DNA of 64,000 nt from Alphaproteobacteria bacterium. GTDB taxonomy: Bacteria > Pseudomonadota > Alphaproteobacteria > UBA7985. Numbering within the stretch: position 1 is the stretch's first letter; the number at the start of each line of letters is the position of its first letter. The notes under the pieces were generated by a model. That model had not been told where the DNA came from. It saw nothing but the letters and a program-made list of their open reading frames with translations, and did not search any database. The stretch covers positions 181,806 to 245,805 of the forward strand of contig CBDDHH010000003.1 of NCBI GenBank assembly GCA_965228345.1. Direction: 5' to 3'. A program made the position numbers and the translations under genes. This document shows positions 1 to 64,000 of the stretch, one piece after another.

Positions 1-3000
1 GGCTGTGAACGTCACTTGCTGACTAAGCAACCCAGGGTCAAATCTAATGTCCGAAGTAAAGTCGCCCAGGTCATCAACCCGGCTGCCGGTGCCGCTGTCT
101 ATACGTATGGTCAGGTCCAGCGGGACCGCGGCGGGCGTGTTCAATTCCATTTGCAGGGGAATTTCCTCGCCTTCGGTTAGGCTGAATTCCGCGATGATCA
201 GGCTGGGTTCGGGTTCGTTTTCCCGAATCGTGTAGGTCCTGCTGGTCCGTGGCGCTAAGACATGCCTAAAGTCCGACAGACCGACATTGAAGGTCTCATC
301 GCCCTCGTACAGGGAGTCGTCTAGCAGGGTGAAGGGCAGGCCGATCTGGCTTTGCCCTGGGTTGAGTTGCACTTGCTGGCCCGTTGCCCGCCAATCGTTC
401 CCCACTACTGCGGTGCCATTGTCGTAAGCGTATGAAAACTGGATCAGCTTGCCCGAAGGTTTATCGAGTTGCAAGGGCAACTCGATTTCGCCCGGTTCGG
501 CCTCGGTCAAGTCGATCTCAACGAACCTCAAGGTACTGGCGGCATCATCGTCGAAGATGGTGGCCTGAAATGCGATTTGCGGGGCACGGGCATTTTCGAT
601 GTCAACGAGGGTGAAGCTGAGGGATTCGTCGAACTCATCGAACACGTCGTCTTCAATAGGGATGGTCAGGGTTTGGGTTCGCTCTCCCGCCTCAAGGACA
701 AATGGCAAGTCTTGGGCGGCAAAGGAGGGGGAAAATACGGGATCAGGCAGGTCAACGCGCACTGTCGCGCGCACGGTTTTTTGACTCAAAGATGAGAGGG
801 TGAGTTGCACGGGAAGGGCACCGCTGCGTTCCTGGACATCGGGAATGGTGACTTGCAACTCTGGGATCGGGTCTTGATCGGCGATGGAAACCAGTATTTC
901 TGGCGTGTCAACAGGGATCGTGCTGGCAAGGACCGATAAGCTAAAGGTTTCCTCCGTTTCATCGGTGCGGTCGGGGCGCACGGGAACAAACAGCGTTTTC
1001 TGCAGTTCGCCGGGCTGAAAAATCAAGGCCCCAGGGGCAAGGGCATAGTCGATGTCGCGTTGTGCGGTCCCGTCGATCGCTTGATACTCCACCACCTCGA
1101 TCTCGTCACTGACCGCACTCAAGGTAAAGACAAACTCGCCTGTTTCGCCCTCGGCCATTTTAAAGGCCTTGATGGTAAGGCGGCTTGATGTATCGTTGTC
1201 CTCAATTGTGACGAGCACGGGCGCGGGGTCGAATTGGGCGTTGCGCGCCTTGGCAATGCGCACGCCAAAGTGTTCGTCCGGCTCTACGAATCCATCGTCA
1301 ATCGGGTCGATGTAGAACTCTGCAGCTTGTTCGCCAGGCTCAATGATCAAGGTCTTGGTCAAGGACACATAGTCTTGGCCCGCAACCGCGGCCCCGGAGA
1401 CGGTTTCCAAGACCAGCTCAACCGTTTGGCCCGAAGGTTCCGCAAGCTCAGCAACCAATTGCAACTGCCCAGACTCCGAGGTTGCGCCATTTGTGAGGTG
1501 CGCGAACACGGGCGGGTCTTCGTCCTCAATAGTGATGTGTGCGGTGGCGGTGGCGACGGTGCTATGGGTCGTCGATTGGACAACAAGCTGGAAGTTCTCA
1601 TCGACTTCGTCGACCATATCGTTGATCAGAGGCAAGGCCAGAACGCCTTGGGTCGTGCCTGCGGGCAAGACATGGCTATAGGTGCCGGCCACATAGTCCT
1701 GATCGCCCTGGGCGCTACCCGCCACGGGCGTGTAGGTCAAGGAAATGGGTTTGCCCGAGGCGGCAGAAAGCCTGACAGGCACCAGCGCCGTCCCAGCGTC
1801 CTCGCCGACGCGGATGTCAGCAACCTCTAGGGCCGGTGCTGGATCGTCGTCTTCAATATAGATGGTCGCAAGGGCGTCAGCGCCTGCGTCTTTCACGTCC
1901 AGGGCGGCGTGCAGGTGGAAGCGTTCGTCAATTTCATTGGCAGGATCATCGAGAACGTTGACCGGGAACACAAGGCTGGTTTGCCCCGCCGGGAAGGTGA
2001 AGGTCTGCGCGGGGAATTCAAAATCATCGCCCGCCTGTGCGGACAAGGACGTGACGACAAACTGGCCTGTCAAGTCCCGCTCCGACGTCGTTGCCAAGCG
2101 CAGCCCGACGCTGCCTTCCGGACGCATTTCCTGCACCCATGTCTCCGCCATACGCAGGTCGGGCGCGGAGTCGTTGTCCTCGATGTCGAGACGAATAGAC
2201 GGGCTGCTGAGACGCAGATCATCCGACGTCAAGGCCAGGGAAAAATGCTGTGTCGGTTCATCGCGGTCATCGTCGATCACCCTAAGGTCAAGGCTGGCCT
2301 GCAGTTGCCCAGGTTGGAAGGTGAGCTGTCCCGTCTCCGACACAAAATCTTGATCGGCAAGGGCCGAGCCTGGCGCAGTTCGCCACTCCAGCCTAATAGG
2401 ATGGGCCGAGGGTTCTGAGAGGGTGAAGAAAATCCGGTTCTGTCCCAGATCACCGCCCTCCACCAGGGTGTCAACCTGGTGCGAGAGCAGCGGTCCCACA
2501 TCGTCATCGACGAGCGTGATGAGGGCGGTAGGCGCCCCCAAAGCCGAATGGGTCGGATTGCTTAGGTCAAGTTGGAAGGTCTCGTCTGCCTCGTCCAAAT
2601 CGTCATCAATCAAAAAAATGTGGACCTGGGTTTGGGTTTGCCCCGCAGCGATAAAGGCCGTGCCGTAGAGGGGCTCAAAGTCGATGTCGCTCAGCGCTGT
2701 TTGCGCCGTGAGGCTATAGTCCACGTAGGCGTCTTTGCCGCTAGGTTGGTTCAAGGTCAGGGTGAGGAAAGCCCCTTGTGTTTGCGATTCTTGCACCTGC
2801 AAGGCCTCAGCGCGCCAAATCGGCAGGGGGTCCTGATCCTCAATCAGGCCCACGGCCTGGCCGGTTTGGATCCGCGCCAAGTCGGCCGCGACGAGGCTCA
2901 GGATAAATGTCTCTGGATGTTCGTGCAGGGCATCGTCCAGCACCGGAACGGCAACTGGGTATTCGGTTTGCCCAGGTTCGAACGTCAGGTCCGCCTCAAA

Positions 3001-6000
3001 GTCCAGTAAGTCGAAACCCAGTTGCGCCGGGTTGGCGCCTGTCCCATGGGCTTGGGTCGCGACGGTGACGCTAATCGGCTGATCGGACGGCGTGTCTAAA
3101 GTCACCAAAAACGGCACCGCACCCCTAACCCCGCCGTCCGCCGTTTCTGCGGCCCGTCCGCCCGCAAGGGACACAAGCGGCAAGGGATCATCGTCCAAGA
3201 CCACAATTTGCACCGGGTCGTCCGGTAAGCGAAGGTTCACGGGGTTGGTGAAGGCCAGGTCGAAGATTTCCTGGGGTTCGTTCACCGCATCGTCGATCAG
3301 GCGAAAGGGGAGCGTCAGGCGGCCCTGGCCGGGGGCGAACTGGAGGGTTCCGGCGGGAAGGTCTATGTCGCTTGCGGCCCCTATGTCCGCCGTGAGCTCG
3401 TAGTCAACCTGCACCGGCACCTCTGCAGGTCGATCAAGGTCAAACACGAGTTCTCCGGCGGGCATAAGGGCGGTTTCAACGGTGACGGCCGTGGTGGCGA
3501 GCAATCGTGGGGCCGGATCATCGTCGGCGATAGTTAAGGCCCAAAAGGGTACGCCCTCCGCGCCCTCGGTAGCGCTGGGGTCGTCCAAGTCCGCGCCGCT
3601 GAGGCCTTCAAGGTGCAGAGTCAGCGATTGGGACCCTTCGTAGACCCCGTCGTTGACGACTTTCAGGTCAAAGGTTTGGCGCGTTTGTCCCGCGGCGAAT
3701 TCAACGCTACCGCTAGAGATCAAATAGTCTTGCCCCAAGGTTGCCGTCCCGGCCTGGGTCAGTAAATCCAGAACGACAGGCTGGCCCGCTGGGCTCGACA
3801 GCTCAAACTCGATCATCCCCCGATCTGTGCCTTGTTCGCTTAAGGCGCTGCGGCGCAGCCGCACCGCGGGTTTGGGGTCATTGTCGCCGAGCCGGACTTG
3901 CTTAAGCGGCGTTTGCACAATCGCGCCCTGAATGTCAATCAGGGCGATTTCGAAAGTTTCCTCGCGCTCATAGGTCGTATCGTCGATCACCTGAACGGGT
4001 AGCGCGGTCCAGCTCGAACCTGCGGGGATCATAAGGTCGCGGACGCCGACCTCATAGTCTTGGTTTTCACGCGCGCTGCCTTCGAACACGCCGATACGAA
4101 ACGGCGTGTCCTTACCCGCGGGTTTCGACAGTTGCAGCACGGCCGCGGTGCCGGCCACGTCGCCCTCGCGCAACTCTTGGACCATCAAGTCAGCAACGGG
4201 CGGCTGGTCATCGTCCAACACGTCGAACCTAAGGGGGTGCGTGGGCAAGGACACGCCGGTGGCGTTGGTCAAGGATAGAGAAAATTGCTCTGTGTCTTCG
4301 AACAGATAGTCCGCCTTGGGGCGGAGCAGCAGACGGGTGCCCGTAGCCCCCGGCGGGATCGTGACCCTCGGATTATATGCCTCCATGTCGTCTTGAACGT
4401 GGCCATTGGCGCTAGCGGAGGTGACGAGGGTATCGAAGCGAATTTCGCGGCCGGACGGCGCGCTCAGGACCAATTCGACTACCAGACCTTGGTCATCGTC
4501 CTCGGAAACTTCCCCCTCGCTGCGCATGTCCAAACTGGGGATGGGATCGTCATCTTCGATCCCAATTTCGTAGAACTCTTGGGTCAAGGTTAGGCCATCA
4601 GGTTTTGAGAGAAGCGCCCGAAACGTCTCGGGAGCTTCGTTGAGCTGATTGTCGATGAGCGTCAGGGGAACGGTTAGCTCGGTCTCACCCGGGGGGAAGG
4701 AATAGACCTGACTAAGGGCAGCGAAGTCCTCGCCCGCGCGGGCCAGGCCTGACTGGGTTTGCAAAGTGAAAGCCGCGTCGTCCGCGGACGGGCGTGAGAG
4801 TTGAAAGACGAGCGCATTGTCGTCGCCGCCCTCAAGGGACGTGATCGAGATCAAAGCCAAGTTGGGTTCGCGCTGACTATCGGCGATGTTGAGCGTCGGG
4901 CTCTGGCTCGGCAAACTGACGTTGCGGGCGTCATACAGGTCGAGACCAACCTGCTCGTTCGCCTCATAGACCTCATCAACGATTGGGCTGAGACTTAGGG
5001 TCTCGTTATAGATTTGACCGGGGGCGAAGGTGACGAGCCCATTGATCTGCTCCACATCTTCGGGGACCGTCGCCGTGCCCGGCACCAGACGCAGGCGGAA
5101 CGAGATCGGGAGGTCGGAGGGCTGGCTGAGACGGAACACAAGCTGTGTGTCTTCCCCTTCACGAAGCTCGGTTTGTCCCAGCACGGCAAAGGGTGTGGGG
5201 TCATCGTCGAGCAGATCGATGGTAAGGCTGGTGCTTTCGAGGGTCAGGCCCACGGGATCCGCAAGGCGCAGGAAGAAGGTCTCGTCCAGCTCATCGCGCC
5301 CATCGTCCACCAATGCGTAAGTCAGGTTCCTTTGGGTGACGCCTGCGGGAAACATCAGAGTGCCGGTGGCGGCGATAAAGTCCTTGTCCGCCACCGCCGT
5401 ATTGCCGCTCAAGTCGTAGTCAAGGCGGGTTTCGACACCTGCAGGGCGATCGAGGGTGAAACTCACGACCCCCTCCAAGGCGCCTTCGGTCACAGGTTTC
5501 GCGTGCAAACGCACGCGCGGCGGCCGATCGTCGTTGATCAGCGTTATCCTCGCTTCGGCATCGACAAACCGCAAGCCGTCGCTGTCGATCACATGGGCGA
5601 AGAAATATTCATCGGTCTCGAACAGGTCGTCCCGGACAATTTGAATCGGCACTGAAGCCTCGCGCTGCCCCGGTCGCAAGGAAACCTCAGTTTCGAGGCC
5701 TTCAAAATCAGCAGTCTCCAAAGCAGTCCCTGACACGAGCGCGATCCGCGCACGGGTCCGCCGCTCAGCGGGTTCATCAAGTTGCAGCACCAATTCGGCG
5801 CGGCGCGCATCCTCGGCGACGCGCAGGTCCGCCAAACGGGCCTGCGCAAAGCCTTCGTCGTCGAGCAACTGGATAAGCGCGGGGGCGGAGGCGACAAGGC
5901 CCTTGTTTTGCCCCGTGTCCAGTGGAAAGAGGCGGACGGCGTAGGACCTCGGCCCCGAATCTGCTCGGGTGTCGCTCACCAACAGCGACAATTCGACAAG

Positions 6001-6306
6001 GTTCTGTCCTGGGTCGATGCGGAGTTGGGACTGTGCGGGTGACAGGTCATCAGGGCGGCCGCCGTTCAGGGGCTCTACCTCCACCCCAACGATGAGAGGG
6101 CTTAGTAATTGCTGCGCGACGCGAATTTTCACCGTCAGGGTTTCGTCGGACTCGTAGGCGTTAATTTGCGCGGGTTCGAATTGCAGCAAGTTGCCAGCAG
6201 TCGGGTCTGTCTGCGCGCGCGCGCGTAGATCCCCCGCGATGGCAAGCCCCAGGGCGATCAGCCCTGCGGCGGCGGTACGAAGTGGCCAGAAATGCGCGGT
6301 GTCCAT
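1..6306 (-). CDS. Giant secreted Calx-beta repeat protein (adhesin-like); N-terminal 2102 codons, C-terminus lies beyond the window start
   Basis: The minus-strand frame starts at ATG 6306-6304, with GAGG about 13 nt upstream. It had no in-frame stop in any line I checked (1-540, 3001-3120, 4561-5040, 6061-6180). It is absent from the ORF track because no stop codon falls in the window. The N-terminus MDTAHFWPLRTAAAGLIALGLAIAGDL looks like a signal peptide. The translation shows reiterated ~110-120 aa units with the Calx-beta signature (G.A..G.DY....G.L.F.PG.....V.V.I.DD...E.DE.F.V.L) joined by I/LxDDD junctions. Confidence 0.8.
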   Translation of the reverse strand, partial: MDTAHFWPLRTAAAGLIALGLAIAGDLRARAQTDPTAGNLLQFEPAQINAYESDETLTVKIRVAQQLLSPLIVGVEVEPLNGGRPDDLSPAQSQLRIDPGQNLVELSLLVSDTRADSGPRSYAVRLFPLDTGQNKGLVASAPALIQLLDDEGFAQARLADLRVAEDARRAELVLQLDEPAERRTRARIALVSGTALETADFEGLETEVSLRPGQREASVPIQIVRDDLFETDEYFFAHVIDSDGLRFVDAEARITLINDDRPPRVRLHAKPVTEGALEGVVSFTLDRPAGVETRLDYDLSGNTAVADKDFIAATGTLMFPAGVTQRNLTYALVDDGRDELDETFFLRLADPVGLTLESTSLTIDLLDDDPTPFAVLGQTELREGEDTQLVFRLSQPSDLPISFRLRLVPGTATVPEDVEQINGLVTFAPGQIYNETLSLSPIVDEVYEANEQVGLDLYDARNVSLPSQSPTLNIADSQREPNLALISITSLEGGDDNALVFQLSRPSADDAAFTLQTQSGLARAGEDFAALSQVYSFPPGETELTVPLTLIDNQLNEAPETFRALLSKPDGLTLTQEFYEIGIEDDDPIPSLDMRSEGEVSEDDDQGLVVELVLSAPSGREIRFDTLVTSASANGHVQDDMEAYNPRVTIPPGATGTRLLLRPKADYLFEDTEQFSLSLTNATGVSLPTHPLRFDVLDDDQPPVADLMVQELREGDVAGTAAVLQLSKPAGKDTPFRIGVFEGSARENQDYEVGVRDLMIPAGSSWTALPVQVIDDTTYEREETFEIALIDIQGAIVQTPLKQVRLGDNDPKPAVRLRRSALSEQGTDRGMIEFELSSPAGQPVVLDLLTQAGTATLGQDYLISSGSVEFAAGQTRQTFDLKVVNDGVYEGSQSLTLHLEGLSGADLDDPSATEGAEGVPFWALTIADDDPAPRLLATTAVTVETALMPAGELVFDLDRPAEVPVQVDYELTADIGAASDIDLPAGTLQFAPGQGRLTLPFRLIDDAVNEPQEIFDLAFTNPVNLRLPDDPVQIVVLDDDPLPLVSLAGGRAAETADGGVRGAVPFLVTLDTPSDQPISVTVATQAHGTGANPAQLGFDLLDFEADLTFEPGQTEYPVAVPVLDDALHEHPETFILSLVAADLARIQTGQAVGLIEDQDPLPIWRAEALQVQESQTQGAFLTLTLNQPSGKDAYVDYSLTAQTALSDIDFEPLYGTAFIAAGQTQTQVHIFLIDDDLDEADETFQLDLSNPTHSALGAPTALITLVDDDVGPLLSHQVDTLVEGGDLGQNRIFFTLSEPSAHPIRLEWRTAPGSALADQDFVSETGQLTFQPGQLQASLDLRVIDDDRDEPTQHFSLALTSDDLRLSSPSIRLDIEDNDSAPDLRMAETWVQEMRPEGSVGLRLATTSERDLTGQFVVTSLSAQAGDDFEFPAQTFTFPAGQTSLVFPVNVLDDPANEIDERFHLHAALDVKDAGADALATIYIEDDDPAPALEVADIRVGEDAGTALVPVRLSAASGKPISLTYTPVAGSAQGDQDYVAGTYSHVLPAGTTQGVLALPLINDMVDEVDENFQLVVQSTTHSTVATATAHITIEDEDPPVFAHLTNGATSESGQLQLVAELAEPSGQTVELVLETVSGAAVAGQDYVSLTKTLIIEPGEQAAEFYIDPIDDGFVEPDEHFGVRIAKARNAQFDPAPVLVTIEDNDTSSRLTIKAFKMAEGETGEFVFTLSAVSDEIEVVEYQAIDGTAQRDIDYALAPGALIFQPGELQKTLFVPVRPDRTDETEETFSLSVLASTIPVDTPEILVSIADQDPIPELQVTIPDVQERSGALPVQLTLSSLSQKTVRATVRVDLPDPVFSPSFAAQDLPFVLEAGERTQTLTIPIEDDVFDEFDESLSFTLVDIENARAPQIAFQATIFDDDAASTLRFVEIDLTEAEPGEIELPLQLDKPSGKLIQFSYAYDNGTAVVGNDWRATGQQVQLNPGQSQIGLPFTLLDDSLYEGDETFNVGLSDFRHVLAPRTSRTYTIRENEPEPSLIIAEFSLTEGEEIPLQMELNTPAAVPLDLTIRIDSGTGSRVDDLGDFTSDIRFDPGLLSQQVTFTA

Positions 6307-6310
6307 AGGG

Positions 6311-7333
6311 TTAGACTACCGCCTCTTTCGGCCTTGTCCAGGGCGAAGACACAGCCAGGGTCGGCGAGTCCAGATCGGTGTCCGTCGGTTCAAGAAGTGC
6401 CATGAACCCCCTGGGTGCCGCCGCGGCCGCCGCCAGCCCTTGGCCTGGGTCGGGTCGATTGATATGAGGCGCCGACCGGGTGGAGGGGCGCGGCTGCATG
6501 GCGGCAAAGTCAAAGAGGTCCTGATCGGCCAGATGACTGGGGAAAAGGTGGCTTAGGGCCTTAAAGATGGCTTGCCGACGCCCGGGATAGGTCCTCTCAA
6601 ACTCACTTAGCAGCGTCTTGAAGGCCTGGCGCTGCAAATTGGGTTGCGTCCCGCACAAGTTGCACGGGATGATGGGATAAGCCATGGCGCGGGCAAAGCG
6701 CCCTATGTCGGCTTCCGCGCATGCATAAAGCGGCCGGATCAAGGTGTGCTGGCCCGACAAGGCCGCGAGCTTGGGCGGCATGGCCTTGAGCCGCGCGCCA
6801 AAAAACATATTGAGCAGCAGGGTCTCGATCACATCGTCGCGATGATGACCCAAAGCAATTTTGGTTGCGCCAATTTCGGCGGCCTTGGTATAAATGATAC
6901 CCCGGCGCAGGCGTGAACACAAGGCGCAGGTCGTTTTGCCCGGGGCGGTTTTGGCCTTCACTATGGCGTAAGTGTCCTCACGGTGGCAAAGGTGCGCCAC
7001 CCCAACCTCGGCAAAGTAGGCAGGCAGGGTTTCTTGGGGAAATCCCGGTTGGGCTTGGTCGAGGTTGAAGGCCGTTATGCGAAAATCAAAGGGCTTGCGC
7101 CGTGCTAGGTCCTGCAATATCGTCAGCAAGGTATAGGAATCTTTGCCGCCTGAGCAGCAGATCATGATATGGTCGCCAGGGTCGAGCATGGAAAATTGGT
7201 GCATCGTCGCCTCAACCTGCCGGGTCATGCGACGGCGCAACCGCTCAAACTCCCCTGACTTGCGCGCGCGCGCGTAGGGATCAGGAGGTGTCGGGGCGTC
7301 GCGAGTGGACTCGAGCAGCATCGGCGTGGGCAT
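6311..7333 (-). CDS. ttcA: tRNA 2-thiocytidine biosynthesis protein TtcA (PP-loop ATPase)
   Basis: PP-loop motif CCSGGKDS and Cys pairs (CALC, CNLCG) in the 384-aa ORF 6311..7465. I place the start at the internal ATG 7333 (MPTPMLLEST...), because the upstream 44 codons run into the repeat element. The stop is 4 nt before the Calx-beta ATG. Confidence 0.85.
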   Translation of the reverse strand: MPTPMLLESTRDAPTPPDPYARARKSGEFERLRRRMTRQVEATMHQFSMLDPGDHIMICCSGGKDSYTLLTILQDLARRKPFDFRITAFNLDQAQPGFPQETLPAYFAEVGVAHLCHREDTYAIVKAKTAPGKTTCALCSRLRRGIIYTKAAEIGATKIALGHHRDDVIETLLLNMFFGARLKAMPPKLAALSGQHTLIRPLYACAEADIGRFARAMAYPIIPCNLCGTQPNLQRQAFKTLLSEFERTYPGRRQAIFKALSHLFPSHLADQDLFDFAAMQPRPSTRSAPHINRPDPGQGLAAAAAAPRGFMALLEPTDTDLDSPTLAVSSPWTRPKEAVV

Positions 7334-7467
7334 GGGAAAGCTTAGGCACAAGAATTCGTAAAAATCACGCCCCAGGCCGAAAAAAATCTCTCTTGTGGCA
7401 GCTGGGTCCGTGTCCACAGCACGGGTTTCGATTTTGGACCCTGGCCCTGTAGTATCTGCGGTCATAA

Positions 7468-7810
7468 CCTGTAGTATCTGCGGTCATAAAAAGTGACTTT
7501 TTTATGACCGTTTCGCGTCTCACGGCAGAAACGCGATGCGTTTCGGCTTTTAGGGATTGCGGTCTCACCTCGCTCGCTACGCTCGCTCAGCCCGACTTGG
7601 GGTTGCGGTTTCTACTCGCTCGCTCAGCCCGACCGCGCGACGGGGCCTTCGCTTATACCCTTAGGCGCGTTTGCGCTGATCTCGGGGCCGCGTGTTTTGT
7701 GCGCGGGCGTTCCCTGCGCCCTTCGGGCTTGGAGCCCGCTTGGGTGGGGGCCGCCGTCGCGGCCCTACACCAGCGAATATAAGAGTCACTTGTAATTGCC
7801 GCTGGTATAA
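7468..7810 (+). repeat. Mosaic intergenic repeat, copy R1 (long form, forward)
   Basis: Modules in order: GGTCATAAAAAGTGAC...ATGACC hairpin, GTCTCACGGCAGAAACGCgatGCGTTTCG, GCGGTCTCACCTCGCTCGC...CAGCCCGACCGCGCGACGGGGCC (partly duplicated), TTCGCTTATACCC, CTCGGGGCCGC, GCGCGGGCGTTCCCTGCGCCCTTCGGGCTTGGAGCCC, GGGGGCCGCcGTCGCGGCCC, and the terminal hairpin ACACCAGCG...CGCTGGTAT. Matches 12 other loci in the window. Confidence 0.9.
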
Positions 7811-8152
7811 GGCACCAACCCGCGCTATGTTCTTTTAATGTTCAAAAAAAATTCTTTTTATGTTCATAAAAGGTGTTGACCTGAGGGCAACCTGGGTCTA
7901 GGGACTTTTCTATTGGTAGGAATTGCGTCCAGAGGTGTCGTTTGTGAGCGGATTGCTCAATCTAAGCAGGGTCTTTCTTGGTCCCAGAATCAGAACATAG
8001 GTTTTCGATAGTGCGACGGGTGCCGATGGAGAGAGTGAAGGCTATCCCCTCAAACTTTGCCCGCCTCCCCTCCGGGTGGGGAATTAGAGCGTGCGGTGGC
8101 CCCCTCTTCGGAGTGGCGTTCTGGGGTGAAACCTGCCACTTGAGCGGAGTTT

Positions 8153-8265
8153 AAGTCGATTGGAACAATCGACGCTGGGAACATCCGCGCCAACAAAAGC
8201 CTAAAGCCATGCAACCTATTCAAGACAAAGGCGAATGGCTTAAGGTGCGACGGGCACCTCAAGGG
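8153..8265 (+). repeat. G-element copy G1 (full, forward), about 40-90 nt upstream of terS
   Basis: AAGTCGATTGGAACAATCGACGCTGGGAACATCCGCGCCAACAAAAGCC, followed by ...ACAAAGGCGAATGGCTTAAGGTGCGACGGGCACCTCAAGG. The first half recurs at 35412, 38428 (rc) and 39568. The second half recurs at 34505 (rc) and 38345 (rc). Confidence 0.7.
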
Positions 8266-8350
8266 TTAGAAATATGGTAGGCCAAAGTGCCGGCGAATCA
8301 TTTTGACCTCCCGTTGGCTTTCCCAACTCAAGACACACACGGATGGCTTT

Positions 8351-8734
8351 ATGAAAAATCTCTGTGAGCGGCAGGAGAAATTCTGCCAAGCCTTGGTCAG
8401 CGGCATGAGCGCGACCCAGGCTTACATCAAGGCTGGTTATAGCCCCAAGGGCGCCAACACTTGTGCAGCTAAGCTTCGCAAACACCCATATGTCGCGGCG
8501 CGGCTTGCGGCCCTGAGGGCGGAAAATGCCCATGCCAGCCAAGCCGAGCGTCGCGACTTGCTGGCCCATCTTGAGTGGGTCATGGAAGTGGCCAAGGAGC
8601 AGGGGGCTCTGGGCGACATGATCCGCGCCGTGACCCAGTACTCGAAGATGTGCGGCTATGATGCGCCTGCTAAGGTTGAGGCGGATGTGACTGTTCAGCG
8701 GATTGCACGGACCATTGTTGACCCCCGCAAGTGA
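8351..8734 (+). CDS. Terminase small subunit (P27/Terminase_2-like)
   Basis: The N-terminus MKNLCERQEKFCQALVSGMSATQAYIKAGYSPKGANTCAAKLRKHPYVAARL is the typical HTH region of small terminases. It lies immediately upstream of terL and overlaps it. The start was chosen at the internal ATG 8351; the ORF is open from 8303. Confidence 0.65.
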   Translation: MKNLCERQEKFCQALVSGMSATQAYIKAGYSPKGANTCAAKLRKHPYVAARLAALRAENAHASQAERRDLLAHLEWVMEVAKEQGALGDMIRAVTQYSKMCGYDAPAKVEADVTVQRIARTIVDPRK

Positions 8735-10019
8735 GCCTGGGCTCGACATTCAGACGGCTCGGGTTTTTTTGCCTTTGCTGGAGCCTGCTCGCTACAAGGC
8801 CGCTTACGGCGGGCGCGGGTCGGGTAAGTCGCATTTCTTTGGCGAATTGGCGGTTGAAGAGGCCTTGCGGTTTCCTGGCGAGTGCGGTGAGGGCTTGGCC
8901 TTGGTCTGTGTTCGGGAGGTGCAAAAGAGCCTCAAGGATTCAGCCAAGCGGTTGATTGAGGGGAAGATCCGCGCCTTTGGGCTCGGTGAGCCGCAGGGGT
9001 TTAGGGTTTGGAACGACCGCATCGAGTTGCCCAAGGGTGGGCAGATCATCTTTCAAGGGATGCAGGATCACACGGCGGAGTCCGTCAAGTCGCTTGAGGG
9101 GTTTCATCGGGCCTGGGTTGAGGAAGCGCAGACGCTTTCGGTGACTTCGCTGGAGTTGTTGCGGCCGACCATTCGTGCGCCTGGCTCGGAGTTGTGGTTT
9201 AGCTGGAACCCGAGGCGCAAGGCTGACCCCGTGGACGCCATGCTGCGCGGGGAGACTTTGCCGACCGGCGCGGTGGTGGTGCGGGCCAATTGGGACGACA
9301 ACCCTTGGTTCCCCGATACGCTCGACCAGGAGCGCCAAGATTGCTTGCGCGATGCGCCTGAGATGTATGAGCATATCTGGGAAGGGGGTTATGCGACCGT
9401 GCGCTCGGGGGCTTACTATCAGCGTGATGTGGTCAAGGCGCGGCAGGATGGGCGCCTTGGGGTGGTGACGCTGGATCCTTTGCTGCCGATTTATGCCTTT
9501 TGGGACATCGGCGTGTCCGACGCGACCGCCATCGTGGTGGCGCAGTTTGTGGGCTCGGCGCTCAAGGTGCTGGACTATTATGAGGCCACTGGCCAGCCGC
9601 TTTCGGCGCATCTGAATTGGTTGCGGCAAGCGGGCTATGGGGCGGCCAAGTGTTACTTGCCCCACGACGCTGATCAGCGCGACAAGGTGACGGCCATTCG
9701 GTTTGAGGACCATGTGCGCGCGGCGGGCTTTGCGGTGCAGACCGTGGCCAATCAGGGCAAGGGCGCGGCTTTGAAGCGGGTTGAGACCGCGCGGCGGCTG
9801 TGGCCGTCGATTTGGATCGATGAAGGCAAGGCGGGCGGGCTGATCGACGCCTTGGCCTGGTACCATGAGCGCTGGGACGACAATCGCAACATTGGCCTGG
9901 GGCCGAACCACGATTGGGCCAGCCATGGGGCCGATGCCTTTGGCCTCATGTGCGTGGCGCACGAACCGCCCAAGAGTGGGCGCAGGATTAAGCAAAGGGA
10001 GGTGCCTGTAATCGTATGA
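8703..10019 (+). CDS. Terminase large subunit (PBSX family)
   Basis: Walker A motif YGGRGSGKSHFF about 40 aa from the N-terminus; 438 aa; ATGA overlap with the portal gene. The start codon is uncertain (TTG 8703 or a nearby TTG). Confidence 0.85.
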   Translation: MHGPLLTPASEPGLDIQTARVFLPLLEPARYKAAYGGRGSGKSHFFGELAVEEALRFPGECGEGLALVCVREVQKSLKDSAKRLIEGKIRAFGLGEPQGFRVWNDRIELPKGGQIIFQGMQDHTAESVKSLEGFHRAWVEEAQTLSVTSLELLRPTIRAPGSELWFSWNPRRKADPVDAMLRGETLPTGAVVVRANWDDNPWFPDTLDQERQDCLRDAPEMYEHIWEGGYATVRSGAYYQRDVVKARQDGRLGVVTLDPLLPIYAFWDIGVSDATAIVVAQFVGSALKVLDYYEATGQPLSAHLNWLRQAGYGAAKCYLPHDADQRDKVTAIRFEDHVRAAGFAVQTVANQGKGAALKRVETARRLWPSIWIDEGKAGGLIDALAWYHERWDDNRNIGLGPNHDWASHGADAFGLMCVAHEPPKSGRRIKQREVPVIV

Positions 10020-12517
10020 GTGACATCGACCTAAGCGACGACGTGCAGCTTGCCAGCCATGTGGCGCAGTTGATTGACGGGTGTGAGAAGCATGCCGACG
10101 ATCAGGAGAAGTCGCGCCAGCCGGCGCTGGAGTACTATGACGGTATCATGACCGATACGCCCTTTGAGGCGGGGCGGACGGGGGTTGTGTCGCACGATTT
10201 GCGCGCGGCCATTAAGAAGATCATGCCGACGATCATGCGCACCTTGCTGTCGGGCGATAAGATCGTGGAGTTTGAGCCGGCGGGGCCTGGGCCTGACAAG
10301 GAACTACAAGCCCAGCAAGCGACCGACTATATGAACCATGTGGTTGTGCCCGAAGCGGGCGTTGAGGGGGCGCTTTATGACGCCATTTTTGACGCGCTGG
10401 TCGTCAAGACGGGCATTTTGAAGTGGCGGGCTTACAATCGGCGCGAAGCGACGGTCCAGCAGTACACGAGCCAGAGCGACGCGCAGTTGCTGGGGCTGGG
10501 GGGTGAGGACGGCGTTGAGATTGCCGACCTCGTGAGCGAGCCCGAGACCGACGCCGTGGCCCTGGCCGAGAATCCTGCGGCCATGCGCCATAGTTTCACT
10601 TTGCGGCGGGTGGTCGATCAGGTGGACGTGCGCCTTGAGGCCCTCCCGCGCGGGTCGTTCCTGATCCATCCCACCGCCGATAGCATCGAGGAGAGCCCGA
10701 TTGTTGGGGAGCGGCAGGTTGTCACGCGCTCCGAGTTGGTCAGCCGTGGCTACGACCGCGATTTGGTGGCGAGTTTGGCGGCCTATGCGGGCCGTGACCA
10801 TGAAGAGAGCGACAACCTGGCGCGCAAGGGTGAGGACTGGTCCGACGAGCGGATGCAGACGGCGGCGGCCATGGAAGAGGTCTTGCTCCACGAGGTCTAT
10901 GTGCGGCTTGACTTGGACGGCGACGGCATAGCGGAGTTGCACAAGGTGTGCCTGGCCGAAGGGTCGAGCGAAGAAGGCGCGGGACCTGTGGTGCTGGACC
11001 GCGAGCCTGTTGCTGAGGCGCCCTATGCCAAGGTGATCGCTGAACGCGAGGCGCATCAGTTTGAAGGGCGCTCGCTGGCCGAGGACGTGGTGCCGATTCA
11101 GAAGATCAAGACGGGGTTGGTGCGGCAAACGCTGGATAATTTGGTTTGGGCCAACAATCCGACGCCCGTGGTCGATGGCGGGGCTTTGACGACGCAGGGC
11201 ATTGAGGCCATGCAGAACCCGTCGTTTGGCAAGATCGTTGAGGCCGAGGCGGGGCGGGCCAAGGATGCGGTGCAGTTTTTGACCGTGCCCTTTGTCGGTG
11301 AGAAGTCCTTTGGCATGTTGCAGTACCTGGACGAAGAATTGCGCGAACGCACGGGCGTCACCGACCAGTCGGGCGGGCTGGATCCCGAAGCGTTTCAGAA
11401 CATGACCGCGACCTCGGTGCAGTTGATGGCCGAGAGCGGCATTGCCCAGGCGGAGATGATCGTGCGCTCGCTGAGCCGTGGGATTCGCAAGGCTTTCAAG
11501 GGCTTATTGCGGCTGGTTATTGCGCATTCTGACCGTGAGCGGGCGGTTCGGCTGCGCGGCGAGTGGATCGACTACGACCCCAGGCACTGGGATGTCGATA
11601 TGGACTGTGTGGTCAATGTCGGACTTGGCGCAGGATCGAAGGAGCGGGATCTGGCGGTTTTGCAAATGGTCCATGGGTTGCAGGAGAAGCTGCTGGCGGC
11701 TTTCGGACCTGACAACCCCTATGTGAAGCCCGAGCAGGTCTTTAACGTTTTGGACAAGATCACGGAGACGGCGGGCTTTCCCGATGTGAAGCCCTACTTC
11801 ACGCGGCCTGACCCGCAGGAAGTGCAGGCGCGGCTCCAGGCCGAAGCGCAGAAGCCGAGCGAGCATGATGAGAAGGTGCAGCTTGAGCAGATGAAGGCCC
11901 AAGCCAAGGCGCAGGCGGACATGGCTAAGGCCGAGATTGAGGCGCGGTTCAAGCGCATGGAGATGGACCATCAGATTCAGCTGGAGCGGATCAAGGCCGA
12001 ACAGCAGGCTGCCGCCGCTGCGGCCAAAGAAGAAGCGCAGGCGCGGTGGAACAGCAAAGAGCAGGAATTTAAGGCGCAGCTGGACGCCGCGACTGCTGAA
12101 CGCGACCTGGCCTTGAAACGCGAACAGATGGCGGCCGATACGGCCCTAAGGCGCGAGCAGATCGCCGCCGACGAGCGGCAGAACGCGCTCAACCAATCGG
12201 TGAAGATGCGGATCGAAGCGGCCAAGCTACCGCCCGAGATGCAAGGCGGGCTTGGGGGCTTTGCCGATCAGTTGGATGCCAGCGTGAACGCTCGGCCGAT
12301 TTTGAGCGATATAGCGGCGATTAAGGACAGTTTAGCGGCGATCACGGAGGCCTTGACCAGGGCCGAGACCGAAAAGGCCGCGCCGAGGCAGATCCTGCGC
12401 GACGAAGCGGGTCAGATCATCGGGGCGCAAGTGGTGATGCCCGATGGGACGACCATCGTCAAAGAATTGCAGCGCGATGAACACGGCAACGCCGTTGGGT
12501 CGCGGGTTCTCCACTAG
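10016..12517 (+). CDS. Portal protein (P22 gp1-like) with a long C-terminal coiled-coil extension
   Basis: 833 aa, directly after terL. The N-terminal region (ALEYYDG...GRTGVVSHDLRAAIKKIMPTIMRTLL) is portal-like. The last ~230 aa are A/E/K/Q-rich heptad-like sequence. Confidence 0.75.
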   Translation: MSDIDLSDDVQLASHVAQLIDGCEKHADDQEKSRQPALEYYDGIMTDTPFEAGRTGVVSHDLRAAIKKIMPTIMRTLLSGDKIVEFEPAGPGPDKELQAQQATDYMNHVVVPEAGVEGALYDAIFDALVVKTGILKWRAYNRREATVQQYTSQSDAQLLGLGGEDGVEIADLVSEPETDAVALAENPAAMRHSFTLRRVVDQVDVRLEALPRGSFLIHPTADSIEESPIVGERQVVTRSELVSRGYDRDLVASLAAYAGRDHEESDNLARKGEDWSDERMQTAAAMEEVLLHEVYVRLDLDGDGIAELHKVCLAEGSSEEGAGPVVLDREPVAEAPYAKVIAEREAHQFEGRSLAEDVVPIQKIKTGLVRQTLDNLVWANNPTPVVDGGALTTQGIEAMQNPSFGKIVEAEAGRAKDAVQFLTVPFVGEKSFGMLQYLDEELRERTGVTDQSGGLDPEAFQNMTATSVQLMAESGIAQAEMIVRSLSRGIRKAFKGLLRLVIAHSDRERAVRLRGEWIDYDPRHWDVDMDCVVNVGLGAGSKERDLAVLQMVHGLQEKLLAAFGPDNPYVKPEQVFNVLDKITETAGFPDVKPYFTRPDPQEVQARLQAEAQKPSEHDEKVQLEQMKAQAKAQADMAKAEIEARFKRMEMDHQIQLERIKAEQQAAAAAAKEEAQARWNSKEQEFKAQLDAATAERDLALKREQMAADTALRREQIAADERQNALNQSVKMRIEAAKLPPEMQGGLGGFADQLDASVNARPILSDIAAIKDSLAAITEALTRAETEKAAPRQILRDEAGQIIGAQVVMPDGTTIVKELQRDEHGNAVGSRVLH

Positions 12518-12542
12518 GGGCTGAACGAGGGCAGGCAGAGCC

Positions 12543-12824
12543 ATGGCAACAAAGAACACGGTCGCGCCTGCGGTCAAGACGGGCGACATCATCCAATACA
12601 ACGGCGACAATGTCACGAACATCACCGAGGACAACAGCCTTGTTTATCCGATTTATTTTTCTGTGAGTGCCGGGCCTGCCCCGACGCCAACCGAGGAAGA
12701 GCCCGAGGTGGCAGAGCCTGGCGATGAGGACTCAGACCTGCCCGCCTATCTGCAAGCGACCCTAGAGATCACGGAAACCGCCGAGATCACTGAAATCACC
12801 GAAGTCGAAGAAATCCAAGTTTAG
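12543..12824 (+). CDS. Hypothetical acidic phage protein with EIT(E) micro-repeats
   Basis: 93-aa ORF, co-oriented with its neighbours. C-terminus ATLEITETAEITEITEVEEIQV. Confidence 0.4.
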   Translation: MATKNTVAPAVKTGDIIQYNGDNVTNITEDNSLVYPIYFSVSAGPAPTPTEEEPEVAEPGDEDSDLPAYLQATLEITETAEITEITEVEEIQV

Positions 12825-12839
12825 AAAAGAGGAGAAGTC

Positions 12840-13817
12840 ATGGCCTTTACATCGCGCAAGACGCAAATCGAAGAAGCAATCATTCAGGTCAACGCGCAAA
12901 TGACCGCGATCACGGGCGCGACAAGCGGGCCGCTATCGAGCGACCAAGCCGCCGCCTACGAGCGCCTCAGGGTGACGCATAGCCACTATATCGACCTTCA
13001 CGTCACCGAGGAAGAAAAAGAGGCCGCTGCCGCCGCACAAGCCGCCTATGATGCCATCGATTCAACTGCGGTCTGGACTAAGACTTATGGCGCGGTCGTG
13101 GGTGTCTTTTCAGCCTATCACGGCTATTCAGGTACGGGCGCAACGTCGCAAGTTGGCACCAACCAAAGCGAACAGGCCAGCCACCGCTTTCTAACCATGG
13201 CGGCTTGTGGTGAGGCGTGGGCCGATGAGGATTTATCGTCCAAGCTCAACTTCCAATACACGCAAATGGAAACCAATTGGTTCACGGTGGATCGGCCCTT
13301 CTGGTATTTGGGCGAAGGCTACAACGAGGACGACCAAAGCAGCAGCACCTACACCTATCCGCGCCGCCCGCACTCGTTCGTGCCGCTACGCAATTCGACC
13401 GATGCCGATATTGTGCTAAACGTGGTTTATGAGGCCAGCAGCTATTCCAGCAATTATTCGAATATGGGGTTCAATACGTGGACGCCCGACCTTACGAACA
13501 CCGAATTAGCGACCCATAGCGGCGATGTGGCGGTGACGTTTCAGAACGTCTTTCAATACTCCAGCAACACAGCCCGTCGCGCCTCAAATCAGAATATCAC
13601 CATCCCTGCGGGCAAGTCGATCATCCTGCATTACTGGTCATCTGGCAAGTATCATGCGGATGTGACCAATCACTACACCATGAACTACGTCCACGGGCTC
13701 GACATATCGGCGATTGAGACCATCGATGGGCTTGAGTGCGACAAGCAGATCATGACCAACTTCGGCAAGAATTACAAAAAGGTGGGCAGTTTGTTCCTGC
13801 CCGAGCCTACTGAATAA
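12840..13817 (+). CDS. Hypothetical protein; helical N-terminus and a Ser/Tyr/Asn/Thr-rich C-terminal domain
   Basis: 325-aa ORF with GAGGAG 6 nt upstream of the ATG. Its composition clearly differs from the neighbouring phage ORFs. Confidence 0.5.
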   Translation: MAFTSRKTQIEEAIIQVNAQMTAITGATSGPLSSDQAAAYERLRVTHSHYIDLHVTEEEKEAAAAAQAAYDAIDSTAVWTKTYGAVVGVFSAYHGYSGTGATSQVGTNQSEQASHRFLTMAACGEAWADEDLSSKLNFQYTQMETNWFTVDRPFWYLGEGYNEDDQSSSTYTYPRRPHSFVPLRNSTDADIVLNVVYEASSYSSNYSNMGFNTWTPDLTNTELATHSGDVAVTFQNVFQYSSNTARRASNQNITIPAGKSIILHYWSSGKYHADVTNHYTMNYVHGLDISAIETIDGLECDKQIMTNFGKNYKKVGSLFLPEPTE

Positions 13818-13828
13818 GGAGCCTCCCC

Positions 13829-14083
13829 ATGAGTGACAAAAAAGCAACAGTGCCGACGCGGTGGATTGAGTTTGACGCGCAAGGCAACCAGGCGGGCGTC
13901 GGGATTGATCGCGTTCCTGGGACTTATGAGGCCCCTGCGGGCTATGACCCTGCTGCGGACTTTGCGCGGCTGGTTGACGGCAAGGTGGTCCTGGAGCCGA
14001 ATTGGACGGCGGAGCAGTACGAGGCGCACGAAGAAACCAAGCGCCTAGAGCGGATTGCCAAAGCGGCCAAAGAGGCCGCCTAA
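13829..14083 (+). CDS. Hypothetical phage protein
   Basis: 84-aa ORF with GGAG upstream, in the co-oriented block. Confidence 0.4.
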   Translation: MSDKKATVPTRWIEFDAQGNQAGVGIDRVPGTYEAPAGYDPAADFARLVDGKVVLEPNWTAEQYEAHEETKRLERIAKAAKEAA

Positions 14084-14091
14084 GCTAGGCC

Positions 14092-14631
14092 ATGGCGACT
14101 TATGACGTCACCCTGACGCTGGACAAGTCCGAGATCGGCAAGACGGTCACGGCCCAGCTCTTGCTTGCCGACGCTGACGAAGCGGCGATTGAGGTGACGG
14201 GCTTCACGGCTATGTCGGCGGCGGGGCGCTATGGGGCCAACCTGCCCAGCGACCTAGCGGCGGGCGAGTACCAGATACTTTACTACGCCGACGACGTGTT
14301 CAGGGTTGATGACACCTTGACCTGGGACGGGTCTGCTATCGTTGAAGGCGGCGGCGAGCCCGTCACTCTGGCCGATGCGTCGGTCGATGCGATTGTCGAG
14401 GCCGTTGAGCGCGATGAAGGGCTTGTGAAGGGGTTGGATGCCAAGGTTGAGGCCTTGCCCGACGCTGACGCCACCGCTGAGGCTGTTTGGACCAAAGAGA
14501 CGCGCACCGTTACGGGCACCCAAGACGACGCGGCTTTGCCCGCCAATGTCAAGTATATCAATGACATAGGCGTCGGTGGGTCGGGCGTTGAGGGCGATAC
14601 TTGGGGGCCGGCGCCTAGCGAAAGCGCTTAA
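14092..14631 (+). CDS. Hypothetical phage structural protein
   Basis: 179-aa ORF, tightly packed. No family recognised. Confidence 0.45.
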   Translation: MATYDVTLTLDKSEIGKTVTAQLLLADADEAAIEVTGFTAMSAAGRYGANLPSDLAAGEYQILYYADDVFRVDDTLTWDGSAIVEGGGEPVTLADASVDAIVEAVERDEGLVKGLDAKVEALPDADATAEAVWTKETRTVTGTQDDAALPANVKYINDIGVGGSGVEGDTWGPAPSESA

Positions 14632-14634
14632 GCC

Positions 14635-15141
14635 GTGACGGCGGTTGTTGACGCCTTCGGCGGGGCCTTTGGCGCGGCTTTTGGGCCTGCCTTTGGCTGG
14701 TCGATCGACGAGCCCGAGACCGCCACCAAGCCGACCCATAGCGGGCGCGTTTGGGTTGGTGGGCAGTGGGAGGACGAGGACGATGACCCGCTGGCCACCA
14801 TCGAGGATGCGCTCGACTATCTGAACCGCAAGCCCAAGCTGACCAAGGCGGCGCGGGCCAAGATCAAGGCCAAGATCGAAGCGGCGCGCAAGGTGGCGGA
14901 GAAAGCCGCCGCCGAACAAGCGGCCCAGCAAGCGCGCATGACGGCGCAGGCGGCCCGTGAGAGTGCCGCAAGCGCCTTGCTGCGGGATCTGCCGCCTTTG
15001 CCCGATTTGGACGCGCAGCGGGTGAGTTTGGTGCGCTTGCGGGCTTGGTTTGTCGAGTTACGGGCGCGGATCAGCGCTTTTGAAGATCACAAGCGCGCCG
15101 AGGACGAGGCTGCCATATTTTTGCTGCTGATGGATGACTAG
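14635..15141 (+). CDS. Hypothetical phage protein
   Basis: 168-aa ORF with a GTG start, 3 nt after the preceding stop. Confidence 0.4.
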   Translation: MTAVVDAFGGAFGAAFGPAFGWSIDEPETATKPTHSGRVWVGGQWEDEDDDPLATIEDALDYLNRKPKLTKAARAKIKAKIEAARKVAEKAAAEQAAQQARMTAQAARESAASALLRDLPPLPDLDAQRVSLVRLRAWFVELRARISAFEDHKRAEDEAAIFLLLMDD

Positions 15142-15370
15142 ACTTAGCCAAGGGGAGGCGCTGGCCCTCCTGCACAATACCACGCTCATGGCGCTCCTGG
15201 ACCAGATGGAGGCCGATGCGCTGAACCTGGCCGTGAACGCCAGTGCCGATGAAGATTCCCGCCGTTTGGTCGCCTGCACGCGCGCCAAGGCGTTTCGAGA
15301 TTTGAGACGGAAGTTGACGACCCTTTCCGAGGGCAAGACCAATCCCGCCTCAGATACGCGCGACGGATAG
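15134..15370 (+). CDS. Hypothetical phage protein
   Basis: 78-aa ORF overlapping the previous ORF by 8 nt. Confidence 0.4.
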   Translation: MTRLSQGEALALLHNTTLMALLDQMEADALNLAVNASADEDSRRLVACTRAKAFRDLRRKLTTLSEGKTNPASDTRDG

Positions 15371-15408
15371 CCGTCCCGCGTTACCAACCTTTCACAAAGG
15401 ATTGAGAC

Positions 15409-16335
15409 ATGACCCTAGACCCTGAAACGGGCGAGGCTATGGACGATCAAGACTTAGGTCTTGAGGACTTTGCAGACTTGCCCGACGAAGCGGACACGCC
15501 CGACGAAGAGCAACCCGAAGAGGACGAAGGCGCCGATTTGGCGGCGGATCAAGACGATCAGCCAGAGGCCGATGAAGACGACCCCGACGCGGACTTGAGC
15601 GAAGGCGACAAGGTGCTGGTCACTTTGAGCGACGGCGATCAAGTCAAGCTGGAAGAACTGAAGGCAGGCTATTTCCGTCAAAAGGACTATACGCACAAAA
15701 CTGAGGAACTGGCGCGCGAGCGCGAGCAGATCGGTGAGATCCGCAAGGCTTACGACCAGCAGACTCAAGCCCTCCAAGCCGCGCAAAATGGACTTGCGCA
15801 CTATATGCAGGGGCTTGTTCCTCCCGAACCCGATCTATCCCTGGCCCAGACCAACCCTGGGCAGTACCAATACCAGCAAGCCATGCGTCAACAGGCCATG
15901 GTCGAGTTGCAACGGGTACTCCAAGCCAGTCAACAGACGCAGGCGCAAGCCACGCAGGCCGACGCGGCCGAGCTGGCCCGCTACAAGTCCGACGAGGAAG
16001 CACGGCTGATCCAAGCCATGCCAAGCCTCAAGGACCCTGGGCGGCGCAGCAAATTCCACGCGGATGTGCGGCAAGCGGCCTTGGACTTTGGCTTTAGCGA
16101 GGCAGAGATCGACACGACCCTTGACCACCGCATCCTGCGGCTGGTGCATTTTGCCCGCCACGGCAAGCAAGCCTTGGACAACCGATCCAGGGCCGCGCGT
16201 CGTGCTGGCGAGAAGCCAAGCAAGGGCAAGCGGGCACCCGGGACGGCAGCAGCCCCCCAGGCGCGCAGCAAGGCCATGGAGCGCCTCACTAAATCTGGCG
16301 ACATTGAGGACGCGGTTGCCGCGATGCTCAACTAG
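15409..16335 (+). CDS. Putative scaffolding protein
   Basis: 308 aa, immediately upstream of the capsid gene. Extremely acidic N-terminus (D/E/P-rich), Q/A-rich helical middle, basic C-terminus. Confidence 0.5.
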   Translation: MTLDPETGEAMDDQDLGLEDFADLPDEADTPDEEQPEEDEGADLAADQDDQPEADEDDPDADLSEGDKVLVTLSDGDQVKLEELKAGYFRQKDYTHKTEELAREREQIGEIRKAYDQQTQALQAAQNGLAHYMQGLVPPEPDLSLAQTNPGQYQYQQAMRQQAMVELQRVLQASQQTQAQATQADAAELARYKSDEEARLIQAMPSLKDPGRRSKFHADVRQAALDFGFSEAEIDTTLDHRILRLVHFARHGKQALDNRSRAARRAGEKPSKGKRAPGTAAAPQARSKAMERLTKSGDIEDAVAAMLN

Positions 16336-16364
16336 CCACTCTCTAACCTCGAAAGGGTAAAACT

Positions 16365-17354
16365 ATGGCTGTTTCAACAGGAGCCTTTAAGACCGGTTCA
16401 GCGAAAGTGAACCGCGAAGAACTCGCCAACGTCGTCGATGCCGTCCAACGGTCGGACACGCCGATCTATTCCATGATCGCCAATTCCACGGCCAAGTCGG
16501 TCTTTCCTGAATGGCCTGTGCGGGACTTCGATGCCCCCGCGCAGAACATCCAGTCAGAAGGGCGCGACTATGCCTTTGAGTCGGACAATCCGTCAAAGCG
16601 CATGGGCAACCATACGCAGATCTTCGCCAAGAACGGCAAGTTCACCAACACCCAAGAAACGGTCGATAATGCCGCCAAGTCCGAACAGATGGCGCGCGAC
16701 AAGATCGAAAAGGGTTTGGCCTTGCGCACCGATGTGGAATTTTCCATCGTCACGAACAACGCCTCCCTCGGCGGCGATGATCGTGTGTCGGGGTCTCTAT
16801 CGACCTGGGCCGAGACCAACGTCTCACGCGGGGCAGGCGGGGCCAATGGTGGCTACAGCGAGACCACCAAGGTCACGACCGCGCCGACCGACGGAACGCA
16901 GCGGGCCTTGAGCAAGGACCTGATCGACGATCTGCTGCAAGCGGGCTATTCGTCGGGCGCCAAGCTGACGCATATGTTCTTTAGCCCCTACGGCAAGCGG
17001 GTCTTTGCCAGCCTGATGGAAGACCCTGGCGTTGCGCAGTTCCGCTACGCGGCCAAGGGCGGCAAGAATACCATCGTTGCCACGGCAGAGATTTACCTCG
17101 GCCCCCTCGGGCAAGTCACGGTGCATCCCAACCACGTCATGGGCGCCAGCGCCACGCAAGCGCGCAACGCCTTTGTGCTGGATACCAAGCGGGTCAAGTG
17201 GAAGTGGCTGCGCGCCATCTACGAGGACAAGGACCTGGCCAAGACGGGGGACTATCGGCAGTTCGTCCTGCAAGGCGAAGGCTGCCTGTGCGTTGAGAAC
17301 GAAAAGGCGGTCGGGGTGATCGCGGATATCTATGGGCTGACGGCGACGACCTAA
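16365..17354 (+). CDS. Major capsid protein (HK97-fold, SU10/DUF5309-like by recollection)
   Basis: 329 aa, follows the scaffold gene, and is followed by a strong terminator. The family call rests on recalled sequence character only. Confidence 0.65.
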   Translation: MAVSTGAFKTGSAKVNREELANVVDAVQRSDTPIYSMIANSTAKSVFPEWPVRDFDAPAQNIQSEGRDYAFESDNPSKRMGNHTQIFAKNGKFTNTQETVDNAAKSEQMARDKIEKGLALRTDVEFSIVTNNASLGGDDRVSGSLSTWAETNVSRGAGGANGGYSETTKVTTAPTDGTQRALSKDLIDDLLQAGYSSGAKLTHMFFSPYGKRVFASLMEDPGVAQFRYAAKGGKNTIVATAEIYLGPLGQVTVHPNHVMGASATQARNAFVLDTKRVKWKWLRAIYEDKDLAKTGDYRQFVLQGEGCLCVENEKAVGVIADIYGLTATT

Positions 17355-17373
17355 GAGGCTGACCAACTGGGAA

Positions 17374-17397
17374 GGGGGCTTAGCGGCCCCCTTTTTT
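17374..17397 (+). terminator. Rho-independent terminator after the capsid gene
   Basis: GGGGGC-ttagcg-GCCCCC followed by TTTTTT. Confidence 0.8.
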
Positions 17398-17495
17398 GTA
17401 ACATTTGCACTTGGGGCTTGAAATATGAGGGTCGTATCCTTAGTGAAAGAGGTCCGTGAGGGGTTTGGACTTTCTTTGAGTTGAGGTGATGACGG

Positions 17496-18050
17496 GTGTT
17501 TGACTTAGCCAAGGCTGCCCACATGGTCGCGTTTTTTGCGCTCAAAGCGGGTCGAAATATCAACCTTATGAAGGTCGTCAAACTGGTTTACCTTGCAGAT
17601 CGGGAAAGCGTGAAGCGGATTGGTGCGCCCCTCTTACACGACGCGCGAGTCTCCATGCCGCACGGACCTGTTAACAGTGGCGTTTTGGACGCCGTGAATG
17701 GCGCCTATGACGATCCAAGATGGCGATCAGTGCTAAGGGATCGAGCCCATCATTACATTGGTGTTCAGCCAGGCATCCGCGAAGATGATCTTGATGAGCT
17801 GTCCGACTACGATGTTGAGGTCATGGAGGCGGTTTGGCAAGAGTTTGGCGCTATGGATCAGTGGGAGCTTAGCGATTGGACCCATAACAGCAACAACGTT
17901 CCTGAATGGACGAGCCCAGGTGGGGGCGCGCAACCCATCCCAATGCAGAAATTTTTTGAAGGCGTTGGCTGTGAGGACCCAGAAGGAGCGTCCGCGACTT
18001 ATCTTGCTTCCGAGGCTTATCTTAAGTTTATTCACCCGACCCACGTGTGA
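17496..18050 (+). CDS. Panacea-domain (DUF4065, SocA/GepA-like) antitoxin PanA
   Basis: The N-terminus VFDLAKAAHMVAFFALKAGRNINLMKVVKLVYLADRES...MPHGPV matches the DUF4065 pattern (x-hKLqKLlYhad...., GPV). GTG start with GAGGTG upstream. 4-nt GTGA overlap with the next ORF. Confidence 0.75.
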   Translation: MFDLAKAAHMVAFFALKAGRNINLMKVVKLVYLADRESVKRIGAPLLHDARVSMPHGPVNSGVLDAVNGAYDDPRWRSVLRDRAHHYIGVQPGIREDDLDELSDYDVEVMEAVWQEFGAMDQWELSDWTHNSNNVPEWTSPGGGAQPIPMQKFFEGVGCEDPEGASATYLASEAYLKFIHPTHV

Positions 18051-18436
18051 TCCAACCCAAACAGGTTTACTACCTGGAGACGCTGCTTTCAGGTCGCCCA
18101 GGTCATACGCGCTCGCACTATACCGTGGTTGTTTTTGTTGAGGATGATCGCGCGCTTCTTGTTCCCATATGTAGCAAGCGGCCTCATGCCTACGACCCCA
18201 CGGTGGAGCTAGGCCCAAACGAATACCCACGGCTCCGCCATGCGTCGTTTGTCGAGTATAGCAAGGCCGACTTTATAAGCTTAGGGCATTTGTCGGAACA
18301 AATTGCAGCAGGCCTCGCGCGGCCTTGCGAAACCTTAAATGCGCAAGTGTTCTTGCGGATCAAGAACGGGCTTCTAAACTCGACCTACACGAAGAGAAAA
18401 ATCAAAAATTGGGTCAAGGGTCGCGCGGCCGAATAG
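18047..18436 (+). CDS. Candidate toxin partner of PanA (unknown family; weak MazF/PemK-like N-terminal pattern)
   Basis: 129-aa ORF translationally coupled to PanA (GTGA). QVYYLE...GHTRSHYTVVVFVEDDRALLVPICSK resembles the beta-barrel core and the vPxTS motif of PemK-like toxins, but the match is not secure. Followed by a terminator. Confidence 0.5.
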   Translation: MIQPKQVYYLETLLSGRPGHTRSHYTVVVFVEDDRALLVPICSKRPHAYDPTVELGPNEYPRLRHASFVEYSKADFISLGHLSEQIAAGLARPCETLNAQVFLRIKNGLLNSTYTKRKIKNWVKGRAAE

Positions 18437-18500
18437 GGCCAGGCTTGGCCGTCGCGCGAACTTTCGAATTCTATCCGCTGACAAGCTAGACCGAAACTTG

Positions 18501-18522
18501 AGGGGCCAATGGCCCCTTTTTT
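18501..18522 (+). terminator. Rho-independent terminator after the PanA/partner pair
   Basis: AGGGGCC-aat-GGCCCCT followed by TTTTT. Confidence 0.75.
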
Positions 18523-18546
18523 ATTGCTGAGTCTTGGGGGGGTGGG

Positions 18547-19647
18547 ATGTTGAAAATTGACTCGCCCATGCTGGCGAATCCCCATACGCCGCTTGACGTG
18601 GTTGATTTCGTTGAGCCGAAGCACTCAAAGGCCCGTGTTCGCCTTGCTGGCGACGTTCTCAAGCAAGCTCATGACCAAGTCAGCGACGAGTTGACCGACG
18701 CTTTCTCTGTCGCCTATGCCTGGCGTGACGCTCATGCCCTGCCTATGTCCGCCATGTTGAGCGAGTTGCGGGGCCTTGTTCGTCGTGGCGGTGGCGTAGG
18801 CTATTGCGCGGCACGACTTAAGCGCATGGCGTCGATACGGCCCAAGCTGGCGCGGTTCAAATTGCGGCTGGCAGACATGCAAGACTTGGCAGGCGCGCGG
18901 GCAATCTTGCCCTCGATCAGCGATGTCGAGCGCGTTTCTGCGCTGCTGGAAAGTGCGCGGTTTGGTCCGTCAAAGCCCGCAGTTGACTATATGGCGGCCC
19001 CAAAAGCGGACGGCTATAGGAGCGTCCACCGCGTCTTGAAGATGGAGGGCCACGGAGAGCGAGCGCCTTGGGGCGGCATGAAGGTGGAGGTGCAGGTAAG
19101 GACGCGGCTGCAACACGCATGGGCGACGGCGGTTGAAGCGCACGACATGATGAGCGGCGAGACCAGCCTGAAGGGCGGCCAAGGCGACGATAGTTGGCGG
19201 CGGTTTTTTGCACTTATGTCGGGCGAGATTGCCGAAGTTGAAAGCGCACCGCTTCCCGCCAGTGTGCCGGAAAACAGATCGGAGCGCCGAGAGGAATTGG
19301 CGCACCTGAACCGCGAGATTGACGCCCTTAGGGTGCTAGAAAGTTACCGCCTAGCGGCGGATGCGGCGGACGCGCGCCCTGATGCTCGCTATTTCTTGCT
19401 GATGCTGGACACGCGCCGAAAGACTGTCAAAATAAGATCCTTCTACGGCATCCTGGACGGCGGCGACGCATACAACCAAAGAGAGGCGAGCGCGACTAGC
19501 ACGGTATTGGTTGAATCGGGCGACGCGAAGAACCTAGCGGCGGCCTATCCAAACTACTTTTTAGACATTCGTGCTTTTGTTGGTCAGGTTCGCGTCTCGC
19601 TGGGCGGCCATGACTTGTCCTGGCTTAGTGAATACGGGCGCTGTTAG
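18547..19647 (+). CDS. RelA/SpoT-domain nucleotide pyrophosphokinase (small alarmone synthetase / toxSAS-like) with a ~160-aa C-terminal extension
   Basis: All synthetase motifs are present: RLKRMASIRPK (RxKxxxSxxxK), DLAGARAI (DxxGxR), DGYRSVH, and VEVQVRTRLQHAWATAVEAHD (ExQxRTxxQHxWA). These span aa 90-200, which is nt 18814-19146. Confidence 0.8.
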   Translation: MLKIDSPMLANPHTPLDVVDFVEPKHSKARVRLAGDVLKQAHDQVSDELTDAFSVAYAWRDAHALPMSAMLSELRGLVRRGGGVGYCAARLKRMASIRPKLARFKLRLADMQDLAGARAILPSISDVERVSALLESARFGPSKPAVDYMAAPKADGYRSVHRVLKMEGHGERAPWGGMKVEVQVRTRLQHAWATAVEAHDMMSGETSLKGGQGDDSWRRFFALMSGEIAEVESAPLPASVPENRSERREELAHLNREIDALRVLESYRLAADAADARPDARYFLLMLDTRRKTVKIRSFYGILDGGDAYNQREASATSTVLVESGDAKNLAAAYPNYFLDIRAFVGQVRVSLGGHDLSWLSEYGRC

Positions 19648-19664
19648 GCATCGCCGTGTTTTTT

Positions 19665-19700
19665 GGCCCGTAACTTTTCGGAAACAGGCCCGTAACTTTT
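19665..19700 (+). promoter_or_regulatory. Two direct copies of GGCCCGTAACTTTT with a 22-bp period, upstream of the resumed phage genes
   Basis: Copies at 19665-19678 and 19687-19700, about 35 nt upstream of ATG 19734 (RBS GAAAGGAA). Confidence 0.3.
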
Positions 19701-19733
19701 TTGATTTCCCCAAAAAAAACGAAAGGAATCCCC

Positions 19734-20024
19734 ATGACAAAGGATGAACTAGAAGCTCTGGGCCGTGAGCATGGCTTGGAATTGGACAAGCGCAAGTCGG
19801 TTGCCAAGTTGCGCGAGGAGTTGGCTGCGGCGGGCGTTGAGGTGCCTGCGGAGGCGGCTGAGGCCGCTGAGCCTGGTGCGGCTGAACCTGGCGTTGATGT
19901 TGAGATTTTGCGCGACGTTTGGGACGCAGGCGGGGTTCGGCAGCGGCGGGGGTCGGTGGTGGCGGTTTCTACCGATACGGCCCTTGAGTGGCTCGAAAAG
20001 GGCCTGGCTAAGCGCGCCGCATGA
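19734..20024 (+). CDS. Hypothetical phage protein (helix-extended-helix, Rho-N/SAP-like N-terminus)
   Basis: MTKDELEALGREHGLELDKRKSVAKLREELAAAG. The start is taken at the internal ATG with an RBS; the ORF is open from 19701. Confidence 0.5.
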   Translation: MTKDELEALGREHGLELDKRKSVAKLREELAAAGVEVPAEAAEAAEPGAAEPGVDVEILRDVWDAGGVRQRRGSVVAVSTDTALEWLEKGLAKRAA

Positions 20025-20362
20025 TTGGGCAACGCGACAGCGCGGGCTGGCAGTGTGTGGGCTTTAACCCGCAAAGCCAAGTGTCCACCTGGATCAAGCC
20101 CGATGGCGACGAGGATATGTTGATCGAAGAACGTCAAGAGATTGGCGCCATCCTCGATCACAACACCGCTGCCCGCAATGTGGCTGAGGCGGGCTGGAAA
20201 GGCGACGGGCTGCACCGCGTTGCCGCCATTCCCATGGCCATGGCCCATGAGCGGGATAGCTTTCTACACGGGGCCTTGCAGGCCCAGGACGCCAAGGCCC
20301 TTGCGGGCGTGTTGAACGATAGCGACTTTGCCAAGCTGCGCACCAAGGAAGGCGCCATCTAG
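20021..20362 (+). CDS. Hypothetical phage protein
   Basis: 113-aa ORF with a 4-nt overlap on the upstream ORF. Confidence 0.45.
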   Translation: MIGQRDSAGWQCVGFNPQSQVSTWIKPDGDEDMLIEERQEIGAILDHNTAARNVAEAGWKGDGLHRVAAIPMAMAHERDSFLHGALQAQDAKALAGVLNDSDFAKLRTKEGAI

Positions 20363-20934
20363 TGATCCAGGACTATGCGGCCCTAATCGCCGAGGTGACG
20401 CTTCGGTCGGGCGTTTCGGATGTTGCGACCCGCGCGGGCCTGTATGTTGGCATGGCCGAGAACGCCCTTTCTAAGCGGCTGCGCGTTGGCGACATGGAGA
20501 CCGAAGCGACCTTGACCACCGACGAGGACGGGCGCGCGGACTTGCCGGCGGACTTTTTAGAAGTGCGGTCGCTACGCACGGCGGACCAGGCTTTGCCGCA
20601 ACGGACCTTGCGAGCCGTTCAGGACGGGGCGGTCTGTGGCTATGCGCTGACGGGCAAGGCTTTGGTGACGAACGAGAAGGAAACGGACCTTGAATTGGTC
20701 TATTACGCCGCTTTGCCTGGCCTAGAAGCGCATGACACCAACTGGCTGCTGGAGCAGGATCCTGAGGTCTATTTGAGCGCGGTGCTGTTTCAGGTCTTTA
20801 TCGCCAATTCCAACCTTGAGGGCGCGCAGGCGGTGACGGGGCTGTTGACGGGGCAGATCGAGGCGCTGAACCGCGACGACTATCGCAAGCGCCATGCAGG
20901 GGCGCGGGTGAATGTGGCGGGGCTTACGCCATGA
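20362..20934 (+). CDS. Phage virion protein (head-tail adaptor or tail-tubular-like, unassigned)
   Basis: 190 aa, overlapping its neighbours. Shares the ..DLP.DF..... pattern with the next ORF, suggesting the two are paralogues. Confidence 0.45.
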   Translation: MIQDYAALIAEVTLRSGVSDVATRAGLYVGMAENALSKRLRVGDMETEATLTTDEDGRADLPADFLEVRSLRTADQALPQRTLRAVQDGAVCGYALTGKALVTNEKETDLELVYYAALPGLEAHDTNWLLEQDPEVYLSAVLFQVFIANSNLEGAQAVTGLLTGQIEALNRDDYRKRHAGARVNVAGLTP

Positions 20935-21533
20935 GTGCTGAGGATGTTTTGAGTCATGTCTTGCTGGCCGTTGGGCTGGATCGGCCTGGGGCGCAGTTGA
21001 CGGCGGGGGACTTTGAGATTGACCAGATCAAAGCCTTTATGAACGAAGCGGGAACGGACATCGCGCGGCGGGCGCAGTGGTCGGGCTTGTTTAAGACGCA
21101 CACCATCGAAGGCGAAGTGTCGGCGGTGGATTTGCCCGAGGATTTTTATCAGATGGCGCAGAATGGGGCGGTGCGGCTGAATAAGGAGGGGTTTTACCCT
21201 GTTTTGCCCGTGCTGGTACCTGAGCAGTGGGCTTTCTTGTCGGCGCGGCCTTCGGCGCAAGCGCACTATCACCTTTCGCAAGGGCAGCTGTTGTTTTCGC
21301 CTGCGCTCGATGAAGATGGGGCGGTCATGGTGTACCTGTCGAGCTGGTGGGTCGAGGGCAAGGGGGCGATTAGCCAGAATAGCGACGAGATCCTGATCCC
21401 CGAACGCCTGGTCGAAAAGGGCACGGTTTGGCGGTGGAAGCGGCAAAAGGGCATGACCTACGATGATTTGCTCGCCGAATTTGAAGCCGACCTTGAGGCC
21501 GAACTGAACGCGGATCGAGGCGCGAGTGCTTAG
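20931..21533 (+). CDS. Phage virion protein (possible paralogue of the preceding ORF)
   Basis: 200 aa with an ATGA overlap. VDLPEDFYQMAQNGAVRL compares with ADLPADFLEVRSLR in the previous ORF. Confidence 0.45.
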   Translation: MSAEDVLSHVLLAVGLDRPGAQLTAGDFEIDQIKAFMNEAGTDIARRAQWSGLFKTHTIEGEVSAVDLPEDFYQMAQNGAVRLNKEGFYPVLPVLVPEQWAFLSARPSAQAHYHLSQGQLLFSPALDEDGAVMVYLSSWWVEGKGAISQNSDEILIPERLVEKGTVWRWKRQKGMTYDDLLAEFEADLEAELNADRGASA

Positions 21534-23169
21534 GATTGCGCCATCGCGGGCGCGGCCCAGCAATCGCACCCCGACAGAATCCGACAAGACCCCCGCCGCC
21601 AAGGCCAAGTCCTACGGCGCTCCAACCGCTGGACTTGTGACCAATCTCCCCCTGGCGGCGGGGATGCCCGCCTCGGCCATTGAGCTTGATAACTTCTGGC
21701 CGACCAGCACGGGCCTTGAGCCGCGCGGGGGCAGCGCCTTGGTCGCCACCATCGAGGGGCCGGTCGAAACGCTGTTCCAGTATCAGGCGGGTGCGCTTGA
21801 GGTGTTCTTTGCCGCCGATGCGGGCAACATCTATGCCTTTGACGGCGACACCTCGGGCGGGGCGGAGTTGTCGCCGGTGGTGACGGGGCAGACCTCGGGC
21901 GATTACTGCGATTTGCATATTCAGAACCAGGGCGGCTCGTTCTTATGCCTTGTGAATGGCGCGGACCCCATGCAGCTTTACGACGGGGCCAGTTGGCAGC
22001 AGGTGACCGATAGTAGCAGCCCCCATGCCATTACGGGCGTTGATACGTCCACCTTGTCCTACACTTGGGCCTATCGCAATCGGCAGTTCTTCATCCAATC
22101 GGGGACCATGAACGCCTGGTATTTGGGCGTGAACTCGGTTTCGGGCATTGCCACGATCTTACCCCTTGCGGGCGTGTTCAACCGTGGCGGGTCGCTGCTG
22201 TTTGGGGCGACCTGGTCCTCCGACAGTGGGGCGGGCATGGACGACCGTTGCGTTTTTGCAACAGATCAGGGCGAGTTTGCCGTTTATGAGGGCGACCCCT
22301 CGGACCTCAGCACCTGGTCTTTGACGGGGGTCTATACGATCGGCAAGCCGCTGGGCAAGCGGGCGCATATGACTGTCGGCGGTGACTTGATCGTTGCGAC
22401 GCACGATGGTCTGATCCCCATATCGGCGGCGACGAGTAAGGACCCCTCGCAACTGACTTTGAGTGCGCTCAGCATCAAGATCGAAGGGAACTGGCGCAAC
22501 GCGGCCCTTGGGACCTATGGCGGCAAGACTTGGGCGCTGGCCAAGTGGTCGGCCAAGAACATGGCGCTTGTTCTGCCGCCGATCGATGGCGACGTCTATT
22601 GCTGGGCCGTGAACCTGACCACGGGGGCCTGGACCAAGTTTTCAGGCTGGGCGGCGGCGACCGTGGCCGTGCTGGGCGACGGGCTTTACTACGGCGGCAG
22701 CGACGGCGCCTTGGTCGCGTGTGACGTTGGCGGCAGCGATCAGGGCAGCCCCTTTGAGTGCCGGGCTTGCTTCGCCTTTGACCATTTGGAGGCCCCTGGG
22801 GCGCTGAAAGTCGCGCACCTGATCCGCTCTAAATGGCGGCGCGGCCATACCTTTGCCAGCAAGCACAGCATCGCGAGCGACTATCGGCCCAATTTCCCGA
22901 CTTTGCCCGCCGCGGCCATCCCCGAGCCGACGACGGCGAGCGACTGGGATGAGGCGATTTGGGATGAAGCCTATTGGAACGATGATCGCGGCGGCTTTTG
23001 GAGCGCCTCGGGGGACTGGGATATAGCGGAAAAGTGGGAAAGCATTTCGGGCCACGGCGAAGTCTTGGCCCCGCAAGTGCAAGTCATCTCAGCGCAGGAT
23101 GTGAAGCTTGCTTGTGAGCTCATCTCCCTCGATCTGACCTACACGGTTGGGGCCGTGCCCCATGGCTAG
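21526..23169 (+). CDS. Large phage tail or nozzle-type structural protein (unassigned)
   Basis: 547 aa with a GTG start overlapping the upstream stop. Gly/Trp/Ser-rich, beta-type sequence. Confidence 0.5.
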   Translation: MLRIAPSRARPSNRTPTESDKTPAAKAKSYGAPTAGLVTNLPLAAGMPASAIELDNFWPTSTGLEPRGGSALVATIEGPVETLFQYQAGALEVFFAADAGNIYAFDGDTSGGAELSPVVTGQTSGDYCDLHIQNQGGSFLCLVNGADPMQLYDGASWQQVTDSSSPHAITGVDTSTLSYTWAYRNRQFFIQSGTMNAWYLGVNSVSGIATILPLAGVFNRGGSLLFGATWSSDSGAGMDDRCVFATDQGEFAVYEGDPSDLSTWSLTGVYTIGKPLGKRAHMTVGGDLIVATHDGLIPISAATSKDPSQLTLSALSIKIEGNWRNAALGTYGGKTWALAKWSAKNMALVLPPIDGDVYCWAVNLTTGAWTKFSGWAAATVAVLGDGLYYGGSDGALVACDVGGSDQGSPFECRACFAFDHLEAPGALKVAHLIRSKWRRGHTFASKHSIASDYRPNFPTLPAAAIPEPTTASDWDEAIWDEAYWNDDRGGFWSASGDWDIAEKWESISGHGEVLAPQVQVISAQDVKLACELISLDLTYTVGAVPHG

Positions 23170-23629
23170 GGTTGCGCCCGTCATGGACCAGGCGCCCACG
23201 GTCAAGCGCTTTGTCGAGCGGGGCCTTTGGGGCGGGGCGCGGCAGTTTGACGACTCTTATGCGGCGATTGGCTTTGCGGATGCGACGCGGGGCCTGATCG
23301 CGGGCTTCATTTATACGGACTGGCAGCCAGAGGCAGGGACGGTCGAACTATCGGCCTATGCGACCTATCGCGATTGGATGTCGCGGAAGGCCTTGGGGAT
23401 CTTGCTCTACGACTATCCCTTTGGGTCGCTTGGCTGTCGGCTGGTGGTGGCGCGGCACAGTGAGCGCAACGCGCCCGTGCGGCGCATATGGCGAGCCTTG
23501 GGGGCGCAGGAGACGCTGATCCCCGAGCTATGGGCCCCAGGCGAAGCAACGGCCATTGCGGTGCTGAAAACCGCCGACTTTGCGGGGACTAAATTCATGA
23601 AAGGACACAGCAAGCATGGGAAAAAGTAA
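23147..23629 (+). CDS. Hypothetical protein, weakly GNAT-acetyltransferase-like
   Basis: 160 aa. The ...RLVVARHSERNAPVRRIWRALGAQETLIPELW pattern resembles the GNAT C-terminal region. Low certainty. Confidence 0.35.
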   Translation: MGPCPMARVAPVMDQAPTVKRFVERGLWGGARQFDDSYAAIGFADATRGLIAGFIYTDWQPEAGTVELSAYATYRDWMSRKALGILLYDYPFGSLGCRLVVARHSERNAPVRRIWRALGAQETLIPELWAPGEATAIAVLKTADFAGTKFMKGHSKHGKK

Positions 23630-24617
23630 GCCTAAGGCCCCAAAGGCCCCCGACCCAATCCAAACGGCAGGGGCGCAGACGACGCAGAACATCGAGACGG
23701 CCAAAGCCCAGCAGATGATGAACAACATGAACCAGGTTAACCCCTACGGCAGCCTGACCTATAGCCAAACGGGGACGCAGACCGTGAAGGGCCCCGACGG
23801 GACGGTTCATGAGATCCCGACCTATACGGCGGAGCAGACTTTGAGCCCCGAGATGCAGGCCCTGTTTGACAAGAATGTCGCCTTGCAAGGGGGCATGGCG
23901 GACTTTGCGGGCCAGCATCTGGCCGATATGCAGGGCAGCGACATTTACGCCCAGGACTATTCGGCAGATCGGCAACGGGTCGAGGATGCGCTTATGGAGC
24001 GCATGAACCCAGGGCTTGATCGGCGGCGCGAAAACCTGGAATCACGCCTTGCCAGCCAAGGGATCCAGATCAGGTCGCAAGCCTATAACCAGGCCATGGA
24101 CGACCTGAACCGCGGCGAGAACGATGCCCGCCTTGGGGCGATTGCGAACGCCGGCCAAGAGCAAAGCCGCATGACGCGCGATGCCATGGCTAAACGCGGG
24201 CAGCAATTCAACGAGATGCAAGCCTTGAGCGGCGGGGCCCAGGTAAACCAGCCAAGCTATCAAATGGCCGCGCCCGCGCAGATCGCGAACACGGACGTGG
24301 CGGGGCTGACTATGAACGCGCATAACCAAAACATGAACGTCTATAACCAGCAGATGGCGCAGCAGAACCAGCTTATGGGCGGGCTGTTTGGCTTGGGCGC
24401 GGCGGGCATCGGCCTCATGTCGGATCGGCGCGTCAAGGAAGATATAAAGCAGGTCGGCAAGACCAACGACGGGCAGAACATCTATTCCTTCCGATACAAG
24501 GGCGGCGGCCCGATTCAGATGGGCCTCATGGCGCAGGAAGTTGAGAAGAAGAAACCCAAAGCGGTCGGGGAGGTCGGCGGCCTCAAGTTTGTCGATTATG
24601 GGGAGGCCTTGGCATGA
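23616..24617 (+). CDS. Tail fibre/spike-type protein with a C-terminal intramolecular chaperone (peptidase S74) domain
   Basis: C-terminus SDRRVKEDIKQVGKTNDGQNIYSFRYKGGGPIQMGLMAQEVEKKKPKAV..VDY is the S74 autoproteolytic chaperone signature. The N-terminal part is Q/N/M-rich. Confidence 0.7.
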   Translation: MGKSKPKAPKAPDPIQTAGAQTTQNIETAKAQQMMNNMNQVNPYGSLTYSQTGTQTVKGPDGTVHEIPTYTAEQTLSPEMQALFDKNVALQGGMADFAGQHLADMQGSDIYAQDYSADRQRVEDALMERMNPGLDRRRENLESRLASQGIQIRSQAYNQAMDDLNRGENDARLGAIANAGQEQSRMTRDAMAKRGQQFNEMQALSGGAQVNQPSYQMAAPAQIANTDVAGLTMNAHNQNMNVYNQQMAQQNQLMGGLFGLGAAGIGLMSDRRVKEDIKQVGKTNDGQNIYSFRYKGGGPIQMGLMAQEVEKKKPKAVGEVGGLKFVDYGEALA

Positions 24618-25030
24618 TGGGCACAAAATCCTTTGGCGGCGGCCAAGGCGGGGGCTACATCTTCGGCGGCAACACGGGCAAGTCTTACGAGGACGTGCAG
24701 CGGATGCGCCAACAGGCCAGCCAGATTTCACCGCTTCAAAACGGAATGCCGCGCAACGTCGGCGAAGGCATCGCCAGCATCGGGCAAGCACTGATGGTGC
24801 GCCACCTTGAGGGCAAGGCCAAGAAAGCCGAAGAAGCAGGGCGAAAGGAAGCTACAAACGCATTTCAGCACATCCTATCGCAGCCGAGGGGGCAATGGGA
24901 CATGGCCCAAGTCGGGGCCTTGTCCGACAACGGCTATTTGAGCGACGCGCAGCGCGGGGCCATGGCGACGTTGTTTCAGCAGGACCTGGAGCGGCGGCTT
25001 GGGGCTTATATCAGCGGCGATTTAAAATGA
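24614..25030 (+). CDS. Hypothetical phage protein; the last 7 codons and the stop are supplied by repeat copy R2
   Basis: 138 aa with an ATGA overlap. The C-terminal YISGDLK* is encoded by the A-type hairpin module (TATATCAGCGGCGATTTAAAATGA...). Confidence 0.4.
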   Translation: MMGTKSFGGGQGGGYIFGGNTGKSYEDVQRMRQQASQISPLQNGMPRNVGEGIASIGQALMVRHLEGKAKKAEEAGRKEATNAFQHILSQPRGQWDMAQVGALSDNGYLSDAQRGAMATLFQQDLERRLGAYISGDLK

Positions 25031-25348
25031 CTCTTTTATTCGCTGGTATAAGGGCCGCGACTGCGGCCCCCGTAGCGGGCTCCAAGCCCGAAGGGCGCAG
25101 GGAACGCCCGCGCCAAAAACACTTGGGCTCCAAGCCCGAAGGGCGCAGGGAACGCCCGCGCCAAAAACAAGCGGCCCCGAGAATAGCTAAGAAAGCGCCT
25201 CGGAGTATAAGCGAAGGCCCCGTCGCGCGGTCGGGCTGAGCGAGCGGTGCAAGCGAGGTGAGACCGCATCAAACAGCCGAAACGCGAAGCGTTTCTGCCG
25301 TGAGACAAAACTCTGCTGAAAATGTCAATTCTTAGCGGAGTTGGTATA
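25007..25348 (-). repeat. Mosaic intergenic repeat, copy R2 (long form, reverse) with an internal 48-bp tandem duplication
   Basis: Its reverse complement aligns module by module with R1, R7 and R11. GGGCTCCAAGCCCGAAGGGCGCAGGGAACGCCCGCGCCAAAAACA occurs twice, at 25077 and 25125. Confidence 0.9.
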
Positions 25349-25650
25349 AGGCGTTGCGAGGACGGCGTTCCTACCTGGCTGAGCTTCCGCGGATAGTGTG
25401 ACCCTTTAATGAAGTCGATCGTGCGTCCACCCATGGCTCGACGAGTCAAGGTTTCGCCGCGTTGGTTTTATGGGTTGGAACGGTATTTGTTTGGTCGTGA
25501 TTGTCTTTGATGAGAGAACTCGTTATTACGAGCCTGATGAAATCGCCCTGCGGCGAACTTTTTATTTGCAGGGGCGTCATGACGTTGTAGGGGCAGAACG
25601 ACCGAGCTTTGTGGCTTTCTAATTCCCACTTGTACAGATTTCCCAGATTC

Positions 25651-27330
25651 ATGAAGAACATGCCTTTGTTCCCTCTTGCCCTTGCGGGCATTGCAGGGCT
25701 CATAGTAACGCTATGTGCGCTATTCCTCGTCCAAGTTGCAAGTCCTTGGCCCTATACCGACATGTGGGATGGAGGTCTCGGCTTCTTAATAAAGGTTACT
25801 GAAGACTTTACCTTTGGGGCCTTTTTCAAGCCTCACAACGAACATCGTATTGTCCTGGCACGTGTTCTGTTTTTCTTAGATGAAAGGTTATTTGGCGGCA
25901 CCAACACCTCGCTTTATGTTTGGCACTTCGCATTTGCTTGCGCCTTCTGCGTTCTTTTCGCAGCGGCGATTTGGCGCGAGATTTCAGGGTGGTCTCGGCT
26001 TATCTTGATGTCATTCACTATAAGTTTGGTTTTTTCTCTCTCTCAGTCCTATAACTTTGGACGGGCGTTTCAGAGCATGTTTTTTCTGGCCTACCTAGCG
26101 CCCTTTGCCACGTATGTGGCCTGGGCGCGTTTTCGCGTCACGACGCGCGCGGCTTGGGCGTTTGGGGCCTTGGCGCTGGGGATAATGAGTGCGCTGACCA
26201 TGGCCAACGGCGCGCTGGCGCTGCTCCCGCTCATTGTTTATGAGGGGCTTGCGCGCACCCGGCTAAGGTGGATCGGCATTCTCGTGGTGGTTCAGGCCCT
26301 GGTCTTGTTGCTCTATTTTTGGGATTACCATAGCCCTGGGCATCATCCGAGTTGGTCAAGCACCTTGTCCCAGCCTGTGGTTTTTCTTGAGTATATTCTG
26401 GTCTTCCTTGGGTCATGGGCTGGGGCCGAGGCGGCACCGATTGTTGGCGGAGTCATCGTTGGCGGCACAACTTTCTGGCTTTGGCGCCATATGCGTCGGC
26501 CAGAACCGGCGAAAATGAGCCAAGCCCTCTTGCTACTCCTTATGTTCGTGATCGTGACTGCCGCCGTCACAGCCCTGGGGCGGGCAGGTTTTGGTGTGGA
26601 GACAGCTCTAAAGAGCCGCTATACAACACCCTCGCTCTATGCCTTGTCAGCAGCTGTGGGCCTGGCTTATCTTCGCAGAACTTGGCGTCAGCGCTGGCTG
26701 CATATATTTATGGGCTTAGTTGGGGTTGCGGCCCTTGGCGAGCAGGCAACACGAGATTTTGTACCCCATCACAAAGAGTTCTTAAAACGCGCGGCGACCA
26801 TGTCAATTATTCAGGGAACGCCCGACGAGGAAGCCTTTTTGAAACATGCCTACCCTCATCACTTGCATGAGGCGCGAGTAGCCGATGCGTTACGACTCGG
26901 CATTGGCGTGTTTGGCACGCCGCCCTATAGTCAAATGCGTGATCTAGTGGGGAAGCAAATTCGCCCTTTAAGTGGCGAAAGACCTGACCAAGCTTGCGAA
27001 GGGGGTATTGCGGCAACTCTAGAGCTGAAGGACGGGGGGGTTCGGGTGACTGGTTGGATGAAAGATCCCGCTGTGCGCCATGGCTTTGCCACGCTAGTAG
27101 CAGGACAGGATGGGCGCATCTTGGGCTTTGGGCTCAGCAGTTCTTGGAAGTCTGCCCCTAGTGAACCGGCCTCACATCCCGAGCTAGAGAGATTTTGGGT
27201 CTATCTCAGTCCTTTGCGGCAAGCGGAACGCCCGATCACCTTGCAGTTTTGGGAGGAGGCGGCAAGTTGCGAGCTAACCTTATCAATCCCCGTTGAGATG
27301 AATTCCAAGCGGACTCATATCAGCGGTTAA
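25651..27330 (+). CDS. Polytopic inner-membrane protein, putative GT-C-type glycosyltransferase (candidate arabinofuranosyltransferase)
   Basis: About 560 aa with at least 10 hydrophobic segments and a ~170-aa soluble C-terminal domain. It sits at the head of the lipid-linked sugar donor cluster. The start is taken at ATG 25651 (MKNMPLFPLALAG...); the ORF is open from 25609. Confidence 0.5.
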   Translation: MKNMPLFPLALAGIAGLIVTLCALFLVQVASPWPYTDMWDGGLGFLIKVTEDFTFGAFFKPHNEHRIVLARVLFFLDERLFGGTNTSLYVWHFAFACAFCVLFAAAIWREISGWSRLILMSFTISLVFSLSQSYNFGRAFQSMFFLAYLAPFATYVAWARFRVTTRAAWAFGALALGIMSALTMANGALALLPLIVYEGLARTRLRWIGILVVVQALVLLLYFWDYHSPGHHPSWSSTLSQPVVFLEYILVFLGSWAGAEAAPIVGGVIVGGTTFWLWRHMRRPEPAKMSQALLLLLMFVIVTAAVTALGRAGFGVETALKSRYTTPSLYALSAAVGLAYLRRTWRQRWLHIFMGLVGVAALGEQATRDFVPHHKEFLKRAATMSIIQGTPDEEAFLKHAYPHHLHEARVADALRLGIGVFGTPPYSQMRDLVGKQIRPLSGERPDQACEGGIAATLELKDGGVRVTGWMKDPAVRHGFATLVAGQDGRILGFGLSSSWKSAPSEPASHPELERFWVYLSPLRQAERPITLQFWEEAASCELTLSIPVEMNSKRTHISG

Positions 27331-27336
27331 CACGAT

Positions 27337-27524
27337 TATGCCAGTTCACCTTAAAACAGACTCTTTATGAACTGGTATAGGGCCGCGACTGCGGCCCCCG
27401 CAGCGGCCCCGAGAACAGCTAAGAAAGCGCCTCGGGGTATAAGCGAAGGGGAGGCGAAACGCGCCGCGTTTCTGCCGTGAGACAAAACTCCGCTAAAAAT
27501 GTCAATTTTTAGCGGAGTTGGTAT
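27337..27524 (-). repeat. Mosaic intergenic repeat, copy R3 (short form, reverse)
   Basis: Contains the T-type hairpin, GGGCCGCGACTGCGGCCC, CCCCGAG...CTCGGGG, GAAACGCgccGCGTTTC, CTGCCGTGAGAC and the CTCCGCTAAAAA-TGTCAA-TTTTTAGCGGAG hairpin. It lacks two modules found in the long form. Confidence 0.9.
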
Positions 27525-27644
27525 GACTGGGCACTCCCTTATGCTGAGGTCCCCGATCCAATTCAAGGAAACAGAGTTTGTGAATTTCGGGGTCCTTGCC
27601 TAAAGTTCTTATCCTGAAGATTAGAAGTGTGTTATACCCCGTCC

Positions 27645-29081
27645 ATGGCGCGTCCTGTTCCTCTGGTTGTCGATTTGGATGGAACCTTGGTTCATGCGGA
27701 TCTAACGCTTGAACTTTGCCTGCTACACATTCGCCGCTGGAGCATCGTCGCCGTGCTACAACTGGCTTCATGGTTTTTGCGCGGGCGCGCGGCGGCGAAG
27801 GCCAAACTGGCTCAGCTTTATCGAGATCAAATGGTGGTTGCTGCCTTGCCCATCAGCACGTTGCAGGAGACCGACCTATATAAGCAGGCTACCCACCGGG
27901 CTTTGGTGTCTGGATCACCCCATTCCCTGGTAGTGCGAATTGCCGCGCAGATCGGCGGTTTCGACCTGGTCAGAGGCACCCAAGGTAGCGTAAATCTAAT
28001 TGGCGCACACAAGGCGGCCTTCCTCGTTGCTACGTATCCAGACGGTTTTGACTACGTGGGCGATAGCAAGCACGATATAGAAGTATGGCGCGCCGCGCGA
28101 AGGGCTTATGCCTTTAACGCCTCGAATGAAACACTCCGCAAGGCCGAGGCGCGCGGGATCAGGCCCGAGGTTCTGAGCCAACGCAAACCTTGGTTGCCCG
28201 CCGCGTTGAAGGCTATGCGCATGCACCAGTGGACAAAGAATAGTCTATTGTTGCTGATCCCCTTCCTGAATTTTACCTCGTTTGAAGTGGTCTGGCTGTG
28301 GTATGGTTTGGCGGGGTTTTTCGCCTTTTCTCTGGTTGCCAGTGCTACTTATCTACTCAATGATCTGCTGGATATTCAAGTTGATCGCCAGCACAAGATT
28401 AAGCGCAACCGTCCCTTCGCGAGGGGCGCACTGCCTATTCAACAAGGGCTTGCGTTCATGGGCGCGCTTGGCGCAGCTGGTTTGGCGCTCGCCATGGCCT
28501 TGGGCTGGGTCTATTTTAGCCTGGTCGTGATTTATACTCTCGCCTCGGCGATTTATTCCTTTGTTTTAAAGCAAGTGGTTCTTGTCGATGCCTTTACCCT
28601 CACCATCCTATACTGCTGGCGAGTGTTCGCGGGCGCTCTGTTGTTCGGGCTCACTACAAATGCTTGGTTTCTCATCTCTCTCGGATTTTTCTTCTTTGGC
28701 CTGGCGCTAGGTAAGCGTGCCGTTGAACTCCGGGCCAGGGGGGCTGACGGTGAGCAGATTCACGGCAGGGGTTACGAGGGAGAGGATGTGATGATCGTCT
28801 CCATTGCGGGCGTCACTTCAAGCTTTATGAGTGTTGGATTTGTGCTGATCTTCGCCTTGCTGGATCAATCCCTGTTGCTCCAGACCGCCGCCATATCCAT
28901 TGCTGTCGGCGCTTTTATCACCTTTTGGATTATGCGTTTTTGGCTCTTGGTCCATCGCGGGCAGGTGAATGATGACCCTGTCATATTCGCATTGAAGGAT
29001 CGAGTCAGTCTATCGACGTTTGCCCTGATCTTCGTGTTGGTACTTGGGGAGACGCTTGTTCTAAAGATCGGGGTGGCTTGA
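27645..29081 (+). CDS. HAD-like phosphatase fused to a UbiA-family polyprenyl-phosphate phosphoribosyltransferase (Rv3806c-like)
   Basis: The N-terminus VVDLDGTLV is HAD motif I. The C-terminal ~290 aa have multiple TM segments and NDLLDIQVDRQH (NDxxDxxxD). ATG 27645 is preferred over GTG 27627. Confidence 0.8.
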   Translation: MARPVPLVVDLDGTLVHADLTLELCLLHIRRWSIVAVLQLASWFLRGRAAAKAKLAQLYRDQMVVAALPISTLQETDLYKQATHRALVSGSPHSLVVRIAAQIGGFDLVRGTQGSVNLIGAHKAAFLVATYPDGFDYVGDSKHDIEVWRAARRAYAFNASNETLRKAEARGIRPEVLSQRKPWLPAALKAMRMHQWTKNSLLLLIPFLNFTSFEVVWLWYGLAGFFAFSLVASATYLLNDLLDIQVDRQHKIKRNRPFARGALPIQQGLAFMGALGAAGLALAMALGWVYFSLVVIYTLASAIYSFVLKQVVLVDAFTLTILYCWRVFAGALLFGLTTNAWFLISLGFFFFGLALGKRAVELRARGADGEQIHGRGYEGEDVMIVSIAGVTSSFMSVGFVLIFALLDQSLLLQTAAISIAVGAFITFWIMRFWLLVHRGQVNDDPVIFALKDRVSLSTFALIFVLVLGETLVLKIGVA

Positions 29082-30394
29082 TGCTTGCCTGGGGTCGTGT
29101 GCATCGTCTGCAGCATTGCCAGAAAGCCCCAGCTTTTAGGCACCAGACAGCTTTCAGTGAGGGTCTGATCAATACGCCCTATGGCCAGGGCCGATCCTAT
29201 GGAGATGTTGCCTTGAACGCAGGTGGGTGCCTTGTGCGGACCCACAAACTCAATCGCCTGTTGAGTTTTAACCGAAGCACAGGCCTGTTGCGTGCAGAGG
29301 CAGGAACAACTTTGGCGGACGTGCTAGAAGTTGCGGTGCCTGAAGGATGGTTTTTGCCAGTGACGCCAGGAACCAAGTTCGTGTCCCTCGGCGGGGCGGT
29401 TGCAAATGATGTGCATGGCAAGAACCACCATCGAGTCGGCAGCTTTGGCGCCCACGTGCGTGCACTGTCTCTTCGCCGCAGCGACGGCAGCGTGCAGGTG
29501 CTGCGTTTTGGGGACTCTCTATTCGCCCTTACGATCAGTGGGTTGGGCTTAACAGGACTTATCGAATGGGTCGAGGTCCAGCTGATCCCGATACGCTCCG
29601 TCAATATGTGGGTGGAGAACACGCGCTTCAGCTGTCTTGACGCATTTTTTGACCTTAGCAACGCCTCTAAGACTTGGCCCTATTGCGTTGCCTGGGTTGA
29701 CTGTTTTGCGCGGGGGGCGCGGCTGGGCCAGGGGGTTTTTACCAGAGCCCGCCACAGCCTCAAACCTGATTTAGCGGCAAGAGCGCGCGCGGTGATCGGT
29801 GCATACGGTGCTGGCAGACCTCGCCTCTCCTGGCCAGTCGAAACACCGAGCTGGCTGCTGAACCGCTATAGCATCGCCACCTTCAACGGGCTGTACCGGC
29901 GCAGGGCTGGGGCATCCTATGTAGGTTTGGTTGACTATGATCCCTATTTTTACCCGCTCGACAGCATCGCGAATTGGAACCGTCTCTATGGTCCGCGCGG
30001 ATTTTATCAACACCAGTGTCTGATTCCCAAGCCCGCGGCGCGAGAGGGGATCGCCGCCTTGCTCAAGACAATTTCCAGCCGATCTCAGGGCTCCTTCCTC
30101 ACGGTATTGAAAAACCACGGCGTTGAGACGTCGCCGGGGCTGAATTCATTTTGCTTTGAGGGCACGAGTTTAGCTATGGATTTTGCAAACAAAGGCGCTG
30201 CCACGCTGAATCTCTTAGGCGAACTGGAGGCCATTGTACGCAGCTTTGGCGGACGAATTTACGCGGCAAAAGACAGCACCATGACGAGCGCAACCTATAG
30301 GGCTATGTACCCAAACTGGACCCTGCTTGAGGCCGCCCGTGATCCCCAACTTAACTCTGCATTTTGGATGCGCGTAACTGGAGATGCCCCATGA
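29081..30394 (+). CDS. FAD-dependent decaprenylphosphoryl-ribose 2'-oxidase-like protein (DprE1-like)
   Basis: AWGR, GQGRSYGD and PGTKFVSLGGAVANDVHGKNHHRVGSFGAHV align closely with my recollection of M. tuberculosis DprE1 (GWGR, [37 protein letters not shown]). TGATG overlap with the UbiA gene. Confidence 0.8.
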   Translation: MLAWGRVHRLQHCQKAPAFRHQTAFSEGLINTPYGQGRSYGDVALNAGGCLVRTHKLNRLLSFNRSTGLLRAEAGTTLADVLEVAVPEGWFLPVTPGTKFVSLGGAVANDVHGKNHHRVGSFGAHVRALSLRRSDGSVQVLRFGDSLFALTISGLGLTGLIEWVEVQLIPIRSVNMWVENTRFSCLDAFFDLSNASKTWPYCVAWVDCFARGARLGQGVFTRARHSLKPDLAARARAVIGAYGAGRPRLSWPVETPSWLLNRYSIATFNGLYRRRAGASYVGLVDYDPYFYPLDSIANWNRLYGPRGFYQHQCLIPKPAAREGIAALLKTISSRSQGSFLTVLKNHGVETSPGLNSFCFEGTSLAMDFANKGAATLNLLGELEAIVRSFGGRIYAAKDSTMTSATYRAMYPNWTLLEAARDPQLNSAFWMRVTGDAP

Positions 30395-31134
30395 ATCTGC
30401 CCTATACAATTTTGATTCTGGGAGGGTCTTCGGCGATTGCCGCGACCTATGCCCGCCGCCGCGTCGCACGCCTGATCGCGGAGGGCGAGAAGGTGCGTCT
30501 TATCCTGGCAGGTCGCAGCGTGGAAAAACTGGAAGCCACGGCGGACGATCTGCGCGCCCGCGGCGCTGAGGTTCAGGTTGCAACGCGGGATCTAAACCAG
30601 TTCGATGCCGCGCTGCTGCACGGGCCAATAGATGAGGCTGTCTTTGCCTACAGTACCCTCACCGACCAAGCTACCGCCCAGGCGAGCGCCACGTACCTCG
30701 CCGCGCAAATGACCCTAAACCTGACCTCAATCATCGTATGGCTGGAGGGGGTTGCGAAGGTATTTGAAGACCAGGGCCATGGGCGTGCGCTTGTCATCGG
30801 CTCGGTCGCGGGCGATCGAGGCCGCATGTCAAACTATGCCTACGGCGCGGCCAAAGCGGGCCTGGCGACGTTCGTGGCAGGCATGGCCCATCGCTTTTCC
30901 AAACAGCGCCATATTGTCTTTACTCTGCTAAAACCCGGTCTTGTTGACACGCCAATGACGGCGCATATCGAGCCGAAAGGCGCCCTCTGGGCAGGGTCTG
31001 AACGGGTAGCAGCGTGTGCCGAGCGGGCCCTACTTGCCGGACGCAACGTGGCCTATACACCCTCATTTTGGCGGATGATTATGCTGGCCATCAAGCTTAC
31101 TCCCACCTTCATTTTTCACCGAACCAAGCTTTAG
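30391..31134 (+). CDS. Short-chain dehydrogenase, DprE2-like (2'-keto reductase)
   Basis: ILILGGSSAIA Rossmann motif and YGAAK catalytic motif; 247 aa; ATGA overlap with the DprE1-like gene. Confidence 0.7.
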   Translation: MNLPYTILILGGSSAIAATYARRRVARLIAEGEKVRLILAGRSVEKLEATADDLRARGAEVQVATRDLNQFDAALLHGPIDEAVFAYSTLTDQATAQASATYLAAQMTLNLTSIIVWLEGVAKVFEDQGHGRALVIGSVAGDRGRMSNYAYGAAKAGLATFVAGMAHRFSKQRHIVFTLLKPGLVDTPMTAHIEPKGALWAGSERVAACAERALLAGRNVAYTPSFWRMIMLAIKLTPTFIFHRTKL

Positions 31135-31166
31135 CCCACAAGGCTGGAACCTAGGCAAAGCGTTCA

Positions 31167-32102
31167 ATGACCAAGTGCATTCTCATAACTGGTGCCGCGG
31201 GCCTCGTTGGCCAAAATCTCGTAGCGCGCCTGAAGACTCGTCGCGACCTTCGGCTCGTGTGCGTAGATAAGCATCCTGCCAATTGCGAGATTTTCCGCAT
31301 CCTGCATGAAGAGGTGCAGCTCATCGAAGCAGACTTGCGCGATCCCGACACCTGGGCCCATGCCTTGGAGGGGGTCGATATGATCATCATGAACCATGCC
31401 CAAATCGGGGCCTTGGAGGAAGGCCCCTTTATCGCCAATAATGTTGAGGCCACCCAAAGGGTGATCGACCAAGCCAAGGCACACAAGGTGGACCGGATGA
31501 TCCACATCTCTTCCTCTGTTGTGCGCTCCATGGCCGATGATTTTTATACCCGCAGCAAACGACAGCAGGAGGAGATTGTATTGCAAAGCGGGATCCAGGC
31601 TGTGGTACTGCGGCCCACACTCATGTTCGGGTGGTATGACCGCAAGCACCTGGGTTGGCTATCACGGTTCATGCAGCGGAGCCCGGTCTTTCCCTTACCC
31701 AACTTTGGCCGCTATATTCGCCAACCCCTCTACGCGGGCGATTTTTGCGCGGTGATCGAGGCGTGCATTGATCGCCCCACCTTTGGTCAGATTTACGATA
31801 TTTCAGGCCAGGAACGGGTCAGCTACGGAGATTTGATTCGCGCGCTGAAGAAGGCGTCCGGCGCGCGTTCTTTAATTTTGCCAATTCCCTATCACTTGTT
31901 TTGGGCCTTATTGAAGCTCTATGGTCTGATTTTCAGGGATCCCCCCTTTACTACCAGTCAGCTGGCAGCACTTGTCGTGCCGGAGGAGTTTCCCGTGATC
32001 GACTGGCCCAGCATATTTGGTGTCCGCGCAACTCCCTTGACGCAAGCATTGGAGGAAACCTTCGCCCATCCCACCAACGCATCGGTTGTGTTGGAGTTTT
32101 AG
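31167..32102 (+). CDS. NAD-dependent epimerase/dehydratase family protein
   Basis: ILITGAAGLVGQNLV Rossmann motif and the YxxxK-type YTRSK; 311 aa. Confidence 0.75.
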   Translation: MTKCILITGAAGLVGQNLVARLKTRRDLRLVCVDKHPANCEIFRILHEEVQLIEADLRDPDTWAHALEGVDMIIMNHAQIGALEEGPFIANNVEATQRVIDQAKAHKVDRMIHISSSVVRSMADDFYTRSKRQQEEIVLQSGIQAVVLRPTLMFGWYDRKHLGWLSRFMQRSPVFPLPNFGRYIRQPLYAGDFCAVIEACIDRPTFGQIYDISGQERVSYGDLIRALKKASGARSLILPIPYHLFWALLKLYGLIFRDPPFTTSQLAALVVPEEFPVIDWPSIFGVRATPLTQALEETFAHPTNASVVLEF

Positions 32103-32103
32103 A

Positions 32104-33387
32104 ATGAGGAGAATCGCAATTGTGGGCGCGGGTGCAATGGGACTGGCTGCTGCCTATGAAGCTTGTAAACAGGGGTATCAGGTTCAGGTTTTTGAGGCGG
32201 GCGATAAGATCGGCGGCATGGCTGCGCATTTTGATTTTGGTGGCCTGAGTTTGGAGCGATACTACCATTTCATCTGCAAGTCGGACACGCCCACGTTTGA
32301 ATTGCTTGATGAGCTGGGCATCGCAGATACCCTGCGGTGGGTCGATACCAAGATGGGCTATTATATCAACGGCACAACCTATCCATGGGGTGATCCCATT
32401 TCGTTGCTGAAGTTTCCTTTGCTCAACATGTGGCAAAAGTTTCGCTACGGTCTCACAGCTCTGAGGCTGACGCGTAAGGCGGACTTCCGATATCTAGAGG
32501 ATGTATCTGCAACTGATTGGATAAGGCAGGATTTTGGTGAGAAAACCTACGCCCTGCTGTGGAAACGCCTGCTAGAGTTGAAGTTCTTTGAGTATACCGA
32601 CACCATTTCAGCTGCGTGGATCGCCACGCGGATCAAACGCATTGGCAAGTCGCGAAAGTCCCTCATGCAAGAACAACTGGGCTATCTTCATGGAGGTTCT
32701 GAAACGCTCATTTCTGCCTTAGCGGCGGCAATTGAGGCGAAGGGTGGCCAGATCCATATTGCCAGACCCGTGAAGCGGATCAACATCAGGCAGGGGCGGG
32801 TCACGGGCGTGAAATTGTCCGATGGCACGGATCGGACCTTCGATGCTCTTATCTCCACCGTCCCCACCCCCTTAGTCGCAGCTATGGTGCCAGATTTGAG
32901 CGCAGCAGAGAAGGCCGCCTACGGCGGTATTGCGAATATTGGTGTTGTGTGTGTTGCGGTAAAGCTGGCGAGGTCGATCACTCCCAACTTCTGGCTCAAT
33001 ATCAACGACCCGCGCATTGATGTGCCCGGCATCATCGAGTTTTCAAACCTGCGGCCCATGGATCATCCTGTAGTCTATGTGCCTTACTACATGCCCGTCA
33101 GCCACCCAAAGTTCTCACAATGTGATGCGGCCTTTGAGGAGGAAATTACCGCCTACTTACGCATACTTCAGCCCCTGCTAACGGTTGAAGATGTTCTGGA
33201 CATGCAGATTAGCCGTCTGCGCTATAGTCAACCGGTGTGCGAGCCTGGATTTGCTAAGAAAATCCCTCCGATAAAACCGGCAATCTCGGGGCTACAAATC
33301 GCAGATACGTGCTACTATTACCCCGAGGACCGAGGTCTGGCTGAGAGCATCCGCCTAGGCCGCCGAATGGCCCAGACTATAGTATAG
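32104..33387 (+). CDS. FAD/NAD(P)-dependent oxidoreductase (CrtI/HemY amine-oxidase-like)
   Basis: MRRIAIVGAGAMGLAAAYEACKQGYQVQVFEAGDKIGGM dinucleotide-binding motif. The start is at ATG 32104, 2 nt after the upstream stop. Confidence 0.7.
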   Translation: MRRIAIVGAGAMGLAAAYEACKQGYQVQVFEAGDKIGGMAAHFDFGGLSLERYYHFICKSDTPTFELLDELGIADTLRWVDTKMGYYINGTTYPWGDPISLLKFPLLNMWQKFRYGLTALRLTRKADFRYLEDVSATDWIRQDFGEKTYALLWKRLLELKFFEYTDTISAAWIATRIKRIGKSRKSLMQEQLGYLHGGSETLISALAAAIEAKGGQIHIARPVKRINIRQGRVTGVKLSDGTDRTFDALISTVPTPLVAAMVPDLSAAEKAAYGGIANIGVVCVAVKLARSITPNFWLNINDPRIDVPGIIEFSNLRPMDHPVVYVPYYMPVSHPKFSQCDAAFEEEITAYLRILQPLLTVEDVLDMQISRLRYSQPVCEPGFAKKIPPIKPAISGLQIADTCYYYPEDRGLAESIRLGRRMAQTIV

Positions 33388-33408
33388 TTTTTGTAAGAAA
33401 GGCAAAGA

Positions 33409-34101
33409 GTGACATTTATATCATCCCTAGTTGAGAGGGTTTATAATTTAGTTGATGGCCTTCATACACGTCGATTGAAGGCCTACTATCATAAGACGAA
33501 ATTTGATGCAGTTTTAGATGTAGGTTCGCACAAAGGTGAGTTTATCACAAGGGTCATTGGCCCAAATGTAGATATTTTTGCATTTGAGCCGCAAGAGGGT
33601 TTGATGCCAATTTTGAAGGATAAGACTCAAGAGATGCAAGTCGTGAAATACTACGCGTGTGCCGTATCTAATTCACACCTCCCGCTTACACTTTATATCA
33701 ATAGTTTATCTTCCACATCTTCGACTAAACCCCCAAATTCATATAGCGCATGGAGTGCGATTAAGACGGCTTTGCTAGGGGGTAAATTGGTTACGGAAAC
33801 CAAAGAAGTTCCGTGCATGACACTTGATTCTTTGATGGAAACCGAGCTGTCTCGCTATGGGGATATCTTGTTAAAAATTGATGTTGAGGGCGCAGAGTTT
33901 GAAGTTATTGAAGGAGCAAAGAAATTACTGTCGTCGGGAAAAATAAAGGCGGTGCAGTTTGAGCAGGCGCGGTACAACCTCTATCACGATTCCGCGAAGG
34001 ACCGAGTTTGCGGCGCTCTTTCCAGCCTAGGTTTCGTCAAAGACAAGTCTTTTCTTTTTCCGTTGTTGAATTTTTCAGATCTTGTTTATGTTCGAGGTTA
34101 A
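33409..34101 (+). CDS. FkbM-family methyltransferase
   Basis: LDVGSHKGEF and LKIDVEGAEFEVIEGA motifs. GTG start. Visibly AT-richer than the surrounding sequence. Confidence 0.75.
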   Translation: MTFISSLVERVYNLVDGLHTRRLKAYYHKTKFDAVLDVGSHKGEFITRVIGPNVDIFAFEPQEGLMPILKDKTQEMQVVKYYACAVSNSHLPLTLYINSLSSTSSTKPPNSYSAWSAIKTALLGGKLVTETKEVPCMTLDSLMETELSRYGDILLKIDVEGAEFEVIEGAKKLLSSGKIKAVQFEQARYNLYHDSAKDRVCGALSSLGFVKDKSFLFPLLNFSDLVYVRG

Positions 34102-34104
34102 GCC

Positions 34105-34503
34105 TTATCGAAAGGTGAAATATCGATGGCCGAAGAAACTCACCAAAGTACCAAGCCCCACCGCCATTGTGTGGGATGCTGTGTCTAAATATTCTGACTG
34201 GTTCATGAAACCAGTCAAGAAAGGCCTTAGCGCATAGCTCGCATATAGAATGATCGGTAGGGAAACCAAATTGACGATGACAAACTTGACAAACTCGCTA
34301 AAGGAGGCGCCGCCCATATCATTAAATGCCGTTGCTCTGTTTAAGGTGTAGCCAGAGGCGAGCCCAACACAGTACGCTAAGAAAATAGAAAATCCGTAGG
34401 GCATAAACATCCCAAATAGGATTCGAGATACAATATTGGCGGTTGCAGCAAGACCACCAGCTACTAGAAAGAGAAGAAGCCTTTTCATGTTCATGATCCC
34501 CAT
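34105..34503 (-). CDS. GtrA-family membrane protein (Rv3789-like; lipid-linked sugar translocation or anchoring)
   Basis: 132 aa with 4 TM segments. The C-terminus GHRYFTFR is typical of GtrA-like proteins. Confidence 0.8.
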   Translation of the reverse strand: MGIMNMKRLLLFLVAGGLAATANIVSRILFGMFMPYGFSIFLAYCVGLASGYTLNRATAFNDMGGASFSEFVKFVIVNLVSLPIILYASYALRPFLTGFMNQSEYLDTASHTMAVGLGTLVSFFGHRYFTFR

Positions 34504-34504
34504 T

Positions 34505-34560
34505 CAACCACGAAGCGGCCCACCGAAAGCCATTCAGCCCGATTCAATACAAATGTGAAT
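34505..34560 (-). repeat. G-element copy G2 (second half only, reverse), directly 5' of the gtrA-like gene
   Basis: The reverse complement TATTGAATCGGGCTGAATGGCTTTCGGTGGGCCGC aligns with G1 TATTCAAGACAAAGGCGAATGGCTTAAGGTGCGACGGGCAC. Confidence 0.5.
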
Positions 34561-34562
34561 TG

Positions 34563-34758
34563 CCTTATACCAAGGGTTATAATACCGACGGTCATAAAAA
34601 GTGACCTTTTCATGACCGTTTCGTGTCTCACGGCAGAAACGCGTTGCGTTTCGCCTCCGACGGGACGTTCGTTCGTACCCCGAGGCGCTTTCTTTGCCGA
34701 TCTCGGGGCCGCTTGTTTTTGGCGCGGGCGTTCCCTGCGCCCTTCGGGCTTGGAGCCT
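34563..34758 (+). repeat. Mosaic intergenic repeat, copy R4 (forward, right end truncated)
   Basis: Starts CCTTATACCAAGGGTTATAATACCGACGGTCATAAAAAGTGACC..., continues through GTCTCACGGCAGAAACGC and ends in ...CTTCGGGCTTGGAGCC. It lacks the GGGCCGCAGTCGCGGCCC and terminal hairpin modules. Confidence 0.85.
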
Positions 34759-34786
34759 ATCGGGAGGGTTGCGCCATCGACTGGCC

Positions 34787-35335
34787 TCATCGCCACTTGA
34801 TCGAACATCCCATCGACGGGGTTTGCTGCTCGGGGCCTTGGCCGGTTTCGGCGATTTGGACCATGGCATGGACCAGCTCGCGGGTGCGGCTTTGCGTCGC
34901 TGGACCCATGCGCAGATCATCCAGGCGTCCGCGATATTGCAGTGCGCCGTCTTTGTTTAACCCAAAGAAGTCGGGGGTGCAGACGGCCCCGTAGGCTTTG
35001 CCGACCGCTTGGGTTTCATCGACTAGATAGGGAAATTTCCAGCCGAACTTCTGCGCAAACGCGGGCATGTACGCGGGCCCATCTTGGGGGAAAGCCTGAT
35101 AGTCATTGGACATGAGAGCCAGAACTTGAATGCCGCGCGCCATCAAGTCGTTCGTGTCTTCGGCCAGGCGGTCGCCGATCGCCTGAACGTAGGGGCAGTG
35201 ATTGCAGAGAAACATAACTAGCAGACCTTTGGGGCCCAGATGGTCCTTCATTGCGAACTCCTGGCCGCTCGGGTCCTTGAGCCTAAAGTCTGGGGCCTTC
35301 CAGCCGAACTCACAAATGGGGGTGTCGAGTAACAT
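34787..35335 (-). CDS. Thioredoxin-fold protein (AhpC/TSA-like thiol-disulfide oxidoreductase)
   Basis: 182 aa with the FLCNHCPYV redox motif. Confidence 0.75.
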   Translation of the reverse strand: MLLDTPICEFGWKAPDFRLKDPSGQEFAMKDHLGPKGLLVMFLCNHCPYVQAIGDRLAEDTNDLMARGIQVLALMSNDYQAFPQDGPAYMPAFAQKFGWKFPYLVDETQAVGKAYGAVCTPDFFGLNKDGALQYRGRLDDLRMGPATQSRTRELVHAMVQIAETGQGPEQQTPSMGCSIKWR

Positions 35336-35411
35336 GAGGCCGTCCTTTATTTTTTAGAATAGGGCTATGCGCGGGAGCCGCCACCAAAGGCAACCCCTAG
35401 GGCGGATTCCA

Positions 35412-35457
35412 GGTCGATTGGAGCAATCGACGCGGGGAACATCCGCGCCAACAAACG
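35412..35457 (+). repeat. G-element copy G3 (first half, forward), abutting R5
   Basis: GGTCGATTGGAGCAATCGACGCGGGGAACATCCGCGCCAACAAAC is nearly identical to G1. Confidence 0.75.
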
Positions 35458-35480
35458 AGGTAATATAGCGAAAGCGCTTT

Positions 35481-35714
35481 AATACCAACTCCGATAAAAA
35501 TTGACCTTTTTATTGGAGTTTTGTCTCACGGCAGAAACGCTTCGCGTTTCGGCTTTTGGGGTTGCGGTCTCACCTCGCTTGCTCAGCCTGACCGCTGGAC
35601 GGGGCCTCCGCTTATACCCCGAGGCGTGTGTCCGCTGTTCTCGGGGCCGCTGCGGGGGCCGCAGTCGCGACCCTATACCAGTTCATAAGGAATTTTTTTA
35701 AGGAGAACTGGTAT
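35481..35714 (+). repeat. Mosaic intergenic repeat, copy R5 (forward)
   Basis: AATACCAACTCCGATAAAAATTGACC...GTCTCACGGCAGAAACGCTTCGCGTTTCG...GCGGTCTCACCTCGC...CCCCGAGG...CTCGGGGCCGC...GGGGGCCGCAGTCGCGACCC, then the T-type hairpin at 35675-35714. Confidence 0.9.
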
Positions 35715-35796
35715 GACTTCCCACAAAGATCGCGACCGCACGGTTGGTTCCAAAACCTGCTGTTGCATCATGGCAACAGTCCTGTAAGGGTTCGCC

Positions 35797-36384
35797 ATGG
35801 GTAGCCTATCTTCCCACGCGTCGGATCTCACTGATCTCAGCCAGTTTCCCGCCTTGGTCCTGAACGCCGATTTTCGTCCCTTGTCGTACCTGCCGCTGTC
35901 GATCTGGTCGTGGCAGGAAGCACTGAAAGCTAAGTACCAAGACCGGGTTCATATCGTTGCCGAGTACGACCGCACGGTGCGTTCGCCCTCGCAAACCATT
36001 CCATTGCCGTCGGTGATTTCGCTCAAGGCCTATGTGCCCATGAACCGCACCCCAGCCTTTACGCGGTTCAACGTTTTTTTGCGCGACCACTTTCGTTGCC
36101 AGTATTGCCGGACCAAAGGTCAAGCCGCCGACCTAACCTTTGACCATGTCGTGCCTAAGGCCAAGGGGGGTAGGACTAGCTGGGACAACATCGTGACCGC
36201 GTGCCAGAGGTGCAATTTGAAAAAGGGCGCCAAGTTGCTCGGGCACTCGGGCCTGCATCTACAGCGCGCGCCAGAGCGGCCGTCGTACCATCAGTTGCAA
36301 GACTATGGACGCCGCTTTCCCCCGAACTTTCTGCACCAAAGCTGGGCCGACTACCTCTACTGGGATGGGGAGTTAGAGGACTAA
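35797..36384 (+). CDS. HNH endonuclease
   Basis: CQYC...FDHVVPKAKGGRTSWDNIVTACQRCNLKKG is the HNH/zinc-finger signature. 195 aa. The final GAC TAA lies in sequence shared with the repeat. Confidence 0.85.
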   Translation: MGSLSSHASDLTDLSQFPALVLNADFRPLSYLPLSIWSWQEALKAKYQDRVHIVAEYDRTVRSPSQTIPLPSVISLKAYVPMNRTPAFTRFNVFLRDHFRCQYCRTKGQAADLTFDHVVPKAKGGRTSWDNIVTACQRCNLKKGAKLLGHSGLHLQRAPERPSYHQLQDYGRRFPPNFLHQSWADYLYWDGELED

Positions 36385-36424
36385 TACCAGTTCATAAAGA
36401 GTCTGTTTTAAGGAGAACTGGTAC
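36384..36424 (+). repeat. Solo T-type hairpin module (R5b) exactly filling the gap between the convergent HNH and lpxL-like genes
   Basis: ATACCAGTTCATAAAGAGTCTGTTTTAAGGAGAACTGGTAC has a 10-bp stem. The 44-nt string GGACTAATACCAG...GAACTGG is identical to 55208-55251. Confidence 0.85.
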
Positions 36425-37383
36425 TAGGCAGGGGACGCACTCCCGCCTCGTTTCCGGTTGCGCGCTTCCCATATGGGATTGGGCCTAAAGAATCGTCCTG
36501 TCCAGTACCACTGATCGGGGTGGGTGCGGATCCAGTCAGAGTAGAGGTCGTTCATTAGGATCGCCAGGTCACGGACGTCCTCGGGTGCGGCGGACTTGGC
36601 GTAGAGAGGTGGCAAAGCCTCAATCCAAAAGCTGATCCCCGCGCGGTTGCGTCCGCAGTGGAGGGGGATGATGGGCGCTCCTGCCTTGGCGGCGAGCTCG
36701 TAGGGGCGCAGGGTTGTCGGCGAAGTCAGTCCCAGGAAGGGCAGCATAGGGCCAGGTAGCGGCGCATCGAGGGCGTAGATGAGGGATTTGCCCTGGGCAA
36801 ACTCCTTTGCCAGGCGGCGCTGCAGCATCGACATGTCGCGTGGGTAAAGCGTCCAGTTGCCCGAAAGGTCGGTCCGTCGCTCGCGAAAGTAGGGCTCCAA
36901 GAGGGCATTCTTCGGCGGTGCATAGATCGCCGTGACATTCCTTAGGTGTCGGCTGAGGGTCATAATATTGGCTTCCCACCCCGAAAAGTGACCGAGCAAG
37001 AACACCGCCTGCCGATCGTTGCGGGCGAAGGGCCGCAACCAGTCGGCATCCAAATTGTGGTGGGTCAGGGCTTCCGACCGTCGCCGCCAATAAGGCTGCA
37101 GCCAGAGCTCTGCGATGGCCAGCGGCAGATCACCCGCAATCTGCTGCACCAACTCCTCGCGCGCGCGCGCCGTCCAATCGGGGAAGACCAGCGCGACGTT
37201 GGTTCGCACCAGCCCGACGTTGCTGGAGCGTCCAAGTAGGGCGCGGCCAAGACGCTGAAAGGTCCAGAATGTCACGCGCGGACCCAAGAGACTAAAAAAG
37301 TGCGAACAAAAGGCCCACAAGGCCGCTGCGATGCGGTCGCCTCGCCGCAGCTGTTCCGGCCGGGATTGCCCGAGCGAGAGCAT
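36424..37383 (-). CDS. Lipid A biosynthesis lauroyl/myristoyl acyltransferase family protein (LpxL/HtrB-like)
   Basis: LLGHFSGWE (HxxxxE/D acyltransferase motif) in the family-typical context. The start is taken at ATG 37383, which overlaps the upstream stop by 1 nt (TGATG); the ORF is open to 37446. Confidence 0.7.
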   Translation of the reverse strand: MLSLGQSRPEQLRRGDRIAAALWAFCSHFFSLLGPRVTFWTFQRLGRALLGRSSNVGLVRTNVALVFPDWTARAREELVQQIAGDLPLAIAELWLQPYWRRRSEALTHHNLDADWLRPFARNDRQAVFLLGHFSGWEANIMTLSRHLRNVTAIYAPPKNALLEPYFRERRTDLSGNWTLYPRDMSMLQRRLAKEFAQGKSLIYALDAPLPGPMLPFLGLTSPTTLRPYELAAKAGAPIIPLHCGRNRAGISFWIEALPPLYAKSAAPEDVRDLAILMNDLYSDWIRTHPDQWYWTGRFFRPNPIWEARNRKRGGSASPA

Positions 37384-38276
37384 CAGGGGCCGATCTGTTG
37401 GGCCCAGGCCCGAGTGTCGCTTACCATCTGCGCCGCCTCGTGCCAAAAACGGGGCGCGAGTTCAATCATGAACACGGGGTCTTGAGGATAGCTGAGCCTG
37501 GCCAGTTGGTCCCAGGGCAGCCCGCCCCAATGCAGGGGCAGGTGCAGGTCCCCTTCGCCAAAGGCCAGTTCCTCACTCGGCGTATAGGCGCGCGCACGAT
37601 GGCGCCGGCCAAAGTTGTCGTGCAGATGCAAGTGCCGGGCATGGGGCGCGAGCGCGGCGGCCTCGTGCAAAAAAAGCCCCCCCAGATCCTCGAGGTTGAG
37701 GGCCCCATGGGCAAAATCGAAAGTGGCGCAGACATGGGGATGGTCAAGGGTTGCCAATTCCTGCGCGAGTTCTTGGGGGGTCGCGGTCTGCTCGTCGTTC
37801 CAATAAAAGACGTTCTCGACGCATAGATAAGCCCCCTGCGCTGCGGCAATCTGGCCCAAGCGTGCCAGGCACGCGCGTTGCTGCGCGTAGCGGCGATCCC
37901 GCTCGACCTGGGTCAGGTGCCCGGGATACATGCCCGTATGGACGACCACATGCTGGGCCCCTACCTCGGCCGCCAATTCCAGATAGGCCTTGGCCACATC
38001 CTCGTGAGTGGAGACGTCGCAAGGTGACACCATGAAATTGAGGCCGACGGCGGCGTGGAGCGAGTATTGGAGCGGACGGTTGGCCAGGATCGACTTGAGC
38101 AAGGCAAGACGCGTGGGAATCAGGCGATGGCAGGCAATCAAATCATCGTGCAGAGCTGACAACTCGGCCACCTCCACCTCAAGCGACTGGATCAAGTCAA
38201 GATGCTCAGGCAAATCCGCCAAAGCTGCGGAGCCAACCATGGTGCTAAAACCGATGCGCGGATGATCCATGTTCAA
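37383..38276 (-). CDS. Sugar-phosphate isomerase/epimerase (xylose-isomerase-like TIM barrel)
   Basis: 297 aa. The metal-ligand-like pattern (VVHTG, ...ENV..., FDFAH, LHLHDN) is typical of the AP_endonuc_2 fold. Confidence 0.65.
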   Translation of the reverse strand: MNMDHPRIGFSTMVGSAALADLPEHLDLIQSLEVEVAELSALHDDLIACHRLIPTRLALLKSILANRPLQYSLHAAVGLNFMVSPCDVSTHEDVAKAYLELAAEVGAQHVVVHTGMYPGHLTQVERDRRYAQQRACLARLGQIAAAQGAYLCVENVFYWNDEQTATPQELAQELATLDHPHVCATFDFAHGALNLEDLGGLFLHEAAALAPHARHLHLHDNFGRRHRARAYTPSEELAFGEGDLHLPLHWGGLPWDQLARLSYPQDPVFMIELAPRFWHEAAQMVSDTRAWAQQIGP

Positions 38277-38344
38277 GACTTCCGCACAACCCCACAGCGC
38301 CTCAGGCGTGAAGGGCGGTCACAACACCGCTGCTTGGTATTTTT

Positions 38345-38472
38345 GAATGAAAGGAAAGGGGACAGGGCACGTCCACGACCTAAAGTCATTCGTATTTGTA
38401 TTGCGAGGCTCAAGGGCCTTAAGTTTTTTGTTGGCGCGGATAGGGCCTGAGGTCGATTGCTCCGATCAGCTT
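38345..38472 (-). repeat. G-element copy G4 (full, reverse), about 70 nt 5' of the TIM-barrel gene
   Basis: The reverse complement GGAGCAATCGACCTCAGGCCCTATCCGCGCCAACAAAAAAC...ACAAATACGAATGACTTTAGGTCGTGGACGTGCCC aligns with G1 over both halves. Confidence 0.65.
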
Positions 38473-38560
38473 GCAACCTGCTTCAAGACCCACAGCACAC
38501 CGAATTCGCCGCGCGTTGCGATCCAGTGGTCCTGCTGAAACGTCTCGTCCAGACCCTAGT

Positions 38561-38686
38561 CTAGCCCTGGCGCGCCTTTAACCGAGGGTTTTGCTTATTA
38601 ATGACATAGACCCGCCCGCGCCGGCGAACAACGCGGGAGTTCTTATCGCGTTTTTTCATCGTTTTGATCGAATTGACAACTTTCAT
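38561..38686 (-). CDS. rpmJ: 50S ribosomal protein L36 (bL36, 41 aa)
   Basis: [41 protein letters not shown], taken from the internal ATG of ORF 38561..38749. Confidence 0.85.
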
Positions 38687-38861
38687 TGCGTGCGTCCTGG
38701 ACTGCGGGAGCGGAGAAACATGCGTAAGTGTCCCAGCCCCAAGTGTCAAGGCTGGATCGCGTCCTTATGGATTTTCGCTCACTGATCTGTGACTGAGTGT
38801 GTTTCGCGCAGCGATCACGAAATGTTAACAAGGGGTCGAAACCTGACTGAGGACACATCTT

Positions 38862-39557
38862 ATGGAAGCACCATCGCGCAAACGCCTGCTGATCGTCGAT
38901 GACGATCAAGTCCTGGCCGACTCTCTGGTCGAACAGCTTGACTTGCATCAAGAGTTTCAATCGACGGCTTGCTACTCGGGCAAGGAGGGGCTGGCTACGG
39001 CGCTGGCGCAGGACTTTGACTGCGCTCTTGTGGATGTGGACATGCCCGACATGGATGGGCGGGACCTATGCAAAGTCCTGCGCCGTCAAGGTTACAAGAT
39101 GCCGATTTTGATGCTGACGGGTCAAGATTCTGACGCCGATGTGATTTTGGGCCTAGATGCGGGCGCCAACGATTATGTCACCAAGCCCTTCCGCCTTAAC
39201 GTCTTATTGGCCCGTCTTCGCGCCCAGTTGCGTACCCACGAGCTTTCGGACGATGCGACCTTTCCTGTTGGCCCTTACAACTTTCGGCCCAGTTTAAAAA
39301 TGTTGCAGTTCAGGGATTCCGATCGCAAGATCAAGCTGACCGAAAAAGAAACGGCGATCCTGAAGTTTCTGTACCGTGCGGGGGGCAAATCCGTCAGCCG
39401 AGAGGCCCTGTTGGGCGAGGTTTGGGGCTATAACGCCAATGTAAACACGCACACCTTGGAAACGCACGTTTACCGCCTGCGTCAGAAAATCGAGGAAACG
39501 CCGCGCGAAAGCCGCATCCTTATGACCGATCCTGGGGGCTACCGGTTGGGCAGTTAA
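38862..39557 (+). CDS. OmpR-family two-component response regulator
   Basis: The receiver domain has LLIVDDD, DVDMPDMDG and the KPF motif. The C-terminal winged helix has LTEKETAILKFL...TLETHVYRLRQKI. Confidence 0.85.
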   Translation: MEAPSRKRLLIVDDDQVLADSLVEQLDLHQEFQSTACYSGKEGLATALAQDFDCALVDVDMPDMDGRDLCKVLRRQGYKMPILMLTGQDSDADVILGLDAGANDYVTKPFRLNVLLARLRAQLRTHELSDDATFPVGPYNFRPSLKMLQFRDSDRKIKLTEKETAILKFLYRAGGKSVSREALLGEVWGYNANVNTHTLETHVYRLRQKIEETPRESRILMTDPGGYRLGS

Positions 39558-39567
39558 AGCGAACTCC

Positions 39568-39615
39568 AAGTCGATTGGACCCATGGACTAGAGGGAACTT
39601 CCCCGCCAAGAAAGG
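39568..39615 (+). repeat. G-element copy G5 (first half, diverged), abutting R6
   Basis: AAGTCGATTGGACCCATGGACTAGAGGGAACTTCCCCGCCAAGAAAGG compared with G1/G3. Confidence 0.5.
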
Positions 39616-39618
39616 ACT

Positions 39619-39857
39619 GATACCAACGGCGAAAAAAGTTGACACTTTTTCAGCCGTTTTATGTCTCACGGCAGAAACGCTTCGCGTTTCGCCGCCCCTT
39701 CGCTTATACCCCGAGGCGCTTTCTTAGCTCATCTCGGGGCCGCGTGTTTTTGGCGCGGGCGTTCCCTGCGCCCTTCGGGCTTGGAGCCCGCTACGGGGGC
39801 CGCAGTCGCGGCCCTACACCAGTTCATAAGGAGTCTGTTTTAAGGTGAACTGGTATA
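39619..39857 (+). repeat. Mosaic intergenic repeat, copy R6 (forward)
   Basis: GATACCAACGGCGAAAAAAGTTGACACTTTTTCAGCCGT...GTCTCACGGCAGAAACGCTTCGCGTTTCGCC...full right half...T-type hairpin. Confidence 0.9.
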
Positions 39858-39905
39858 AAGTGGTTCAACCTTGACCTTGAGATCTCGCGGCGGCAAGGAC
39901 GATCC

Positions 39906-40871
39906 ATGTTTGACCCCGTCCCCGCCTCCCAACGCGCCTTTGTGTTTCCAGGCCAAGGCTCGCAAGCCCTGGGCATGGGGCAGGACCTAGCGGGCGAGTT
40001 CCCCGCCGCCAAACAGGTCTTTGAGGAAGTTAACGAGGCGCTCGGCCAAGACCTCTCGGCCCTCATGTGGGGGGAAGATCTGGCGGCTTTGACCCTGACC
40101 GAAAACGCCCAACCCGCGCTTATGGCGGTCTCTCTCGCGGCGGTTCGTGCCCTGGAAAGCCAAGGCTATTCCTTAGCATCGCACGGTGCCTTCGTCGCCG
40201 GTCACTCCCTAGGCGAGTACTCAGCCCTTGCCGCCGCAGGGGTGTTGAGCCTTGCAGATACGGCCAAGTTGCTGAAGTTGCGGGGCCAATCGATGCAAGC
40301 GGCTGTGCCCGTTGGCGTAGGCGCGATGGCGGCGGTCATGGGGCTGTCGGCGCCTGAAATTGAGGCGATCGCAGCGGCTGCGGCGCAGGAGACGGGCCTG
40401 GTCTGTTCGCTCGCCAACGACAACGCCCCTGGGCAAGGGGTGATCAGCGGCGCTGCGGCGGCGGTTGAGGTCGCCATGGAACAGGCCATTGCCGCAGGGG
40501 CAAAGCGTGCGCTGAAGCTCAATGTGTCAGCGCCGTTTCACTGCGCCCTCATGGCGCCCGCCGCGCATGCCATGGCCGAGGCCCTGGCGCAAACGCCCCG
40601 ACGCGCCTTTGCCGTCCCGCTCATCGCCAATGTCACCGCACGCCCCAACCAAGACCCTGCGAACGTCACGGACTTGCTGGTGCAGCAAGTCACTGGCCGT
40701 GTGCGCTGGGCCGAGTCCATGGTCGAGGCGGCGGATGCGGGCGTGACGCAGTTGGTCGAAGTAGGGGCGGGCAAGGTCTTGTCGGGCCTTGCCAAGCGGA
40801 TTGATGGCCGCTTAGCAGCAGTGCAAGCTGGCACGAGCGCGGGACTAAGGGCCTTGCTTGACGCGCAATAA
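39906..40871 (+). CDS. fabD: Malonyl-CoA:ACP transacylase
   Basis: FPGQGSQ and GHSLGEYSALAAAG active-site motifs; fab operon context. Confidence 0.9.
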   Translation: MFDPVPASQRAFVFPGQGSQALGMGQDLAGEFPAAKQVFEEVNEALGQDLSALMWGEDLAALTLTENAQPALMAVSLAAVRALESQGYSLASHGAFVAGHSLGEYSALAAAGVLSLADTAKLLKLRGQSMQAAVPVGVGAMAAVMGLSAPEIEAIAAAAAQETGLVCSLANDNAPGQGVISGAAAAVEVAMEQAIAAGAKRALKLNVSAPFHCALMAPAAHAMAEALAQTPRRAFAVPLIANVTARPNQDPANVTDLLVQQVTGRVRWAESMVEAADAGVTQLVEVGAGKVLSGLAKRIDGRLAAVQAGTSAGLRALLDAQ

Positions 40872-40888
40872 TAGAAGGGGAAGATTCG

Positions 40889-41620
40889 ATGTTTTCACTG
40901 GCAGGAAAGACGGCGCTGATCACCGGGGCGTCGGGGGGCATTGGCGGCGAAATCGCCAAGGCTTTGGCCCAGCAGGGCGCCAAGCTCGCGCTCGCGGGCC
41001 GGCGGCGCGACGCGCTGGAGGCTTTGCAGGCGGAGGTCGGGGGGCAAGTCTTGGTCGCCGATTTGGGCACCTCCGAGGGGTGCAACCACCTGGTTTCGGA
41101 GGCCGAAGCCGCGCTCGGGCAAATTGACATTTTGGTCAACAATGCGGGACTCACCCGCGACGGCCTGGCCATGCGCATGAAGGATGCCGATTGGTCGATG
41201 GTGTTAGATGTGAATTTAACCGGGACCTTTCGCCTGATCCGCGCCGCCATGAAAGGCATGATGAAGCGGCGCGCGGGCCGAATTATCAATATGGCCTCGG
41301 TCGTCGGGGTCATGGGCAACGCCGGCCAGGCCAACTACGCCGCCTCCAAGGGCGGGATGATCGCTATGTCCAAGGCCTTGGCGAGCGAGCTTGCGCCCCG
41401 CGGTGTCACGGTCAATTGCGTCGCCCCGGGCTTTATCGAAACCGCCATGACCGCAGATTTGCCCGAAAAAGCCAAGCAAGCCATGCTCTCGACCATCCCG
41501 ACAGGTCGCATGGGGCGTCCGCAAGAAATTGCCGCCGCGGTGGCCTTCCTCGCCTCAGACGAGGCTTCGTACCTCACCGGGACAACCCTCAACGTCAACG
41601 GCGGCATGGTGATGGTCTAG
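40889..41620 (+). CDS. fabG: 3-oxoacyl-ACP reductase
   Basis: TGASGGIG, NNAG and YAASKGG motifs; ends NGGMVMV. Confidence 0.9.
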   Translation: MFSLAGKTALITGASGGIGGEIAKALAQQGAKLALAGRRRDALEALQAEVGGQVLVADLGTSEGCNHLVSEAEAALGQIDILVNNAGLTRDGLAMRMKDADWSMVLDVNLTGTFRLIRAAMKGMMKRRAGRIINMASVVGVMGNAGQANYAASKGGMIAMSKALASELAPRGVTVNCVAPGFIETAMTADLPEKAKQAMLSTIPTGRMGRPQEIAAAVAFLASDEASYLTGTTLNVNGGMVMV

Positions 41621-41844
41621 TCCAGGGGGCGTTTGCAACGAGATCGTGGGTGCGCTCAAGCGCGACGACGGGTTCATCGTTCAAGACCCTTGCAACTTGT
41701 TCACTTCAGGTATGGGGATCTGGTGACAAATCCCTGCACTTTAGGCCTGACAAATCGGATTCGCCCCGCTAGAGGGGGGCAGCCTTGGCCGCCTGATGCG
41801 TGATGCCGTGGCTCTTTTGAAATTAAATCAAGGATTAAGAGACT

Positions 41845-42081
41845 ATGAGCGATGTTTTCGACAAAGTAGCTGATATCGTTGTCGAACACCTGGGTGTTGA
41901 CAAGGCGAAGATCACCATGGAGGCAAGTTTCATCGACGATTTGGGCGCAGACAGCCTTGACAATGTTGAACTGGTTATGGCCTTTGAGGAAGCCTTTGAC
42001 CTGGAAATCCCCGACGAAGCTGCGGAGAAGATCACTGTCATCGGCGATGCTGTGAAGTTGATCGAAGAGCACAAGAGCTAA
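41845..42081 (+). CDS. acpP: Acyl carrier protein
   Basis: [18 protein letters not shown] phosphopantetheine attachment motif; 78 aa. Confidence 0.95.
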
Positions 42082-42122
42082 GGTTCCTGGGTTAAATTTC
42101 CCAGTTTTCCAGTCTATAGGGA

Positions 42123-42147
42123 AGGGGCTGCAAAGCCCCTTTTTTTA
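42123..42147 (+). terminator. Rho-independent terminator/attenuator after acpP
   Basis: AGGGGCT-gcaa-AGCCCCT followed by TTTTTTT. Confidence 0.8.
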
Positions 42148-42176
42148 TCGGGCGCGGATAGGAAGGAACAGAGCCA

Positions 42177-43442
42177 ATGTTGAGACGAGTTGTTGTAACG
42201 GGATTTGGTGCCGTCACGTCGCTAGGCCCCGATGCCAACACGACCTGGGCCAACATATTGGCGGGACGATCAGGGATCACAAAGATCGAACATTTCGATG
42301 TGTCGGCTTATCCGTGTCAAATCGCCTCCATGGTCAAGCACGACCCTTCGGACCCGTGCTACTTTGACCCCGACCGCGGTCTGCCTGCCAAGGACCGCCG
42401 CAAGCTCGATGCCTTCCTTAACTTTGCTGTGGCGGCGGCGAACGAGGCTCTTGCTACGGCGGGGTGGGTTGCGGATAGTGAGGAGAAGCAAGTCCGCTCG
42501 GGCGTCATTTTTGGCTCCGGCATGGGGGGCTTGTCAACGGTTCGCGAAGCCACGCTCAAGTCTGAAGCCGGCGGGCCGCGTAAGATGAGCCCCTTTATGA
42601 TCCCGGCCTCAATCATCAATTTGACCGCGGGCCTGATCTCCATCCATAACCAGTTGCGCGGCCCCAACCACGCCGTGGTGACCGCCTGCGCCACCGGCAC
42701 CCATGCAGTCGGCGACGCGGGCCGCTTGATCGCCTTCGGGGACGCCGATGTCATGGTCGCGGGCGGCGCTGAAAACACCGTCAATACCTTGGGCATGGGC
42801 GGATTTGCGGCTGCACGGGCGCTCTCAACCGGCTTCAATGATCGGCCTAGTGCCGCATCTCGCCCTTGGGACAAGGGGCGAGACGGGTTCGTCATGGGCG
42901 ACGGGGCTGGGGCCTTAGTACTCGAAGAATACGAACACGCCAAGGCCCGCGGGGCCACGATCTACGCCGAACTGGTTGGCTATGGCCTTAGCGGCGATGC
43001 CCACCACATTACTGCCCCGCACCCCGAGGGCGACGGCGGCTATCGCGCCATGGCGGCGGCGCTAGCGCGCGCGCAGCTCACCCCCGATCGGGTCGGCTAT
43101 ATCAACGCCCACGGCACCTCAACCCCCGCGGGGGACATGGTCGAGTACAAGGCGGTTGCCCGCTTGCTGGGCGCAGCGACCGACCGGGTCGCCATGTCAT
43201 CGACCAAGTCGGCGATCGGCCATTTGCTCGGCGCCGCTGGGGCGGTCGAGGCGGTCTTTTCCGTTTTGGCTTTGCGCGATCAGGTCTGCCCGCCAACCCT
43301 GAACCTAGACGACCCCGAGGAGGGGATCCGCCTCAACTTGGTGCCGCACCAAGCGCAGGAGCGGAACATCGAGGTTGCCTTGTCCAATTCCTTTGGATTT
43401 GGCGGCACCAACGCTTCCCTGGTCTTCCAACGTCTTGCCTAA
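42177..43442 (+). CDS. fabF: 3-oxoacyl-ACP synthase II
   Basis: Active-site ACATG, HGTSTPAGD, and SNSFGFGGTNASLVF at the C-terminus. Confidence 0.9.
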   Translation: MLRRVVVTGFGAVTSLGPDANTTWANILAGRSGITKIEHFDVSAYPCQIASMVKHDPSDPCYFDPDRGLPAKDRRKLDAFLNFAVAAANEALATAGWVADSEEKQVRSGVIFGSGMGGLSTVREATLKSEAGGPRKMSPFMIPASIINLTAGLISIHNQLRGPNHAVVTACATGTHAVGDAGRLIAFGDADVMVAGGAENTVNTLGMGGFAAARALSTGFNDRPSAASRPWDKGRDGFVMGDGAGALVLEEYEHAKARGATIYAELVGYGLSGDAHHITAPHPEGDGGYRAMAAALARAQLTPDRVGYINAHGTSTPAGDMVEYKAVARLLGAATDRVAMSSTKSAIGHLLGAAGAVEAVFSVLALRDQVCPPTLNLDDPEEGIRLNLVPHQAQERNIEVALSNSFGFGGTNASLVFQRLA

Positions 43443-43489
43443 GCCTGGGCGGGTATTTCGGGGGGGCGTCGGGGACTTGGGCACTTAAG

Positions 43490-44470
43490 ATGCGGGCTTC
43501 ATTCACACTCCTACGCGCGCTCTTGGTTGGCGCGATCCTGTTTGCCGCGGCGGCTCTGTTCGGGGTATCAAAGGCGCAAAACGCCGACGCGTCAGGGTCA
43601 GAAACGGTCATGTTCCTGATTAGCCGGGGCCAGTCGGCGCGGGCCGTTGGCGAGAATTTGGAGGCGGCAGGGCTGATCGACAGCGCCTTTTTCTTCCGGC
43701 TCAGTTTGCGCTTGTCGGGCCGCGGCGGGGATATACAGGCGGGCGAATACGCCATCCCCCGATCGGCGAGTATGGACGAGATTGTCGATCTGATCACCGC
43801 TGGGGTCGTGGTCCAACGCACCGTCACCGTGCCTGAGGGGCTGACCTCCTACCAAATCGTCCAACTGCTCAATGCCAAGGAGGACTTGGGGGGCCCTCGG
43901 ATAGAGGTCATACCTACCGAGGGGTCGCTCTTGCCCGAAACCTACGCCTTCACCGCCGGCGATACCCGCCAAGATATTCTCGATCGCGCCGCGGTGGCTA
44001 TGGAACAAACCTTGGCCGATTTATGGGCGACGCGTAGCGCTGAGGCCGTCGTCCAAAGCCCCGTCGAGGCCGTGATTTTGGCCTCGATTATCGAAAAGGA
44101 AACGGGCCTTGGGTCCGAACGCGGCCTGGTGGCGAGCGTCTATTCCAACCGGCTCACCACCCCGGGCTGGCGCTTGCAGGCCGACCCGACGTTGATTTAT
44201 GGACTGACCGAGGGACGGATGGACTTGGGGCGCGGCTTGCGGCGGTCGGAATTGGACGATGCGGGCAACCCCTACAACACCTACCGCCACGATGGCCTGC
44301 CCCCGGGGCCCATCGCCAACCCAGGGCGGGCGGCTCTGGCAGCGGCGCTGAATCCTTCGACCTCGCCCTACTTCTTCTTTGTCGCCGATTGCCAGGGCGG
44401 GCACCGCTTCGGCGTCACCCTCGATGATCATAACCGCAACGTCGCGGCCTTCCGCGCCTCCTGTGGTTAG
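43490..44470 (+). CDS. mltG: Endolytic murein transglycosylase MltG (YceG-like)
   Basis: N-terminal TM segment, ASIIEKET, NTYRHDGLPPGPIANPG. Confidence 0.85.
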   Translation: MRASFTLLRALLVGAILFAAAALFGVSKAQNADASGSETVMFLISRGQSARAVGENLEAAGLIDSAFFFRLSLRLSGRGGDIQAGEYAIPRSASMDEIVDLITAGVVVQRTVTVPEGLTSYQIVQLLNAKEDLGGPRIEVIPTEGSLLPETYAFTAGDTRQDILDRAAVAMEQTLADLWATRSAEAVVQSPVEAVILASIIEKETGLGSERGLVASVYSNRLTTPGWRLQADPTLIYGLTEGRMDLGRGLRRSELDDAGNPYNTYRHDGLPPGPIANPGRAALAAALNPSTSPYFFFVADCQGGHRFGVTLDDHNRNVAAFRASCG

Positions 44471-45788
44471 AGGCAGGGTCCAGCAGTTTTTTGCCAAACC
44501 CGAGTGGGGTTTTGGACGCCGCCTGACTATCGGCAGCCTGATCGGCCTTGCCACGGGCTTCGTCGCCGTCGGGTTCCGGCTCTTGTTCGGCCTCCTAAGC
44601 GATTTTTTACTGCATACGGATGGGGAAGGGGTGGCGCAGGCCGCCCCCGTCATGCTGTTTCTGGTCCCCGCGCTCGGCGGGCTCAGCGTCGGTATCCTGA
44701 CCCGGCAGTTTTTTGGGCGTGGCGGCATCCCCGGGGTGGCCGATGTGGTCCTGGCGCAAACGCGCGATCGCGGCCTCATGGGCTGGGCCGACGCCGCCAA
44801 GGCGGGGGCGCTCAACTTGCTTGCCCTGGGTACGGGCGCGTCGGTCGGGCGCGAGGGGCCCTTGGTCCATCTGGGCGCAACTCTCGGGTCCTTGGGCGGG
44901 GTTTGGCTGCGGGTCGATGAAACCCATCGCCGGATTTACCTGGCTTGCGGTGTGGCGGCGGGCGTGGCGGCGTCCTTCAACGCGCCGCTGGCAGGGCTGT
45001 TCTTTGCCATCGAAATCGCCTTGGGCGGTCTTACGAGCCTGTCGCTTGCGTCCCTGGGCCCTGTCGTCCTTGCCGCCATCGCGGGGACCATGGTCAGCCG
45101 CGCCCTCTTGCCGGCGGAGGAGGCGTTCTTGATCGTCAAAACCTTGGAAATTTCACCTTGGGAGTTTCCCGCCTTCGTGCTGCTGGGCTTGATCTGCGCG
45201 CTGGTTTCGACGGCGTTTTTGACCCTAATGCGGCGGGCTTGGCACCTGCGGCGGCGGCTTGCGGAGGTGGTCCCGCTCTGGTTGCATCCGGCGTTCGCGG
45301 GCATGGCGCTGGGCTGTCTTGCCATGGCAGTTCCCGAAGTGCTGGGCGTCGGCTACGTCGCAACCTTCCAGTCCTTAAGCGGGGCTTATGATCAATCCTA
45401 CCTTCTCATCCTGTTGATTGCCAAGTTGTTTGCGGTGGTCGTGTGTCTGGCCTTGGGGTTCGGGTCGGGCATCTTTTCCCCCGCCCTCATGATCGGGGCC
45501 TTACTTGGGGTCTTGTTTGGACAAATCGCGACCCAGCTGGCCCCGCAATTCCCTGCGGACAGCTTCGCCTACGGTTACGCTGGCATGGGCGCCATGGTCG
45601 GGGCCGTCCTCGGCGCGCCGCTCTCAACGATTCTCATGGTGTTTGAACTGACCCGCGACTACGCGGTGACGGTTGCCGTCATGCTCAGCGTTGTTGTCGC
45701 CGCCCAAATCACCCATGCGCTCGTCGGCAACACATTTTTCGGGTTGCAACTAGAACAACGCGGTGTTCGCTTGGTTCTGGGCGGTTGA
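44463..45788 (+). CDS. ClC-family voltage-gated chloride channel / H+-Cl- antiporter
   Basis: GASVGREGPLVHLG and GSGIFSPAL selectivity motifs. The start is uncertain: GTG 44463 overlaps the mltG stop, and the ORF is open from 44379. Confidence 0.75.
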   Translation: MVRGRVQQFFAKPEWGFGRRLTIGSLIGLATGFVAVGFRLLFGLLSDFLLHTDGEGVAQAAPVMLFLVPALGGLSVGILTRQFFGRGGIPGVADVVLAQTRDRGLMGWADAAKAGALNLLALGTGASVGREGPLVHLGATLGSLGGVWLRVDETHRRIYLACGVAAGVAASFNAPLAGLFFAIEIALGGLTSLSLASLGPVVLAAIAGTMVSRALLPAEEAFLIVKTLEISPWEFPAFVLLGLICALVSTAFLTLMRRAWHLRRRLAEVVPLWLHPAFAGMALGCLAMAVPEVLGVGYVATFQSLSGAYDQSYLLILLIAKLFAVVVCLALGFGSGIFSPALMIGALLGVLFGQIATQLAPQFPADSFAYGYAGMGAMVGAVLGAPLSTILMVFELTRDYAVTVAVMLSVVVAAQITHALVGNTFFGLQLEQRGVRLVLGG

Positions 45789-45809
45789 GACGCGCGGAAG
45801 AGTCGAGTC

Positions 45810-46073
45810 ATACCATCGGCGGTAGCTTTTGATACCAACTCCGCTAAAAATTGACATTTTCAGCGGAGTTTTGTCTCACGGCAGAAACGCTCCGCGTTTC
45901 GCCTGTTTGATGCGGTCTCACCTCGCTCGCGCCGCTCGCTCAGCCTTACCGCGCGACGGGGCCTTCGCTTATACCCCGAGGCGCTTTCTTAGCTTGTCTC
46001 GGGGCCGCTACGGGGGCCGCAGTCGCGGCTCTATACCAGTTTATAAAGAGTCTGTTTTAAGGAGAACTGGTAT
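45810..46073 (+). repeat. Mosaic intergenic repeat, copy R7 (long form, forward) between convergent genes
   Basis: A degenerate ATACCATCGGCGG fragment, then GATACCAACTCCGCTAAAAATTGACATTTTCAGCGGAG...all modules except the GGCGCGGGCGTTCC/GGGCTTGGAGCCC block...T-type hairpin. Confidence 0.9.
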
Positions 46074-46089
46074 TCAGCAGTACAGAACC

Positions 46090-46902
46090 CTAATTTGTCC
46101 TCACACGACCCTCATCCGCTCTTTGTTCGCCAAAGGCCATGGCCAGGGCCTGGATGGTGACCATGGACCCTACTGCGCTGCGGAACCCGCGGTCGGTCGC
46201 TTGGTCGGTTACCAGCACCAAGTCGGCATTTTGGGCCACGGGGCTGACGGCGGAATCGGTTAGGACGAGGGTTTTGGCGCCGCGTTCTTTCGCCAGGTCT
46301 TTGGCTTCCAAAACCTCAGGAGAGTAAGTGGGGAATGAGATCAGGAACAAGAGGTGGCCGGGCCGAAGGGTGCTGAGGCTGGCCTGGTTCATATGGCCCA
46401 AGAACTCGATTTGGTTCACCTGCGCGTCGAAGCTGGCAAGCAGGTAGGAAAAGTAGGCGGCTGGGCCAAAACTCCTCCGCAGGCCCAGGACATGAACGGT
46501 CTCAGCCTCGCAGAGCATTTGGACAGCTTGGTCAATGAGCCCTGGGTTGGGCAAACTCGCCAGACTTCGCTGCGCCAAGTCGGCGAAGCGGGCGAGGGGC
46601 TTGCTGGCGTGCGGCGGCGGCTCTCCTCGCAAGCGTTCGAAGTAGGAGGCAGGCAAGCCCTGGGCCAAGTCGGCCTTTAGGATGCGCTGGATGCTAGAAA
46701 ACCCGGGAAATCCAATGGCTTTGGAAAATCGGATCACGGCGCTGGGCTGGACCTCCAACTCGGCACCCATATCACTTAGGCGCATGAGCGCCGCTTGTTG
46801 GGGATGGTCTAGGACAAACTGGGCAATGCGCTTAAGCTGCGGGGGGAGATCCGCGTGCGCGTCGATGATTTGGGCGCGCAGTTGGTCGAGTTCAGAGGTC
46901 AA
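46090..46902 (-). CDS. MurR/RpiR-family transcriptional regulator (HTH_6 + SIS domains)
   Basis: LPPQLKRIAQFVLDHPQQAALMRLSDMGAELEVQPSAVIRFSKAIGFPGFS is the RpiR HTH, followed by an SIS domain. The start is uncertain: TTG 46902 overlaps the upstream stop, and the ORF is open to 47028. Confidence 0.7.
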   Translation of the reverse strand: MTSELDQLRAQIIDAHADLPPQLKRIAQFVLDHPQQAALMRLSDMGAELEVQPSAVIRFSKAIGFPGFSSIQRILKADLAQGLPASYFERLRGEPPPHASKPLARFADLAQRSLASLPNPGLIDQAVQMLCEAETVHVLGLRRSFGPAAYFSYLLASFDAQVNQIEFLGHMNQASLSTLRPGHLLFLISFPTYSPEVLEAKDLAKERGAKTLVLTDSAVSPVAQNADLVLVTDQATDRGFRSAVGSMVTIQALAMAFGEQRADEGRVRTN

Positions 46903-48064
46903 CCCAGGCCCTCGCTTGTGAGGAGTCTTGGATGGCTTGCAGCGCCGCTTCAAATTCCAGGCCGTGCTGGAAATTGGGGTAGCAATCGCCATCTTCCAAA
47001 ATAGCACGGACGAAGTCTCCCGCTTCAATCACTTTCATCTCGTTGAAGCCGACGTGGTGGCCGGGGGCGGGGCAGAAGTTCCCAAAGGGACTGTGCCAGG
47101 GGCCGACGAATACCTGTTTGAAACCGTTGGTGCGCATGTCTGCGTTGCCCGTCTGCTCAAACAACTGGAATTCGCCCATGCGCGCCTGGTCGAACTTAAT
47201 CGCCCCTTTGGTCCCCGTGACCTCAAAGCCGAGGTTCATCTTGTGCCCTTGGCCGAGCCAGGAGGTATGGAGGGTGAAGAGCGCGCCGCTTTGAAAAGTC
47301 CCCAGCGCCGAGTACTGATCGTCGGTTTCGACGGGCCGCATCTCACCCGTCTGCGCATCGGGCCGCTGTGTATGGACGGTTTGCAGTCGCGCCACGACAT
47401 CGCGCAAGGGGCCGCAGAGCCAGATCGCCATGGAAACTTGGTGCGAGCCCATATCGCCCAGCGCGCCCTTACCGCCGCCCTTTTTGGTCAGGCGCCAAGA
47501 ATGCGCGGCCGATATGTCGCACATGAAGTCTTCCTGGTAAATGCCGTTGAAATGGACGATGTCGCCAATAAGTCCGTCCTCAATTGCTTGCTTGATCGCC
47601 AGCAAGGCGGGGGATTTCATATAATTGTACCCCAGCATGGTCTTGACGCCTGCGGCCTGCGCGGCGTCGGCCATGACGCGCGCGTCCGCGAAGTTGGTGG
47701 CCATAGGCTTTTCGCACCAAATGTGCTTGCCCGTCTGCGCAGCCCTAAGCGCCATGTCTTTGTGGGCAAAGTTCGGCGTGCAAATCGAGACGACGTCGAT
47801 GTCGTCGGCGCCACACACCTCTTCCCAATTTTGGGTGGTACGTTCAAAGCCAAAGCGCGGGCCGTTCAGGGCGCAAGAGTCCTGACTCATGTCGAATAGG
47901 GCGGCCAGCTCGATGTCGATGGGCCAGTTGAAAACCGACTTGCCGCGCATCCAAGCCGCCGTGTGAGTGCCGCCCATAAAGCCCATGCCGAGCACGCCGA
48001 CGCGCAGTTTTTTGAGGCCGACTTTGTTGATCGGCTGATTGTCGATGCGTAGGTCACGCTTCAT
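46892..48064 (-). CDS. Gfo/Idh/MocA-family oxidoreductase (possible inositol/scyllo-inosose dehydrogenase)
   Basis: LRVGVLGMGFMGGTH Rossmann motif and the EKP motif (WCEKPMA). iol gene context. Confidence 0.75.
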   Translation of the reverse strand: MKRDLRIDNQPINKVGLKKLRVGVLGMGFMGGTHTAAWMRGKSVFNWPIDIELAALFDMSQDSCALNGPRFGFERTTQNWEEVCGADDIDVVSICTPNFAHKDMALRAAQTGKHIWCEKPMATNFADARVMADAAQAAGVKTMLGYNYMKSPALLAIKQAIEDGLIGDIVHFNGIYQEDFMCDISAAHSWRLTKKGGGKGALGDMGSHQVSMAIWLCGPLRDVVARLQTVHTQRPDAQTGEMRPVETDDQYSALGTFQSGALFTLHTSWLGQGHKMNLGFEVTGTKGAIKFDQARMGEFQLFEQTGNADMRTNGFKQVFVGPWHSPFGNFCPAPGHHVGFNEMKVIEAGDFVRAILEDGDCYPNFQHGLEFEAALQAIQDSSQARAWVDL

Positions 48065-48956
48065 GGCTGATCTCCAGTCCTGCTTGGGCGCACACGGCCA
48101 AAGTATGCGCGTAGCCTTGCGCCGAATAGGCTTTGGGCGGGGCCTTCTTGGGGTCTTGTTCGGCCTCTACCACGATCCAGCCTTGGTAGGCGAGGGCCCG
48201 GAGTTGGCGGGCGACGGCATAAAAATCTATGCAGCCGTCCCCCGGAACGGTAAAGGCACCCGTGACCACCGCGTCCAAAAACGCCGCGTCCCGCGCCCTG
48301 AGGTCGGCGACGACGGCGGGGCGCATATCTTTAAAATGAACATGGTGCACCCGCTCGCCCCAGCGGTCGAGGGTTTGGCTGACGTCGCCGCCGGCGAAGA
48401 GGAGATGCCCCGTATCGAAGCACAGATGCACCTCGGGCGCGGCGTAATTCATCAGCCAGTTGATATCATCCTCGCACTGGATGATGGTTCCCATATGATG
48501 GTGGTAGGCCAGCGGCAGGCCCTGGTCTGCGGTCCACTTCGCCACTTCGCTGAGGCGACTGGCGTAGTCACGAATTTGATTCCGGTCCAAGGTCGGGCGG
48601 GTCGAGAGTGGCGCGCCCGCCTCGCTCTGAATGGTGTTGGAACACTCGGCGTAAACAAGACAAGGGGCCTGGAGCGCGACGAATTGATCGACCTGCGCGC
48701 CAATATGGGTGCGTTCGGCGATGGGATCATTTTGGAGCAAAGCCCCTGAGCACCAGCCCCCGCACAGCACCAACTCATGGGCCTCCAAGTAGGCGCCGAG
48801 GCTTTGCGTGTCGCTCGGCATGCGTTGTCCCCGCTCGACGCCCCGATAGCCGATCTCGCGGGCCTCTTGCAGGGCTTGCCCCATGGTGAAATCTGCGGTC
48901 AGGTCGGGCAAATCATCGTTCTGCCAACAGATGGGAGAGATACCGATTTTGATCAT
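48054..48956 (-). CDS. iolE: Myo-inosose-2 dehydratase
   Basis: MIKIGISPICWQNDDLPDL N-terminus, TIM-barrel fold pattern, adjacent to iolD. Confidence 0.8.
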   Translation of the reverse strand: MIKIGISPICWQNDDLPDLTADFTMGQALQEAREIGYRGVERGQRMPSDTQSLGAYLEAHELVLCGGWCSGALLQNDPIAERTHIGAQVDQFVALQAPCLVYAECSNTIQSEAGAPLSTRPTLDRNQIRDYASRLSEVAKWTADQGLPLAYHHHMGTIIQCEDDINWLMNYAAPEVHLCFDTGHLLFAGGDVSQTLDRWGERVHHVHFKDMRPAVVADLRARDAAFLDAVVTGAFTVPGDGCIDFYAVARQLRALAYQGWIVVEAEQDPKKAPPKAYSAQGYAHTLAVCAQAGLEISHEA

Positions 48957-48997
48957 GAGGGGACCTCTTGGGGTGAGGGGACAGGGTGACGGGAAAG

Positions 48998-50866
48998 TTA
49001 AACCAGATCGATCCGCTGATGCTGGGCGCGGTTGGCCTCGTGTTCGGCCTTGGCCGCCTCAACCTGCGCGCGTGGGCTGACCTCGGGCACGCCCACATCC
49101 CACCAGCTATCCCCGCCGGTCCAGTCGTGGGACTGAACCCGGGTGGAGATGACGACGGTGCGGTCGGCCTCGCGGGCCTTGGCGAAGGCCGCTTTGAGCT
49201 CGTCGATCGTATCGACATGGGTGGCGATCGCGCCCATGGCGGCGGCATGATCGGCAAAGTTGGGCATGAACGGCGCGACCCCGTCGCCCAACCTGCAGTC
49301 TTTGATCAGATTGTTGAAACTCTTCCCGCCCTTAAAGTTCTGCAGGCGGTTGATGACGGCGTAGCCGCCATTGTCGCAGACGATGACGATCATCTTATGG
49401 CCGCTCAAAACCGAGGAGTAGATGTCCGAGTTCATCATAAGATAGGAGCCGTCGCCGACAAAGACGATCAACTCGCCGCCATCCTTGGCCTCCGCTTTCG
49501 CCATGGCCGCGCCCCAGCCGCCGGCGATTTCGTAACCCATGCAGGAGAAACCGTATTCGCAGTCGTAGGACCCGTGCGATTTGGCCAACCAGCCCTTGTT
49601 GAGTTCCCCCGGCAAGCCCCCCGCTGCGGTCAGGACCCGGTCGTTGGGGGTGGCGGCGTCCCAGATCGCGCCGACAACCTCCGAATAGCGGGGCGTTTTG
49701 TTGGTCGGCGCGCGGCGTTCGGCAAGGTAGCTGCGCCAGGTCGCCATTTCGGTCTTGGCCTGTGCCAGCCGCGCCGCTGGGGCAGCCCAGTCGCCCAGTT
49801 GCATGTCCAGTTCTTCCAGCGTTACCCGCGCGTCGCCGACGAGCGCGAGAGCGCCGTGCTTATGGGCGTCCCAGGCGGCGGCATTGATGGAAACAAAGCG
49901 CACCTGATCGCCCTGAAAGCAGGACCAAGACCCGGTAGTGAAGTCTTGCAAGCGCGAGCCGATGACCAAGACTAGGTCCGCATCGGCAGCAAGGGCGTTG
50001 GCGGCGCTGGTGCCCGTCGGCCCCGTCAGACCTACGCCATGGTCATGGGTGTCGAGCACCGAGGTCTTGCCCGCGGTCGTTTCTGCGACGGGGATCCCGC
50101 GGCGGCTGGCAAAGTCGTTCAGCAAAGCTTCGGCACGGGAGAACAGCACGCCGCCGCCGGCGATGATGAGGGGTTTGGTCGCGCGTTTAAGGACCTGCGC
50201 CGCTTCCGCCACCGCCCCGGCGTCGGCGCGGTTGCGCGGTAGGGACCAGACCTTCGGGGCGAAGAACGTCGCTGGGAAGTCGTGGGCTTTGGCCTGCACG
50301 TCTTGTGGGAGCGCTAAGAACGCGGGGCCGCGCGTCGCGGGGTCCAGCATGGTTTGTGTTGCTTGCGGCAGCATGGCGAGGATCTGCTCAGGGTGCGTCA
50401 GTCGGTCCCAATAGCGCACCACGGGCTTGAAGCAGTCGTTGACAGTCAGGCTTGGCTCGCCGAAATTTTCGACCTGCTGCAAGACCGGATCGGGTCGGCG
50501 ATTTTGAAACGTATCCCCGCTCAGAATCAACAAGGGCAGGCGGTTGGCCATGGCGACCCCCGCCGCCGTCACCATATTGGTTGCTCCCGGCCCGACGGAC
50601 GAGGTGGCGACACAAATCTGTTCGCCGCGCTTGGCCTTGGCGTAAGCGATTCCTGCCAGCGCCATCGACTGTTCATTCTGACCACGATAGGTCGGCAAGG
50701 TGTCCTGCACCCGCTCCAGCGCTTCGGCCAAGCAAGTCACGTTGCCGTGGCCGAAAATGCCAAACACCGCCGGAAACAAAGGCTTTAGGCCTTCAGCGGT
50801 TTGAACCTGTTGCGCATTCAGCCATGCGATCACGGCTTGAGCGACGGTGAGGCGTTCGTAGGTCAT
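48998..50866 (-). CDS. iolD: 3D-(3,5/4)-trihydroxycyclohexane-1,2-dione acylhydrolase (ThDP enzyme)
   Basis: 622 aa. ThDP-binding GDGSYLMMNSD...N motif. Its length and context are typical of IolD. Confidence 0.85.
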   Translation of the reverse strand: MTYERLTVAQAVIAWLNAQQVQTAEGLKPLFPAVFGIFGHGNVTCLAEALERVQDTLPTYRGQNEQSMALAGIAYAKAKRGEQICVATSSVGPGATNMVTAAGVAMANRLPLLILSGDTFQNRRPDPVLQQVENFGEPSLTVNDCFKPVVRYWDRLTHPEQILAMLPQATQTMLDPATRGPAFLALPQDVQAKAHDFPATFFAPKVWSLPRNRADAGAVAEAAQVLKRATKPLIIAGGGVLFSRAEALLNDFASRRGIPVAETTAGKTSVLDTHDHGVGLTGPTGTSAANALAADADLVLVIGSRLQDFTTGSWSCFQGDQVRFVSINAAAWDAHKHGALALVGDARVTLEELDMQLGDWAAPAARLAQAKTEMATWRSYLAERRAPTNKTPRYSEVVGAIWDAATPNDRVLTAAGGLPGELNKGWLAKSHGSYDCEYGFSCMGYEIAGGWGAAMAKAEAKDGGELIVFVGDGSYLMMNSDIYSSVLSGHKMIVIVCDNGGYAVINRLQNFKGGKSFNNLIKDCRLGDGVAPFMPNFADHAAAMGAIATHVDTIDELKAAFAKAREADRTVVISTRVQSHDWTGGDSWWDVGVPEVSPRAQVEAAKAEHEANRAQHQRIDLV

Positions 50867-51251
50867 GGCTCTCCTTCCTCATATGCCGAGGGTCGCATTC
50901 AAGGACCCTCGGGCTGCATCCAAATGCCACGCGAGCTGCGCTCCCACGTGGGTATCCATCCTTCCTTGAGTTGAGCGAATTTTCACTTCAACTCGATTCT
51001 GTGCCTAGGTTAGCGCCCAGAAATCGCCGCGGCGGGTCACGCTTGCATGCCACTAAACTAAAACCAAGCTCTTAAGTGGTGGGCGAGATGAAATAAATAT
51101 TCTTTTTTTACTCAAGTCAGAATTTTTTGTTCGTTTTACTTGACTCGGGCGCTAATTGGTGCTGATTCGATTCTGGGCCCAAGCCTCAGTGGCGGAGGCC
51201 ATCCCTGCACGCAGCAGGGATTCTTGCACTTGGCTTTTTTCGGAGGAACTT
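50867..51251. promoter_or_regulatory. Divergent control region between iolD and the ABC transporter operon
   Basis: 385-bp non-coding gap with an AT-rich core (51090-51150). A perfect 9-bp hairpin, CCGAGGGTC-N9-GACCCTCGG, lies at 50886-50912 in the iolD leader. A short inverted repeat GAGTTGA...TCAACTC lies near 50970-50996. Confidence 0.4.
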
Positions 51252-52178
51252 ATGAAAAAACTATTGAGCCTTGCCGTCGCAACGACGGCCCTCACAGGGT
51301 CTGCAATGGCCGACGGCCACGCGGCCAATATCATCGTTGTTACCCATGGCTCTGACGCCGATGGATTTTGGGGCGTGGTGCGTAACGGCGTCGAGGCCGC
51401 GGCCGAAGACACGGGCGCGAGCGTCACCTATAGGAACCCCTCAACGGGAGACTTGAACGAAATGGCGTCACTGATCGAATCTTCAGCTGCGCAGGCGCCC
51501 GACGGCCTGGTCGTGTCGATCCCCGATGCCAGCATTCTCGGCGGCCCCATCTCGGCAGCTGCAGAGGCGGGGATCCCTGTGATTTCGATTAACTCAGGCG
51601 CCGATGTGTCGGCCGATTTGGGGGCGATCATGCACGTGGGCCAACCTGAATACGAGGCAGGCCTCGGTGGGGGTCAGAAGTCTGCCTCTATGGGCGGTTC
51701 GACCGGTGTATGCTTCAACCACGAGCCCTTCAACACGGCCCTCCTGGACCGTTGTCAGGGCTTTGCCGATGGCTTGGGTGAAGATCTCAATATGGTCGAG
51801 GTTTCCACGGATTTCAACGACATCAAGAACACGGTTTCGGCCTACATGACCTCCAACCCTGGCGTTGGGGCCATCATGGGTGTGGGGCCAACGGGCTGTG
51901 ATCCAATCATCGAAGCCGTTGAGGAACTGGGTATGGCAGGCGAGGTCGTCGTCGGCTGTTTTGACCTGTCGCCAGCGATTGTCCAGGGCATTATCAGCGG
52001 CACCGTCGCCTATGCCATAGACCAACAACAGTTCTTGCAGGGTTATATGCCTGTGGTTGTCTTGCACTTGCACCACCGCAATGGCACTTTGCCCGGGAAC
52101 TCAATCAATTCGGGCCCTGGCTTTGTAACTTTGGCAAACGTTGAGCAAGTCCAGGCTTTGGCAGGTGTTGAACGCTAG
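51252..52178 (+). CDS. Sugar ABC transporter periplasmic substrate-binding protein
   Basis: MKKLLSLAVATTALTGSAMA signal peptide after GGAGG. Periplasmic-binding-protein type I pattern. Confidence 0.8.
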   Translation: MKKLLSLAVATTALTGSAMADGHAANIIVVTHGSDADGFWGVVRNGVEAAAEDTGASVTYRNPSTGDLNEMASLIESSAAQAPDGLVVSIPDASILGGPISAAAEAGIPVISINSGADVSADLGAIMHVGQPEYEAGLGGGQKSASMGGSTGVCFNHEPFNTALLDRCQGFADGLGEDLNMVEVSTDFNDIKNTVSAYMTSNPGVGAIMGVGPTGCDPIIEAVEELGMAGEVVVGCFDLSPAIVQGIISGTVAYAIDQQQFLQGYMPVVVLHLHHRNGTLPGNSINSGPGFVTLANVEQVQALAGVER

Positions 52179-52200
52179 CCGCTTGCGTGTCTTTGTTCTA

Positions 52201-52386
52201 ATACCAGCGGCGATTTAAAATGACTCTTGCTGGTATAAGGGCCGCGACTGCGGCCCCTGTAGCGGCCCCGAGAATAGCGCGAAAGCGCCTCGGGGTATGA
52301 GCGAAGGGGAGGCGAAACGCGAAGCGTTTCTGACGTGAGACACGAAACGGTCATGAAAAGGTCACTTTTTATGACCGTTGGTATAT
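52201..52386 (-). repeat. Mosaic intergenic repeat, copy R8 (short form, reverse) inside the ABC operon
   Basis: A-type hairpin (with a deletion), GGGCCGCGACTGCGGCCC, CCCCGAG..CTCGGGG, GAAACGCgaaGCGTTTC, and the GGTCAT...ATGACC hairpin. Confidence 0.9.
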
Positions 52387-52411
52387 AACGTCTTAGAGAC
52401 GCCTTATCTTT

Positions 52412-52438
52412 GGGGGCGGGCTGGTCCCGCCCCCTTTT
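52412..52438 (+). terminator. Intercistronic terminator-like hairpin between the binding-protein and permease genes
   Basis: GGGGGCGGG-ctggt-CCCGCCCCC followed by TTTT, 20 nt upstream of the permease ATG. Confidence 0.6.
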
Positions 52439-52457
52439 GTTTCTGGGGAGGATCATC

Positions 52458-53579
52458 ATGGCGCAGGTAGACGAGCGCATTCGAAAAGTCGGGTTTATTG
52501 AGAGCATGCTGCGGCGGCCCGAGTTGGGGTCGATCTGCGGGCTGATCATCATCGTCGCCGCCTACATGCTGCTGACGGGACCGATCAACGAACTGGCAGG
52601 GCATAAGAACACGTTCTTCGATATGTGGCGGAACCAGCTAGGCGTTCAGGCCTGGGTCGAGTTGACGGCCTATATCGGCATCATCGGGATTGCGGCGGCC
52701 CTGCTCATGATTTCCGGTGAGTTCGACCTGTCGATTGGGGCCAACGTCGCCTTGGGCGGCCATACCTTGGCTATGATGGTGCTGGCGGGCGTGCCGCTGG
52801 CGCTGGCGATCCTTGTAACCCTGGGCCTCATGCTGGCGGTGGGGTTTGTCACAGGCTTGTTGGTCGTGACGACAGGCCTGCCAAGCTTTATTGTAACCTT
52901 GGGTTTTTGGTTCGCCAATCGCGGGTTTGCCAACTACTTGGCCTTCCGCGTTCACGATACGTCGCGCCTGGACATTAAGCCCCAGCTAGAGGAAACCCGG
53001 GTCTTGCAGGACGGCGAAGTTGTGGAACTGCCCGACCCCACCTGGATCGACGATGTATTTGCCTTCAAGAACGGATTTTTTGGTTTGGAGATCGATTGGC
53101 TTTTGCTCAATGCCGAGGTCTATTACTTTATCATCGTGGCCCTGGTCGCCATTTACATTCTGAATTTTTCTAAGATCGGTAACTGGATTTTTGCCTCGGG
53201 TGGCGATCCCGTCGCGGCGCGGGCCGTTGGGGTGCCCGTGGCCCGGGTAAAAGTGGGGCTGTTTATGACGTCGGCCTTTCTCGCTGGGTTCTTGGGCATT
53301 ATTTTCGTCTTGGCTTCGGGCGTTTCCGACCCCTTGGCGGGCGATTTCCGTGAGTTGCACGCTATTGCTGCCGCCGTGATCGGCGGCACGGCGCTTACCG
53401 GCGGCTACGGCACGGTCATAGGGGCCATCCTGGGCGCGCTTATTTTCTCAATTGTGCAGATCGGCATCCGATTCGTCCCGCTGATCGACAACAACATGTT
53501 CCGGGTCATTGTCGGTCTCATGTTGCTCGGCGCGGCCTTGCTCAATCAGTATATTCGCGGCCGCGTGTTGAAGGGATAG
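52458..53579 (+). CDS. Sugar ABC transporter permease (ribose/xylose-type)
   Basis: About 10 TM segments. Start at ATG 52458 ([10 protein letters not shown]) preceded by GGGGAGG. Confidence 0.8.
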
Positions 53580-53583
53580 GGCC

Positions 53584-54360
53584 ATGGACGCGCAACCAAC
53601 CATCGAAATTCGCGGCATTTCCAAGTTCTTTGGCAACATCATTGCCCTCAAGGACATTTCATTTGAGGTGTTCAAGGGCGAGGTGACGGCCCTACTTGGC
53701 GACAATGGCGCGGGCAAATCGACCCTGATCAAGACGCTTGCAGGGGTCCATAAGCCCAGCGAGGGCGAAATTTTGATCGACGGCGACGTGGTCAATTTCG
53801 CATCTCCGCGCGATGCTGCCAATGCAGGTATCGGCGTGGTCTATCAGGATCTGGCTTTGCAACCGCTCATGTCCGTTACCCGAAATTTCTTCTTGGGGCG
53901 TGAAGTGACGCGGCGAGGGCTGCTGGACTTCAAGACCATGAATGCCATCACCCGGGCCGAAATGGCGAAGATTGGCATCGATGTGGCGGACCCCAGCCAG
54001 CCAATCGGCACCATGTCGGGCGGCCAGCGCCAGACCTTGGCCATCGCCCGCGCCATTTATTTTGGTGCCAAAATTTTGATTTTGGATGAACCCACGTCGG
54101 CCCTCGGGCAAAAACAGCAGCTCGAGGTGTTGCGCACCATCAAGCAGGTGAAGGACCGCGGCGACCTGGCTATTGTTTTTATTACTCACAATGATCTGCA
54201 CGCCAAGCTGATCGGGGATCGCTTCGCCTTCCTCAATCGCGGCCGTATTTTGGAATACGGCACGCGGGAGACCATTGATCTAGACAACATCCGTGCGCTC
54301 ATGGCGGGCGGCGCGGAGTTGGCTGAACTGGGGGAGGAGTTCAAGGAGCAGGCAGCGTGA
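53584..54360 (+). CDS. ABC transporter ATP-binding protein
   Basis: Walker [10 protein letters not shown], signature MSGGQRQ, Walker B ILILDEPT. Confidence 0.85.
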
Positions 54361-55214
54361 CCAGCACCCTGCATCTGCGCTGCGGCAGCTCCCACGGGTG
54401 CCTGCACCAGGTTCAGCCGCACACGATCAAGGATCGTTGCCCAAACTGGTCTTATGTGGGCTTCGCCGCGCATCGTTTGGACCCCGGTGAAACCCTTAGT
54501 CAGGAAACGGGCGATCAGGAGCATCTGTTGGTGATCCTAACCGGTAAGATGCGCCTGCACGCCCAGACTAGCGCGGATGCGGAAGATCTGGGCACCTTGG
54601 GCGCGCGCACGGATTTGTTCGCGCGCCAGCCAGCCCAGGGCGCGTACATTCCCCCGCGGGCCGCGTGGCGGCTTGAAGCGACGACAGCCCTGGAAGTCGC
54701 CGTCTGCATGGCCCCTGGCAAGCCGGGGCGTCCCGTCCAACGCCTTGCGCCCACGAATGCGACCATGGAGGCGCGCGGCAAGGGCGCCAACACGCGCTAT
54801 GTCAATGCCATCGCGATGGAACAGACAGACATAGCAGAGAGCTTGCTGGTTACCGAAGTCTGGACACCCCAGGGCAATTGGTCGTCGTACCCTCCGCACA
54901 AGCACGACACCGACCAATTTCCTGCAGAAACCTACCTGGAGGAAACCTACTACCACCGCTTGAACCCGCCGCAGGGCTATGGTTATCAGCGGATTTACAA
55001 CGATGATTTAAGCTTGGATGAGAACATCGCGTTTGCGGACCGCGATCTGGTCTTGGTGCCCTCGGGCTACCACCCCTGCGCGGCGCCTTATGGATATGAA
55101 CTTTATTACCTTAACGTCATGGCGGGGCCACGCCGCAACTGGCGTTTCACCAACGATCCCGCGCACGAATGGCTATTTATACGCGACGGCGGTGTGAAGC
55201 CCCAATCGGACTAA
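54357..55214 (+). CDS. iolB: 5-deoxy-glucuronate isomerase
   Basis: Cupin-type protein of 285 aa with the ...SYPPHKHD... motif. GTGA overlap with the ATPase gene. The final GAC TAA lies in sequence shared with repeat copy R9. Confidence 0.75.
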
Positions 55215-55496
55215 TACCAGTTCATAAAGAGTCTGTTTTAAGGAGAACTGGCATAATACCAACGGTCATAAAAAGTGACCTTTTCATGACCGTTTCGTGT
55301 CTCACAGCAGAAACGCGATGAGTTTCGCCTCCCCTTCGCTTATACCCCGAGGCGCGTGTCCGCCGATCTCGGGGCCGCGTGTTTGTGGCGCGGGCGTTCC
55401 CTGCGCCCTTCGGGCTTGGAGCCCGCTACGGGGGCCGCAGTCGCGGCCCTTATACCAGCGAACATAAGAGTCATCTATAAATGCCGCTGGTATAAG
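55214..55496 (+). repeat. Mosaic intergenic repeat, copy R9 (forward; an extra T-type hairpin fused to the left of a full element)
   Basis: T hairpin at 55214-55254, followed by AATACCAACGGTCATAAAAAGTGACC...full module series...A-type hairpin ending CCGCTGGTATAAG. Confidence 0.9.
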
Positions 55497-55638
55497 TAGC
55501 AAATGGCGTCCCAAAAAGATCGGTTTGCGTCCACGAGCTGGGCTGAAAATCTTTTAGGCGATTGCCCGACGCGAACCCAGCCAAACAGCTCTCGTGTCGT
55601 CTTGACGGCACGCAGCCTTCGGCCTAGTCGGGAGGGCC

Positions 55639-56811
55639 ATGGTTCTAGCTATGGCAACTTATTTCAAAAAAACGGCCAGGAGCCTAGGGGCTTTCGCACT
55701 CGCCCTAGCGTTCTTGGCGGCCCCTTCGGACGCCGAGGGGGAGGGCGCGCAGCTTGACGCGGTGGGGTCTGTGCTAGAGCAGGTCCGCGATGCCCTCGAC
55801 CAGTCCGATCTCGACCGAGCGGCGGCTTTGCTGGCGCAGGCGCGCGCCCAGGGCGCAAGTGAAGCGCAGGTGGCGGCGGTCGAGACCGACCTTAGGAACC
55901 AACGCTACGCACAGGCGAACGTGCGGCGGGCGGCGGAGGCGGCGCAGCGTGCCGCCGTCAAAGACACCACAAGAATTACGGCGCCCGAGCAAGTGGCGCG
56001 GATTGCCATGGCCAAGGCAGCGGCGCGGGCCATGGGCGACCCGCGCGCTATGGACTGGCAAGTCGGGGAAACATTTCGCGACGGTGAAGGCTTGCCGACC
56101 ATGGTCGTGATCTCTGAGGGCAGTTTCCTTATGGGCAGCCCGCCCGAGGAGGCTGAACGATACGATGACGAAGGCCCGCAGCGCCGCATGATCTTTGATC
56201 GATCCTTTGCTCTATCTGCGCGCGAGGTGACGTTCGCGCAGTGGGATGCGTGCGTGGCCGACGGCGGGTGCCAGCATCGCCCAGGCGATATGGGCTGGGG
56301 GCGTGGGGAGCGTCCGGTCGTCAATGTCTCGTGGGAGGATATTCAGGCCTATCTCGGCTGGATTAACGCCCAAACTGATGGTGGTTATGGACTTCCTTCC
56401 GAGGCGCAGTGGGAATATGCTGCGCGCGCGGGCACAACAGCGCCGTTTTACACGGGCGCACAGATAACAACCGATCAGGCCAACTTCGACGGTGAAGCCA
56501 CCTATGGCGGCTCAACCCTTGGCGTGGATCGCCGCCAGACCGTACCCGTTGGCAGTTTCGATGCCAACCCTTGGGGCCTCTACGACATGCACGGCAACGT
56601 CTGGGAATGGACACAAGATTGCTGGACCGATACTTTGGCAACCCACGCGGCGGACGGCAGTGCCAATCTGGAGGGCGACTGCCGCTGGCGTGTCGTGCGC
56701 GGTGGATCTTGGTTTGACTATCCGCTCTATCTGCGCTTGGCGCTGCGCAACTGGGACCCCGCTCATCACCGAACCTTCGACCAAGGCTTCCGCTTGTTCA
56801 AAGAACTTTAG
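55639..56811 (+). CDS. Formylglycine-generating-enzyme (SUMF1/EgtB/PvdO) family protein with signal peptide
   Basis: NPWGLYDMHGNVWEWTQDCW and RVVRGGSW motifs. The N-terminus is hydrophobic, followed by an Ala-rich helical region. Confidence 0.8.
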   Translation: MVLAMATYFKKTARSLGAFALALAFLAAPSDAEGEGAQLDAVGSVLEQVRDALDQSDLDRAAALLAQARAQGASEAQVAAVETDLRNQRYAQANVRRAAEAAQRAAVKDTTRITAPEQVARIAMAKAAARAMGDPRAMDWQVGETFRDGEGLPTMVVISEGSFLMGSPPEEAERYDDEGPQRRMIFDRSFALSAREVTFAQWDACVADGGCQHRPGDMGWGRGERPVVNVSWEDIQAYLGWINAQTDGGYGLPSEAQWEYAARAGTTAPFYTGAQITTDQANFDGEATYGGSTLGVDRRQTVPVGSFDANPWGLYDMHGNVWEWTQDCWTDTLATHAADGSANLEGDCRWRVVRGGSWFDYPLYLRLALRNWDPAHHRTFDQGFRLFKEL

Positions 56812-57000
56812 TCCCAGTTCTCCTTAAAACAGGCTCTTTATGAACTGGTATAGGGCCGCGACTGCGGCCCCCGTAGCGGCCCCGAGAATCGCGCGAAAGC
56901 GCCTCGGGGTATCAGCGAAGGGGCGGCGAAACGCATCGCGTTTCTGCCGTGAGACATAAAGCGGCTAAAAAAGTGTCAACTTTTTTGGCCGTTGGTATAA
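56811..57000 (-). repeat. Mosaic intergenic repeat, copy R10 (short form, reverse) between convergent genes
   Basis: T hairpin (degenerate first arm), GGGCCGCGACTGCGGCCC, CCCCGAG..CTCGGGG, GAAACGCatcGCGTTTC, CTGCCGTGAGAC, and the GCGGCTAAAAAAGTGTCAACTTTTTTGGCCGT hairpin. Confidence 0.9.
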
Positions 57001-57059
57001 GCCGTTCTCAATAAAGGGGCACTTGGCTTTACTGCTGGTATGGCGCGCCACCGCAGGCG

Positions 57060-58097
57060 CTAGCGCCGCCGATCTCCCCGGTTGCCCTGGCCTCCGCTCC
57101 TGAAGCTCGCATCGGGCGTTCCCCGATGGCACAGCGGCACCACGGGATAAGCGGTGGTTAGGAAGTAGGCGTAGGTGCCGTCGGGAAAGTCGGGCGTTTG
57201 GGTTTCGAGGCCGTTGCACTCGTCCAGGGTGCCCGCACCCGCGACGTACGCATAGTCGGCATGAAAGGTGCCGTCATAGGTGCCCCCCGGGGCGTCCGAC
57301 CCGCCTGGGCGATTGCCGGACTTGAGGCGCCAGCTCGAGGTCATTTCGGCGACACCTTGGCTGCGTTGGCCGCCCGCGTAACCGTAGAGCGCATAGATGG
57401 GAAAACCATCGGCGGCGTATCCGATCAGGTTGGAATGGGTGCCGGCGTCAAAGCCCTCGCCCGCGCCCATGTCGGTCGCCAAACCGTGGTAGTGATACTT
57501 GCCGCCTGGTTGGATATGGCCGTTCTGACTGTCGAGCCCGAGGGGAATGGCGCCGCCCAAAGCAACATAGTTCCAGCTCGCACCGCCTTTTTCATAGAAC
57601 TCCGCGGCCAAGGGATCGAAGGTCACGCCGTTGAGCGCGATCCCGAAGGATGTGCCAAGGCGCAGGTAAGTCGGTTCGGCGTTCTGGCTTGGCGCGGCGT
57701 CCATGCGGTAGGTGTTAGACTGGGCTTCGACGGATCCGTTGGGGAAGCTACCGACGCGGTGGTCGGGCAAGTTGTTGCTTTCGATCAGGCGGGTATCGCC
57801 GTTTACCGTCATGGTCACCGACGGCGCACCAGCGTAGGTCGTCGCTGTGTTGGTGCGCTGGCGGTTGCTGCCGACTTGTTCTATGTCCCAGGTGCGCCCG
57901 GGGCCGCCGGAGCTGCCACCGCTCCCCCCGCCTCCGCCGCGGCCCGATGCGTCGCTGGCCATGGGTCCTAGCCCGCCATGGTCGTGGTGCTTGCCATGGC
58001 CGCGATGGCGAGGGGGTGATTTTTGCGCGTCTGAACAAGCGGCGAGGAACAGCGCGAGCGCGGTGAAAAGGAGGGCGGGTTTGGCAAAATGAGACAT
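57060..58097 (-). CDS. YHYH-domain lipoprotein
   Basis: Lipobox LFLAAC after MSHFAKPALLFTALA. Gly/Ser-rich linker. GGKYHYHG motif. The start is taken at the internal ATG 58097. Confidence 0.7.
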   Translation of the reverse strand: MSHFAKPALLFTALALFLAACSDAQKSPPRHRGHGKHHDHGGLGPMASDASGRGGGGGSGGSSGGPGRTWDIEQVGSNRQRTNTATTYAGAPSVTMTVNGDTRLIESNNLPDHRVGSFPNGSVEAQSNTYRMDAAPSQNAEPTYLRLGTSFGIALNGVTFDPLAAEFYEKGGASWNYVALGGAIPLGLDSQNGHIQPGGKYHYHGLATDMGAGEGFDAGTHSNLIGYAADGFPIYALYGYAGGQRSQGVAEMTSSWRLKSGNRPGGSDAPGGTYDGTFHADYAYVAGAGTLDECNGLETQTPDFPDGTYAYFLTTAYPVVPLCHRGTPDASFRSGGQGNRGDRRR

Positions 58098-58132
58098 GGG
58101 ATATCCAGAGTCAGAGGGCGTGGGGTCGAGCC

Positions 58133-60054
<1,922 letters not shown>

Positions 60055-60058
<4 letters not shown>

Positions 60059-61023
60059 GCCGCGTCTCGCAGGTTCGCCGCCTGGCCCGCGAGCCAGTCG
60101 TAGGCGATGGAGGCGGCGGCGAGGGCGGTAATCTCGCCCCAGTCGAACGGCGGCGAGACCTCCACCAGGTCCATGGCGACGGTGCGCAAGGCGCGCAGCC
60201 CCCGGATCACCGCCAGCGCTTGCCAAGTCGCCAGGCCCCCGCACACGGGCGTGCCCGTGCCCGGGGCAAAGGCGGGGTCGAGGCAGTCGATATCAAAACT
60301 CAAATAAGCAGGCGCATCGCCGACGCGCGCCTTGATCCGCGCGATCAGGCCCTCGGGGGTTAGGGCATGGCACTCGGGCGCGCCGATTTGCTCGATGCCA
60401 AAGTCCTGGTCCGTATGGGTGCGCAGGCCGACCTGGATCGACCGGCCGGTTTGGATCAGCCCCTCGTTGATCGCGCGGGCAAATATGGTCCCGTGGTCGA
60501 GGGGGCCGAGGCCATCCCAGGTATCAGCATGGGCGTCAAACTGCACAAGGGCGAGGGGGCCGTGCCGCGCGGCCTGCGCTTTGAGCAGGGCGTAGGCGAT
60601 GAAGTGATCGCCGCCCAAGGCTAGGGGACGCACCCCCGCCTCCACCAGCGGCGCGATGCCCGCGCCGATCTGCTCGACTATGGTGGCAGGGTCGTGCGGG
60701 TTCAGGGTCAGATCGCCAAAATCGATTGTCGAGAGTTGGTGAAAAGGATTGAGGCCAAACGCATAGGAGTCCAGCTCAGCCAACTGCGTACTCGCCGCTC
60801 GAATGGCCCTCGGTCCCAAACGCGCGCCCGGGCGATTGGTCACCGCACCGTCGAACGGCACCCCCACCACGGCCACATCTACCCCCGCAAGATCTCGGCT
60901 ATAGGGCCGCCGACAAAACGACAAGGCCCCCCCATAAGTCGCCTCAAAAAACGTCGCGCGCGGGGAGTGGTTCAAAACCGCCTGATCGGTCAATACCTCA
61001 GCGCCCGTGGGTGTCTCAGCCAT
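60055..61023 (-). CDS. Ureohydrolase (agmatinase/guanidinobutyrase family)
   Basis: GGDH, QFDAHADT and SFDIDCLDP manganese-ligand motifs. Start at the internal ATG 61023 (MAETPTG...); the upstream codons of the ORF run into repeat R11. Confidence 0.85.
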
Positions 61024-61104
61024 GAGGTTTTTTTGAGCAACCTGCGCGCGATAGCAAGCCAGAAAATCGCCCCTCTCCCTCCAATTTCGTTCGCAGCGCC
61101 CACT

Positions 61105-61392
61105 GAGACCAACGGTCATAAAAAGTGACCTTTTTATGACCGTTTCGTGTCTCACGGCAGAAACGCTTCGCGTTTCGCCTGTTTGATGCGGTCTCACCTC
61201 GCTCGCTCAGCCCGACCGCGCGACGGGGCCTTCGCTTATACCCCGAGGCGCGTGTCCGCCGATCTCTGGGCCGTTTGTTTTTGGCGCGGGCGTTCCCTGC
61301 GCCCTTTGGGCTTGGAGCCCGCTTCGGGGGCCGCAGTCGCGGCCCTTATCCCAGCGATCATAAGAGTCATTTATAATTGCCGCTGGCATTAG
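61105..61392 (+). repeat. Mosaic intergenic repeat, copy R11 (long form, forward)
   Basis: GAGACCAACGGTCATAAAAAGTGACCTTTTTATGACC...all modules...A-type hairpin ending CCGCTGGCATTAG. It abuts the MFS stop codon. Confidence 0.9.
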
Positions 61393-62624
61393 CCCCCCTT
61401 CTTCTGTCGCTGTACGACGAAGAACAGAACCACGATGAGGGTTGCGCAAACCAGGAAGGGAGCGCCCGGCAGGCGGAAGGCGTCGGCGTCGGTGGGTGTC
61501 GCCCAAATGAAGGTTCCGACCATGAGGAAGGGGGACAGGGTCGAGGCCATGGCGGCGAGGGAGGTGTTAATGCCCTGCAGTTCTCCCTGAACGTCTCTGC
61601 CGACCGCGTTGGACAAGAGCGATGTGATCATAGGGTTGACCATGACCGAGAGGGCCGAGAAGGGAACCGTTAGGTAGATATGGATGCCGTTTTGGGCAAA
61701 ACCCAACATCACAAAACAGATGAGAGCCGCGGCAAGGCCGAGTGTGAGGGTTCTCTCGGACCCCAAGCGCTGAACCAGGGGGCCAAGCAGGACGGCCTGG
61801 ACAAAGGCAAAGGCGCCGCCGACCACGGCCAACGAGATGCCCACATCTTGCCGGTCCCAGCCCGCGACGGCGCGGCCGTAGTAGGACCAAACTGCGGGAT
61901 AAACTGTAAAGACAAGGCTGAATAGAAAGGCCGCCAGCAGCCAGCCCTGAATTTCGGGACGGCGACGAATTTGTCCGAGTGCGCCGAGGGGATTGGCCCG
62001 CGACCATGCAAAAGGGCGGCGGTCTTCGGGGACCAAGGTTTCGGTGAAAAAGACGTAGCCAAAGGCGAAGTTTGCAAAGGCCAAGATCGCGGCGGCAAAG
62101 ATCGGCGCGCGCGCGTCCAAGCCTGCCAAGACGGCGCCGATGGCGGGCCCCAAAACAAAGCCGATGCCAAAACCCGCGCCGACGAACCCAAAGTTGCGCG
62201 CCTTGTTGGATGGTGTTGAGACATCGGCGACGGCGGCGTAGGCGGTGCTGTAGGTTGCCCCTGCAACGCCCGCCAAAATGCGCCCCAAAAACAGTACCCA
62301 AACGGCGCCAGCGAAGCCGAGTATCAGATAGTCGATACCAAGAGCGAATAGGGATACCAGCAAGACCCGACGCCGCCCAAACCGATCCGATAAGTTGCCG
62401 ACCGTTGGCCCTACTAGGAACTGCATGCCCATATAGACCGCCATGAGCCACATGCCGATGCCCGCAATTTCCCCGATTGGGTTGGCCTCCTTAGTTTCTT
62501 GCAAGATGACAGGGTCGAGGCCTTGCAGCTCGGCCAAGATATCGGGCAAGACGGGCATGAGTAAGCCGATGCCCATGGCATCGACAATGACGACCCCGAC
62601 GGCGAAGAAGAGTGTTCTGTTCAT
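61389..62624 (-). CDS. MFS transporter (TCR/Tet-like, 12 TM)
   Basis: 411 aa. GNLSDRFGRRRV (MFS motif A) and the typical TM pattern. Confidence 0.8.
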   Translation of the reverse strand: MNRTLFFAVGVVIVDAMGIGLLMPVLPDILAELQGLDPVILQETKEANPIGEIAGIGMWLMAVYMGMQFLVGPTVGNLSDRFGRRRVLLVSLFALGIDYLILGFAGAVWVLFLGRILAGVAGATYSTAYAAVADVSTPSNKARNFGFVGAGFGIGFVLGPAIGAVLAGLDARAPIFAAAILAFANFAFGYVFFTETLVPEDRRPFAWSRANPLGALGQIRRRPEIQGWLLAAFLFSLVFTVYPAVWSYYGRAVAGWDRQDVGISLAVVGGAFAFVQAVLLGPLVQRLGSERTLTLGLAAALICFVMLGFAQNGIHIYLTVPFSALSVMVNPMITSLLSNAVGRDVQGELQGINTSLAAMASTLSPFLMVGTFIWATPTDADAFRLPGAPFLVCATLIVVLFFVVQRQKKGG

Positions 62625-62780
62625 AAGGCCCCTACCTCAAAGCTGTTCAAGCGACCCCATAAAAGCGCAACTGGCTCTATGCAAAGGCGAACTCATACCA
62701 TCTCCGCGAAGATTTGGCCCTTTCGACCGTGGTGGGCGCAAAGTCGCGCGAATTAAAAATTCATACCAGTTTTCCTTAAG

Positions 62781-62898
62781 GAGACCTCAGCATAATTCGA
62801 CTTCGGATCAAAGGACCACAATATGTGGTGTCATAAAAGCAAAGTTAGCACCCTATCTTGCTATCAACTTTCGATCTTCTGATTTATGCTGAGGTCTC
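62781..62898. repeat. Small palindromic element: perfect 15-bp inverted repeats 88 bp apart
   Basis: GAGACCTCAGCATAA (62781-62795) and TTATGCTGAGGTCTC (62884-62898). An internal hairpin ACCACA-atat-GTGGTG lies near 62814-62829. TTATGCTGAGGTC also occurs at 27539-27551, next to R3. Confidence 0.6.
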
Positions 62899-62902
62899 TA
62901 AG

Positions 62903-62955
62903 AATGACTCTTATACGGGCTCCGCTAAAAACTGACATTTTCAGCGGAGTTGGTA
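62903..62955 (-). repeat. Mosaic repeat fragment R12 (A-module remnant plus CTCCGCT hairpin)
   Basis: AATGACTCTTATA, followed by CTCCGCTAAAAACTGACATTTTCAGCGGAGTTGGTAT. Confidence 0.8.
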
Positions 62956-63111
62956 TCGAATGCGTAAGGCCATCAGGCTGGCGCGCACGGCGATCGCACG
63001 CTGAATGGCGGCGGGGTAGGGGGCCATGAACGCCATGAAGATCGGCACATTGCCGATAGGGTCGAGGGTGACGAACAGAGTCGCGAAGGCGGCGATAAAG
63101 GGCTCGACCAT
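62941..63111 (-). pseudogene. Truncated MarC-family (UPF0056) membrane protein gene; only ~50 N-terminal codons remain, reading into repeat R12
   Basis: Minus-strand translation from ATG 63111 gives MVEPFIAAFATLFVTLDPIGNVPIFMAFMAPYPAAIQRAIAVRASLMALRIRYQLR*. LDPIGNVPIF is the MarC N-terminal signature. The frame changes character at the repeat junction (about 62955) and stops inside the hairpin. Full-length MarC is about 200 aa. Confidence 0.6.
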
Positions 63112-63120
63112 AACTTTGGT

Positions 63121-64000
63121 TTACGCGCTGCGGGTTCGGCGCACAGCGTCTTGCCAGCCCGCCAACTTGTGCGCGCGCGTTGACGCGTCCATGGTGGGGG
63201 CGAACCGTCGATCCTGTGCCCAGCGTGACGGCATGGCCTCGGGCGGCGGCACCAGGTCCAGGTGCAGGCCCGCGAGATAGGCGGCCCCCAAGGCGGTTGT
63301 TTCTAGCAGTTGGGGGCGTTCCACCGGCGCGTCCAAAATATCGGCCAAAAATTGCAAGGTCCAGTCTGAGGCGACCATGCCCCCATCGACGCGCAAGGTC
63401 GCGGGTTCGTGTTCACGGCCCGCGGCGGCCCAGTCGGCCTGCATGGCGACCCAAAGATCGTGGGTTTGGTAGCAGACCGCCTCCAGCGCCGCGCGCGCTA
63501 GCTCCCTGGGGCCTGTATCGCGGGTCAGCCCATAGAGCGCGCCGCGCGCCTGTGCGTCCCAATGCGGCGCGCCCAGGCCTGTAAAGGCAGGCACTAGATA
63601 GACGGAGGCTTCGGCTTGCGCGGCGGCGGCCATGTCCCCGGCTTGGTCGGCGCGCTCAATCAGACCCAGGCCGTCGCGCAGCCATTGCACGGCGGCGCCT
63701 GCGATGAAAATCGACCCCTCGAGGGCGTAGGTCGGCTGACCTGCCAGCTGGTAGGCAAGGGTCGTGAGCAGCTTATTGTGCGAGGGGATGGCGCTCGCGC
63801 CCGTGTTCAGCAAAGCAAAGCAGCCCGTGCCGTAGGTGGATTTGAGCATACCGGGGCGAAAGCAGGCTTGCCCGACGGTGGCGGCCTGCTGGTCCCCCGC
63901 GACGCCGCAAATGGGGACGGCGGCGCCGAGGACGTCGGGGTCGGTGGCGGCGAAGGTCCCGCTGCAATCTCGGACCTCCGCCAGCGCGTTCCTTGGCACT
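63121..64000 (-). CDS. glpK: Glycerol kinase, C-terminal ~293 codons (N-terminus beyond the window end)
   Basis: FGGY kinase C-terminal domain: [34 protein letters not shown]. The frame is open to the window edge. Confidence 0.85.

Follow-up and report, generated by a model that had tools for sequence, protein, structure and literature searches.

The modular hairpin repeats of the window, i.e. of the whole 64-kb stretch of DNA that was analysed, are very probably non-coding MITEs mobilised by an IS630-family (ISAli3-like) transposase. The MITE family itself is new, and IS630-linked bacterial MITEs are a well-known kind of element. An IS with matching ends was identified in a sister genome, and the copies were presumably moved either by its transposase or by a closely related one encoded in the genome from which the window comes.

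Alignment with MAFFT and searches with module HMMs identified 13 loci, of which 11 contain a core with the fixed module order A-B-C(n)-D-E(n)-F-G, R5b is a solo G1 hairpin and R12 is a scrambled composite; an extra solo G1 hairpin adjoins R9 (Table 1). Every module listed in the initial annotation was recovered in the same order. Module A is the left hairpin, B is GTCTCACGGCAGAAACGC-nnn-GCGTTTCG, C is optional, D is CCCCGAGG...CTCGGGG, E is optional with 0-2 copies per element within the window, F is GGCCGCAGTCGCGGCC, and G is the right hairpin with the two variants described before, G1 and G2. Across the family, C is present in 0-5 and E in 0-3 copies. In the window, GTCTCACGGCAGAAACGC had 11 matches when up to 3 mismatches were allowed (0.04 expected), and GGGGGCCGCAGTCGCGGCCC had 10 (0.04 expected). 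Besides the long (283-340 bp) and short (184-187 bp) forms already noted, a medium class of 233-242 bp was observed. Both orientations occur, and copies occupy tandem, convergent and divergent gaps as well as, in the case of R8, the inside of an ABC-transporter operon, in agreement with the first description. The elements are small (184-340 bp) with a hairpin-chain interior, have no coding capacity and change in length by whole non-coding modules. The module HMMs covered 2,760 bp (4.3%) of the 64-kb window; the share of about 5% given initially is right once R12 and the degenerate ends are included. A full copy gave no blastn match among 72,556 plasmids, and a B-module pattern of 27 specified bases gave 0 matches in the JGI metagenomes.

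Table 1. Repeat loci in the window, with their modules, ends and state in the sister genome.
Locus	Position	Strand	Modules	Ends and flanks	Site and sister genome
R1	7446-7810	+	A-B-C-C-D-E-G2, long	Left terminus degenerate; 22-bp tandem duplication at 7446-7489; right end CTGGTA, then TAA	
R2	25006-25349	-	A-B-C-D-E-E-F-G2, longest copy; E modules 100% identical to each other	Right terminus CTGATA (mutated); flanks TTA/TAA	
R3	27339-27523	-	A-B-D-F-G1, short	Right terminus CTGGCA (mutated); flanks TCA/TAA	
R4	34583-34757	+	A-B-D-E, truncated	F and G, hence right end, absent	
R5	35483-35713	+	A-B-C-D-F-G1	Both ends intact; flanks TAA/TGA	Synteny begins ~5 nt past right end
R5b	36385-36423	+	Solo G1 hairpin	TACCAGTTC...GAACTGGTA; left TAA is stop codon of HNH-endonuclease gene	Full-length element at same site in sister genome
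R6	39621-39855	+	A-B-D-E-F-G1	Ends intact; 'Z' plus R6 flanked by TAA/TAA; left TAA is response-regulator stop codon	R6 and neighbouring 60-nt 'Z' repeat missing at orthologous site
R7	45833-46072	+	A-B-C-D-F-G1		Apparently inserted into leftover terminus of a different TACCA-type element (45810-45831); unrelated 157-bp MITE with same termini a few nt off in sister genome
R8	52202-52383	-	A-B-D-F-G2, short	Flanks TAA/TAT	Between binding-protein gene stop codon and strong terminator hairpin (52412-52434); sister-genome site empty
Solo G1 beside R9	55215-55253	+	Solo G1 hairpin	Left TAA is KduI stop codon; middle TAA common with R9	
R9	55257-55492	+	A-B-D-E-F-G2	Ends intact; matching TAA/TAA duplication	Missing from orthologous gap; unrelated sequence there
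R10	56812-56997	-	A-B-D-F-G1, short	Right terminus CTGGGA (mutated)	Missing from orthologous gap; different 114-bp MITE there
R11	61107-61388	+	A-B-C-D-E-F-G2	Both termini mutated (GACCAAC, CTGGCA); right TTA is stop codon of minus-strand MFS gene	Synteny stops at left end
R12	62695-62960	+	Scrambled composite; solo A-type hairpin closed by GTTGGTA (62915-62956)	Degenerate A-like end	G-type hairpin split by unrelated ~118-bp MITE with inverted ends GAGACCTCAGCATAA (62781-62898)

The ends of the elements are imperfect inverted repeats: the left end reads TACCAACGG..AAAAAGTTGAC and the right end, once reverse-complemented, TACCAGCGG..AAAATGACTC. In the same orientation, TACCAACGG..AAAAAGTGAC of the left end could be aligned with TACCAGCGG..AAAATGAC of the right end over ~40 nt. 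G1 likewise pairs with the CTCCGCT variant of module A. The comparison was made with MAG OZ245893.1 (3.25 Mb), the sister genome, whose proteins are 92-93% identical to those of the window. Its copies have the termini TACCAAC...CTGGTA and a 3-bp direct repeat, TNA, at their flanks. In the ATACCAG...CTGGTAT noted initially, TACCA...TGGTA are the true ends, the outermost A and T being part of the TNA target that is duplicated. Identical 3-bp flanks were found in 31 of 48 sister-genome copies with exact termini, and when TNA was present on both sides, 31 of 37 copies matched, with 28% expected at random (p = 3e-12). TCA and TTA accounted for 11 matches each, TAA for 6 and TGA for 3.

The autonomous IS was found in the sister genome by screening pairs of inverted termini and requiring identical TNA flanks, so that the IS630-type transposase with the same termini, the search for which had been suggested, does exist. 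It measures 1,172 bp (L041 5490-6661), is flanked by TAA/TAA and has MITE-like ends (TACCAACGGAAAAATTAAATGACC... and ...GAGTCGCTCATTCTTGCCGCTGGTA); its transposase is split by a frameshift. ORF A matches HTH_32/HTH_33 and ORF B matches DDE_3, and against NF033545 ('IS630 family transposase') they scored 93.9 and 142.9 bits at profile positions 3-133 and 140-297, respectively. At least five copies with 98.9-100% identity are present in the sister genome; all four complete ones have TNA on both sides, identical in two and different (TAA/TTA and TCA/TGA) in the other two. Similarity between the MITE and this IS is confined to the termini. The MITE is thereby tied to an IS630-family parent. Three further short families of 114, 130 and 157 bp have the same ends. 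IS-to-MITE intermediates are visible, as the 130-bp family still carries leftover coding sequence for the C-terminus of the transposase. A screen of inverted-termini pairs 0.7-3.5 kb apart for an enclosed transposase was not discriminating, because copies flank almost every gene. An IS110-family element, recovered from long repeats among the loci, lacks such inverted ends and was discarded as mobiliser.

ISAli3 (IS630 family, Azospirillum lipoferum 4B) and a Paracoccus liaowanqingii plasmid IS, which with 1,158-1,172 bp are of the same size as the sister-genome IS, have the same termini (TACCA[AG]C.GC, ~10 nt, TGACTC). Their 3-bp TNA flanks are identical in 7 of 7 insertions (3 copies of ISAli3 and 4 of the Paracoccus IS). 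Their transposase CDS of 1,067 nt is no multiple of three, which is consistent with a frameshift, and amino-acid identity with the DDE part encoded by the sister-genome IS is 60-65%. Both are autonomous and coding, whereas the window repeats are non-coding with an unrelated hairpin interior and have only 12-17 nt and the TGAC motif at each end in common with them.

In the mechanism that is proposed, the MITE ends would represent the terminal inverted repeats of the ISAli3-like IS630-family clade. A -1 frameshift on an A8 run would fuse the HTH part to the DDE part to give the transposase, which would recognise the ends, excise the element and re-insert it at TNA, which thereby becomes duplicated. 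The G+C-rich interior B-F is predicted to form a chain of independent hairpins without similarity to the IS and is probably passenger DNA; deletions between short direct repeats may have given rise to the short forms. Insertions would persist outside genes only. The stop codons TAA and TGA would act as TNA targets that are regenerated by the duplication, and therefore copies would crowd next to gene ends, within 3' UTRs and in the flanks of other copies. By our own crude gene calls, 21 of 99 elements have a TNA that is shared with a flanking stop codon. As this number is not clearly above a TNA-limited choice in short intergenic gaps, compatibility with stop codons is claimed and not enrichment. 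Solo hairpins of 39-41 bp were also considered as independently mobile 'micro-MITEs', for which clean cases were too few.

Filled and empty sites between relatives, a comparison that the initial annotation had proposed, were both found: R6 and R8 each correspond to a clean empty site in the sister genome, the orthologous gaps there lack R9 and R10, and the window in turn lacks two copies that the sister genome has. No insertion is common to both genomes across 25 kb of synteny, which breaks at R5 and R11. Because no insertions are shared, synteny ends at two copies and elements are nested, it is concluded that the family is one of the main causes of intergenic turnover in this lineage and has probably promoted rearrangement as well. 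For the sister genome ~290 exact-motif copies were estimated (zero-truncated Poisson, 8-kb tiles). The earlier proposal of an actively amplified non-autonomous element holds for its non-autonomous mobility, given the duplications, the filled and empty sites and the IS with the same termini. Active amplification is shown for the sister genome, where IS copies are 99-100% identical and the flanks match in 31 of the 48 MITE copies with exact termini. In the window itself, ends and flanks have decayed and no IS of the ISAli3-like IS630 kind and no transposase was found. Recent mobility is not claimed there, because about half of the copies have mutated terminal bases and only R9 has matching flanks; the window copies appear to be mostly old or recombined.

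A second possibility that was considered is a structured RNA or a module with a regulatory task, for example a terminator, an sRNA or a stabiliser of mRNA, which the host would maintain at operon boundaries and which would be only secondarily mobile; a recruited structural or regulatory module had also been put forward initially. The fold is very stable (DNA fold z = -6.25), the consensus comprises 6-7 hairpins, and many copies are located between a stop codon and the terminator of the gene, for example R8 and a sister-genome copy after the acyl-carrier-protein gene, and therefore must be co-transcribed. R8 also has the place in its ABC-transporter operon that classical REPs take in E. coli. 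Against this, orientation was unbiased in tandem gaps (23 sense and 30 antisense by our own crude gene calls), the core showed no covariation (RNAalifold covariation term -0.1), compensatory changes were confined to the terminal hairpins, between subfamilies, and no insertion was conserved over the 25 kb compared. Rfam gave 0 matches at gathering score for the whole window and 0 at E <= 1 for the longest copy. Since orientation is random, compensatory changes occur only in terminal hairpins and Rfam is empty, an RNA or regulatory origin is unsupported and is regarded as very unlikely. No T-run follows the hairpins, and terminator function was dismissed, because terminator-like calls inside copies were limited to the small A-loop and D hairpins, whose T tails are weak. 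Outward promoters from TGAC...TATAA at the ends were rejected too: a sigma-70 scan found no consensus at any element end, and total sigma-70 calls were not above those in shuffles.

REP/BIME-like palindromes spread by a RAYT (IS200/IS605-type Y1), with the end hairpins as REPs and the mosaic as a BIME-like cluster, would be compatible with hairpins that also occur solo, ends that each self-fold, a short conserved TACC 5' of each hairpin and the mosaic architecture. Moreover, an IS110-family element adjoins a related short element, as IS110 relatives do at REPs. Enterobacterial REP/BIME and rhizobial RIME (the latter compared by description) are likewise intergenic mosaic palindromes in similar positions, found for example between ABC-transporter binding-protein and permease genes. 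However, REP/BIME elements are RAYT-linked and make no target duplication, whereas a 3-bp direct duplication surrounds the whole element here, the ends coincide with those of an IS630-family IS that has this duplication too, and the termini read TACCA, with no GTAG-type tetranucleotide. This origin is therefore held to be extremely improbable. A tblastn search for RAYT/IS608 TnpA gave nothing below E = 0.1 in ~0.56 Mb, a weak result, as the query sequences were approximate.

That an IS5-family or PIF/Harbinger-like transposase mobilised the MITEs is hardly credible, even though TNA is the classic duplication of these groups, because the element with these exact ends encodes an IS630-family (DDE_3, NF033545) transposase, the same TNA flanks occur at seven insertions of its annotated relatives, and the only other transposase noticed in the loci, in a scan that was unsystematic for IS5-family genes, is of the IS110 family. 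Both genomes also contain a second MITE, unrelated to the first, whose ends are GAG... and whose flank repeat is longer, and therefore a different transposase may also be active.

RUP of Streptococcus pneumoniae and other IS630-linked MITEs are short, non-coding, multi-copy and intergenic, with inverted ends that match an IS630-family element thought to act in trans; the duplication of RUP is TA. The present family differs by TNA, has no sequence similarity to RUP, is longer, consists of a fixed series of hairpin modules and has an estimated 300+ copies. BOX of S. pneumoniae has a fixed order with a variable internal module, boxA-boxB(n)-boxC, which resembles A-B-C(n)-D-E(n)-F-G in architecture without homology; we know of no clear inverted ends, duplication or transposase for BOX. 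For Correia elements no autonomous partner is known to us, whereas one was found for the present family. Clustering with other repeats (PMC10969869) and nesting with them are features in common with RUP and its like. Correia/NEMIS of Neisseria are also MITEs with inverted ends, long and short forms, abundance at gene boundaries and co-transcription (PMC10969869). Their inverted ends are 26 bp long and specific to Neisseria, they duplicate TA, and they have outward promoters as well as an IHF site (in part described in PMC10969869). In contrast, the present family has TNA and no promoter consensus, and by eye only, no similarity to Correia was seen.

For annotation, a single MITE family amounts to ~4% of the window, and its share of the sister genome is estimated at 2% or more; it should be masked and not called regulatory RNA. 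For the host, many copies are located in 3' UTRs and operons, where they may plausibly influence the stability of mRNA or cause polarity.

The canonical duplication of IS630/Tc1/mariner elements is TA (PMC2170065), which was not what was found here, where the MITEs are flanked by TNA. Since TNA is common to the whole ISAli3-like clade, the MITE and its IS do not differ in this respect, and a TNA instead of a TA duplication is documented across this whole IS630 clade. TNA with symmetric ends would be the simplest reading; cut sites are not placed by the sequence alone. A TNA or 3-bp duplication for IS630 was not found in the literature searched, but may already be on record in ISfinder. ISHsp2 (IS630 family, Halomonas sp. 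ZM3) is of the frameshift type with an A-run slippery site and has a 4-bp TTAA duplication (PMC3606827). It resembles the present elements in departing from TA and differs in that the duplication is TTAA and not TNA, that it was captured experimentally and that no MITE derivatives are described. It is tentatively suggested, as a possibility that is still rather doubtful, that an ISAli3-like branch of IS630/Tc1/mariner cuts with a 3-nt stagger at TNA, in contrast to the canonical 2-nt stagger at TA, and that several MITE families of one uncultured alphaproteobacterial lineage derive from this branch, among them a modular hairpin MITE that makes up 2-4% of the genome. If so, TAA and TGA stop codons would be self-restoring landing pads. 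The occurrence of TNA in place of the canonical TA was a mild surprise.

Repeat finding, a MAFFT alignment of 11 copies and HMMs for the individual modules resulted in a fixed module order, A-B-C(n)-D-E(n)-F-G, for the main repeat family of the window. The left hairpin (A) reads TACCAAC-stem-AAAAAKTGACMTTTT-stem and is followed by TGTCTCACGGCAGAAACGC-nnn-GCGTTTCGCC (B), the optional GCGGTCTCACCTCGCTCGC..TCAGCCCGACCGC (C), CCCCGAGG-loop-CTCGGGG (D), the optional GGCGCGGGCGTTCCCTGCGCC + GGGCTTGGAGCCC (E), GGCCGCAGTCGCGGCC (F) and the right hairpin (G), which occurs as variant G1 or G2. Of the core motifs, one is present 11 times in the window and the other 10 times, versus 0.04 expected for each. 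Together, motif counts, alignment and HMMs bear out the ordered module set described in the initial annotation. Eleven copies with the core (R1-R11) could be identified, along with two solo hairpins of type G1 and R12, a scrambled locus; the left end of R1 is degenerate, with a 22-bp tandem duplication of CCTGTAGTATCTGCGGTCATAA. HMM matches add up to 2,760 bp (4.3% of the window), which confirms the high density reported initially; the estimated ∼5% holds when R12 and the degenerate ends are counted in.

When 185,579 species-representative genomes were scanned for exact matches to the 18-mer of module B, at least 63 stretches were obtained, and among the matches listed 60 of 63 came from OZ245893.1, a 3.25-Mb chromosome named ‘MAG: Alphaproteobacteria bacterium’. 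No copies were found in JGI metagenome contigs with a module B pattern of 27 specified bases, and blastn of a full copy against 72,556 plasmids gave no match. FabD and KduI of the window are 93 and 92% identical to the OZ245893.1 proteins, hence the window does not belong to that genome; since the next-best FabD matches are only ∼60% identical, the two genomes are sister members of a lineage that has been sampled sparsely. Nearly all elements in 60 8-kb tiles of OZ245893.1 preserve the module order; those that deviate are composites (fused or nested) or truncated copies. Module C is present 0-5 times and E 0-3 times, with ABDFG2 (44 copies) and ABCDFG2 (13 copies) as the most frequent forms. 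As the tiles are fixed (a subsequent scan for another pattern gave an identical locus id), a zero-truncated Poisson distribution could be fitted to the exact-motif counts per tile, resulting in an estimate of ∼290 exact-motif copies. By our own arithmetic, the family makes up ∼2.4% of two OZ245893.1 loci fetched without regard to repeats; the window is denser, yet of the same order.

In an alignment of 46 short copies, T-N-A was observed on both sides outside ATACCA...TGGTAT, and when the element is read as TACCAAC...CTGGTA these flanking triplets are direct repeats. Identical triplets flank 31 of the 48 sister-genome copies with exact termini; where TNA is present on both sides, 31/37 match, compared to 28% expected from base frequencies (p = 3e-12). 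The matching triplets are TCA (11), TTA (11), TAA (6) and TGA (3). All four middle bases are thus seen, and because the middle base is also duplicated, a TA duplication is inadequate. The length of the empty sites is that predicted for a net insertion of the element plus 3 bp. It is concluded that the main family is a transposon (MITE) with target duplication and, by this test, not a REP. The stop codon (TAA or TGA) of the neighboring gene doubles as TNA flank in 21 of 99 elements; this fits a TNA target restoring the stop, although an excess over chance cannot be claimed.

Window positions 35,719-61,086 are syntenic with OZ245893.1 at 81-90% nucleotide identity. The sister genome has clean empty sites for R6 and R8; R9 and R10 are missing and the orthologous gaps contain unrelated sequence. 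In the gaps of R7 and R10 it carries other, unrelated MITEs that have the same termini (157 and 114 bp, respectively), a full-length element occupies the site of the solo hairpin R5b, and two main-family copies of the sister genome are absent from the window. The limits of synteny lie no more than a few bases from R5 and at R11. No insertion is shared between the two genomes in this syntenic stretch; the family has therefore continued to move, or to be lost, in both lineages after they diverged. The window copies appear older than those of the sister genome: only R9 has matching flanks, the terminal base is mutated in 5 of 10 full copies, and the three short copies are 76-86% mutually identical, compared to a sister-genome mean of 92.4% (core 95.3%). 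The unmatched flanks in the window probably result from age and from recombination between copies.

A screen that required inverted TACCAR/YTGGTA ends, identical TNA flanks and the absence of an internal MITE pointed to an IS630-family element in the sister-genome locus L041, and the initially proposed IS630-type transposase with the same termini was thereby found. It contains two overlapping ORFs on the minus strand, ORF A with HTH_32/HTH_33 domains and ORF B with a DDE_3 domain, which cover positions 3-133 and 140-297 of the NCBIfam model NF033545 ‘IS630 family transposase’ (93.9 and 142.9 bits, respectively). In the IS sequence, the two ORFs meet at an A8 run, with ORF B in the -1 frame. 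The ends, TACCAACGGAAAAATTAAATGACC and (reverse complement) TACCAGCGGCAAGAATGAGCGACTC, correspond to MITE modules A and G2; beyond them, IS and MITE have nothing in common. A scan with an internal 26-mer identified at least 5 IS copies in OZ245893.1; because these are 98.9-100% identical, the IS has been active there recently. The L041 copy is nested within a MITE, at a TAA between G2 and F. In L163 and L161, which hold two of the four complete copies, the flanks are reverse-complementary rather than identical (TAA/TTA and TCA/TGA), as expected after an inversion between two oppositely oriented copies.

Among annotated sequences, ORF B is closest to an IS630-family element of Paracoccus liaowanqingii plasmids (65% identity) and to the Azospirillum lipoferum 4B element ISAli3 (60%). 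Identical triplets were observed on both sides in 7/7 insertions, four of the Paracoccus element (TCA, TTA, TAA, TAA) and three of ISAli3 (TTA, TTA, TGA), with termini TACCA[AG]C.GC...TGACTC. Judged from these sequences, TACCA ends and TNA flanks are a property of the whole IS clade. Given these termini, the AAAAA(G/T)TGAC motif noticed earlier is the inner conserved portion of the transposase terminal repeat. TA is the canonical duplication of IS630/Tc1/mariner elements (PMC2170065), and TTAA was reported for ISHsp2, a frameshift-type member (PMC3606827); the TA duplication that classically marks IS630 derivatives is seen neither in the main family nor in its autonomous relatives. Our literature search found no paper on TNA duplication in IS630 elements, which ISfinder may already list.

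The initial annotation also considered a recruited structural or regulatory module. Folding of the element as DNA is strong (z = -6.25), and RNAalifold gave 6-7 serial hairpins with an invariant core and a covariation term of -0.1; compensatory changes are confined to the A and G hairpins, between subfamilies. According to gene calls of our own, which are crude, tandem gaps hold 23 copies in sense and 30 in antisense orientation, and the elements occupy 26/56 convergent, 12/49 divergent and 53/321 tandem gaps, which is the usual bias of tolerated insertions to gene 3′ ends. Neither a promoter consensus nor convincing terminators were found at the element ends, Rfam gave no match over the whole window (gathering score) or on the longest copy (E ≤ 1), and the window contains no tRNA genes. 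An RNA element was rejected because orientation preference, core covariation and Rfam matches are all absent, and the recruited module likewise finds no support. The amplified non-autonomous element, proposed alongside it, is upheld by the TNA duplication, the insertion polymorphism and the IS with the same ends.

In the mechanism proposed for this MITE, a frameshift-fused transposase would bind the TACCA...TGAC ends in trans and would cut and paste the MITEs at TNA. Short forms probably arose by deletion; in the alignments, the sister-genome short form retains the GACGGGG tail of C, and module E is bordered by CCGC direct repeats. The family resembles RUP and other IS630-linked MITEs in its mode of working, BOX elements in its modular build and REP/BIME in its placement. 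Two features stand out, its abundance and the TNA duplication seen in the parent clade.

Positions of repeats, mobile elements and neighboring features in the window and in loci (L) of the sister genome
Feature	Sequence	Position	Remarks
Solo G1 hairpins	window	36385-36423, 55215-55253	
R1 tandem duplication	window	7446-7489	
Sister-only copy	sister genome		after acyl-carrier-protein gene, between stop codon and terminator
Sister-only copy	sister genome		site corresponding to window 50,876-51,092
IS630-family element	L041	5490-6661	1,172 bp; flanks TAA/TAA
Second MITE family	window	62781-62898	TAAG flanks both sides; splits G-type hairpin
Second MITE family	window	27539-27553	half copy
Z repeat	window	8136-8197, 35394-35455, 39558-39619	
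114-bp family	L153, L040, L024	12820-12933, 5896-6009, 431-544	
157-bp family	L064	16065-16221	10 further full/partial matches
130-bp family	L016	5498-5628, 7184-7314	
IS110-family element	L016	5835-7170	second copy at end of L059
Short repeat CCAATTCCCCTCCCTYGGAGGGG..GGCAGGCGAAGCCTG	L153	∼12340-12390, ∼18010-18060	intergenic
Phage-like gene block	window	8303-25030	
Low-G+C region	window	32000-36000	
Long ORF	window	1-6306	minus strand

Several other repeats were observed. The same TACCA...TGGTA ends and TNA flanks are found in three more short families (114, 157 and 130 bp), whose interiors are unrelated; in the 130-bp family, coding sequence for a remnant of the transposase C-terminus has survived. 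Two copies of the 130-bp family enclose an IS110-family element (DEDD_Tnp_IS110 + Transposase_20), an arrangement that recalls IS110 relatives targeting REP- or MITE-type palindromes. A second, unrelated MITE family (∼105-118 bp) has inverted ends GAGACCTCAGCATAA, and one of its copies interrupts an IS630-family element in L161. Two of three copies of a small palindromic repeat, Z (GCGGA..GTCGATTGGAGCAATCGAC..ATCCGC..CCAACAAA), lie directly upstream of a main-family left end (R5, R6), and the empty R6 site of the sister genome lacks Z as well as R6.

The one-directional phage-like head/tail block encodes a large terminase (PF04466), an SU10-type portal and a Peptidase_S74 tail-fibre chaperone domain, is MITE-free and bracketed by R1 and R2, and may represent either the remnant of a prophage or a cluster resembling gene-transfer agents. 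With its FkbM methyltransferase and GtrA-like genes, the region of low G+C content (50-54% versus ∼60% elsewhere) could represent a glycan-modification island that was acquired; R4 and R5 are located at its right side, where sister-genome synteny starts. The long ORF (>2,100 codons) runs past the left window end, and one site of the short L153 repeat is where synteny with the window ends.

Follow-up and report, generated by a model that had tools for sequence, protein, structure and literature searches.

A phage structural-gene block beside ttcA in an alphaproteobacterium is very probably the remnant of a recently truncated prophage

The window, i.e., the whole 64,000-nucleotide stretch of alphaproteobacterial DNA that was analysed, contains one co-directional block at 8303-25030 with all genes on the + strand. 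Phage DNA within this block spans 8351-25004, about 16.7 kb. Profile matches running from terS to the S74 gene bear out the description of a structural-gene block given by the sequence-only reading, as do the host flanks: a giant Calx-beta ORF and ttcA lie to the left, and a UbiA/FAD-oxidase/SDR/epimerase cluster lies to the right. All ORFs scanned in the remainder of the window are cellular. Both borders of the block carry repeats, and the features in order are:

7480-7826 (approximate), no strand: R1, one copy of a dispersed, modular repeat in the intergenic space that separates ttcA from the phage DNA
8136-8246, no strand: a second short repeat immediately left of the phage DNA, also found at 35394-35455 and 38378-38467
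8351-8734, +: terS, small terminase subunit (PF03592, 4.9e-12; phrog_51)
8703-10019, +: terL, large terminase subunit, intact (PF04466, 9.5e-24; phrog_3717)
10016-12517, +: SU10-type portal protein, 833 aa (PF23899 SU10_portal, 1.7e-176)
12543-15370, +: six head-module ORFs of unassigned function (93, 325, 84, 179, 168 and 78 aa), matching only phrog_16274 and phrog_12935
15409-16335, +: scaffolding protein (phrog_3927, 1.3e-68), syntenic with the phiGT1 scaffold gene
16365-17354, +: SU10-type major capsid protein (MCP), 329 aa (PF17236 SU10_MCP, 5.8e-64)
17496-18436, +: moron 1, a Panacea (SocA) domain antitoxin-like protein of 184 aa (PF13274, 3.2e-19) and an overlapping 129-aa partner
18547-19647, +: moron 2, a CapRel-like fused toxSAS (RelA_SpoT) defence protein, 366 aa (PF04607, 2.6e-17)
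19701-20362, +: two small conserved virion-module proteins (phrog_8441, phrog_3982)
20362-21533, +: head-tail adaptor (190 aa) and tubular-tail-A-like protein (200 aa), both PF24175 SU10_adaptor (phrog_2941, phrog_6013; annotation of phiGT1 gp13/gp14)
21526-23169, +: tubular tail B (nozzle), 547 aa (P0111), 37% identical in aa to gp15 of phiGT1, which is annotated 'tubular tail B'
23147-23629, +: acetyltransferase-like head-assembly/internal virion protein (phrog_4470, 1.1e-29; annotation of phiGT1 gp16)
23616-24617, +: structural protein of 333 aa whose C-terminus carries an S74 intramolecular chaperone domain (Peptidase_S74 PF13884, 2.4e-7; phrog_6121, 1.5e-101)
24614-25030, +: 5' fragment of the first internal-virion/ejection protein gene, 130 of 437 codons plus 8 repeat codons
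25005-25350 (end approximate), no strand: R2, a copy of the dispersed repeat standing where the rest of the prophage would be

The terS ORF opens with a TTG at 8303 and encodes 127 aa from the ATG at 8351, the start called in the metagenome contig ERZ25074195 ctg44548; ATG 8351 is the more likely true start. Homology to relatives around terS starts at about 8349-8368, and the left phage edge is therefore placed just upstream. The 5' half of terS is an allele that differs from ctg44548 and resembles the MAG copy described below. The terL product shares 59% aa identity with that of phiGT1. The portal protein is 41% identical to the portals of phiGT1 and RHph_Y25 and equal in length in ctg44548, as are all six head-module ORFs, whose two matches are to families of unknown function. 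A strong Shine-Dalgarno sequence precedes the ATG at 12840 within this module. The MCP is identical (100% aa) to that of ctg44548, and an exact-sequence look-up found the same 329-aa product in L004.

The claim that the block encodes virion proteins needs correction for about 2.2 kb (17496-19647), which hold the Panacea antitoxin, its 129-aa partner and the 366-aa RelA_SpoT toxSAS. The two ORFs of moron 1 overlap by 4 nt, with the partner being a putative toxin. The GC content falls to 0.564 at this moron, and a terminator scan located a terminator-like hairpin behind it at 18500-18518. Moron 2 shows a full-length PADLOC PDC-S33 match (2.9e-91) and a match to PDB 7ZTB (CapRel SJ46) at 1e-22. 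CapRel SJ46 is a fused toxSAS toxin-antitoxin defence protein whose 373 aa come close to the length of the 366-aa protein (PMC9712102). Both have an N-terminal RelA_SpoT toxSAS domain and lie in prophage DNA, but the similarity is mostly confined to residues 23-267, the C-terminal sensor/antitoxin region is barely alignable, and the activity of the window protein is a prediction. The toxSAS is identical in ctg44548 and has zero synonymous or non-synonymous differences from L004.

Downstream, the two genes at 19701-20362 have syntenic small counterparts in phiGT1 and RHph_Y25. The adaptor and tubular-tail-A-like genes overlap at an ATGA, and in L004 and L097 an AAA_16 gene sits between them. 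An amidase label for 21526-23169 (phrog_5107) was considered misleading and set aside in favour of homology to phiGT1 gp15. The S74 protein gene is syntenic with phiGT1 gp17. The overall order (terS, terL, portal, scaffold, MCP, adaptors, tubular tail B, acetyltransferase, S74) is the one found in temperate podoviruses, e.g., Sulfitobacter phiGT1 and Rhizobium RHph_Y25. Assignment to the short-tail type is upheld, as the closest phages are podoviruses and no tape-measure or tail-tube gene is present in the block. The reported absences were also confirmed: integrase, repressor, replication and lysis genes were not found in the cluster, and the 64-kb window contains no tRNA. Late-gene order and the SU10-type portal, MCP and adaptor Pfam families are shared with phiGT1, pCB2047-A/C, RHph_Y25, RHEph18 and EBPR podovirus 2, although the aa identity to these phages is only 26-59%. 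Unlike phiGT1-type phages, the window lacks ejection proteins, fibres or spikes, a lysis cassette, an integrase and early regions, and it carries the Panacea pair and toxSAS at the place of the phiGT1 HNH genes.

The final gene reveals how the block ends. All ORFs had been described as intact, which fails for 24614-25030: this ORF comprises 130 codons of a 437-aa gene, breaks at 25004/25005, and receives its last 8 codons and stop from the repeat. It aligns solely to residues 4-80 of homologues of 697-743 aa. The 41,527-bp contig ctg44548 is colinear with window positions 8631-25004 (16,374 bp, 97.5% nucleotide identity), and the homology ends exactly at 25004. In the broken gene it is 97% identical up to that position and then continues from LERRLG into VSGGPAQMS and on to 437 aa. 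Logan contigs, from public short-read runs, that match up to 25004 read on into the same intact coding sequence. Beyond the 437-aa gene, ctg44548 encodes a 910-aa ejection protein (phrog_5880), a 364-aa tail-fibre-like protein and a 344-aa holin-amidase endolysin (GTA_holin_3TM and Amidase_2), none of which is present in the window. On its upstream side it carries additional phage genes, GP3_package and an HTH regulator among them. Judged from its size and from related genomes, ctg44548, read from 16.8 kb onwards, would be complete (e.g., with an integrase). Besides the MCP and toxSAS, two other proteins are 100% identical between contig and window.

A near-identical, colinear phage of 41.5 kb and a broken last gene favour the second explanation offered by the sequence-only reading, a recently truncated prophage. 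The segment 8351-25004 is very probably an internal fragment of such a defective prophage and not a gene transfer agent (GTA). Its parent is a phage of about 41.5 kb from the phiGT1/pCB2047/RHph_Y25-like podovirus group with SU10-type portal, capsid and adaptor folds, of which the fragment retains the late-operon genes from terS to S74 and 130 codons from the start of the gene that follows. Since every retained ORF is full length, as long as in the full-length relative, the loss appears recent. A repeat element would have inserted into, or recombined with, the prophage. Through recombination or illegitimate deletion, the left side would have lost about 19 kb that encoded integration, immunity, replication and late control, and the right side at least 6 kb with the functions for ejection, host recognition and lysis. 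That the block is one arm of a prophage whose remainder was deleted is thus supported by an intact homologous phage; the part of this proposal naming the left arm alone does not hold, as sequence is missing on both sides.

As the window lacks a late activator, a native promoter region, fibre genes and lysis genes, and the ejection protein is fragmentary, the fragment alone is not expected to form particles that could infect or transduce. Of all the genes retained, the two self-contained morons (the Panacea antitoxin pair and the CapRel-like toxSAS) are the most likely to be still in use, and the host could employ them as toxin-antitoxin or anti-phage systems. Stretches with 0% divergence are interspersed with others showing about 13% synonymous divergence, and terS occurs with alternative 5' alleles, a pattern indicating frequent recombination among these elements. 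Incoming sibling phages may draw on the structural genes as a recombination reservoir, in keeping with the patchy mosaic identity.

Deletion-derived defective (cryptic) prophages are known from the remnants in E. coli K-12. These likewise consist of an internal temperate-phage block without integrase, immunity, replication or lysis genes, have a truncated border gene, are strain-specific, and carry accessory genes for toxin-antitoxin systems or defence, of possible benefit to the host. In contrast to them, the window block is very young, being 97.5% identical to a full-length relative with no internal pseudogenes yet, and is bordered by a high-copy intergenic repeat instead of IS elements or att sites. 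Capsid-forming PICIs (cf-PICIs) span about 15-19 kb and encode their own terminase, portal and capsid without a complete tail, as does the window block. However, the latter lacks an integrase, a regulator and a replication module, has tail-tube/nozzle proteins, and can be shown to be one piece of a larger phage.

An extended role for the remnant, as a helper-dependent module or gene reservoir, is unlikely as an explanation of its own. Here, a sibling phage of the ctg44548 type would supply late activation, ejection, fibres and lysis, whereupon the terminase, capsid and tail genes would be expressed, enter progeny genomes by recombination or provide subunits. A sibling that is intact and 97.5% identical does exist, and it appears to co-occur, as public runs with the intact continuation past 25004 also hold the exact left junction, and the recombination signal described above is in favour as well. 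Against this, such complementation would be a side effect of any fresh prophage remnant and constitutes no distinct system; it is compatible with the truncated prophage.

The headline claim had been a domesticated, short-tailed GTA-like packaging machine. In such a case the host would control expression of the cluster and have its own DNA packaged, and the functions for ejection, fibre and lysis would be encoded elsewhere in the genome. This is now very improbable. Like RcGTA-type elements, BaGTA and VSH-1, the locus is a chromosomal head-tail cluster without integration or replication genes; terS and terL are intact, and the retained ORFs are full length. Characterised GTAs keep some genes at unlinked loci (RcGTA), which also counts in favour. 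Low dN/dS values of the retained ORFs, 0.02-0.27 relative to the MAG copy and 0.13 relative to L004, would fit a domesticated element, but they mostly reflect evolution as a phage because the copies compared are non-orthologous. Unlike these GTAs, the cluster is of podovirus type, is neither conserved nor syntenic across hosts, and has as its last gene a fragment that runs into a repeat. Functions for DNA delivery and lysis are lacking: the ejection proteins, receptor-binding fibre and endolysin missing from the window lie directly downstream in ctg44548, and 97.5% identity to this full-size phage contig leaves almost no time for evolution as a host element. Genes for ejection, fibre and lysis could lie beyond the 64 kb covered, though a word-based search of limited sensitivity with the 843-aa ejection protein of the MAG returned only three relatives, none of them on the 1.44-Mb source contig.

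Comparison with other genomes points the same way. Domestication would predict conserved synteny, but the orthologous ttcA locus of the closest other genome (flanks 80-88% nucleotide identical) lacks the cluster and holds DarT/DarG and other genes instead; in a more distant relative, ttcA adjoins etfBA and ahpC without an island. A sister cluster in MAG OZ245893 and L097 has flanks that are non-syntenic with the window and also ends before the fibre and lysis genes. It is decaying, with terL interrupted by an in-frame stop and with a frameshift in the S74 gene or an ejection gene that is split; the copy in the related MAG has both the terL nonsense mutation and a frameshift. The identity is patchy and mosaic, as phage recombination typically leaves it. 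GTAs are recognised by being transmitted vertically together with the cellular genome (PMC9662315), a pattern that the cluster does not follow.

The repeats do stand at the borders, as had been noted, although they are not particular to the block: besides these two, BLASTN detected 10 or more copies elsewhere in the window, at least 12 in total. R1 and R2 are in inverted orientation and 78-93% complementary, with the R1 arms I1-I6 and I9 pairing with 24990-25306 in an inverted-repeat comparison. Being inverted copies of this dispersed intergenic repeat, they were rejected as att sites. Many unrelated contigs start matching at 25005-25012, which therefore marks the natural end of the repeat unit and coincides with the right junction of the phage DNA.

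It is scarcely credible that the organism carries an intact prophage and that the assembly jumped at 25004 from the phage gene into the high-copy repeat. The right junction does lie exactly at the edge of a repeat with a word depth of 10^3-10^5, and its window form (24950-25045), as given by the source assembly, was not recovered in four public runs that hold the intact continuation, but this is weak evidence because short-read unitigs break at such repeats anyway. The source contig is 1.44 Mb long, and phage gene and repeat have no sequence in common at the join that could cause a collapse. Moreover, independent contigs, including a Logan contig covering 7879-8674, exactly reproduce the left junction, where about 19 kb of phage genes are already missing. 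R2 additionally contains a 45-nt tandem duplication at 25077-25169.

The block between ttcA and the glycan-type genes (window 8351-25004) consists of packaging, head and tail genes plus morons only, as judged from PHROG and Pfam scans. The gene layout was obtained from an ORF listing and a six-frame scan, and names were assigned from PHROG and Pfam.

Features of the block and its left flank (window coordinates, strand, identity; source in brackets)
1-6315 and beyond the window edge, - strand: giant Calx-beta ORF (ORF listing)
6311-7465, - strand: ttcA (ORF listing)
between ttcA and the block: non-coding gap of 840 bp (ORF listing)
8303-25030, + strand: tight co-directional block (ORF listing)
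8303/8351-8734, + strand: terS (PF03592)
8703-10019, + strand: terL (PF04466)
10016-12517, + strand: portal, 833 aa (PF23899 SU10_portal, E 1.7e-176)
12543-15370, + strand: six small/unknown head-module ORFs (phrog_16274 and phrog_12935 only)
15409-16335, + strand: scaffold (phrog_3927)
16365-17354, + strand: major capsid protein (MCP; PF17236 SU10_MCP)
17496-18050, + strand: Panacea/SocA-domain antitoxin-like protein, 184 aa (PF13274, 3.2e-19)
3' of the Panacea gene with a 4-nt overlap, + strand: 129-aa ORF (ORF listing)
18500-18518: terminator-like hairpin after the 129-aa ORF
18547-19647, + strand: RelA_SpoT toxSAS, 366 aa (PF04607, 2.6e-17, residues 90-199)
20362-21533, + strand: two adaptor-type proteins (PF24175, twice)
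21526-23169, + strand: tubular tail B homologue, 547 aa (phrog_5107; phiGT1 annotation)
23147-23629, + strand: acetyltransferase-like protein (phrog_4470)
23616-24617, + strand: 333-aa protein with C-terminal S74 chaperone domain (PF13884)
24614-25030, + strand: last ORF, 138 aa (130 of 437 codons, then 8 codons and the stop from the flanking repeat)

These scans agree with the sequence-only reading of a structural-only cluster of short-tail type with host DNA on both sides. Its statement that integrase, repressor, replication genes and tRNAs are lacking also holds within the window: ORF and domain scans revealed none of these genes there, no tRNA was found, and no Rfam family matched. Twenty further ORFs between 32 and 60 kb belong to cellular families only according to Pfam, among them fabD/G/F, mltG, a ClC channel, inositol-type catabolism genes and ABC transporters. 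The claim that all ORFs are intact fails for the last one (24614-25030), in which 130 of 437 codons are fused to a repeat. A split gene was also considered at 12543-13817, where a 93-aa and a 325-aa ORF share one frame and a nonsense mutation could lie between them. This was rejected, as ATG 12840 follows a strong Shine-Dalgarno sequence and the same two ORFs are present in ctg44548, a 41,527-bp contig (ENA ERZ25074195) of a full-size, near-identical phage relative. The phrog_5107 'amidase' match of the 547-aa protein was not accepted as evidence of an endolysin, as its homologues are tubular tail B. Although phrog_5107 is annotated 'lysis / amidase', its members here occupy the tubular tail B position and are so named in phiGT1, which could mislead automated annotation. 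In exact-protein look-ups, neither the S74 protein nor terS was on record.

Among isolated phages, the best portal matches are podoviruses of 40-44 kb with about 41% amino acid identity, namely Sulfitobacter phiGT1 and pCB2047-A/C, Rhizobium RHph_Y25 and RHEph18, and EBPR podovirus 2. Annotated phage maps show the order terS, terL, portal, head genes, scaffold, MCP, small genes, adaptor, tubular tail A, tubular tail B, acetyltransferase 'head assembly' protein and S74 structural protein. With the phiGT1/RHph_Y25-like podoviruses the cluster shares the SU10-type portal, MCP and adaptor (PF23899, PF17236 and PF24175 twice), tubular tails A and B, the acetyltransferase and S74, all in conserved order. 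Past S74, the phage maps continue with two large internal-virion/ejection proteins, followed by tail fibre or spike, endolysin, holin and spanin, and RHph_Y25 carries integrase, repressor and early genes beyond its lysis genes. When all phiGT1 and RHph_Y25 ORFs were compared with the window by tblastn, the matches followed the phage gene order and were confined to 8.7-24.9 kb. A location of the rest of the prophage elsewhere in the window was therefore rejected, the 20 further ORFs scanned with Pfam being cellular. In RHph_Y25 the first ejection protein has 743 aa, and the 138-aa last ORF aligns only to its residues 5-80. An IMG/VR scan with tail tube B retrieved relatives at 38% identity or less only. 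An uncharacterised temperate podovirus lineage, whose portal is about 41% identical to those of isolated phages, is documented in this uncultured alphaproteobacterial group.

The contig ctg44548 was found by a search with an ejection-protein homologue, and its upstream part was reached via a 100% identical capsid protein. It is colinear with window 8631-25004 over 16,374 bp at 97.5% nucleotide identity and contains the same set of ORFs with the same lengths, including the Panacea pair and toxSAS. Exceptions are some differently called start codons and the 129-aa ORF, which differs by 2 residues. Homology stops exactly at window base 25004, where the ctg44548 gene reads LERRLG and, past the breakpoint, continues with VSGGPAQMSPLD on to 437 aa. 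The window ORF therefore comprises 130 of 437 codons, followed by 8 repeat-derived codons and a stop. In several Logan contigs from public runs, the match up to 25004 is followed by TGAGCGGCGGACCTGCCCAGATGAGC, the sequence of the intact form. The genes surrounding the shared region in ctg44548 are as follows.

Further genes of ctg44548, in order
downstream, first: 910 aa (phrog_5880, similar to the second ejection proteins of relatives)
downstream, second: 364 aa (weak tail-fibre matches)
downstream, third: 76-aa ORF
downstream, fourth: 344 aa (GTA_holin_3TM plus Amidase_2 endolysin)
upstream of terS (contig read from about 16.8 kb): two GP3_package ORFs, an HTH_3 repressor-like gene and two small genes

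The upstream genes and homologues of the 910-, 364- and 344-aa proteins are absent from the window. A search for an unlinked ejection gene with the 843-aa protein of MAG OZ245893, an alphaproteobacterium of 3.25 Mb, gave only three relatives, none of them on the source contig.

The block is thus very probably a young deletion remnant of a temperate-type podovirus. With defective prophages of this kind it shares colinearity with part of a larger phage (16,374 bp of the 41.5-kb ctg44548), the loss of essential modules, a truncated border gene (a 138-aa ORF against a 437-aa gene, with the breakpoint 25004/25005 at a repeat edge) and a strain- or lineage-specific presence, here at the ttcA locus. 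The remnant is intact from terS through S74 and has, within the window, no late regulators, no fibre, no lysis genes and one ejection-protein fragment. A recently truncated prophage had been named as the alternative to a gene transfer agent (GTA) in the sequence-only reading, and this alternative is borne out by the colinearity and the breakpoint. Against the GTA, ctg44548 provides the homologous phage of which the block is an internal part, a finding that the sequence-only reading had itself named as speaking against its GTA idea. A false lead is thereby removed, since a structural-only block with intact ORFs can mimic a new GTA; a near-identical full-length relative and exact breakpoint mapping reveal a fresh deletion remnant.

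Two copies of a dispersed repeat flank the cluster, R1 on the left (about 7480-7826) and R2 on the right (25005 to about 25350), which are mutually inverted and 78-93% complementary. Both are members of a modular family, of which the window contains at least 10 more copies.

Copies of the dispersed repeat (window coordinates)
7480-7826 (R1)
25005-25350 (R2)
27351-27524
34580-34757
35478-35714
39617-39843
45830-46060
52198-52385
55258-55496
56837-57006
61103-61396
about 62910-62951

Units of about 50-350 bp occur in varying combinations, roughly once per 5 kb, and are intergenic. The repeat is also found in MAG OZ245893 and in L085, the ttcA locus of a related genome, reaches a word depth of 10^3 to 10^5 in metagenome runs, and gave no match in Rfam. 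An interpretation of R1 and R2 as att sites or terminal repeats (about 300 bp, inverted) was rejected, as the family has at least 12 copies in the window. Many unrelated contigs start matching at 25005-25012, so the breakpoint 25004/25005 is the natural end of a repeat unit. In the simplest reading, a repeat element would have inserted or recombined at the breakpoint, and the distal prophage DNA would then have been lost. The position of this very abundant intergenic repeat at the deletion border points to a role in driving prophage decay in these genomes, and it may drive rearrangements. A solitary HNH endonuclease gene (PF14279/PF01844; 35788-36381, + strand) is located just 3' of the repeat copies at 35.4-35.7 kb.

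On the left side, homology to relatives begins at the terS start codon, and a Logan contig reproduces the junction 7879-8674 with zero differences. In its 5' half, terS differs in allele from ctg44548 and is similar to the MAG copy, so that the pattern is mosaic. The window-type right junction rests on the source assembly, with no spanning contig found in the four public runs examined, and short-read unitigs are expected to break at such a repeat. Joints reported in public-run contigs between about 7500 and about 25000 were taken as repeat-to-repeat artefacts.

The closest other ttcA (85% aa) is located on L085. This contig is 80-88% identical to the window in its ttcA-adhesin and ahpC flanks, which enclose DarT/DarG, three unknown genes and etfBA, and no phage genes. 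A more distant relative shows etfBA-ttcA-ahpC without an island. The cluster is absent at the ttcA locus in both L085 and L086, the locus of another related genome, so its presence is strain- or lineage-specific. The DarT/DarG (Macro) pair of L085 (8348-9783) lies within the ttcA-ahpC interval at the position of the window's ttcA-proximal site, which gives this interval the look of a variable island of defence genes or mobile elements.

Apart from the window, a close copy of the cluster (77-97% aa) is found only in MAG OZ245893 and its strain variant L097. The MAG copy adjoins phosphonate genes, has flanks unrelated to those of the window and thus occupies a different locus; it includes the second ejection gene and stops short of the fibre and lysis genes. 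In this sister remnant, terL contains an in-frame stop (VLD*YEATG, Tyr to stop, L005 10835-10837) and the S74 gene is frameshifted (L003 12097-13291). In L097 the S74 gene is whole, and the ejection gene is shortened to 698 aa plus a 126-aa leftover. The same remnant therefore decays differently per strain. Conserved synteny, which had been sought as support for a GTA, was not found in this locus comparison, as L085 and L086 lack the cluster and the MAG copy lies elsewhere. The dN/dS values are low, with 0.02-0.27 against the MAG copy and 0.13 against L004, a relative with the same MCP, both comparisons being between non-orthologous copies. Divergence is patchy, ranging from 0 to 41 differences per 500 bp, with a pS of 0 to 0.14 per gene. 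Because the copies are non-orthologous and their divergence is mosaic, the low dN/dS reflects phage evolution with recombination rather than host-resident selection, and it was dismissed as an uninformative test of domestication.

Two defining features of GTAs are considered here (PMC9662315), inheritance that is vertical and syntenic, and a full set of genes for delivery and release. Like GTAs, the block is a structural cluster of phage origin that resides in a cellular genome and has no integration or replication genes of its own. GTA particles are further expected to carry largely random host DNA and to have a capacity smaller than the locus that encodes them. GTAs are inherited vertically at a conserved syntenic locus, whereas the identity of the cluster to the phage contig (97.5%) is far above that of the host flanks. 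The delivery and release set is missing from the window cluster, with the ejection gene cut at codon 130 and homologues of the 910-, 364- and 344-aa proteins absent from the window, although they could exist outside it. The block fails on both features, and the chance of a true GTA-like or helper-dependent exapted element is very small. Early exaptation, in which the host would keep the complete set of head, packaging motor and nozzle genes under selection, and particles would become functional with ejection, fibre and lysis proteins from a sibling phage or an unlinked locus, is considered highly improbable; if true, the remnant would be a helper-dependent podovirus-type transducing element and hence a proto-GTA. 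A capsid-forming PICI would carry an integrase, a master repressor/regulator and a replication module beside its capsid genes, none of which is present between ttcA and the right flank.

Three non-structural genes (17496-19647) are located between the capsid and neck genes of the deletion remnant, in a local GC dip. The earlier label 'virion proteins' does not fit these three, as the Panacea pair and toxSAS are morons. In a PanA-PanT pair, the Panacea-domain antitoxin stands beside a toxin gene of the same operon; the 129-aa Panacea partner here has no recognisable toxin domain in PHROG, Pfam and PADLOC scans. For the toxSAS, PADLOC gives a full-length match (residues 22-350, E 2.9e-91) to the candidate system PDC-S33. 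Residues 23-267 match the sequence of PDB 7ZTB (E 1e-22), and the C-terminus aligns weakly with CapRel SJ46 over 27 residues. CapRel SJ46 (7ZTB) is encoded by a prophage, fuses toxin and antitoxin and senses the capsid protein of a phage (PMC9712102). The 366-aa protein shares the N-terminal toxSAS (RelA_SpoT) domain with this type, which is further characterised by an autoinhibitory antitoxin/sensor domain at the C-terminus of the same chain and by tRNA pyrophosphorylation in response to phage capsid. The toxSAS gene shows zero nucleotide differences to the L004 copy, and the protein is identical to that of ctg44548. Of the remnant, the two morons are the parts that are probably still functional. 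The Panacea pair and the CapRel-like toxSAS sit directly 3' of the phage's own capsid gene; as CapRel-type proteins sense capsid, the question arises how the phage avoids self-activation.

The junction of the adaptor genes is a second moron hot spot. A gene with an AAA_16 domain (395-408 aa) is inserted exactly between the two overlapping adaptor genes in L004 (7694-8920) and L097 (3602-4789), corresponding to window 20934/20931. The insert is absent from the window and ctg44548, and the L004 copy had no PADLOC match.

Some observations concern the host flanks. The giant Calx-beta ORF (1-6315, - strand) encodes more than 2105 aa with at least 14 Calx-beta repeats, its L085 homologue has 3016 aa, and it is likely a surface adhesin. 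The ttcA ORF (6311-7465, - strand) overlaps the start of this giant ORF with its 3' end. It encodes 384 aa, of which homologues cover only 66-86%; the excess length may be due to a mis-called start or a lineage-specific extension. On the right, window 27627-34098 encodes a UbiA prenyltransferase with HAD, a FAD_binding_4 oxidase, an SDR, an epimerase, an amine-oxidase-type flavoprotein and an FkbM methyltransferase. The UbiA/FAD-oxidase/SDR trio resembles sugar activation of the decaprenyl-phospho-arabinose type. The GC content drops to 0.49 at 32-35 kb, and the gene cluster is probably a horizontally acquired glycan-modification island.

Follow-up and report, generated by a model that had tools for sequence, protein, structure and literature searches.

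Two probable defence or toxin-antitoxin cassettes in a variable slot behind the capsid gene of an SU10-type temperate podovirus prophage

In the window, the 64,000-nucleotide stretch of alphaproteobacterial DNA that was analysed, the virion genes of the prophage are interrupted by a short run of genes of another kind, in the order capsid gene, terminator, PanA, a 129-aa partner, a second terminator, a RelA/SpoT gene and two 14-bp repeats, after which the virion genes resume from position 19734 (Table 1). The accessory segment itself covers 17398-19720 (2.3 kb), between the terminator of the capsid gene and the open reading frame at 19734. Every element of this layout listed in an earlier note on the same DNA, from the capsid gene and the terminators to the repeats and the resumed virion genes, was found in its place, including the capsid-gene terminator, which a simple terminator scan missed.

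Table 1. Features of the slot and its two anchors, with positions in the window
Feature	Position	Strand	Basis
Major capsid protein, SU10 type	16365-17354	+	Pfam PF17236, 5.8e-64; phrog_1328 major head protein
Intrinsic terminator of the capsid gene	17370-17397	+	12-bp G+C-rich hairpin + T6, -20.1 kcal/mol, z -2.7
Cassette A (leader, PanA, PanT)	17398-18439	+	Homology to L005; absent from L004
PanA, Panacea-domain antitoxin, 184 aa	17496-18050	+	PF13274, 3.2e-19; phrog_1281
PanT, putative MazF/Kid-fold toxin, 129 aa	18047-18436	+	AF2 model and Foldseek; phrog_19071 at 4e-10
Cassette B (T27 terminator, CapRel gene, 3' tail with 14-bp repeats)	18440-19720	+	L005/L004 homology breakpoints
Intrinsic terminator T27, AGGGGCCAATGGCCCCTTTTTTATTGC	18500-18527	+	Terminator scan gave 18500-18522; extends to 18527
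Fused CapRel-type toxSAS (predicted), 366 aa	18547-19647	+	PF04607, 2.6e-17; PADLOC PDC-S33, 2.9e-91, full length
Two 14-bp direct repeats, GGCCCGTAACTTTT	19665-19700	+	Exact copies at 19665-19678 and 19687-19700
Small conserved virion-module gene, 96 aa	19734-20024	+	C-terminus matches phrog_8441

From the close prophage clade three members could be compared, namely the window and the loci L004 and L005, and these carry three different cargo sets. The capsid protein is 97% identical at the amino acid level to that of L004, with 10 scattered substitutions, and DNA homology to L004 stops at 17395 and is back at 19721. For the two closest relatives together, homology is lost at 17395/17399 and regained at 19711-19721, that is, at the ribosome-binding site of the small 19734 gene, which is the right anchor of the slot; the capsid gene is its conserved left anchor and lies outside the islet. 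L004 and L005 both keep the capsid-gene terminator, with an altered loop, and directly past the T-run the L004 sequence departs from that of the window. Being common to both close relatives, this terminator belongs to the backbone, where it marks the slot's left border, and is not one of the islet's own terminators, as had been supposed.

The product of the 19734 gene is 82% identical to its homologue in L004, 77% to that in L005 and 36% to gp21 of EBPR podovirus 2, the closest isolated phage, in which gp21 starts 48 nt after the capsid gene and the slot is empty. The earlier note had named beforehand, as the deciding comparison, whether related phages have this homologue directly behind the capsid gene; they do, both in EBPR podovirus 2 and in 47 of 84 more distant relatives, where the small downstream gene alone follows. 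Across these 84 loci the gap from the capsid gene to the small gene ranges from about 200 to 2909 bp, the occupants are mostly small proteins of unknown function or HNH endonucleases, and the three genes are absent in any form from 81. With homology broken at both edges and different cargo in L004 and L005, the reading of the segment as an accessory islet inserted between capsid and tail genes is upheld. Contigs identical to the window run at a depth of ~35-44 across the capsid gene, the islet and the tail genes in the source metagenome, which also contains a capsid variant of ~93% identity at a depth of ~125 and contigs that have junctions of the L004 type. Islet-free sister phages share these samples and are about three times as abundant as the resident.

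The islet had been described as one three-gene unit, and in this respect the comparison led elsewhere. The slot cargo of L004 is a ClpP-like SDH protease, and cassette A is missing there; L005 retains it at 88% DNA identity, the blastn match of 16962-18439 to L005 positions 3-1487 ending 3 nt past the PanT stop codon. Homology to L005 is lost at 18439 and resumes at 19711, and in between L005 replaces the CapRel gene with SoFic (PADLOC, 1.9e-43) and has a different terminator. Because the homology ends exactly after PanT, the third gene has been exchanged independently, and the islet consists of two separately exchangeable cassettes. The terminator T27 is a lineage-specific element that closes four different cargo modules at their 3' ends: copies that are identical or differ by one mismatch lie 3' of the protease gene and of an 88-aa gene in L004 and 3' of the AAA_16 cargo in L005, and among the GTDB species genomes exact T27 occurs in the L004 genome only. 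The 14-bp repeats GGCCCGTAACTTTT are spaced 22 bp start to start, with just these two copies in the 64-kb window; the motif was found in none of the 99 fetched loci, and the region 19665-19700 gave no significant RNA fold (z +0.75). A role as flanking target-site duplications was rejected, since both copies fall within the right-hand end of the CapRel cassette and no copy stands at the left edge of the islet.

Composition also sets the segment apart, as the earlier note had expected from its visible AT-richness. The islet has a GC content of 0.559 vs 0.608 and 0.618 in the flanks, and GC3 is 0.557 in PanA (z -4.1) and 0.600 in its partner (z -3.1), the core genes having 0.739 +/- 0.045. The AT-richness thus holds for the islet overall, for PanA and for the partner; it does not hold for the CapRel gene, which is near the backbone (GC 0.596; GC3 0.670, z -1.5), though its codon choice is atypical. 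In synonymous codon usage the z scores are -4.2 for PanA, -3.5 for the partner and -5.5 for CapRel, and none of 2000 core-gene chunks scored as low, so that all three genes, CapRel included, are clearly foreign in synonymous codon choice and the computed profiles do distinguish them from the backbone.

PanA matches PF13274 with 70.4 bits (cut-off 25.7), starts with GTG behind a GAGG ribosome-binding site and has, as read from the sequence, the GPV motif at G57-P58-V59, a motif that is important in Panacea antitoxins (PMC8832971). Its reading frame overlaps that of PanT by 4 nt (GTGA), through which PanT is predicted to be translationally coupled to it. PanT had no Pfam, NCBIfam, PADLOC or PDB sequence match; with Pfam at E <= 1 neither PanT nor any of 51 members of its family was matched, and no PADLOC model matched PanA or PanT. 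The PanT family numbers 389 representatives. The AF2 model of PanT (pLDDT 95.4, pTM 0.87) retrieved from the PDB with Foldseek a top 50 made up entirely of MazF/Kid/PemK/MoxT/YdcE structures (probability 1.00, TM 0.53-0.70, best E-value 2.9e-4), and a MazF/Kid fold, an SH3-like barrel, is therefore confidently predicted. As the Pfam searches gave no PemK/MazF membership, we file PanT under the MazF fold and not as a member of that family. An hhalign comparison of the PanT profile with an approximate E. coli MazF query gave a weak match (probability 48%, E 1.8e-4). In E. coli MazF we take the catalytic pair to be R29 and T52; the weak alignment to the approximate query places S43 of PanT at T52 and the invariant H24 at H28, and PanT has no Arg at the R29 position. 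The fold of PanT suggests an RNase, an activity that is not assured.

The pairing of the two genes is strict. In 8 of 8 independent loci from several phyla, with partners as little as ~25% identical, a PanT-family gene has PanA directly upstream, and the surroundings often contain further toxin-antitoxin or restriction genes. The pair occurs without a third toxin in four loci (L006, L007, L015 and L017), in chromosomal toxin-antitoxin clusters that are not obviously prophage and, in other phages, inside structural or lysis modules. Experimental validation exists for MazF/PemK-like PanT toxins, and likewise for toxSAS, including unfused CapRel, and for Fic/Doc as partners of Panacea antitoxins (PMC8832971).

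For the RelA/SpoT gene, the analogy with CapRel drawn in the earlier note proved apt and could be sharpened, its product resembling specifically the fused CapRel over its full length. PF04607 is matched by residues 90-199 with 63.6 bits (cut-off 27), the protein matches PDB 7ZTB/9ERV in sequence at 1e-22, and with its AF2 model (pLDDT 90) Foldseek returned 7ztb_B at 9.6e-21 over 353 columns, all other matches, with the small alarmone synthetases RelQ and RelP among them, covering ~200 columns. [quoted passage not shown] Y334-P-N-Y337 (in AYPNYF) aligns with the YXXY motif of SJ46, Y352-Y355, and V320, L321, A333, Y334 and Y337 are conserved among CapRel homologues. Of the SJ46 interface residues A77, V338, L339, A341 and A351 (PMC9712102), four have conserved counterparts here (A88, V320, L321 and A333), and the position of A341 is taken by E323. 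The model further shows a pseudo-zinc-finger domain (pseudo-ZFD), an antiparallel sheet of three strands (282-288, 293-299 and 318-323) with a helix at 302-313 between the second and the third (pLDDT about 90), and C-terminal helices behind it. The linker and the pseudo-ZFD are the least conserved parts among the homologues, as likewise described for CapRel (PMC9712102). Judged by these matches and the model, the gene is predicted to encode a fused CapRel-type toxSAS with an N-terminal toxSYNTH domain, a tRNA pyrophosphokinase, and a C-terminal pseudo-ZFD as sensor and antitoxin. Homologues in L010, L011 and L012 have neither PanA nor any other conserved neighbour; CapRel homologues stand alone beside a cI-like repressor and in a plasmid defence island, and do not adjoin capsid genes. 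Since the protein is at most 46% identical to its closest relatives, trigger and substrate cannot be transferred to it with confidence.

Taken together, we consider it probable that 17398-19720 is accessory cargo, composed of two independent defence or toxin-antitoxin cassettes in a diversity hotspot behind the capsid terminator of an SU10-type temperate podovirus prophage in the chromosome of an alphaproteobacterium. As in a moron, the segment has a terminator of its own and a composition unlike the backbone; as in a hotspot, the locus is small, lies between conserved phage genes, turns over at a high rate and carries recognised antiphage systems (PDC-S33/CapRel here, SoFic in L005). Cassette A would be a type II toxin-antitoxin system in which PanA, coupled to the MazF-fold PanT and closed by its own terminator, binds and neutralises the toxin; if PanA were lost or displaced during infection, or if the prophage were lost, PanT might stop growth, most likely as an endoribonuclease. 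For PanA-PanT, roles in addiction and in defence are compatible. Cassette B would be a fused toxin-antitoxin of the CapRel type, made by one gene. At rest its C-terminal pseudo-ZFD would fold back, and the YXXY motif would close off the ATP site, which lies between R90 and R118. If a protein of an invading phage bound to the variable domain, as with the major capsid protein that triggers CapRelSJ46 (PMC9712102), the enzyme might open, pyrophosphorylate tRNA 3' ends and so abort the infection. Both cassettes, we infer, would be expressed from the prophage and would protect the lysogen and the prophage itself against competing phages.

It could be argued that the cassettes are mainly addiction modules, which kill or arrest cells that lose the prophage, with no part in antiphage defence. 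PanA-PanT is, by its layout, a classical two-gene, translationally coupled toxin-antitoxin, and its presence in the chromosomal clusters mentioned above accords with such a role, but a fused CapRel without a separable, unstable antitoxin fits it poorly (PMC9712102), and the other occupant of the CapRel sub-slot, SoFic, is a named defence system. On balance this explanation appears unlikely.

We regard it as very unlikely that the genes serve late lytic functions, such as host shut-off or competition in co-infection, by read-through from the capsid operon and without expression from the prophage. All three are co-oriented with the virion operon, a scan for sigma-70-like promoters, which may not suit alphaproteobacterial promoters, found none upstream of 17496 or 18547, and the PanA-PanT pairs inside structural and lysis modules of other phages would suit this idea. 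However, a strong terminator precedes the islet and another lies within it, most relatives, including all isolated phages examined, are without these genes, and an autoinhibited sensor-toxin would be an odd tool for host take-over.

The position beside the capsid gene invites a further thought, namely that the prophage's own capsid regulates or triggers CapRel, or that the linkage pairs the sensor with a non-triggering capsid allele, so that the resident spares itself and aborts sister phages with few capsid differences. The trigger of CapRelSJ46 lends this some appeal, near-identical capsid variants without the islet are more abundant in the same samples, and the need of a prophage to avoid triggering itself has been shown for HepS of Gifsy-1 (PMC13043305). 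If it were true, the sensor would serve competition among near-identical prophages, and the immediate proximity of the two genes would keep recombination from splitting it from its 'safe' capsid. Against this, the same slot in relatives holds HNH endonucleases, a protease, SoFic and small proteins of unknown function, CapRel homologues elsewhere do not stand beside capsid genes, and the capsid substitutions relative to L004 are scattered; both forms of the idea, own-capsid triggering and the linked safe allele, are in our judgement highly improbable. Filled elsewhere with HNH endonucleases, a protease or small proteins, the slot looks like a permissive insertion site behind a terminator, and that its cargo adjoins the capsid gene most probably reflects where the slot lies and no functional link. 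The placement of toxin modules beside the capsid gene, to which the earlier note had attached meaning, is thus matched by unrelated cargo in relatives, and nothing indicates a function for it.

That the three genes form one system, in which PanA controls the downstream CapRel (the Fic protein in L005) besides the MazF-fold toxin, is extremely improbable, even though the third gene of the window and that of L005 encode exactly the two domains, toxSAS and Fic/Doc, that are validated Panacea partners (PMC8832971). PanT and CapRel have a terminator between them, the L005 homology ends exactly after PanT, PanA-PanT occurs without a third toxin and CapRel without PanA, and CapRel has its own autoinhibition motif. 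Finally, the notion that all three genes belong to the core of the virion module and owe their composition to chance, for which nothing but their co-orientation with the virion genes speaks, is refuted by the L004/L005 breakpoints (a different occupant even at the capsid identity given above), by the 84-locus survey and by codon usage, and can be dismissed.

As accessory cargo of two cassettes, the islet is an ordinary prophage defence hotspot, though a well-documented one, and it leaves current concepts unchanged. It adds a cleanly delimited hotspot in the little-studied SU10-type temperate podoviruses of Alphaproteobacteria, whose sharp conserved borders (the capsid terminator on the left, the ribosome-binding site of the small virion gene on the right) are possible anchors for mining metagenomes. 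Furthermore, it documents an unnamed MazF-fold toxin family strictly paired with Panacea antitoxins, and it offers a natural test case of how a CapRel that senses capsids spares that of the phage carrying it.

Among known systems, CapRelSJ46 of the Salmonella prophage SJ46 (7ZTB, 9ERV; Zhang et al. 2022, PMC9712102) is close in length (373 aa vs 366 aa here) and in the order of toxSYNTH, anchor helices, pseudo-ZFD and C-terminal helices; the G-loop Tyr, both adenine-coordinating Arg, YXXY and most interface residues are kept, and both are prophage-encoded single genes with the pseudo-ZFD as the most variable part. The present protein differs in being only about 26% identical, in the Glu at interface position A341, in its alphaproteobacterial host and in its place in the virion module directly behind the capsid gene, and it is known from sequence and model. 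With the PanA-PanT pairs of Pseudomonas moraviensis and Bifidobacterium ruminantium (Kurata et al. 2022, PMC8832971) cassette A shares a GPV-bearing Panacea antitoxin and a small toxin in a bicistronic arrangement, a MazF/PemK kinship visible only at the fold level and a frequent occurrence in phages and prophages. Unlike those toxins, the family found here has no Pfam model, all its database entries read 'hypothetical protein', and in the weak alignment the catalytic Arg of MazF is not conserved; it may coincide with a cluster of that study.

SoFic (Fic-domain, PADLOC PDLC03963) is, like CapRel, a single-gene system with a toxin-type enzymatic domain and fills the CapRel sub-slot in L005, but it is unrelated in fold and chemistry and is not in the window. 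With HepS (prophage Gifsy-1; Sargen et al. 2026, PMC13043305), likewise, a single protein encoded by a prophage senses a virion structural protein, acts on tRNA and aborts the infection, and it faces the same problem of avoiding self-targeting; it differs as a HEPN nuclease that senses tail-tip proteins, and its self-evasion is demonstrated where that of the present system is hypothetical. With the P2/P4 hotspots (Rousset et al. 2022, PMC9122126) and the lambdoid morons, the islet has in common a size (2.3 kb) within 1-5 kb, a place between conserved phage genes, fast turnover of cargo with named defence systems, own terminators and foreign composition. In contrast to those hotspots, it is found within a structural operon, among the head-to-tail genes of an alphaproteobacterial SU10-type podovirus, and not next to cos, integrase or repressor, and it has two sub-slots, with a lineage-specific 27-nt terminator that recurs 3' of different cargo.

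The segment between the capsid gene and the 96-aa ORF, lying in the phage structural module (see the table), was found to have sharp homology borders in two close prophage relatives. L004 (OZ245893.1), a prophage in an alphaproteobacterial MAG whose capsid protein is 97% identical to that of the window, aligns at the DNA level with window positions 14434-17395 and then again from 19721 onward; its slot in between holds 1.27 kb of AT-rich DNA, unrelated to the window islet, in which a gene with a terminator of its own encodes a ClpP-like serine protease of the SDH type (PF01972, 8.8e-22). In L005, a metagenomic contig, window 16962-18439 is aligned at 88% identity over the capsid gene, its terminator, PanA and PanT, the match ending 3 bases past the PanT stop codon; beyond it, L005 has a terminator unlike the window's and a Fic protein of 407 aa matching PADLOC SoFic (1.9e-43), and homology to the window resumes at 19711. 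Taken together, the borders in L004 and L005 show that the islet is made up of two cassettes, namely A (17398-18439; PanA and PanT) and B (18440-19720; a terminator, the CapRel gene and a short tail). The earlier note had claimed a single three-gene accessory defence islet with its own terminators. All the elements listed there (terminators, PanA with its partner, RelA/SpoT gene, repeat pair) are present in the sequence, and its reading as an accessory islet is supported, the sharp borders enclosing different cargo in the relatives, but the border after PanT in L005 speaks for two cassettes instead of one unit, and the capsid-gene terminator, shared with both close relatives, belongs to the backbone. 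The element itself is an integrated prophage, since ordinary bacterial genes with GC3 equal to that of the phage module lie further to its right and database records place the islet proteins on a 1.44-Mb contig.

Features of the co-oriented phage structural module and of the islet within it (window positions)
Feature	Position	Remarks
Small terminase	8303-8734	
Large terminase	8703-10019	
Portal, SU10-type	10016-12517	
Scaffold	15409-16335	
Major capsid protein, SU10-type	16365-17354	PF17236, 5.8e-64
Capsid-gene terminator	17370-17397	12-bp hairpin + T6, -20.1 kcal/mol
PanA	17496-18050	PF13274, 70.4 bits
PanT (129-aa ORF)	18047-18436	GTGA overlap with PanA
Terminator T27	18500-18527	hairpin + T-run
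RelA/SpoT-domain gene (CapRel)	18547-19647	366 aa
Two exact copies of GGCCCGTAACTTTT	starts 19665 and 19687	
96-aa ORF (ORF 19734)	19734-20024	right of islet
113-aa ORF	right of islet, after 96-aa ORF	phrog_3982
SU10 adaptor	20362-20934	
Tail protein	20931-21533	
547-aa protein	right of islet	phrog_5107

Variation of the slot extends to more distant relatives. In EBPR podovirus 2, the closest isolated phage (capsid 55% identical), the homologue of ORF 19734 follows the capsid gene after 48 nt, a direct succession that the earlier note had named as a check. Across 84 related loci taken from IMG/VR and GenBank, the capsid stop codon and the 113-aa gene are separated by ~200-420 bp in 47, corresponding to the small gene alone, by ~490-1000 bp in roughly 30, and by 1344, 1608, 2667 and 2909 bp in locus L034, L004, the window and L005, respectively. 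The slot is occupied by an HNH endonuclease in Sulfitobacter phage pCB2047-A and by a 145-aa protein of unknown function in Rhizobium phage RHph_Y25. The segment qualifies as a prophage diversity hotspot under the definition of Rousset et al. (PMC9122126), and its cargo belongs to known kinds. For the phage group at large, the idea of a hotspot devoted to defence alone was toned down, since the extra slot genes of distant relatives mostly encode small unannotated Ala/Thr/Gly-rich proteins or HNH endonucleases; so far, only the window's own clade has yielded recognised cargo of defence or toxin type. A megablast search of the module against deposited phages returned no near relatives. Additionally, the ORF 19734 gene has a variable N-terminal extension and only its C-terminal ~45 aa are conserved, the homologues measuring 49 aa in EBPR podovirus 2 (L001 7042-7191), 96 aa in the window and 193 aa in locus L068.

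The window sequence was found in four metagenome runs, all from one study (X1-X4). Window-identical contigs in run X1 had a word depth of ~35-44, the same over the capsid gene, the islet and the tail genes; a second contig set, ~93% identical, extends over the capsid gene (depth ~125) and leaves the islet uncovered. In run X4 we recovered L004-type junctions, in which the terminator is followed by CCTGATTTTAACCCTAA and then by ORF 19734. From the islet-free ~93% contigs and these junctions it follows that related phages with other cargo co-occur with the window phage. Within the window's own strain, the runs carrying the sequence gave no sign of presence/absence polymorphism of the islet. Over 15500-21500, the ~93%-identical capsid variant without the islet reached roughly three times the abundance of the window variant in the source metagenome.

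The islet is also set apart by composition. GC3 is 0.739 +/- 0.045 in core virion genes and 0.738 +/- 0.032 in host genes, against 0.557 in PanA (z -4.1 vs core), 0.600 in PanT (z -3.1) and 0.670 in CapRel (z -1.5). Codon usage, tested as synonymous-codon likelihood under core-gene usage, made outliers of all three genes (z -4.2, -3.5 and -5.5, respectively), and none of the 2000 core-gene chunks scored equally low. By these figures, the description 'visibly AT-richer' holds for cassette A and the spacers but not for the CapRel gene, which is foreign mainly by codon choice.

The terminator behind PanT, T27 (AGGGGCCAATGGCCCCTTTTTTATTGC, 27 nt), recurs in identical or one-change copies in three other places, i.e., after the L004 protease gene, after the L004 88-aa gene and after the AAA_16 ATPase cargo of L005. 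A single exact match, in the L004 genome (sister prophage), was found in 185,579 species genomes, which ruled out a genome-wide repeat; this restriction, together with the position of T27 behind different cargoes, suggests that, in the window's phage lineage, cargo modules carry it as a marker of their 3' end. T27 might help cassette exchange via recombination. As for the 14-bp repeats at the right end, considered as target-site duplications or att-like borders, they are not insertion scars, because both copies lie at that end, none at the left and none in related loci; the repeat region folds no better than shuffled sequence (z +0.75) and has no Rfam match.

Further features were noted around the islet. 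The junction of the SU10 adaptor gene with the following tail gene forms a second cargo slot. The window has no cargo there, its two genes overlapping by 4 nt (20931-20934), while L004 has an 88-aa ORF (11527-11890) and L005 an AAA_16 ATPase with two small ORFs (4218-6354); at the end of both cargoes stands the same 27-nt terminator, with an identical ~30-nt leader behind it. The portal-scaffold interval (12518-14434), without DNA homology to L004, is probably another variable region; its 325-aa ORF (12840-13817; GC 0.545, GC3 0.687) matches phrog_16274 only, and isolated relatives carry there one ORF of ~75 aa only. The SU10 portal model spans only residues 12-631 of the 833-aa portal, which has a C-terminal extension of ~200 aa, the annotated portals of related phages being ~700 aa long. 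Just upstream of the terminase genes lies a PP-loop ATPase family protein (6311-7465, - strand; PF01171; phrog_27769, 2.9e-97). Directly after the tail genes, a low-GC block (0.49-0.57, ~25200-35000) contains a 573-aa ORF without any family match (25609-27330), a HAD/UbiA-prenyltransferase fusion (27627-29081), a FAD_binding_4 protein (29078-30394) and an amine-oxidase-type flavoprotein (32086-33387). Either an island for envelope-glycan modification or the end of the prophage could account for this block. Between the capsid genes of the window and L004 (8001-8990), DNA identity is 92.6% and the proteins differ by 10 scattered substitutions, the scaffold and tail proteins being only ~80% and ~70% identical; strong purifying selection acts on the capsid protein.

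The RelA/SpoT gene of cassette B encodes a fused CapRel-type protein. Over its full length it matches PADLOC PDC-S33 (2.9e-91), and among solved structures it comes closest to 7ZTB and 9ERV (1e-22), which are both CapRelSJ46, the fused toxSAS of Salmonella prophage SJ46; PDC-S33 was named in no paper in our literature search, and its link to CapRel rests on the PDB and fold matches. With the key residues listed by Zhang et al. (PMC9712102) and a HMMER alignment, we could place R79, R116 and the G-loop Y155 of CapRelSJ46 at R90, R118 and Y157, the residues A77, V338, L339 and A351 at A88, V320, L321 and A333, and the YXXY motif (Y352/Y355) at Y334/Y337, all invariant or nearly so in an alignment of 45 homologues. 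Across the same homologues, identity is lowest in the linker (0.15) and the pseudo-ZFD (0.31), compared with 0.47 in the catalytic core. The AlphaFold model (pLDDT 90) displays the defining feature of the pseudo-ZFD, a three-stranded sheet with an intervening helix, and aligns with 7ztb_B along 353 columns (E 9.6e-21), the remaining matches being confined to the synthetase domain; the large rmsd to 7ztb_B (9.7 A) would be expected if a closed model is compared with an open crystal structure. Full-length homologues number over 1000, none closer than 46% identity, and those examined stand alone, with a cI-like repressor or the contents of a plasmid defence island (MmeI, ParDE, UvrD-like helicase) as neighbours.

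PanT is a putative MazF-fold toxin strictly coupled to PanA. Sequence searches of Pfam, NCBIfam, PADLOC and the PDB gave no match, and the identification came from structure prediction only: the AlphaFold model has very high confidence (pLDDT 95.4), and MazF, Kid, MoxT and YdcE structures make up all of its 50 best PDB matches. A profile comparison with E. coli MazF was weak but in register (H24 with H28, S43 with T52), without the arginine at R29. A word-indexed search returned three proteins only, and an exhaustive profile search 389 family representatives, all of ~120-140 aa, none with a Pfam domain or name, in which H24, D50, T52, S67, Y71, G108 and S112 are near-invariant. In all eight independent inspectable loci, from Alphaproteobacteria to Acidobacteria and down to ~25% identity, a Panacea gene lies directly upstream of the PanT-family gene; some of them lie in structural or lysis modules of phages, others in chromosomal clusters of toxin-antitoxin or restriction genes. 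One such PanA-PanT pair lies directly upstream of the tape-measure gene of an unrelated marine phage contig (L006 1-2722) and another beside holin genes in a further contig (L007 802-1723), as if the cassette preferred sites within phage late modules.

Cassette A is probably a type II toxin-antitoxin pair and cassette B an autoinhibited sensor-toxin, both carried by the prophage in a slot that the capsid terminator would insulate from late transcription. We infer that the lysogen would express both and that infection by other phages would thereby be aborted; a promoter scan found no site upstream of either cassette, and no RNA run was found to contain the gene. A phage protein would bind the variable pseudo-ZFD of CapRel, the YXXY plug would leave the ATP site, and the released CapRel would pyrophosphorylate tRNA, with PanT, once freed from PanA, acting as an RNase. 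It is plausible that PanA-PanT serves addiction, which is compatible with defence. A single three-gene system, in which PanA is also the antitoxin of CapRel, may be conceived, PanA being known to pair with toxSAS as well as with Fic (PMC8832971); it is nevertheless unlikely, owing to the terminator between PanT and CapRel, to the cassette border exactly after PanT and to the occurrence of PanA-PanT and CapRel each alone elsewhere. The most interesting of the remaining readings, a functional tie between the islet and the neighbouring capsid gene, touches a real problem, as self-evasion has been shown for HepS of Gifsy-1 (PMC13043305), but it is not supported, the other occupants of the slot being varied.

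The window CapRel has E323 where CapRelSJ46 has A341. PanA antitoxins have been validated against toxins that are MazF/PemK-like at the fold level only, and the GPV motif found important in PanA (Kurata et al., PMC8832971) is carried by the window PanA as well.
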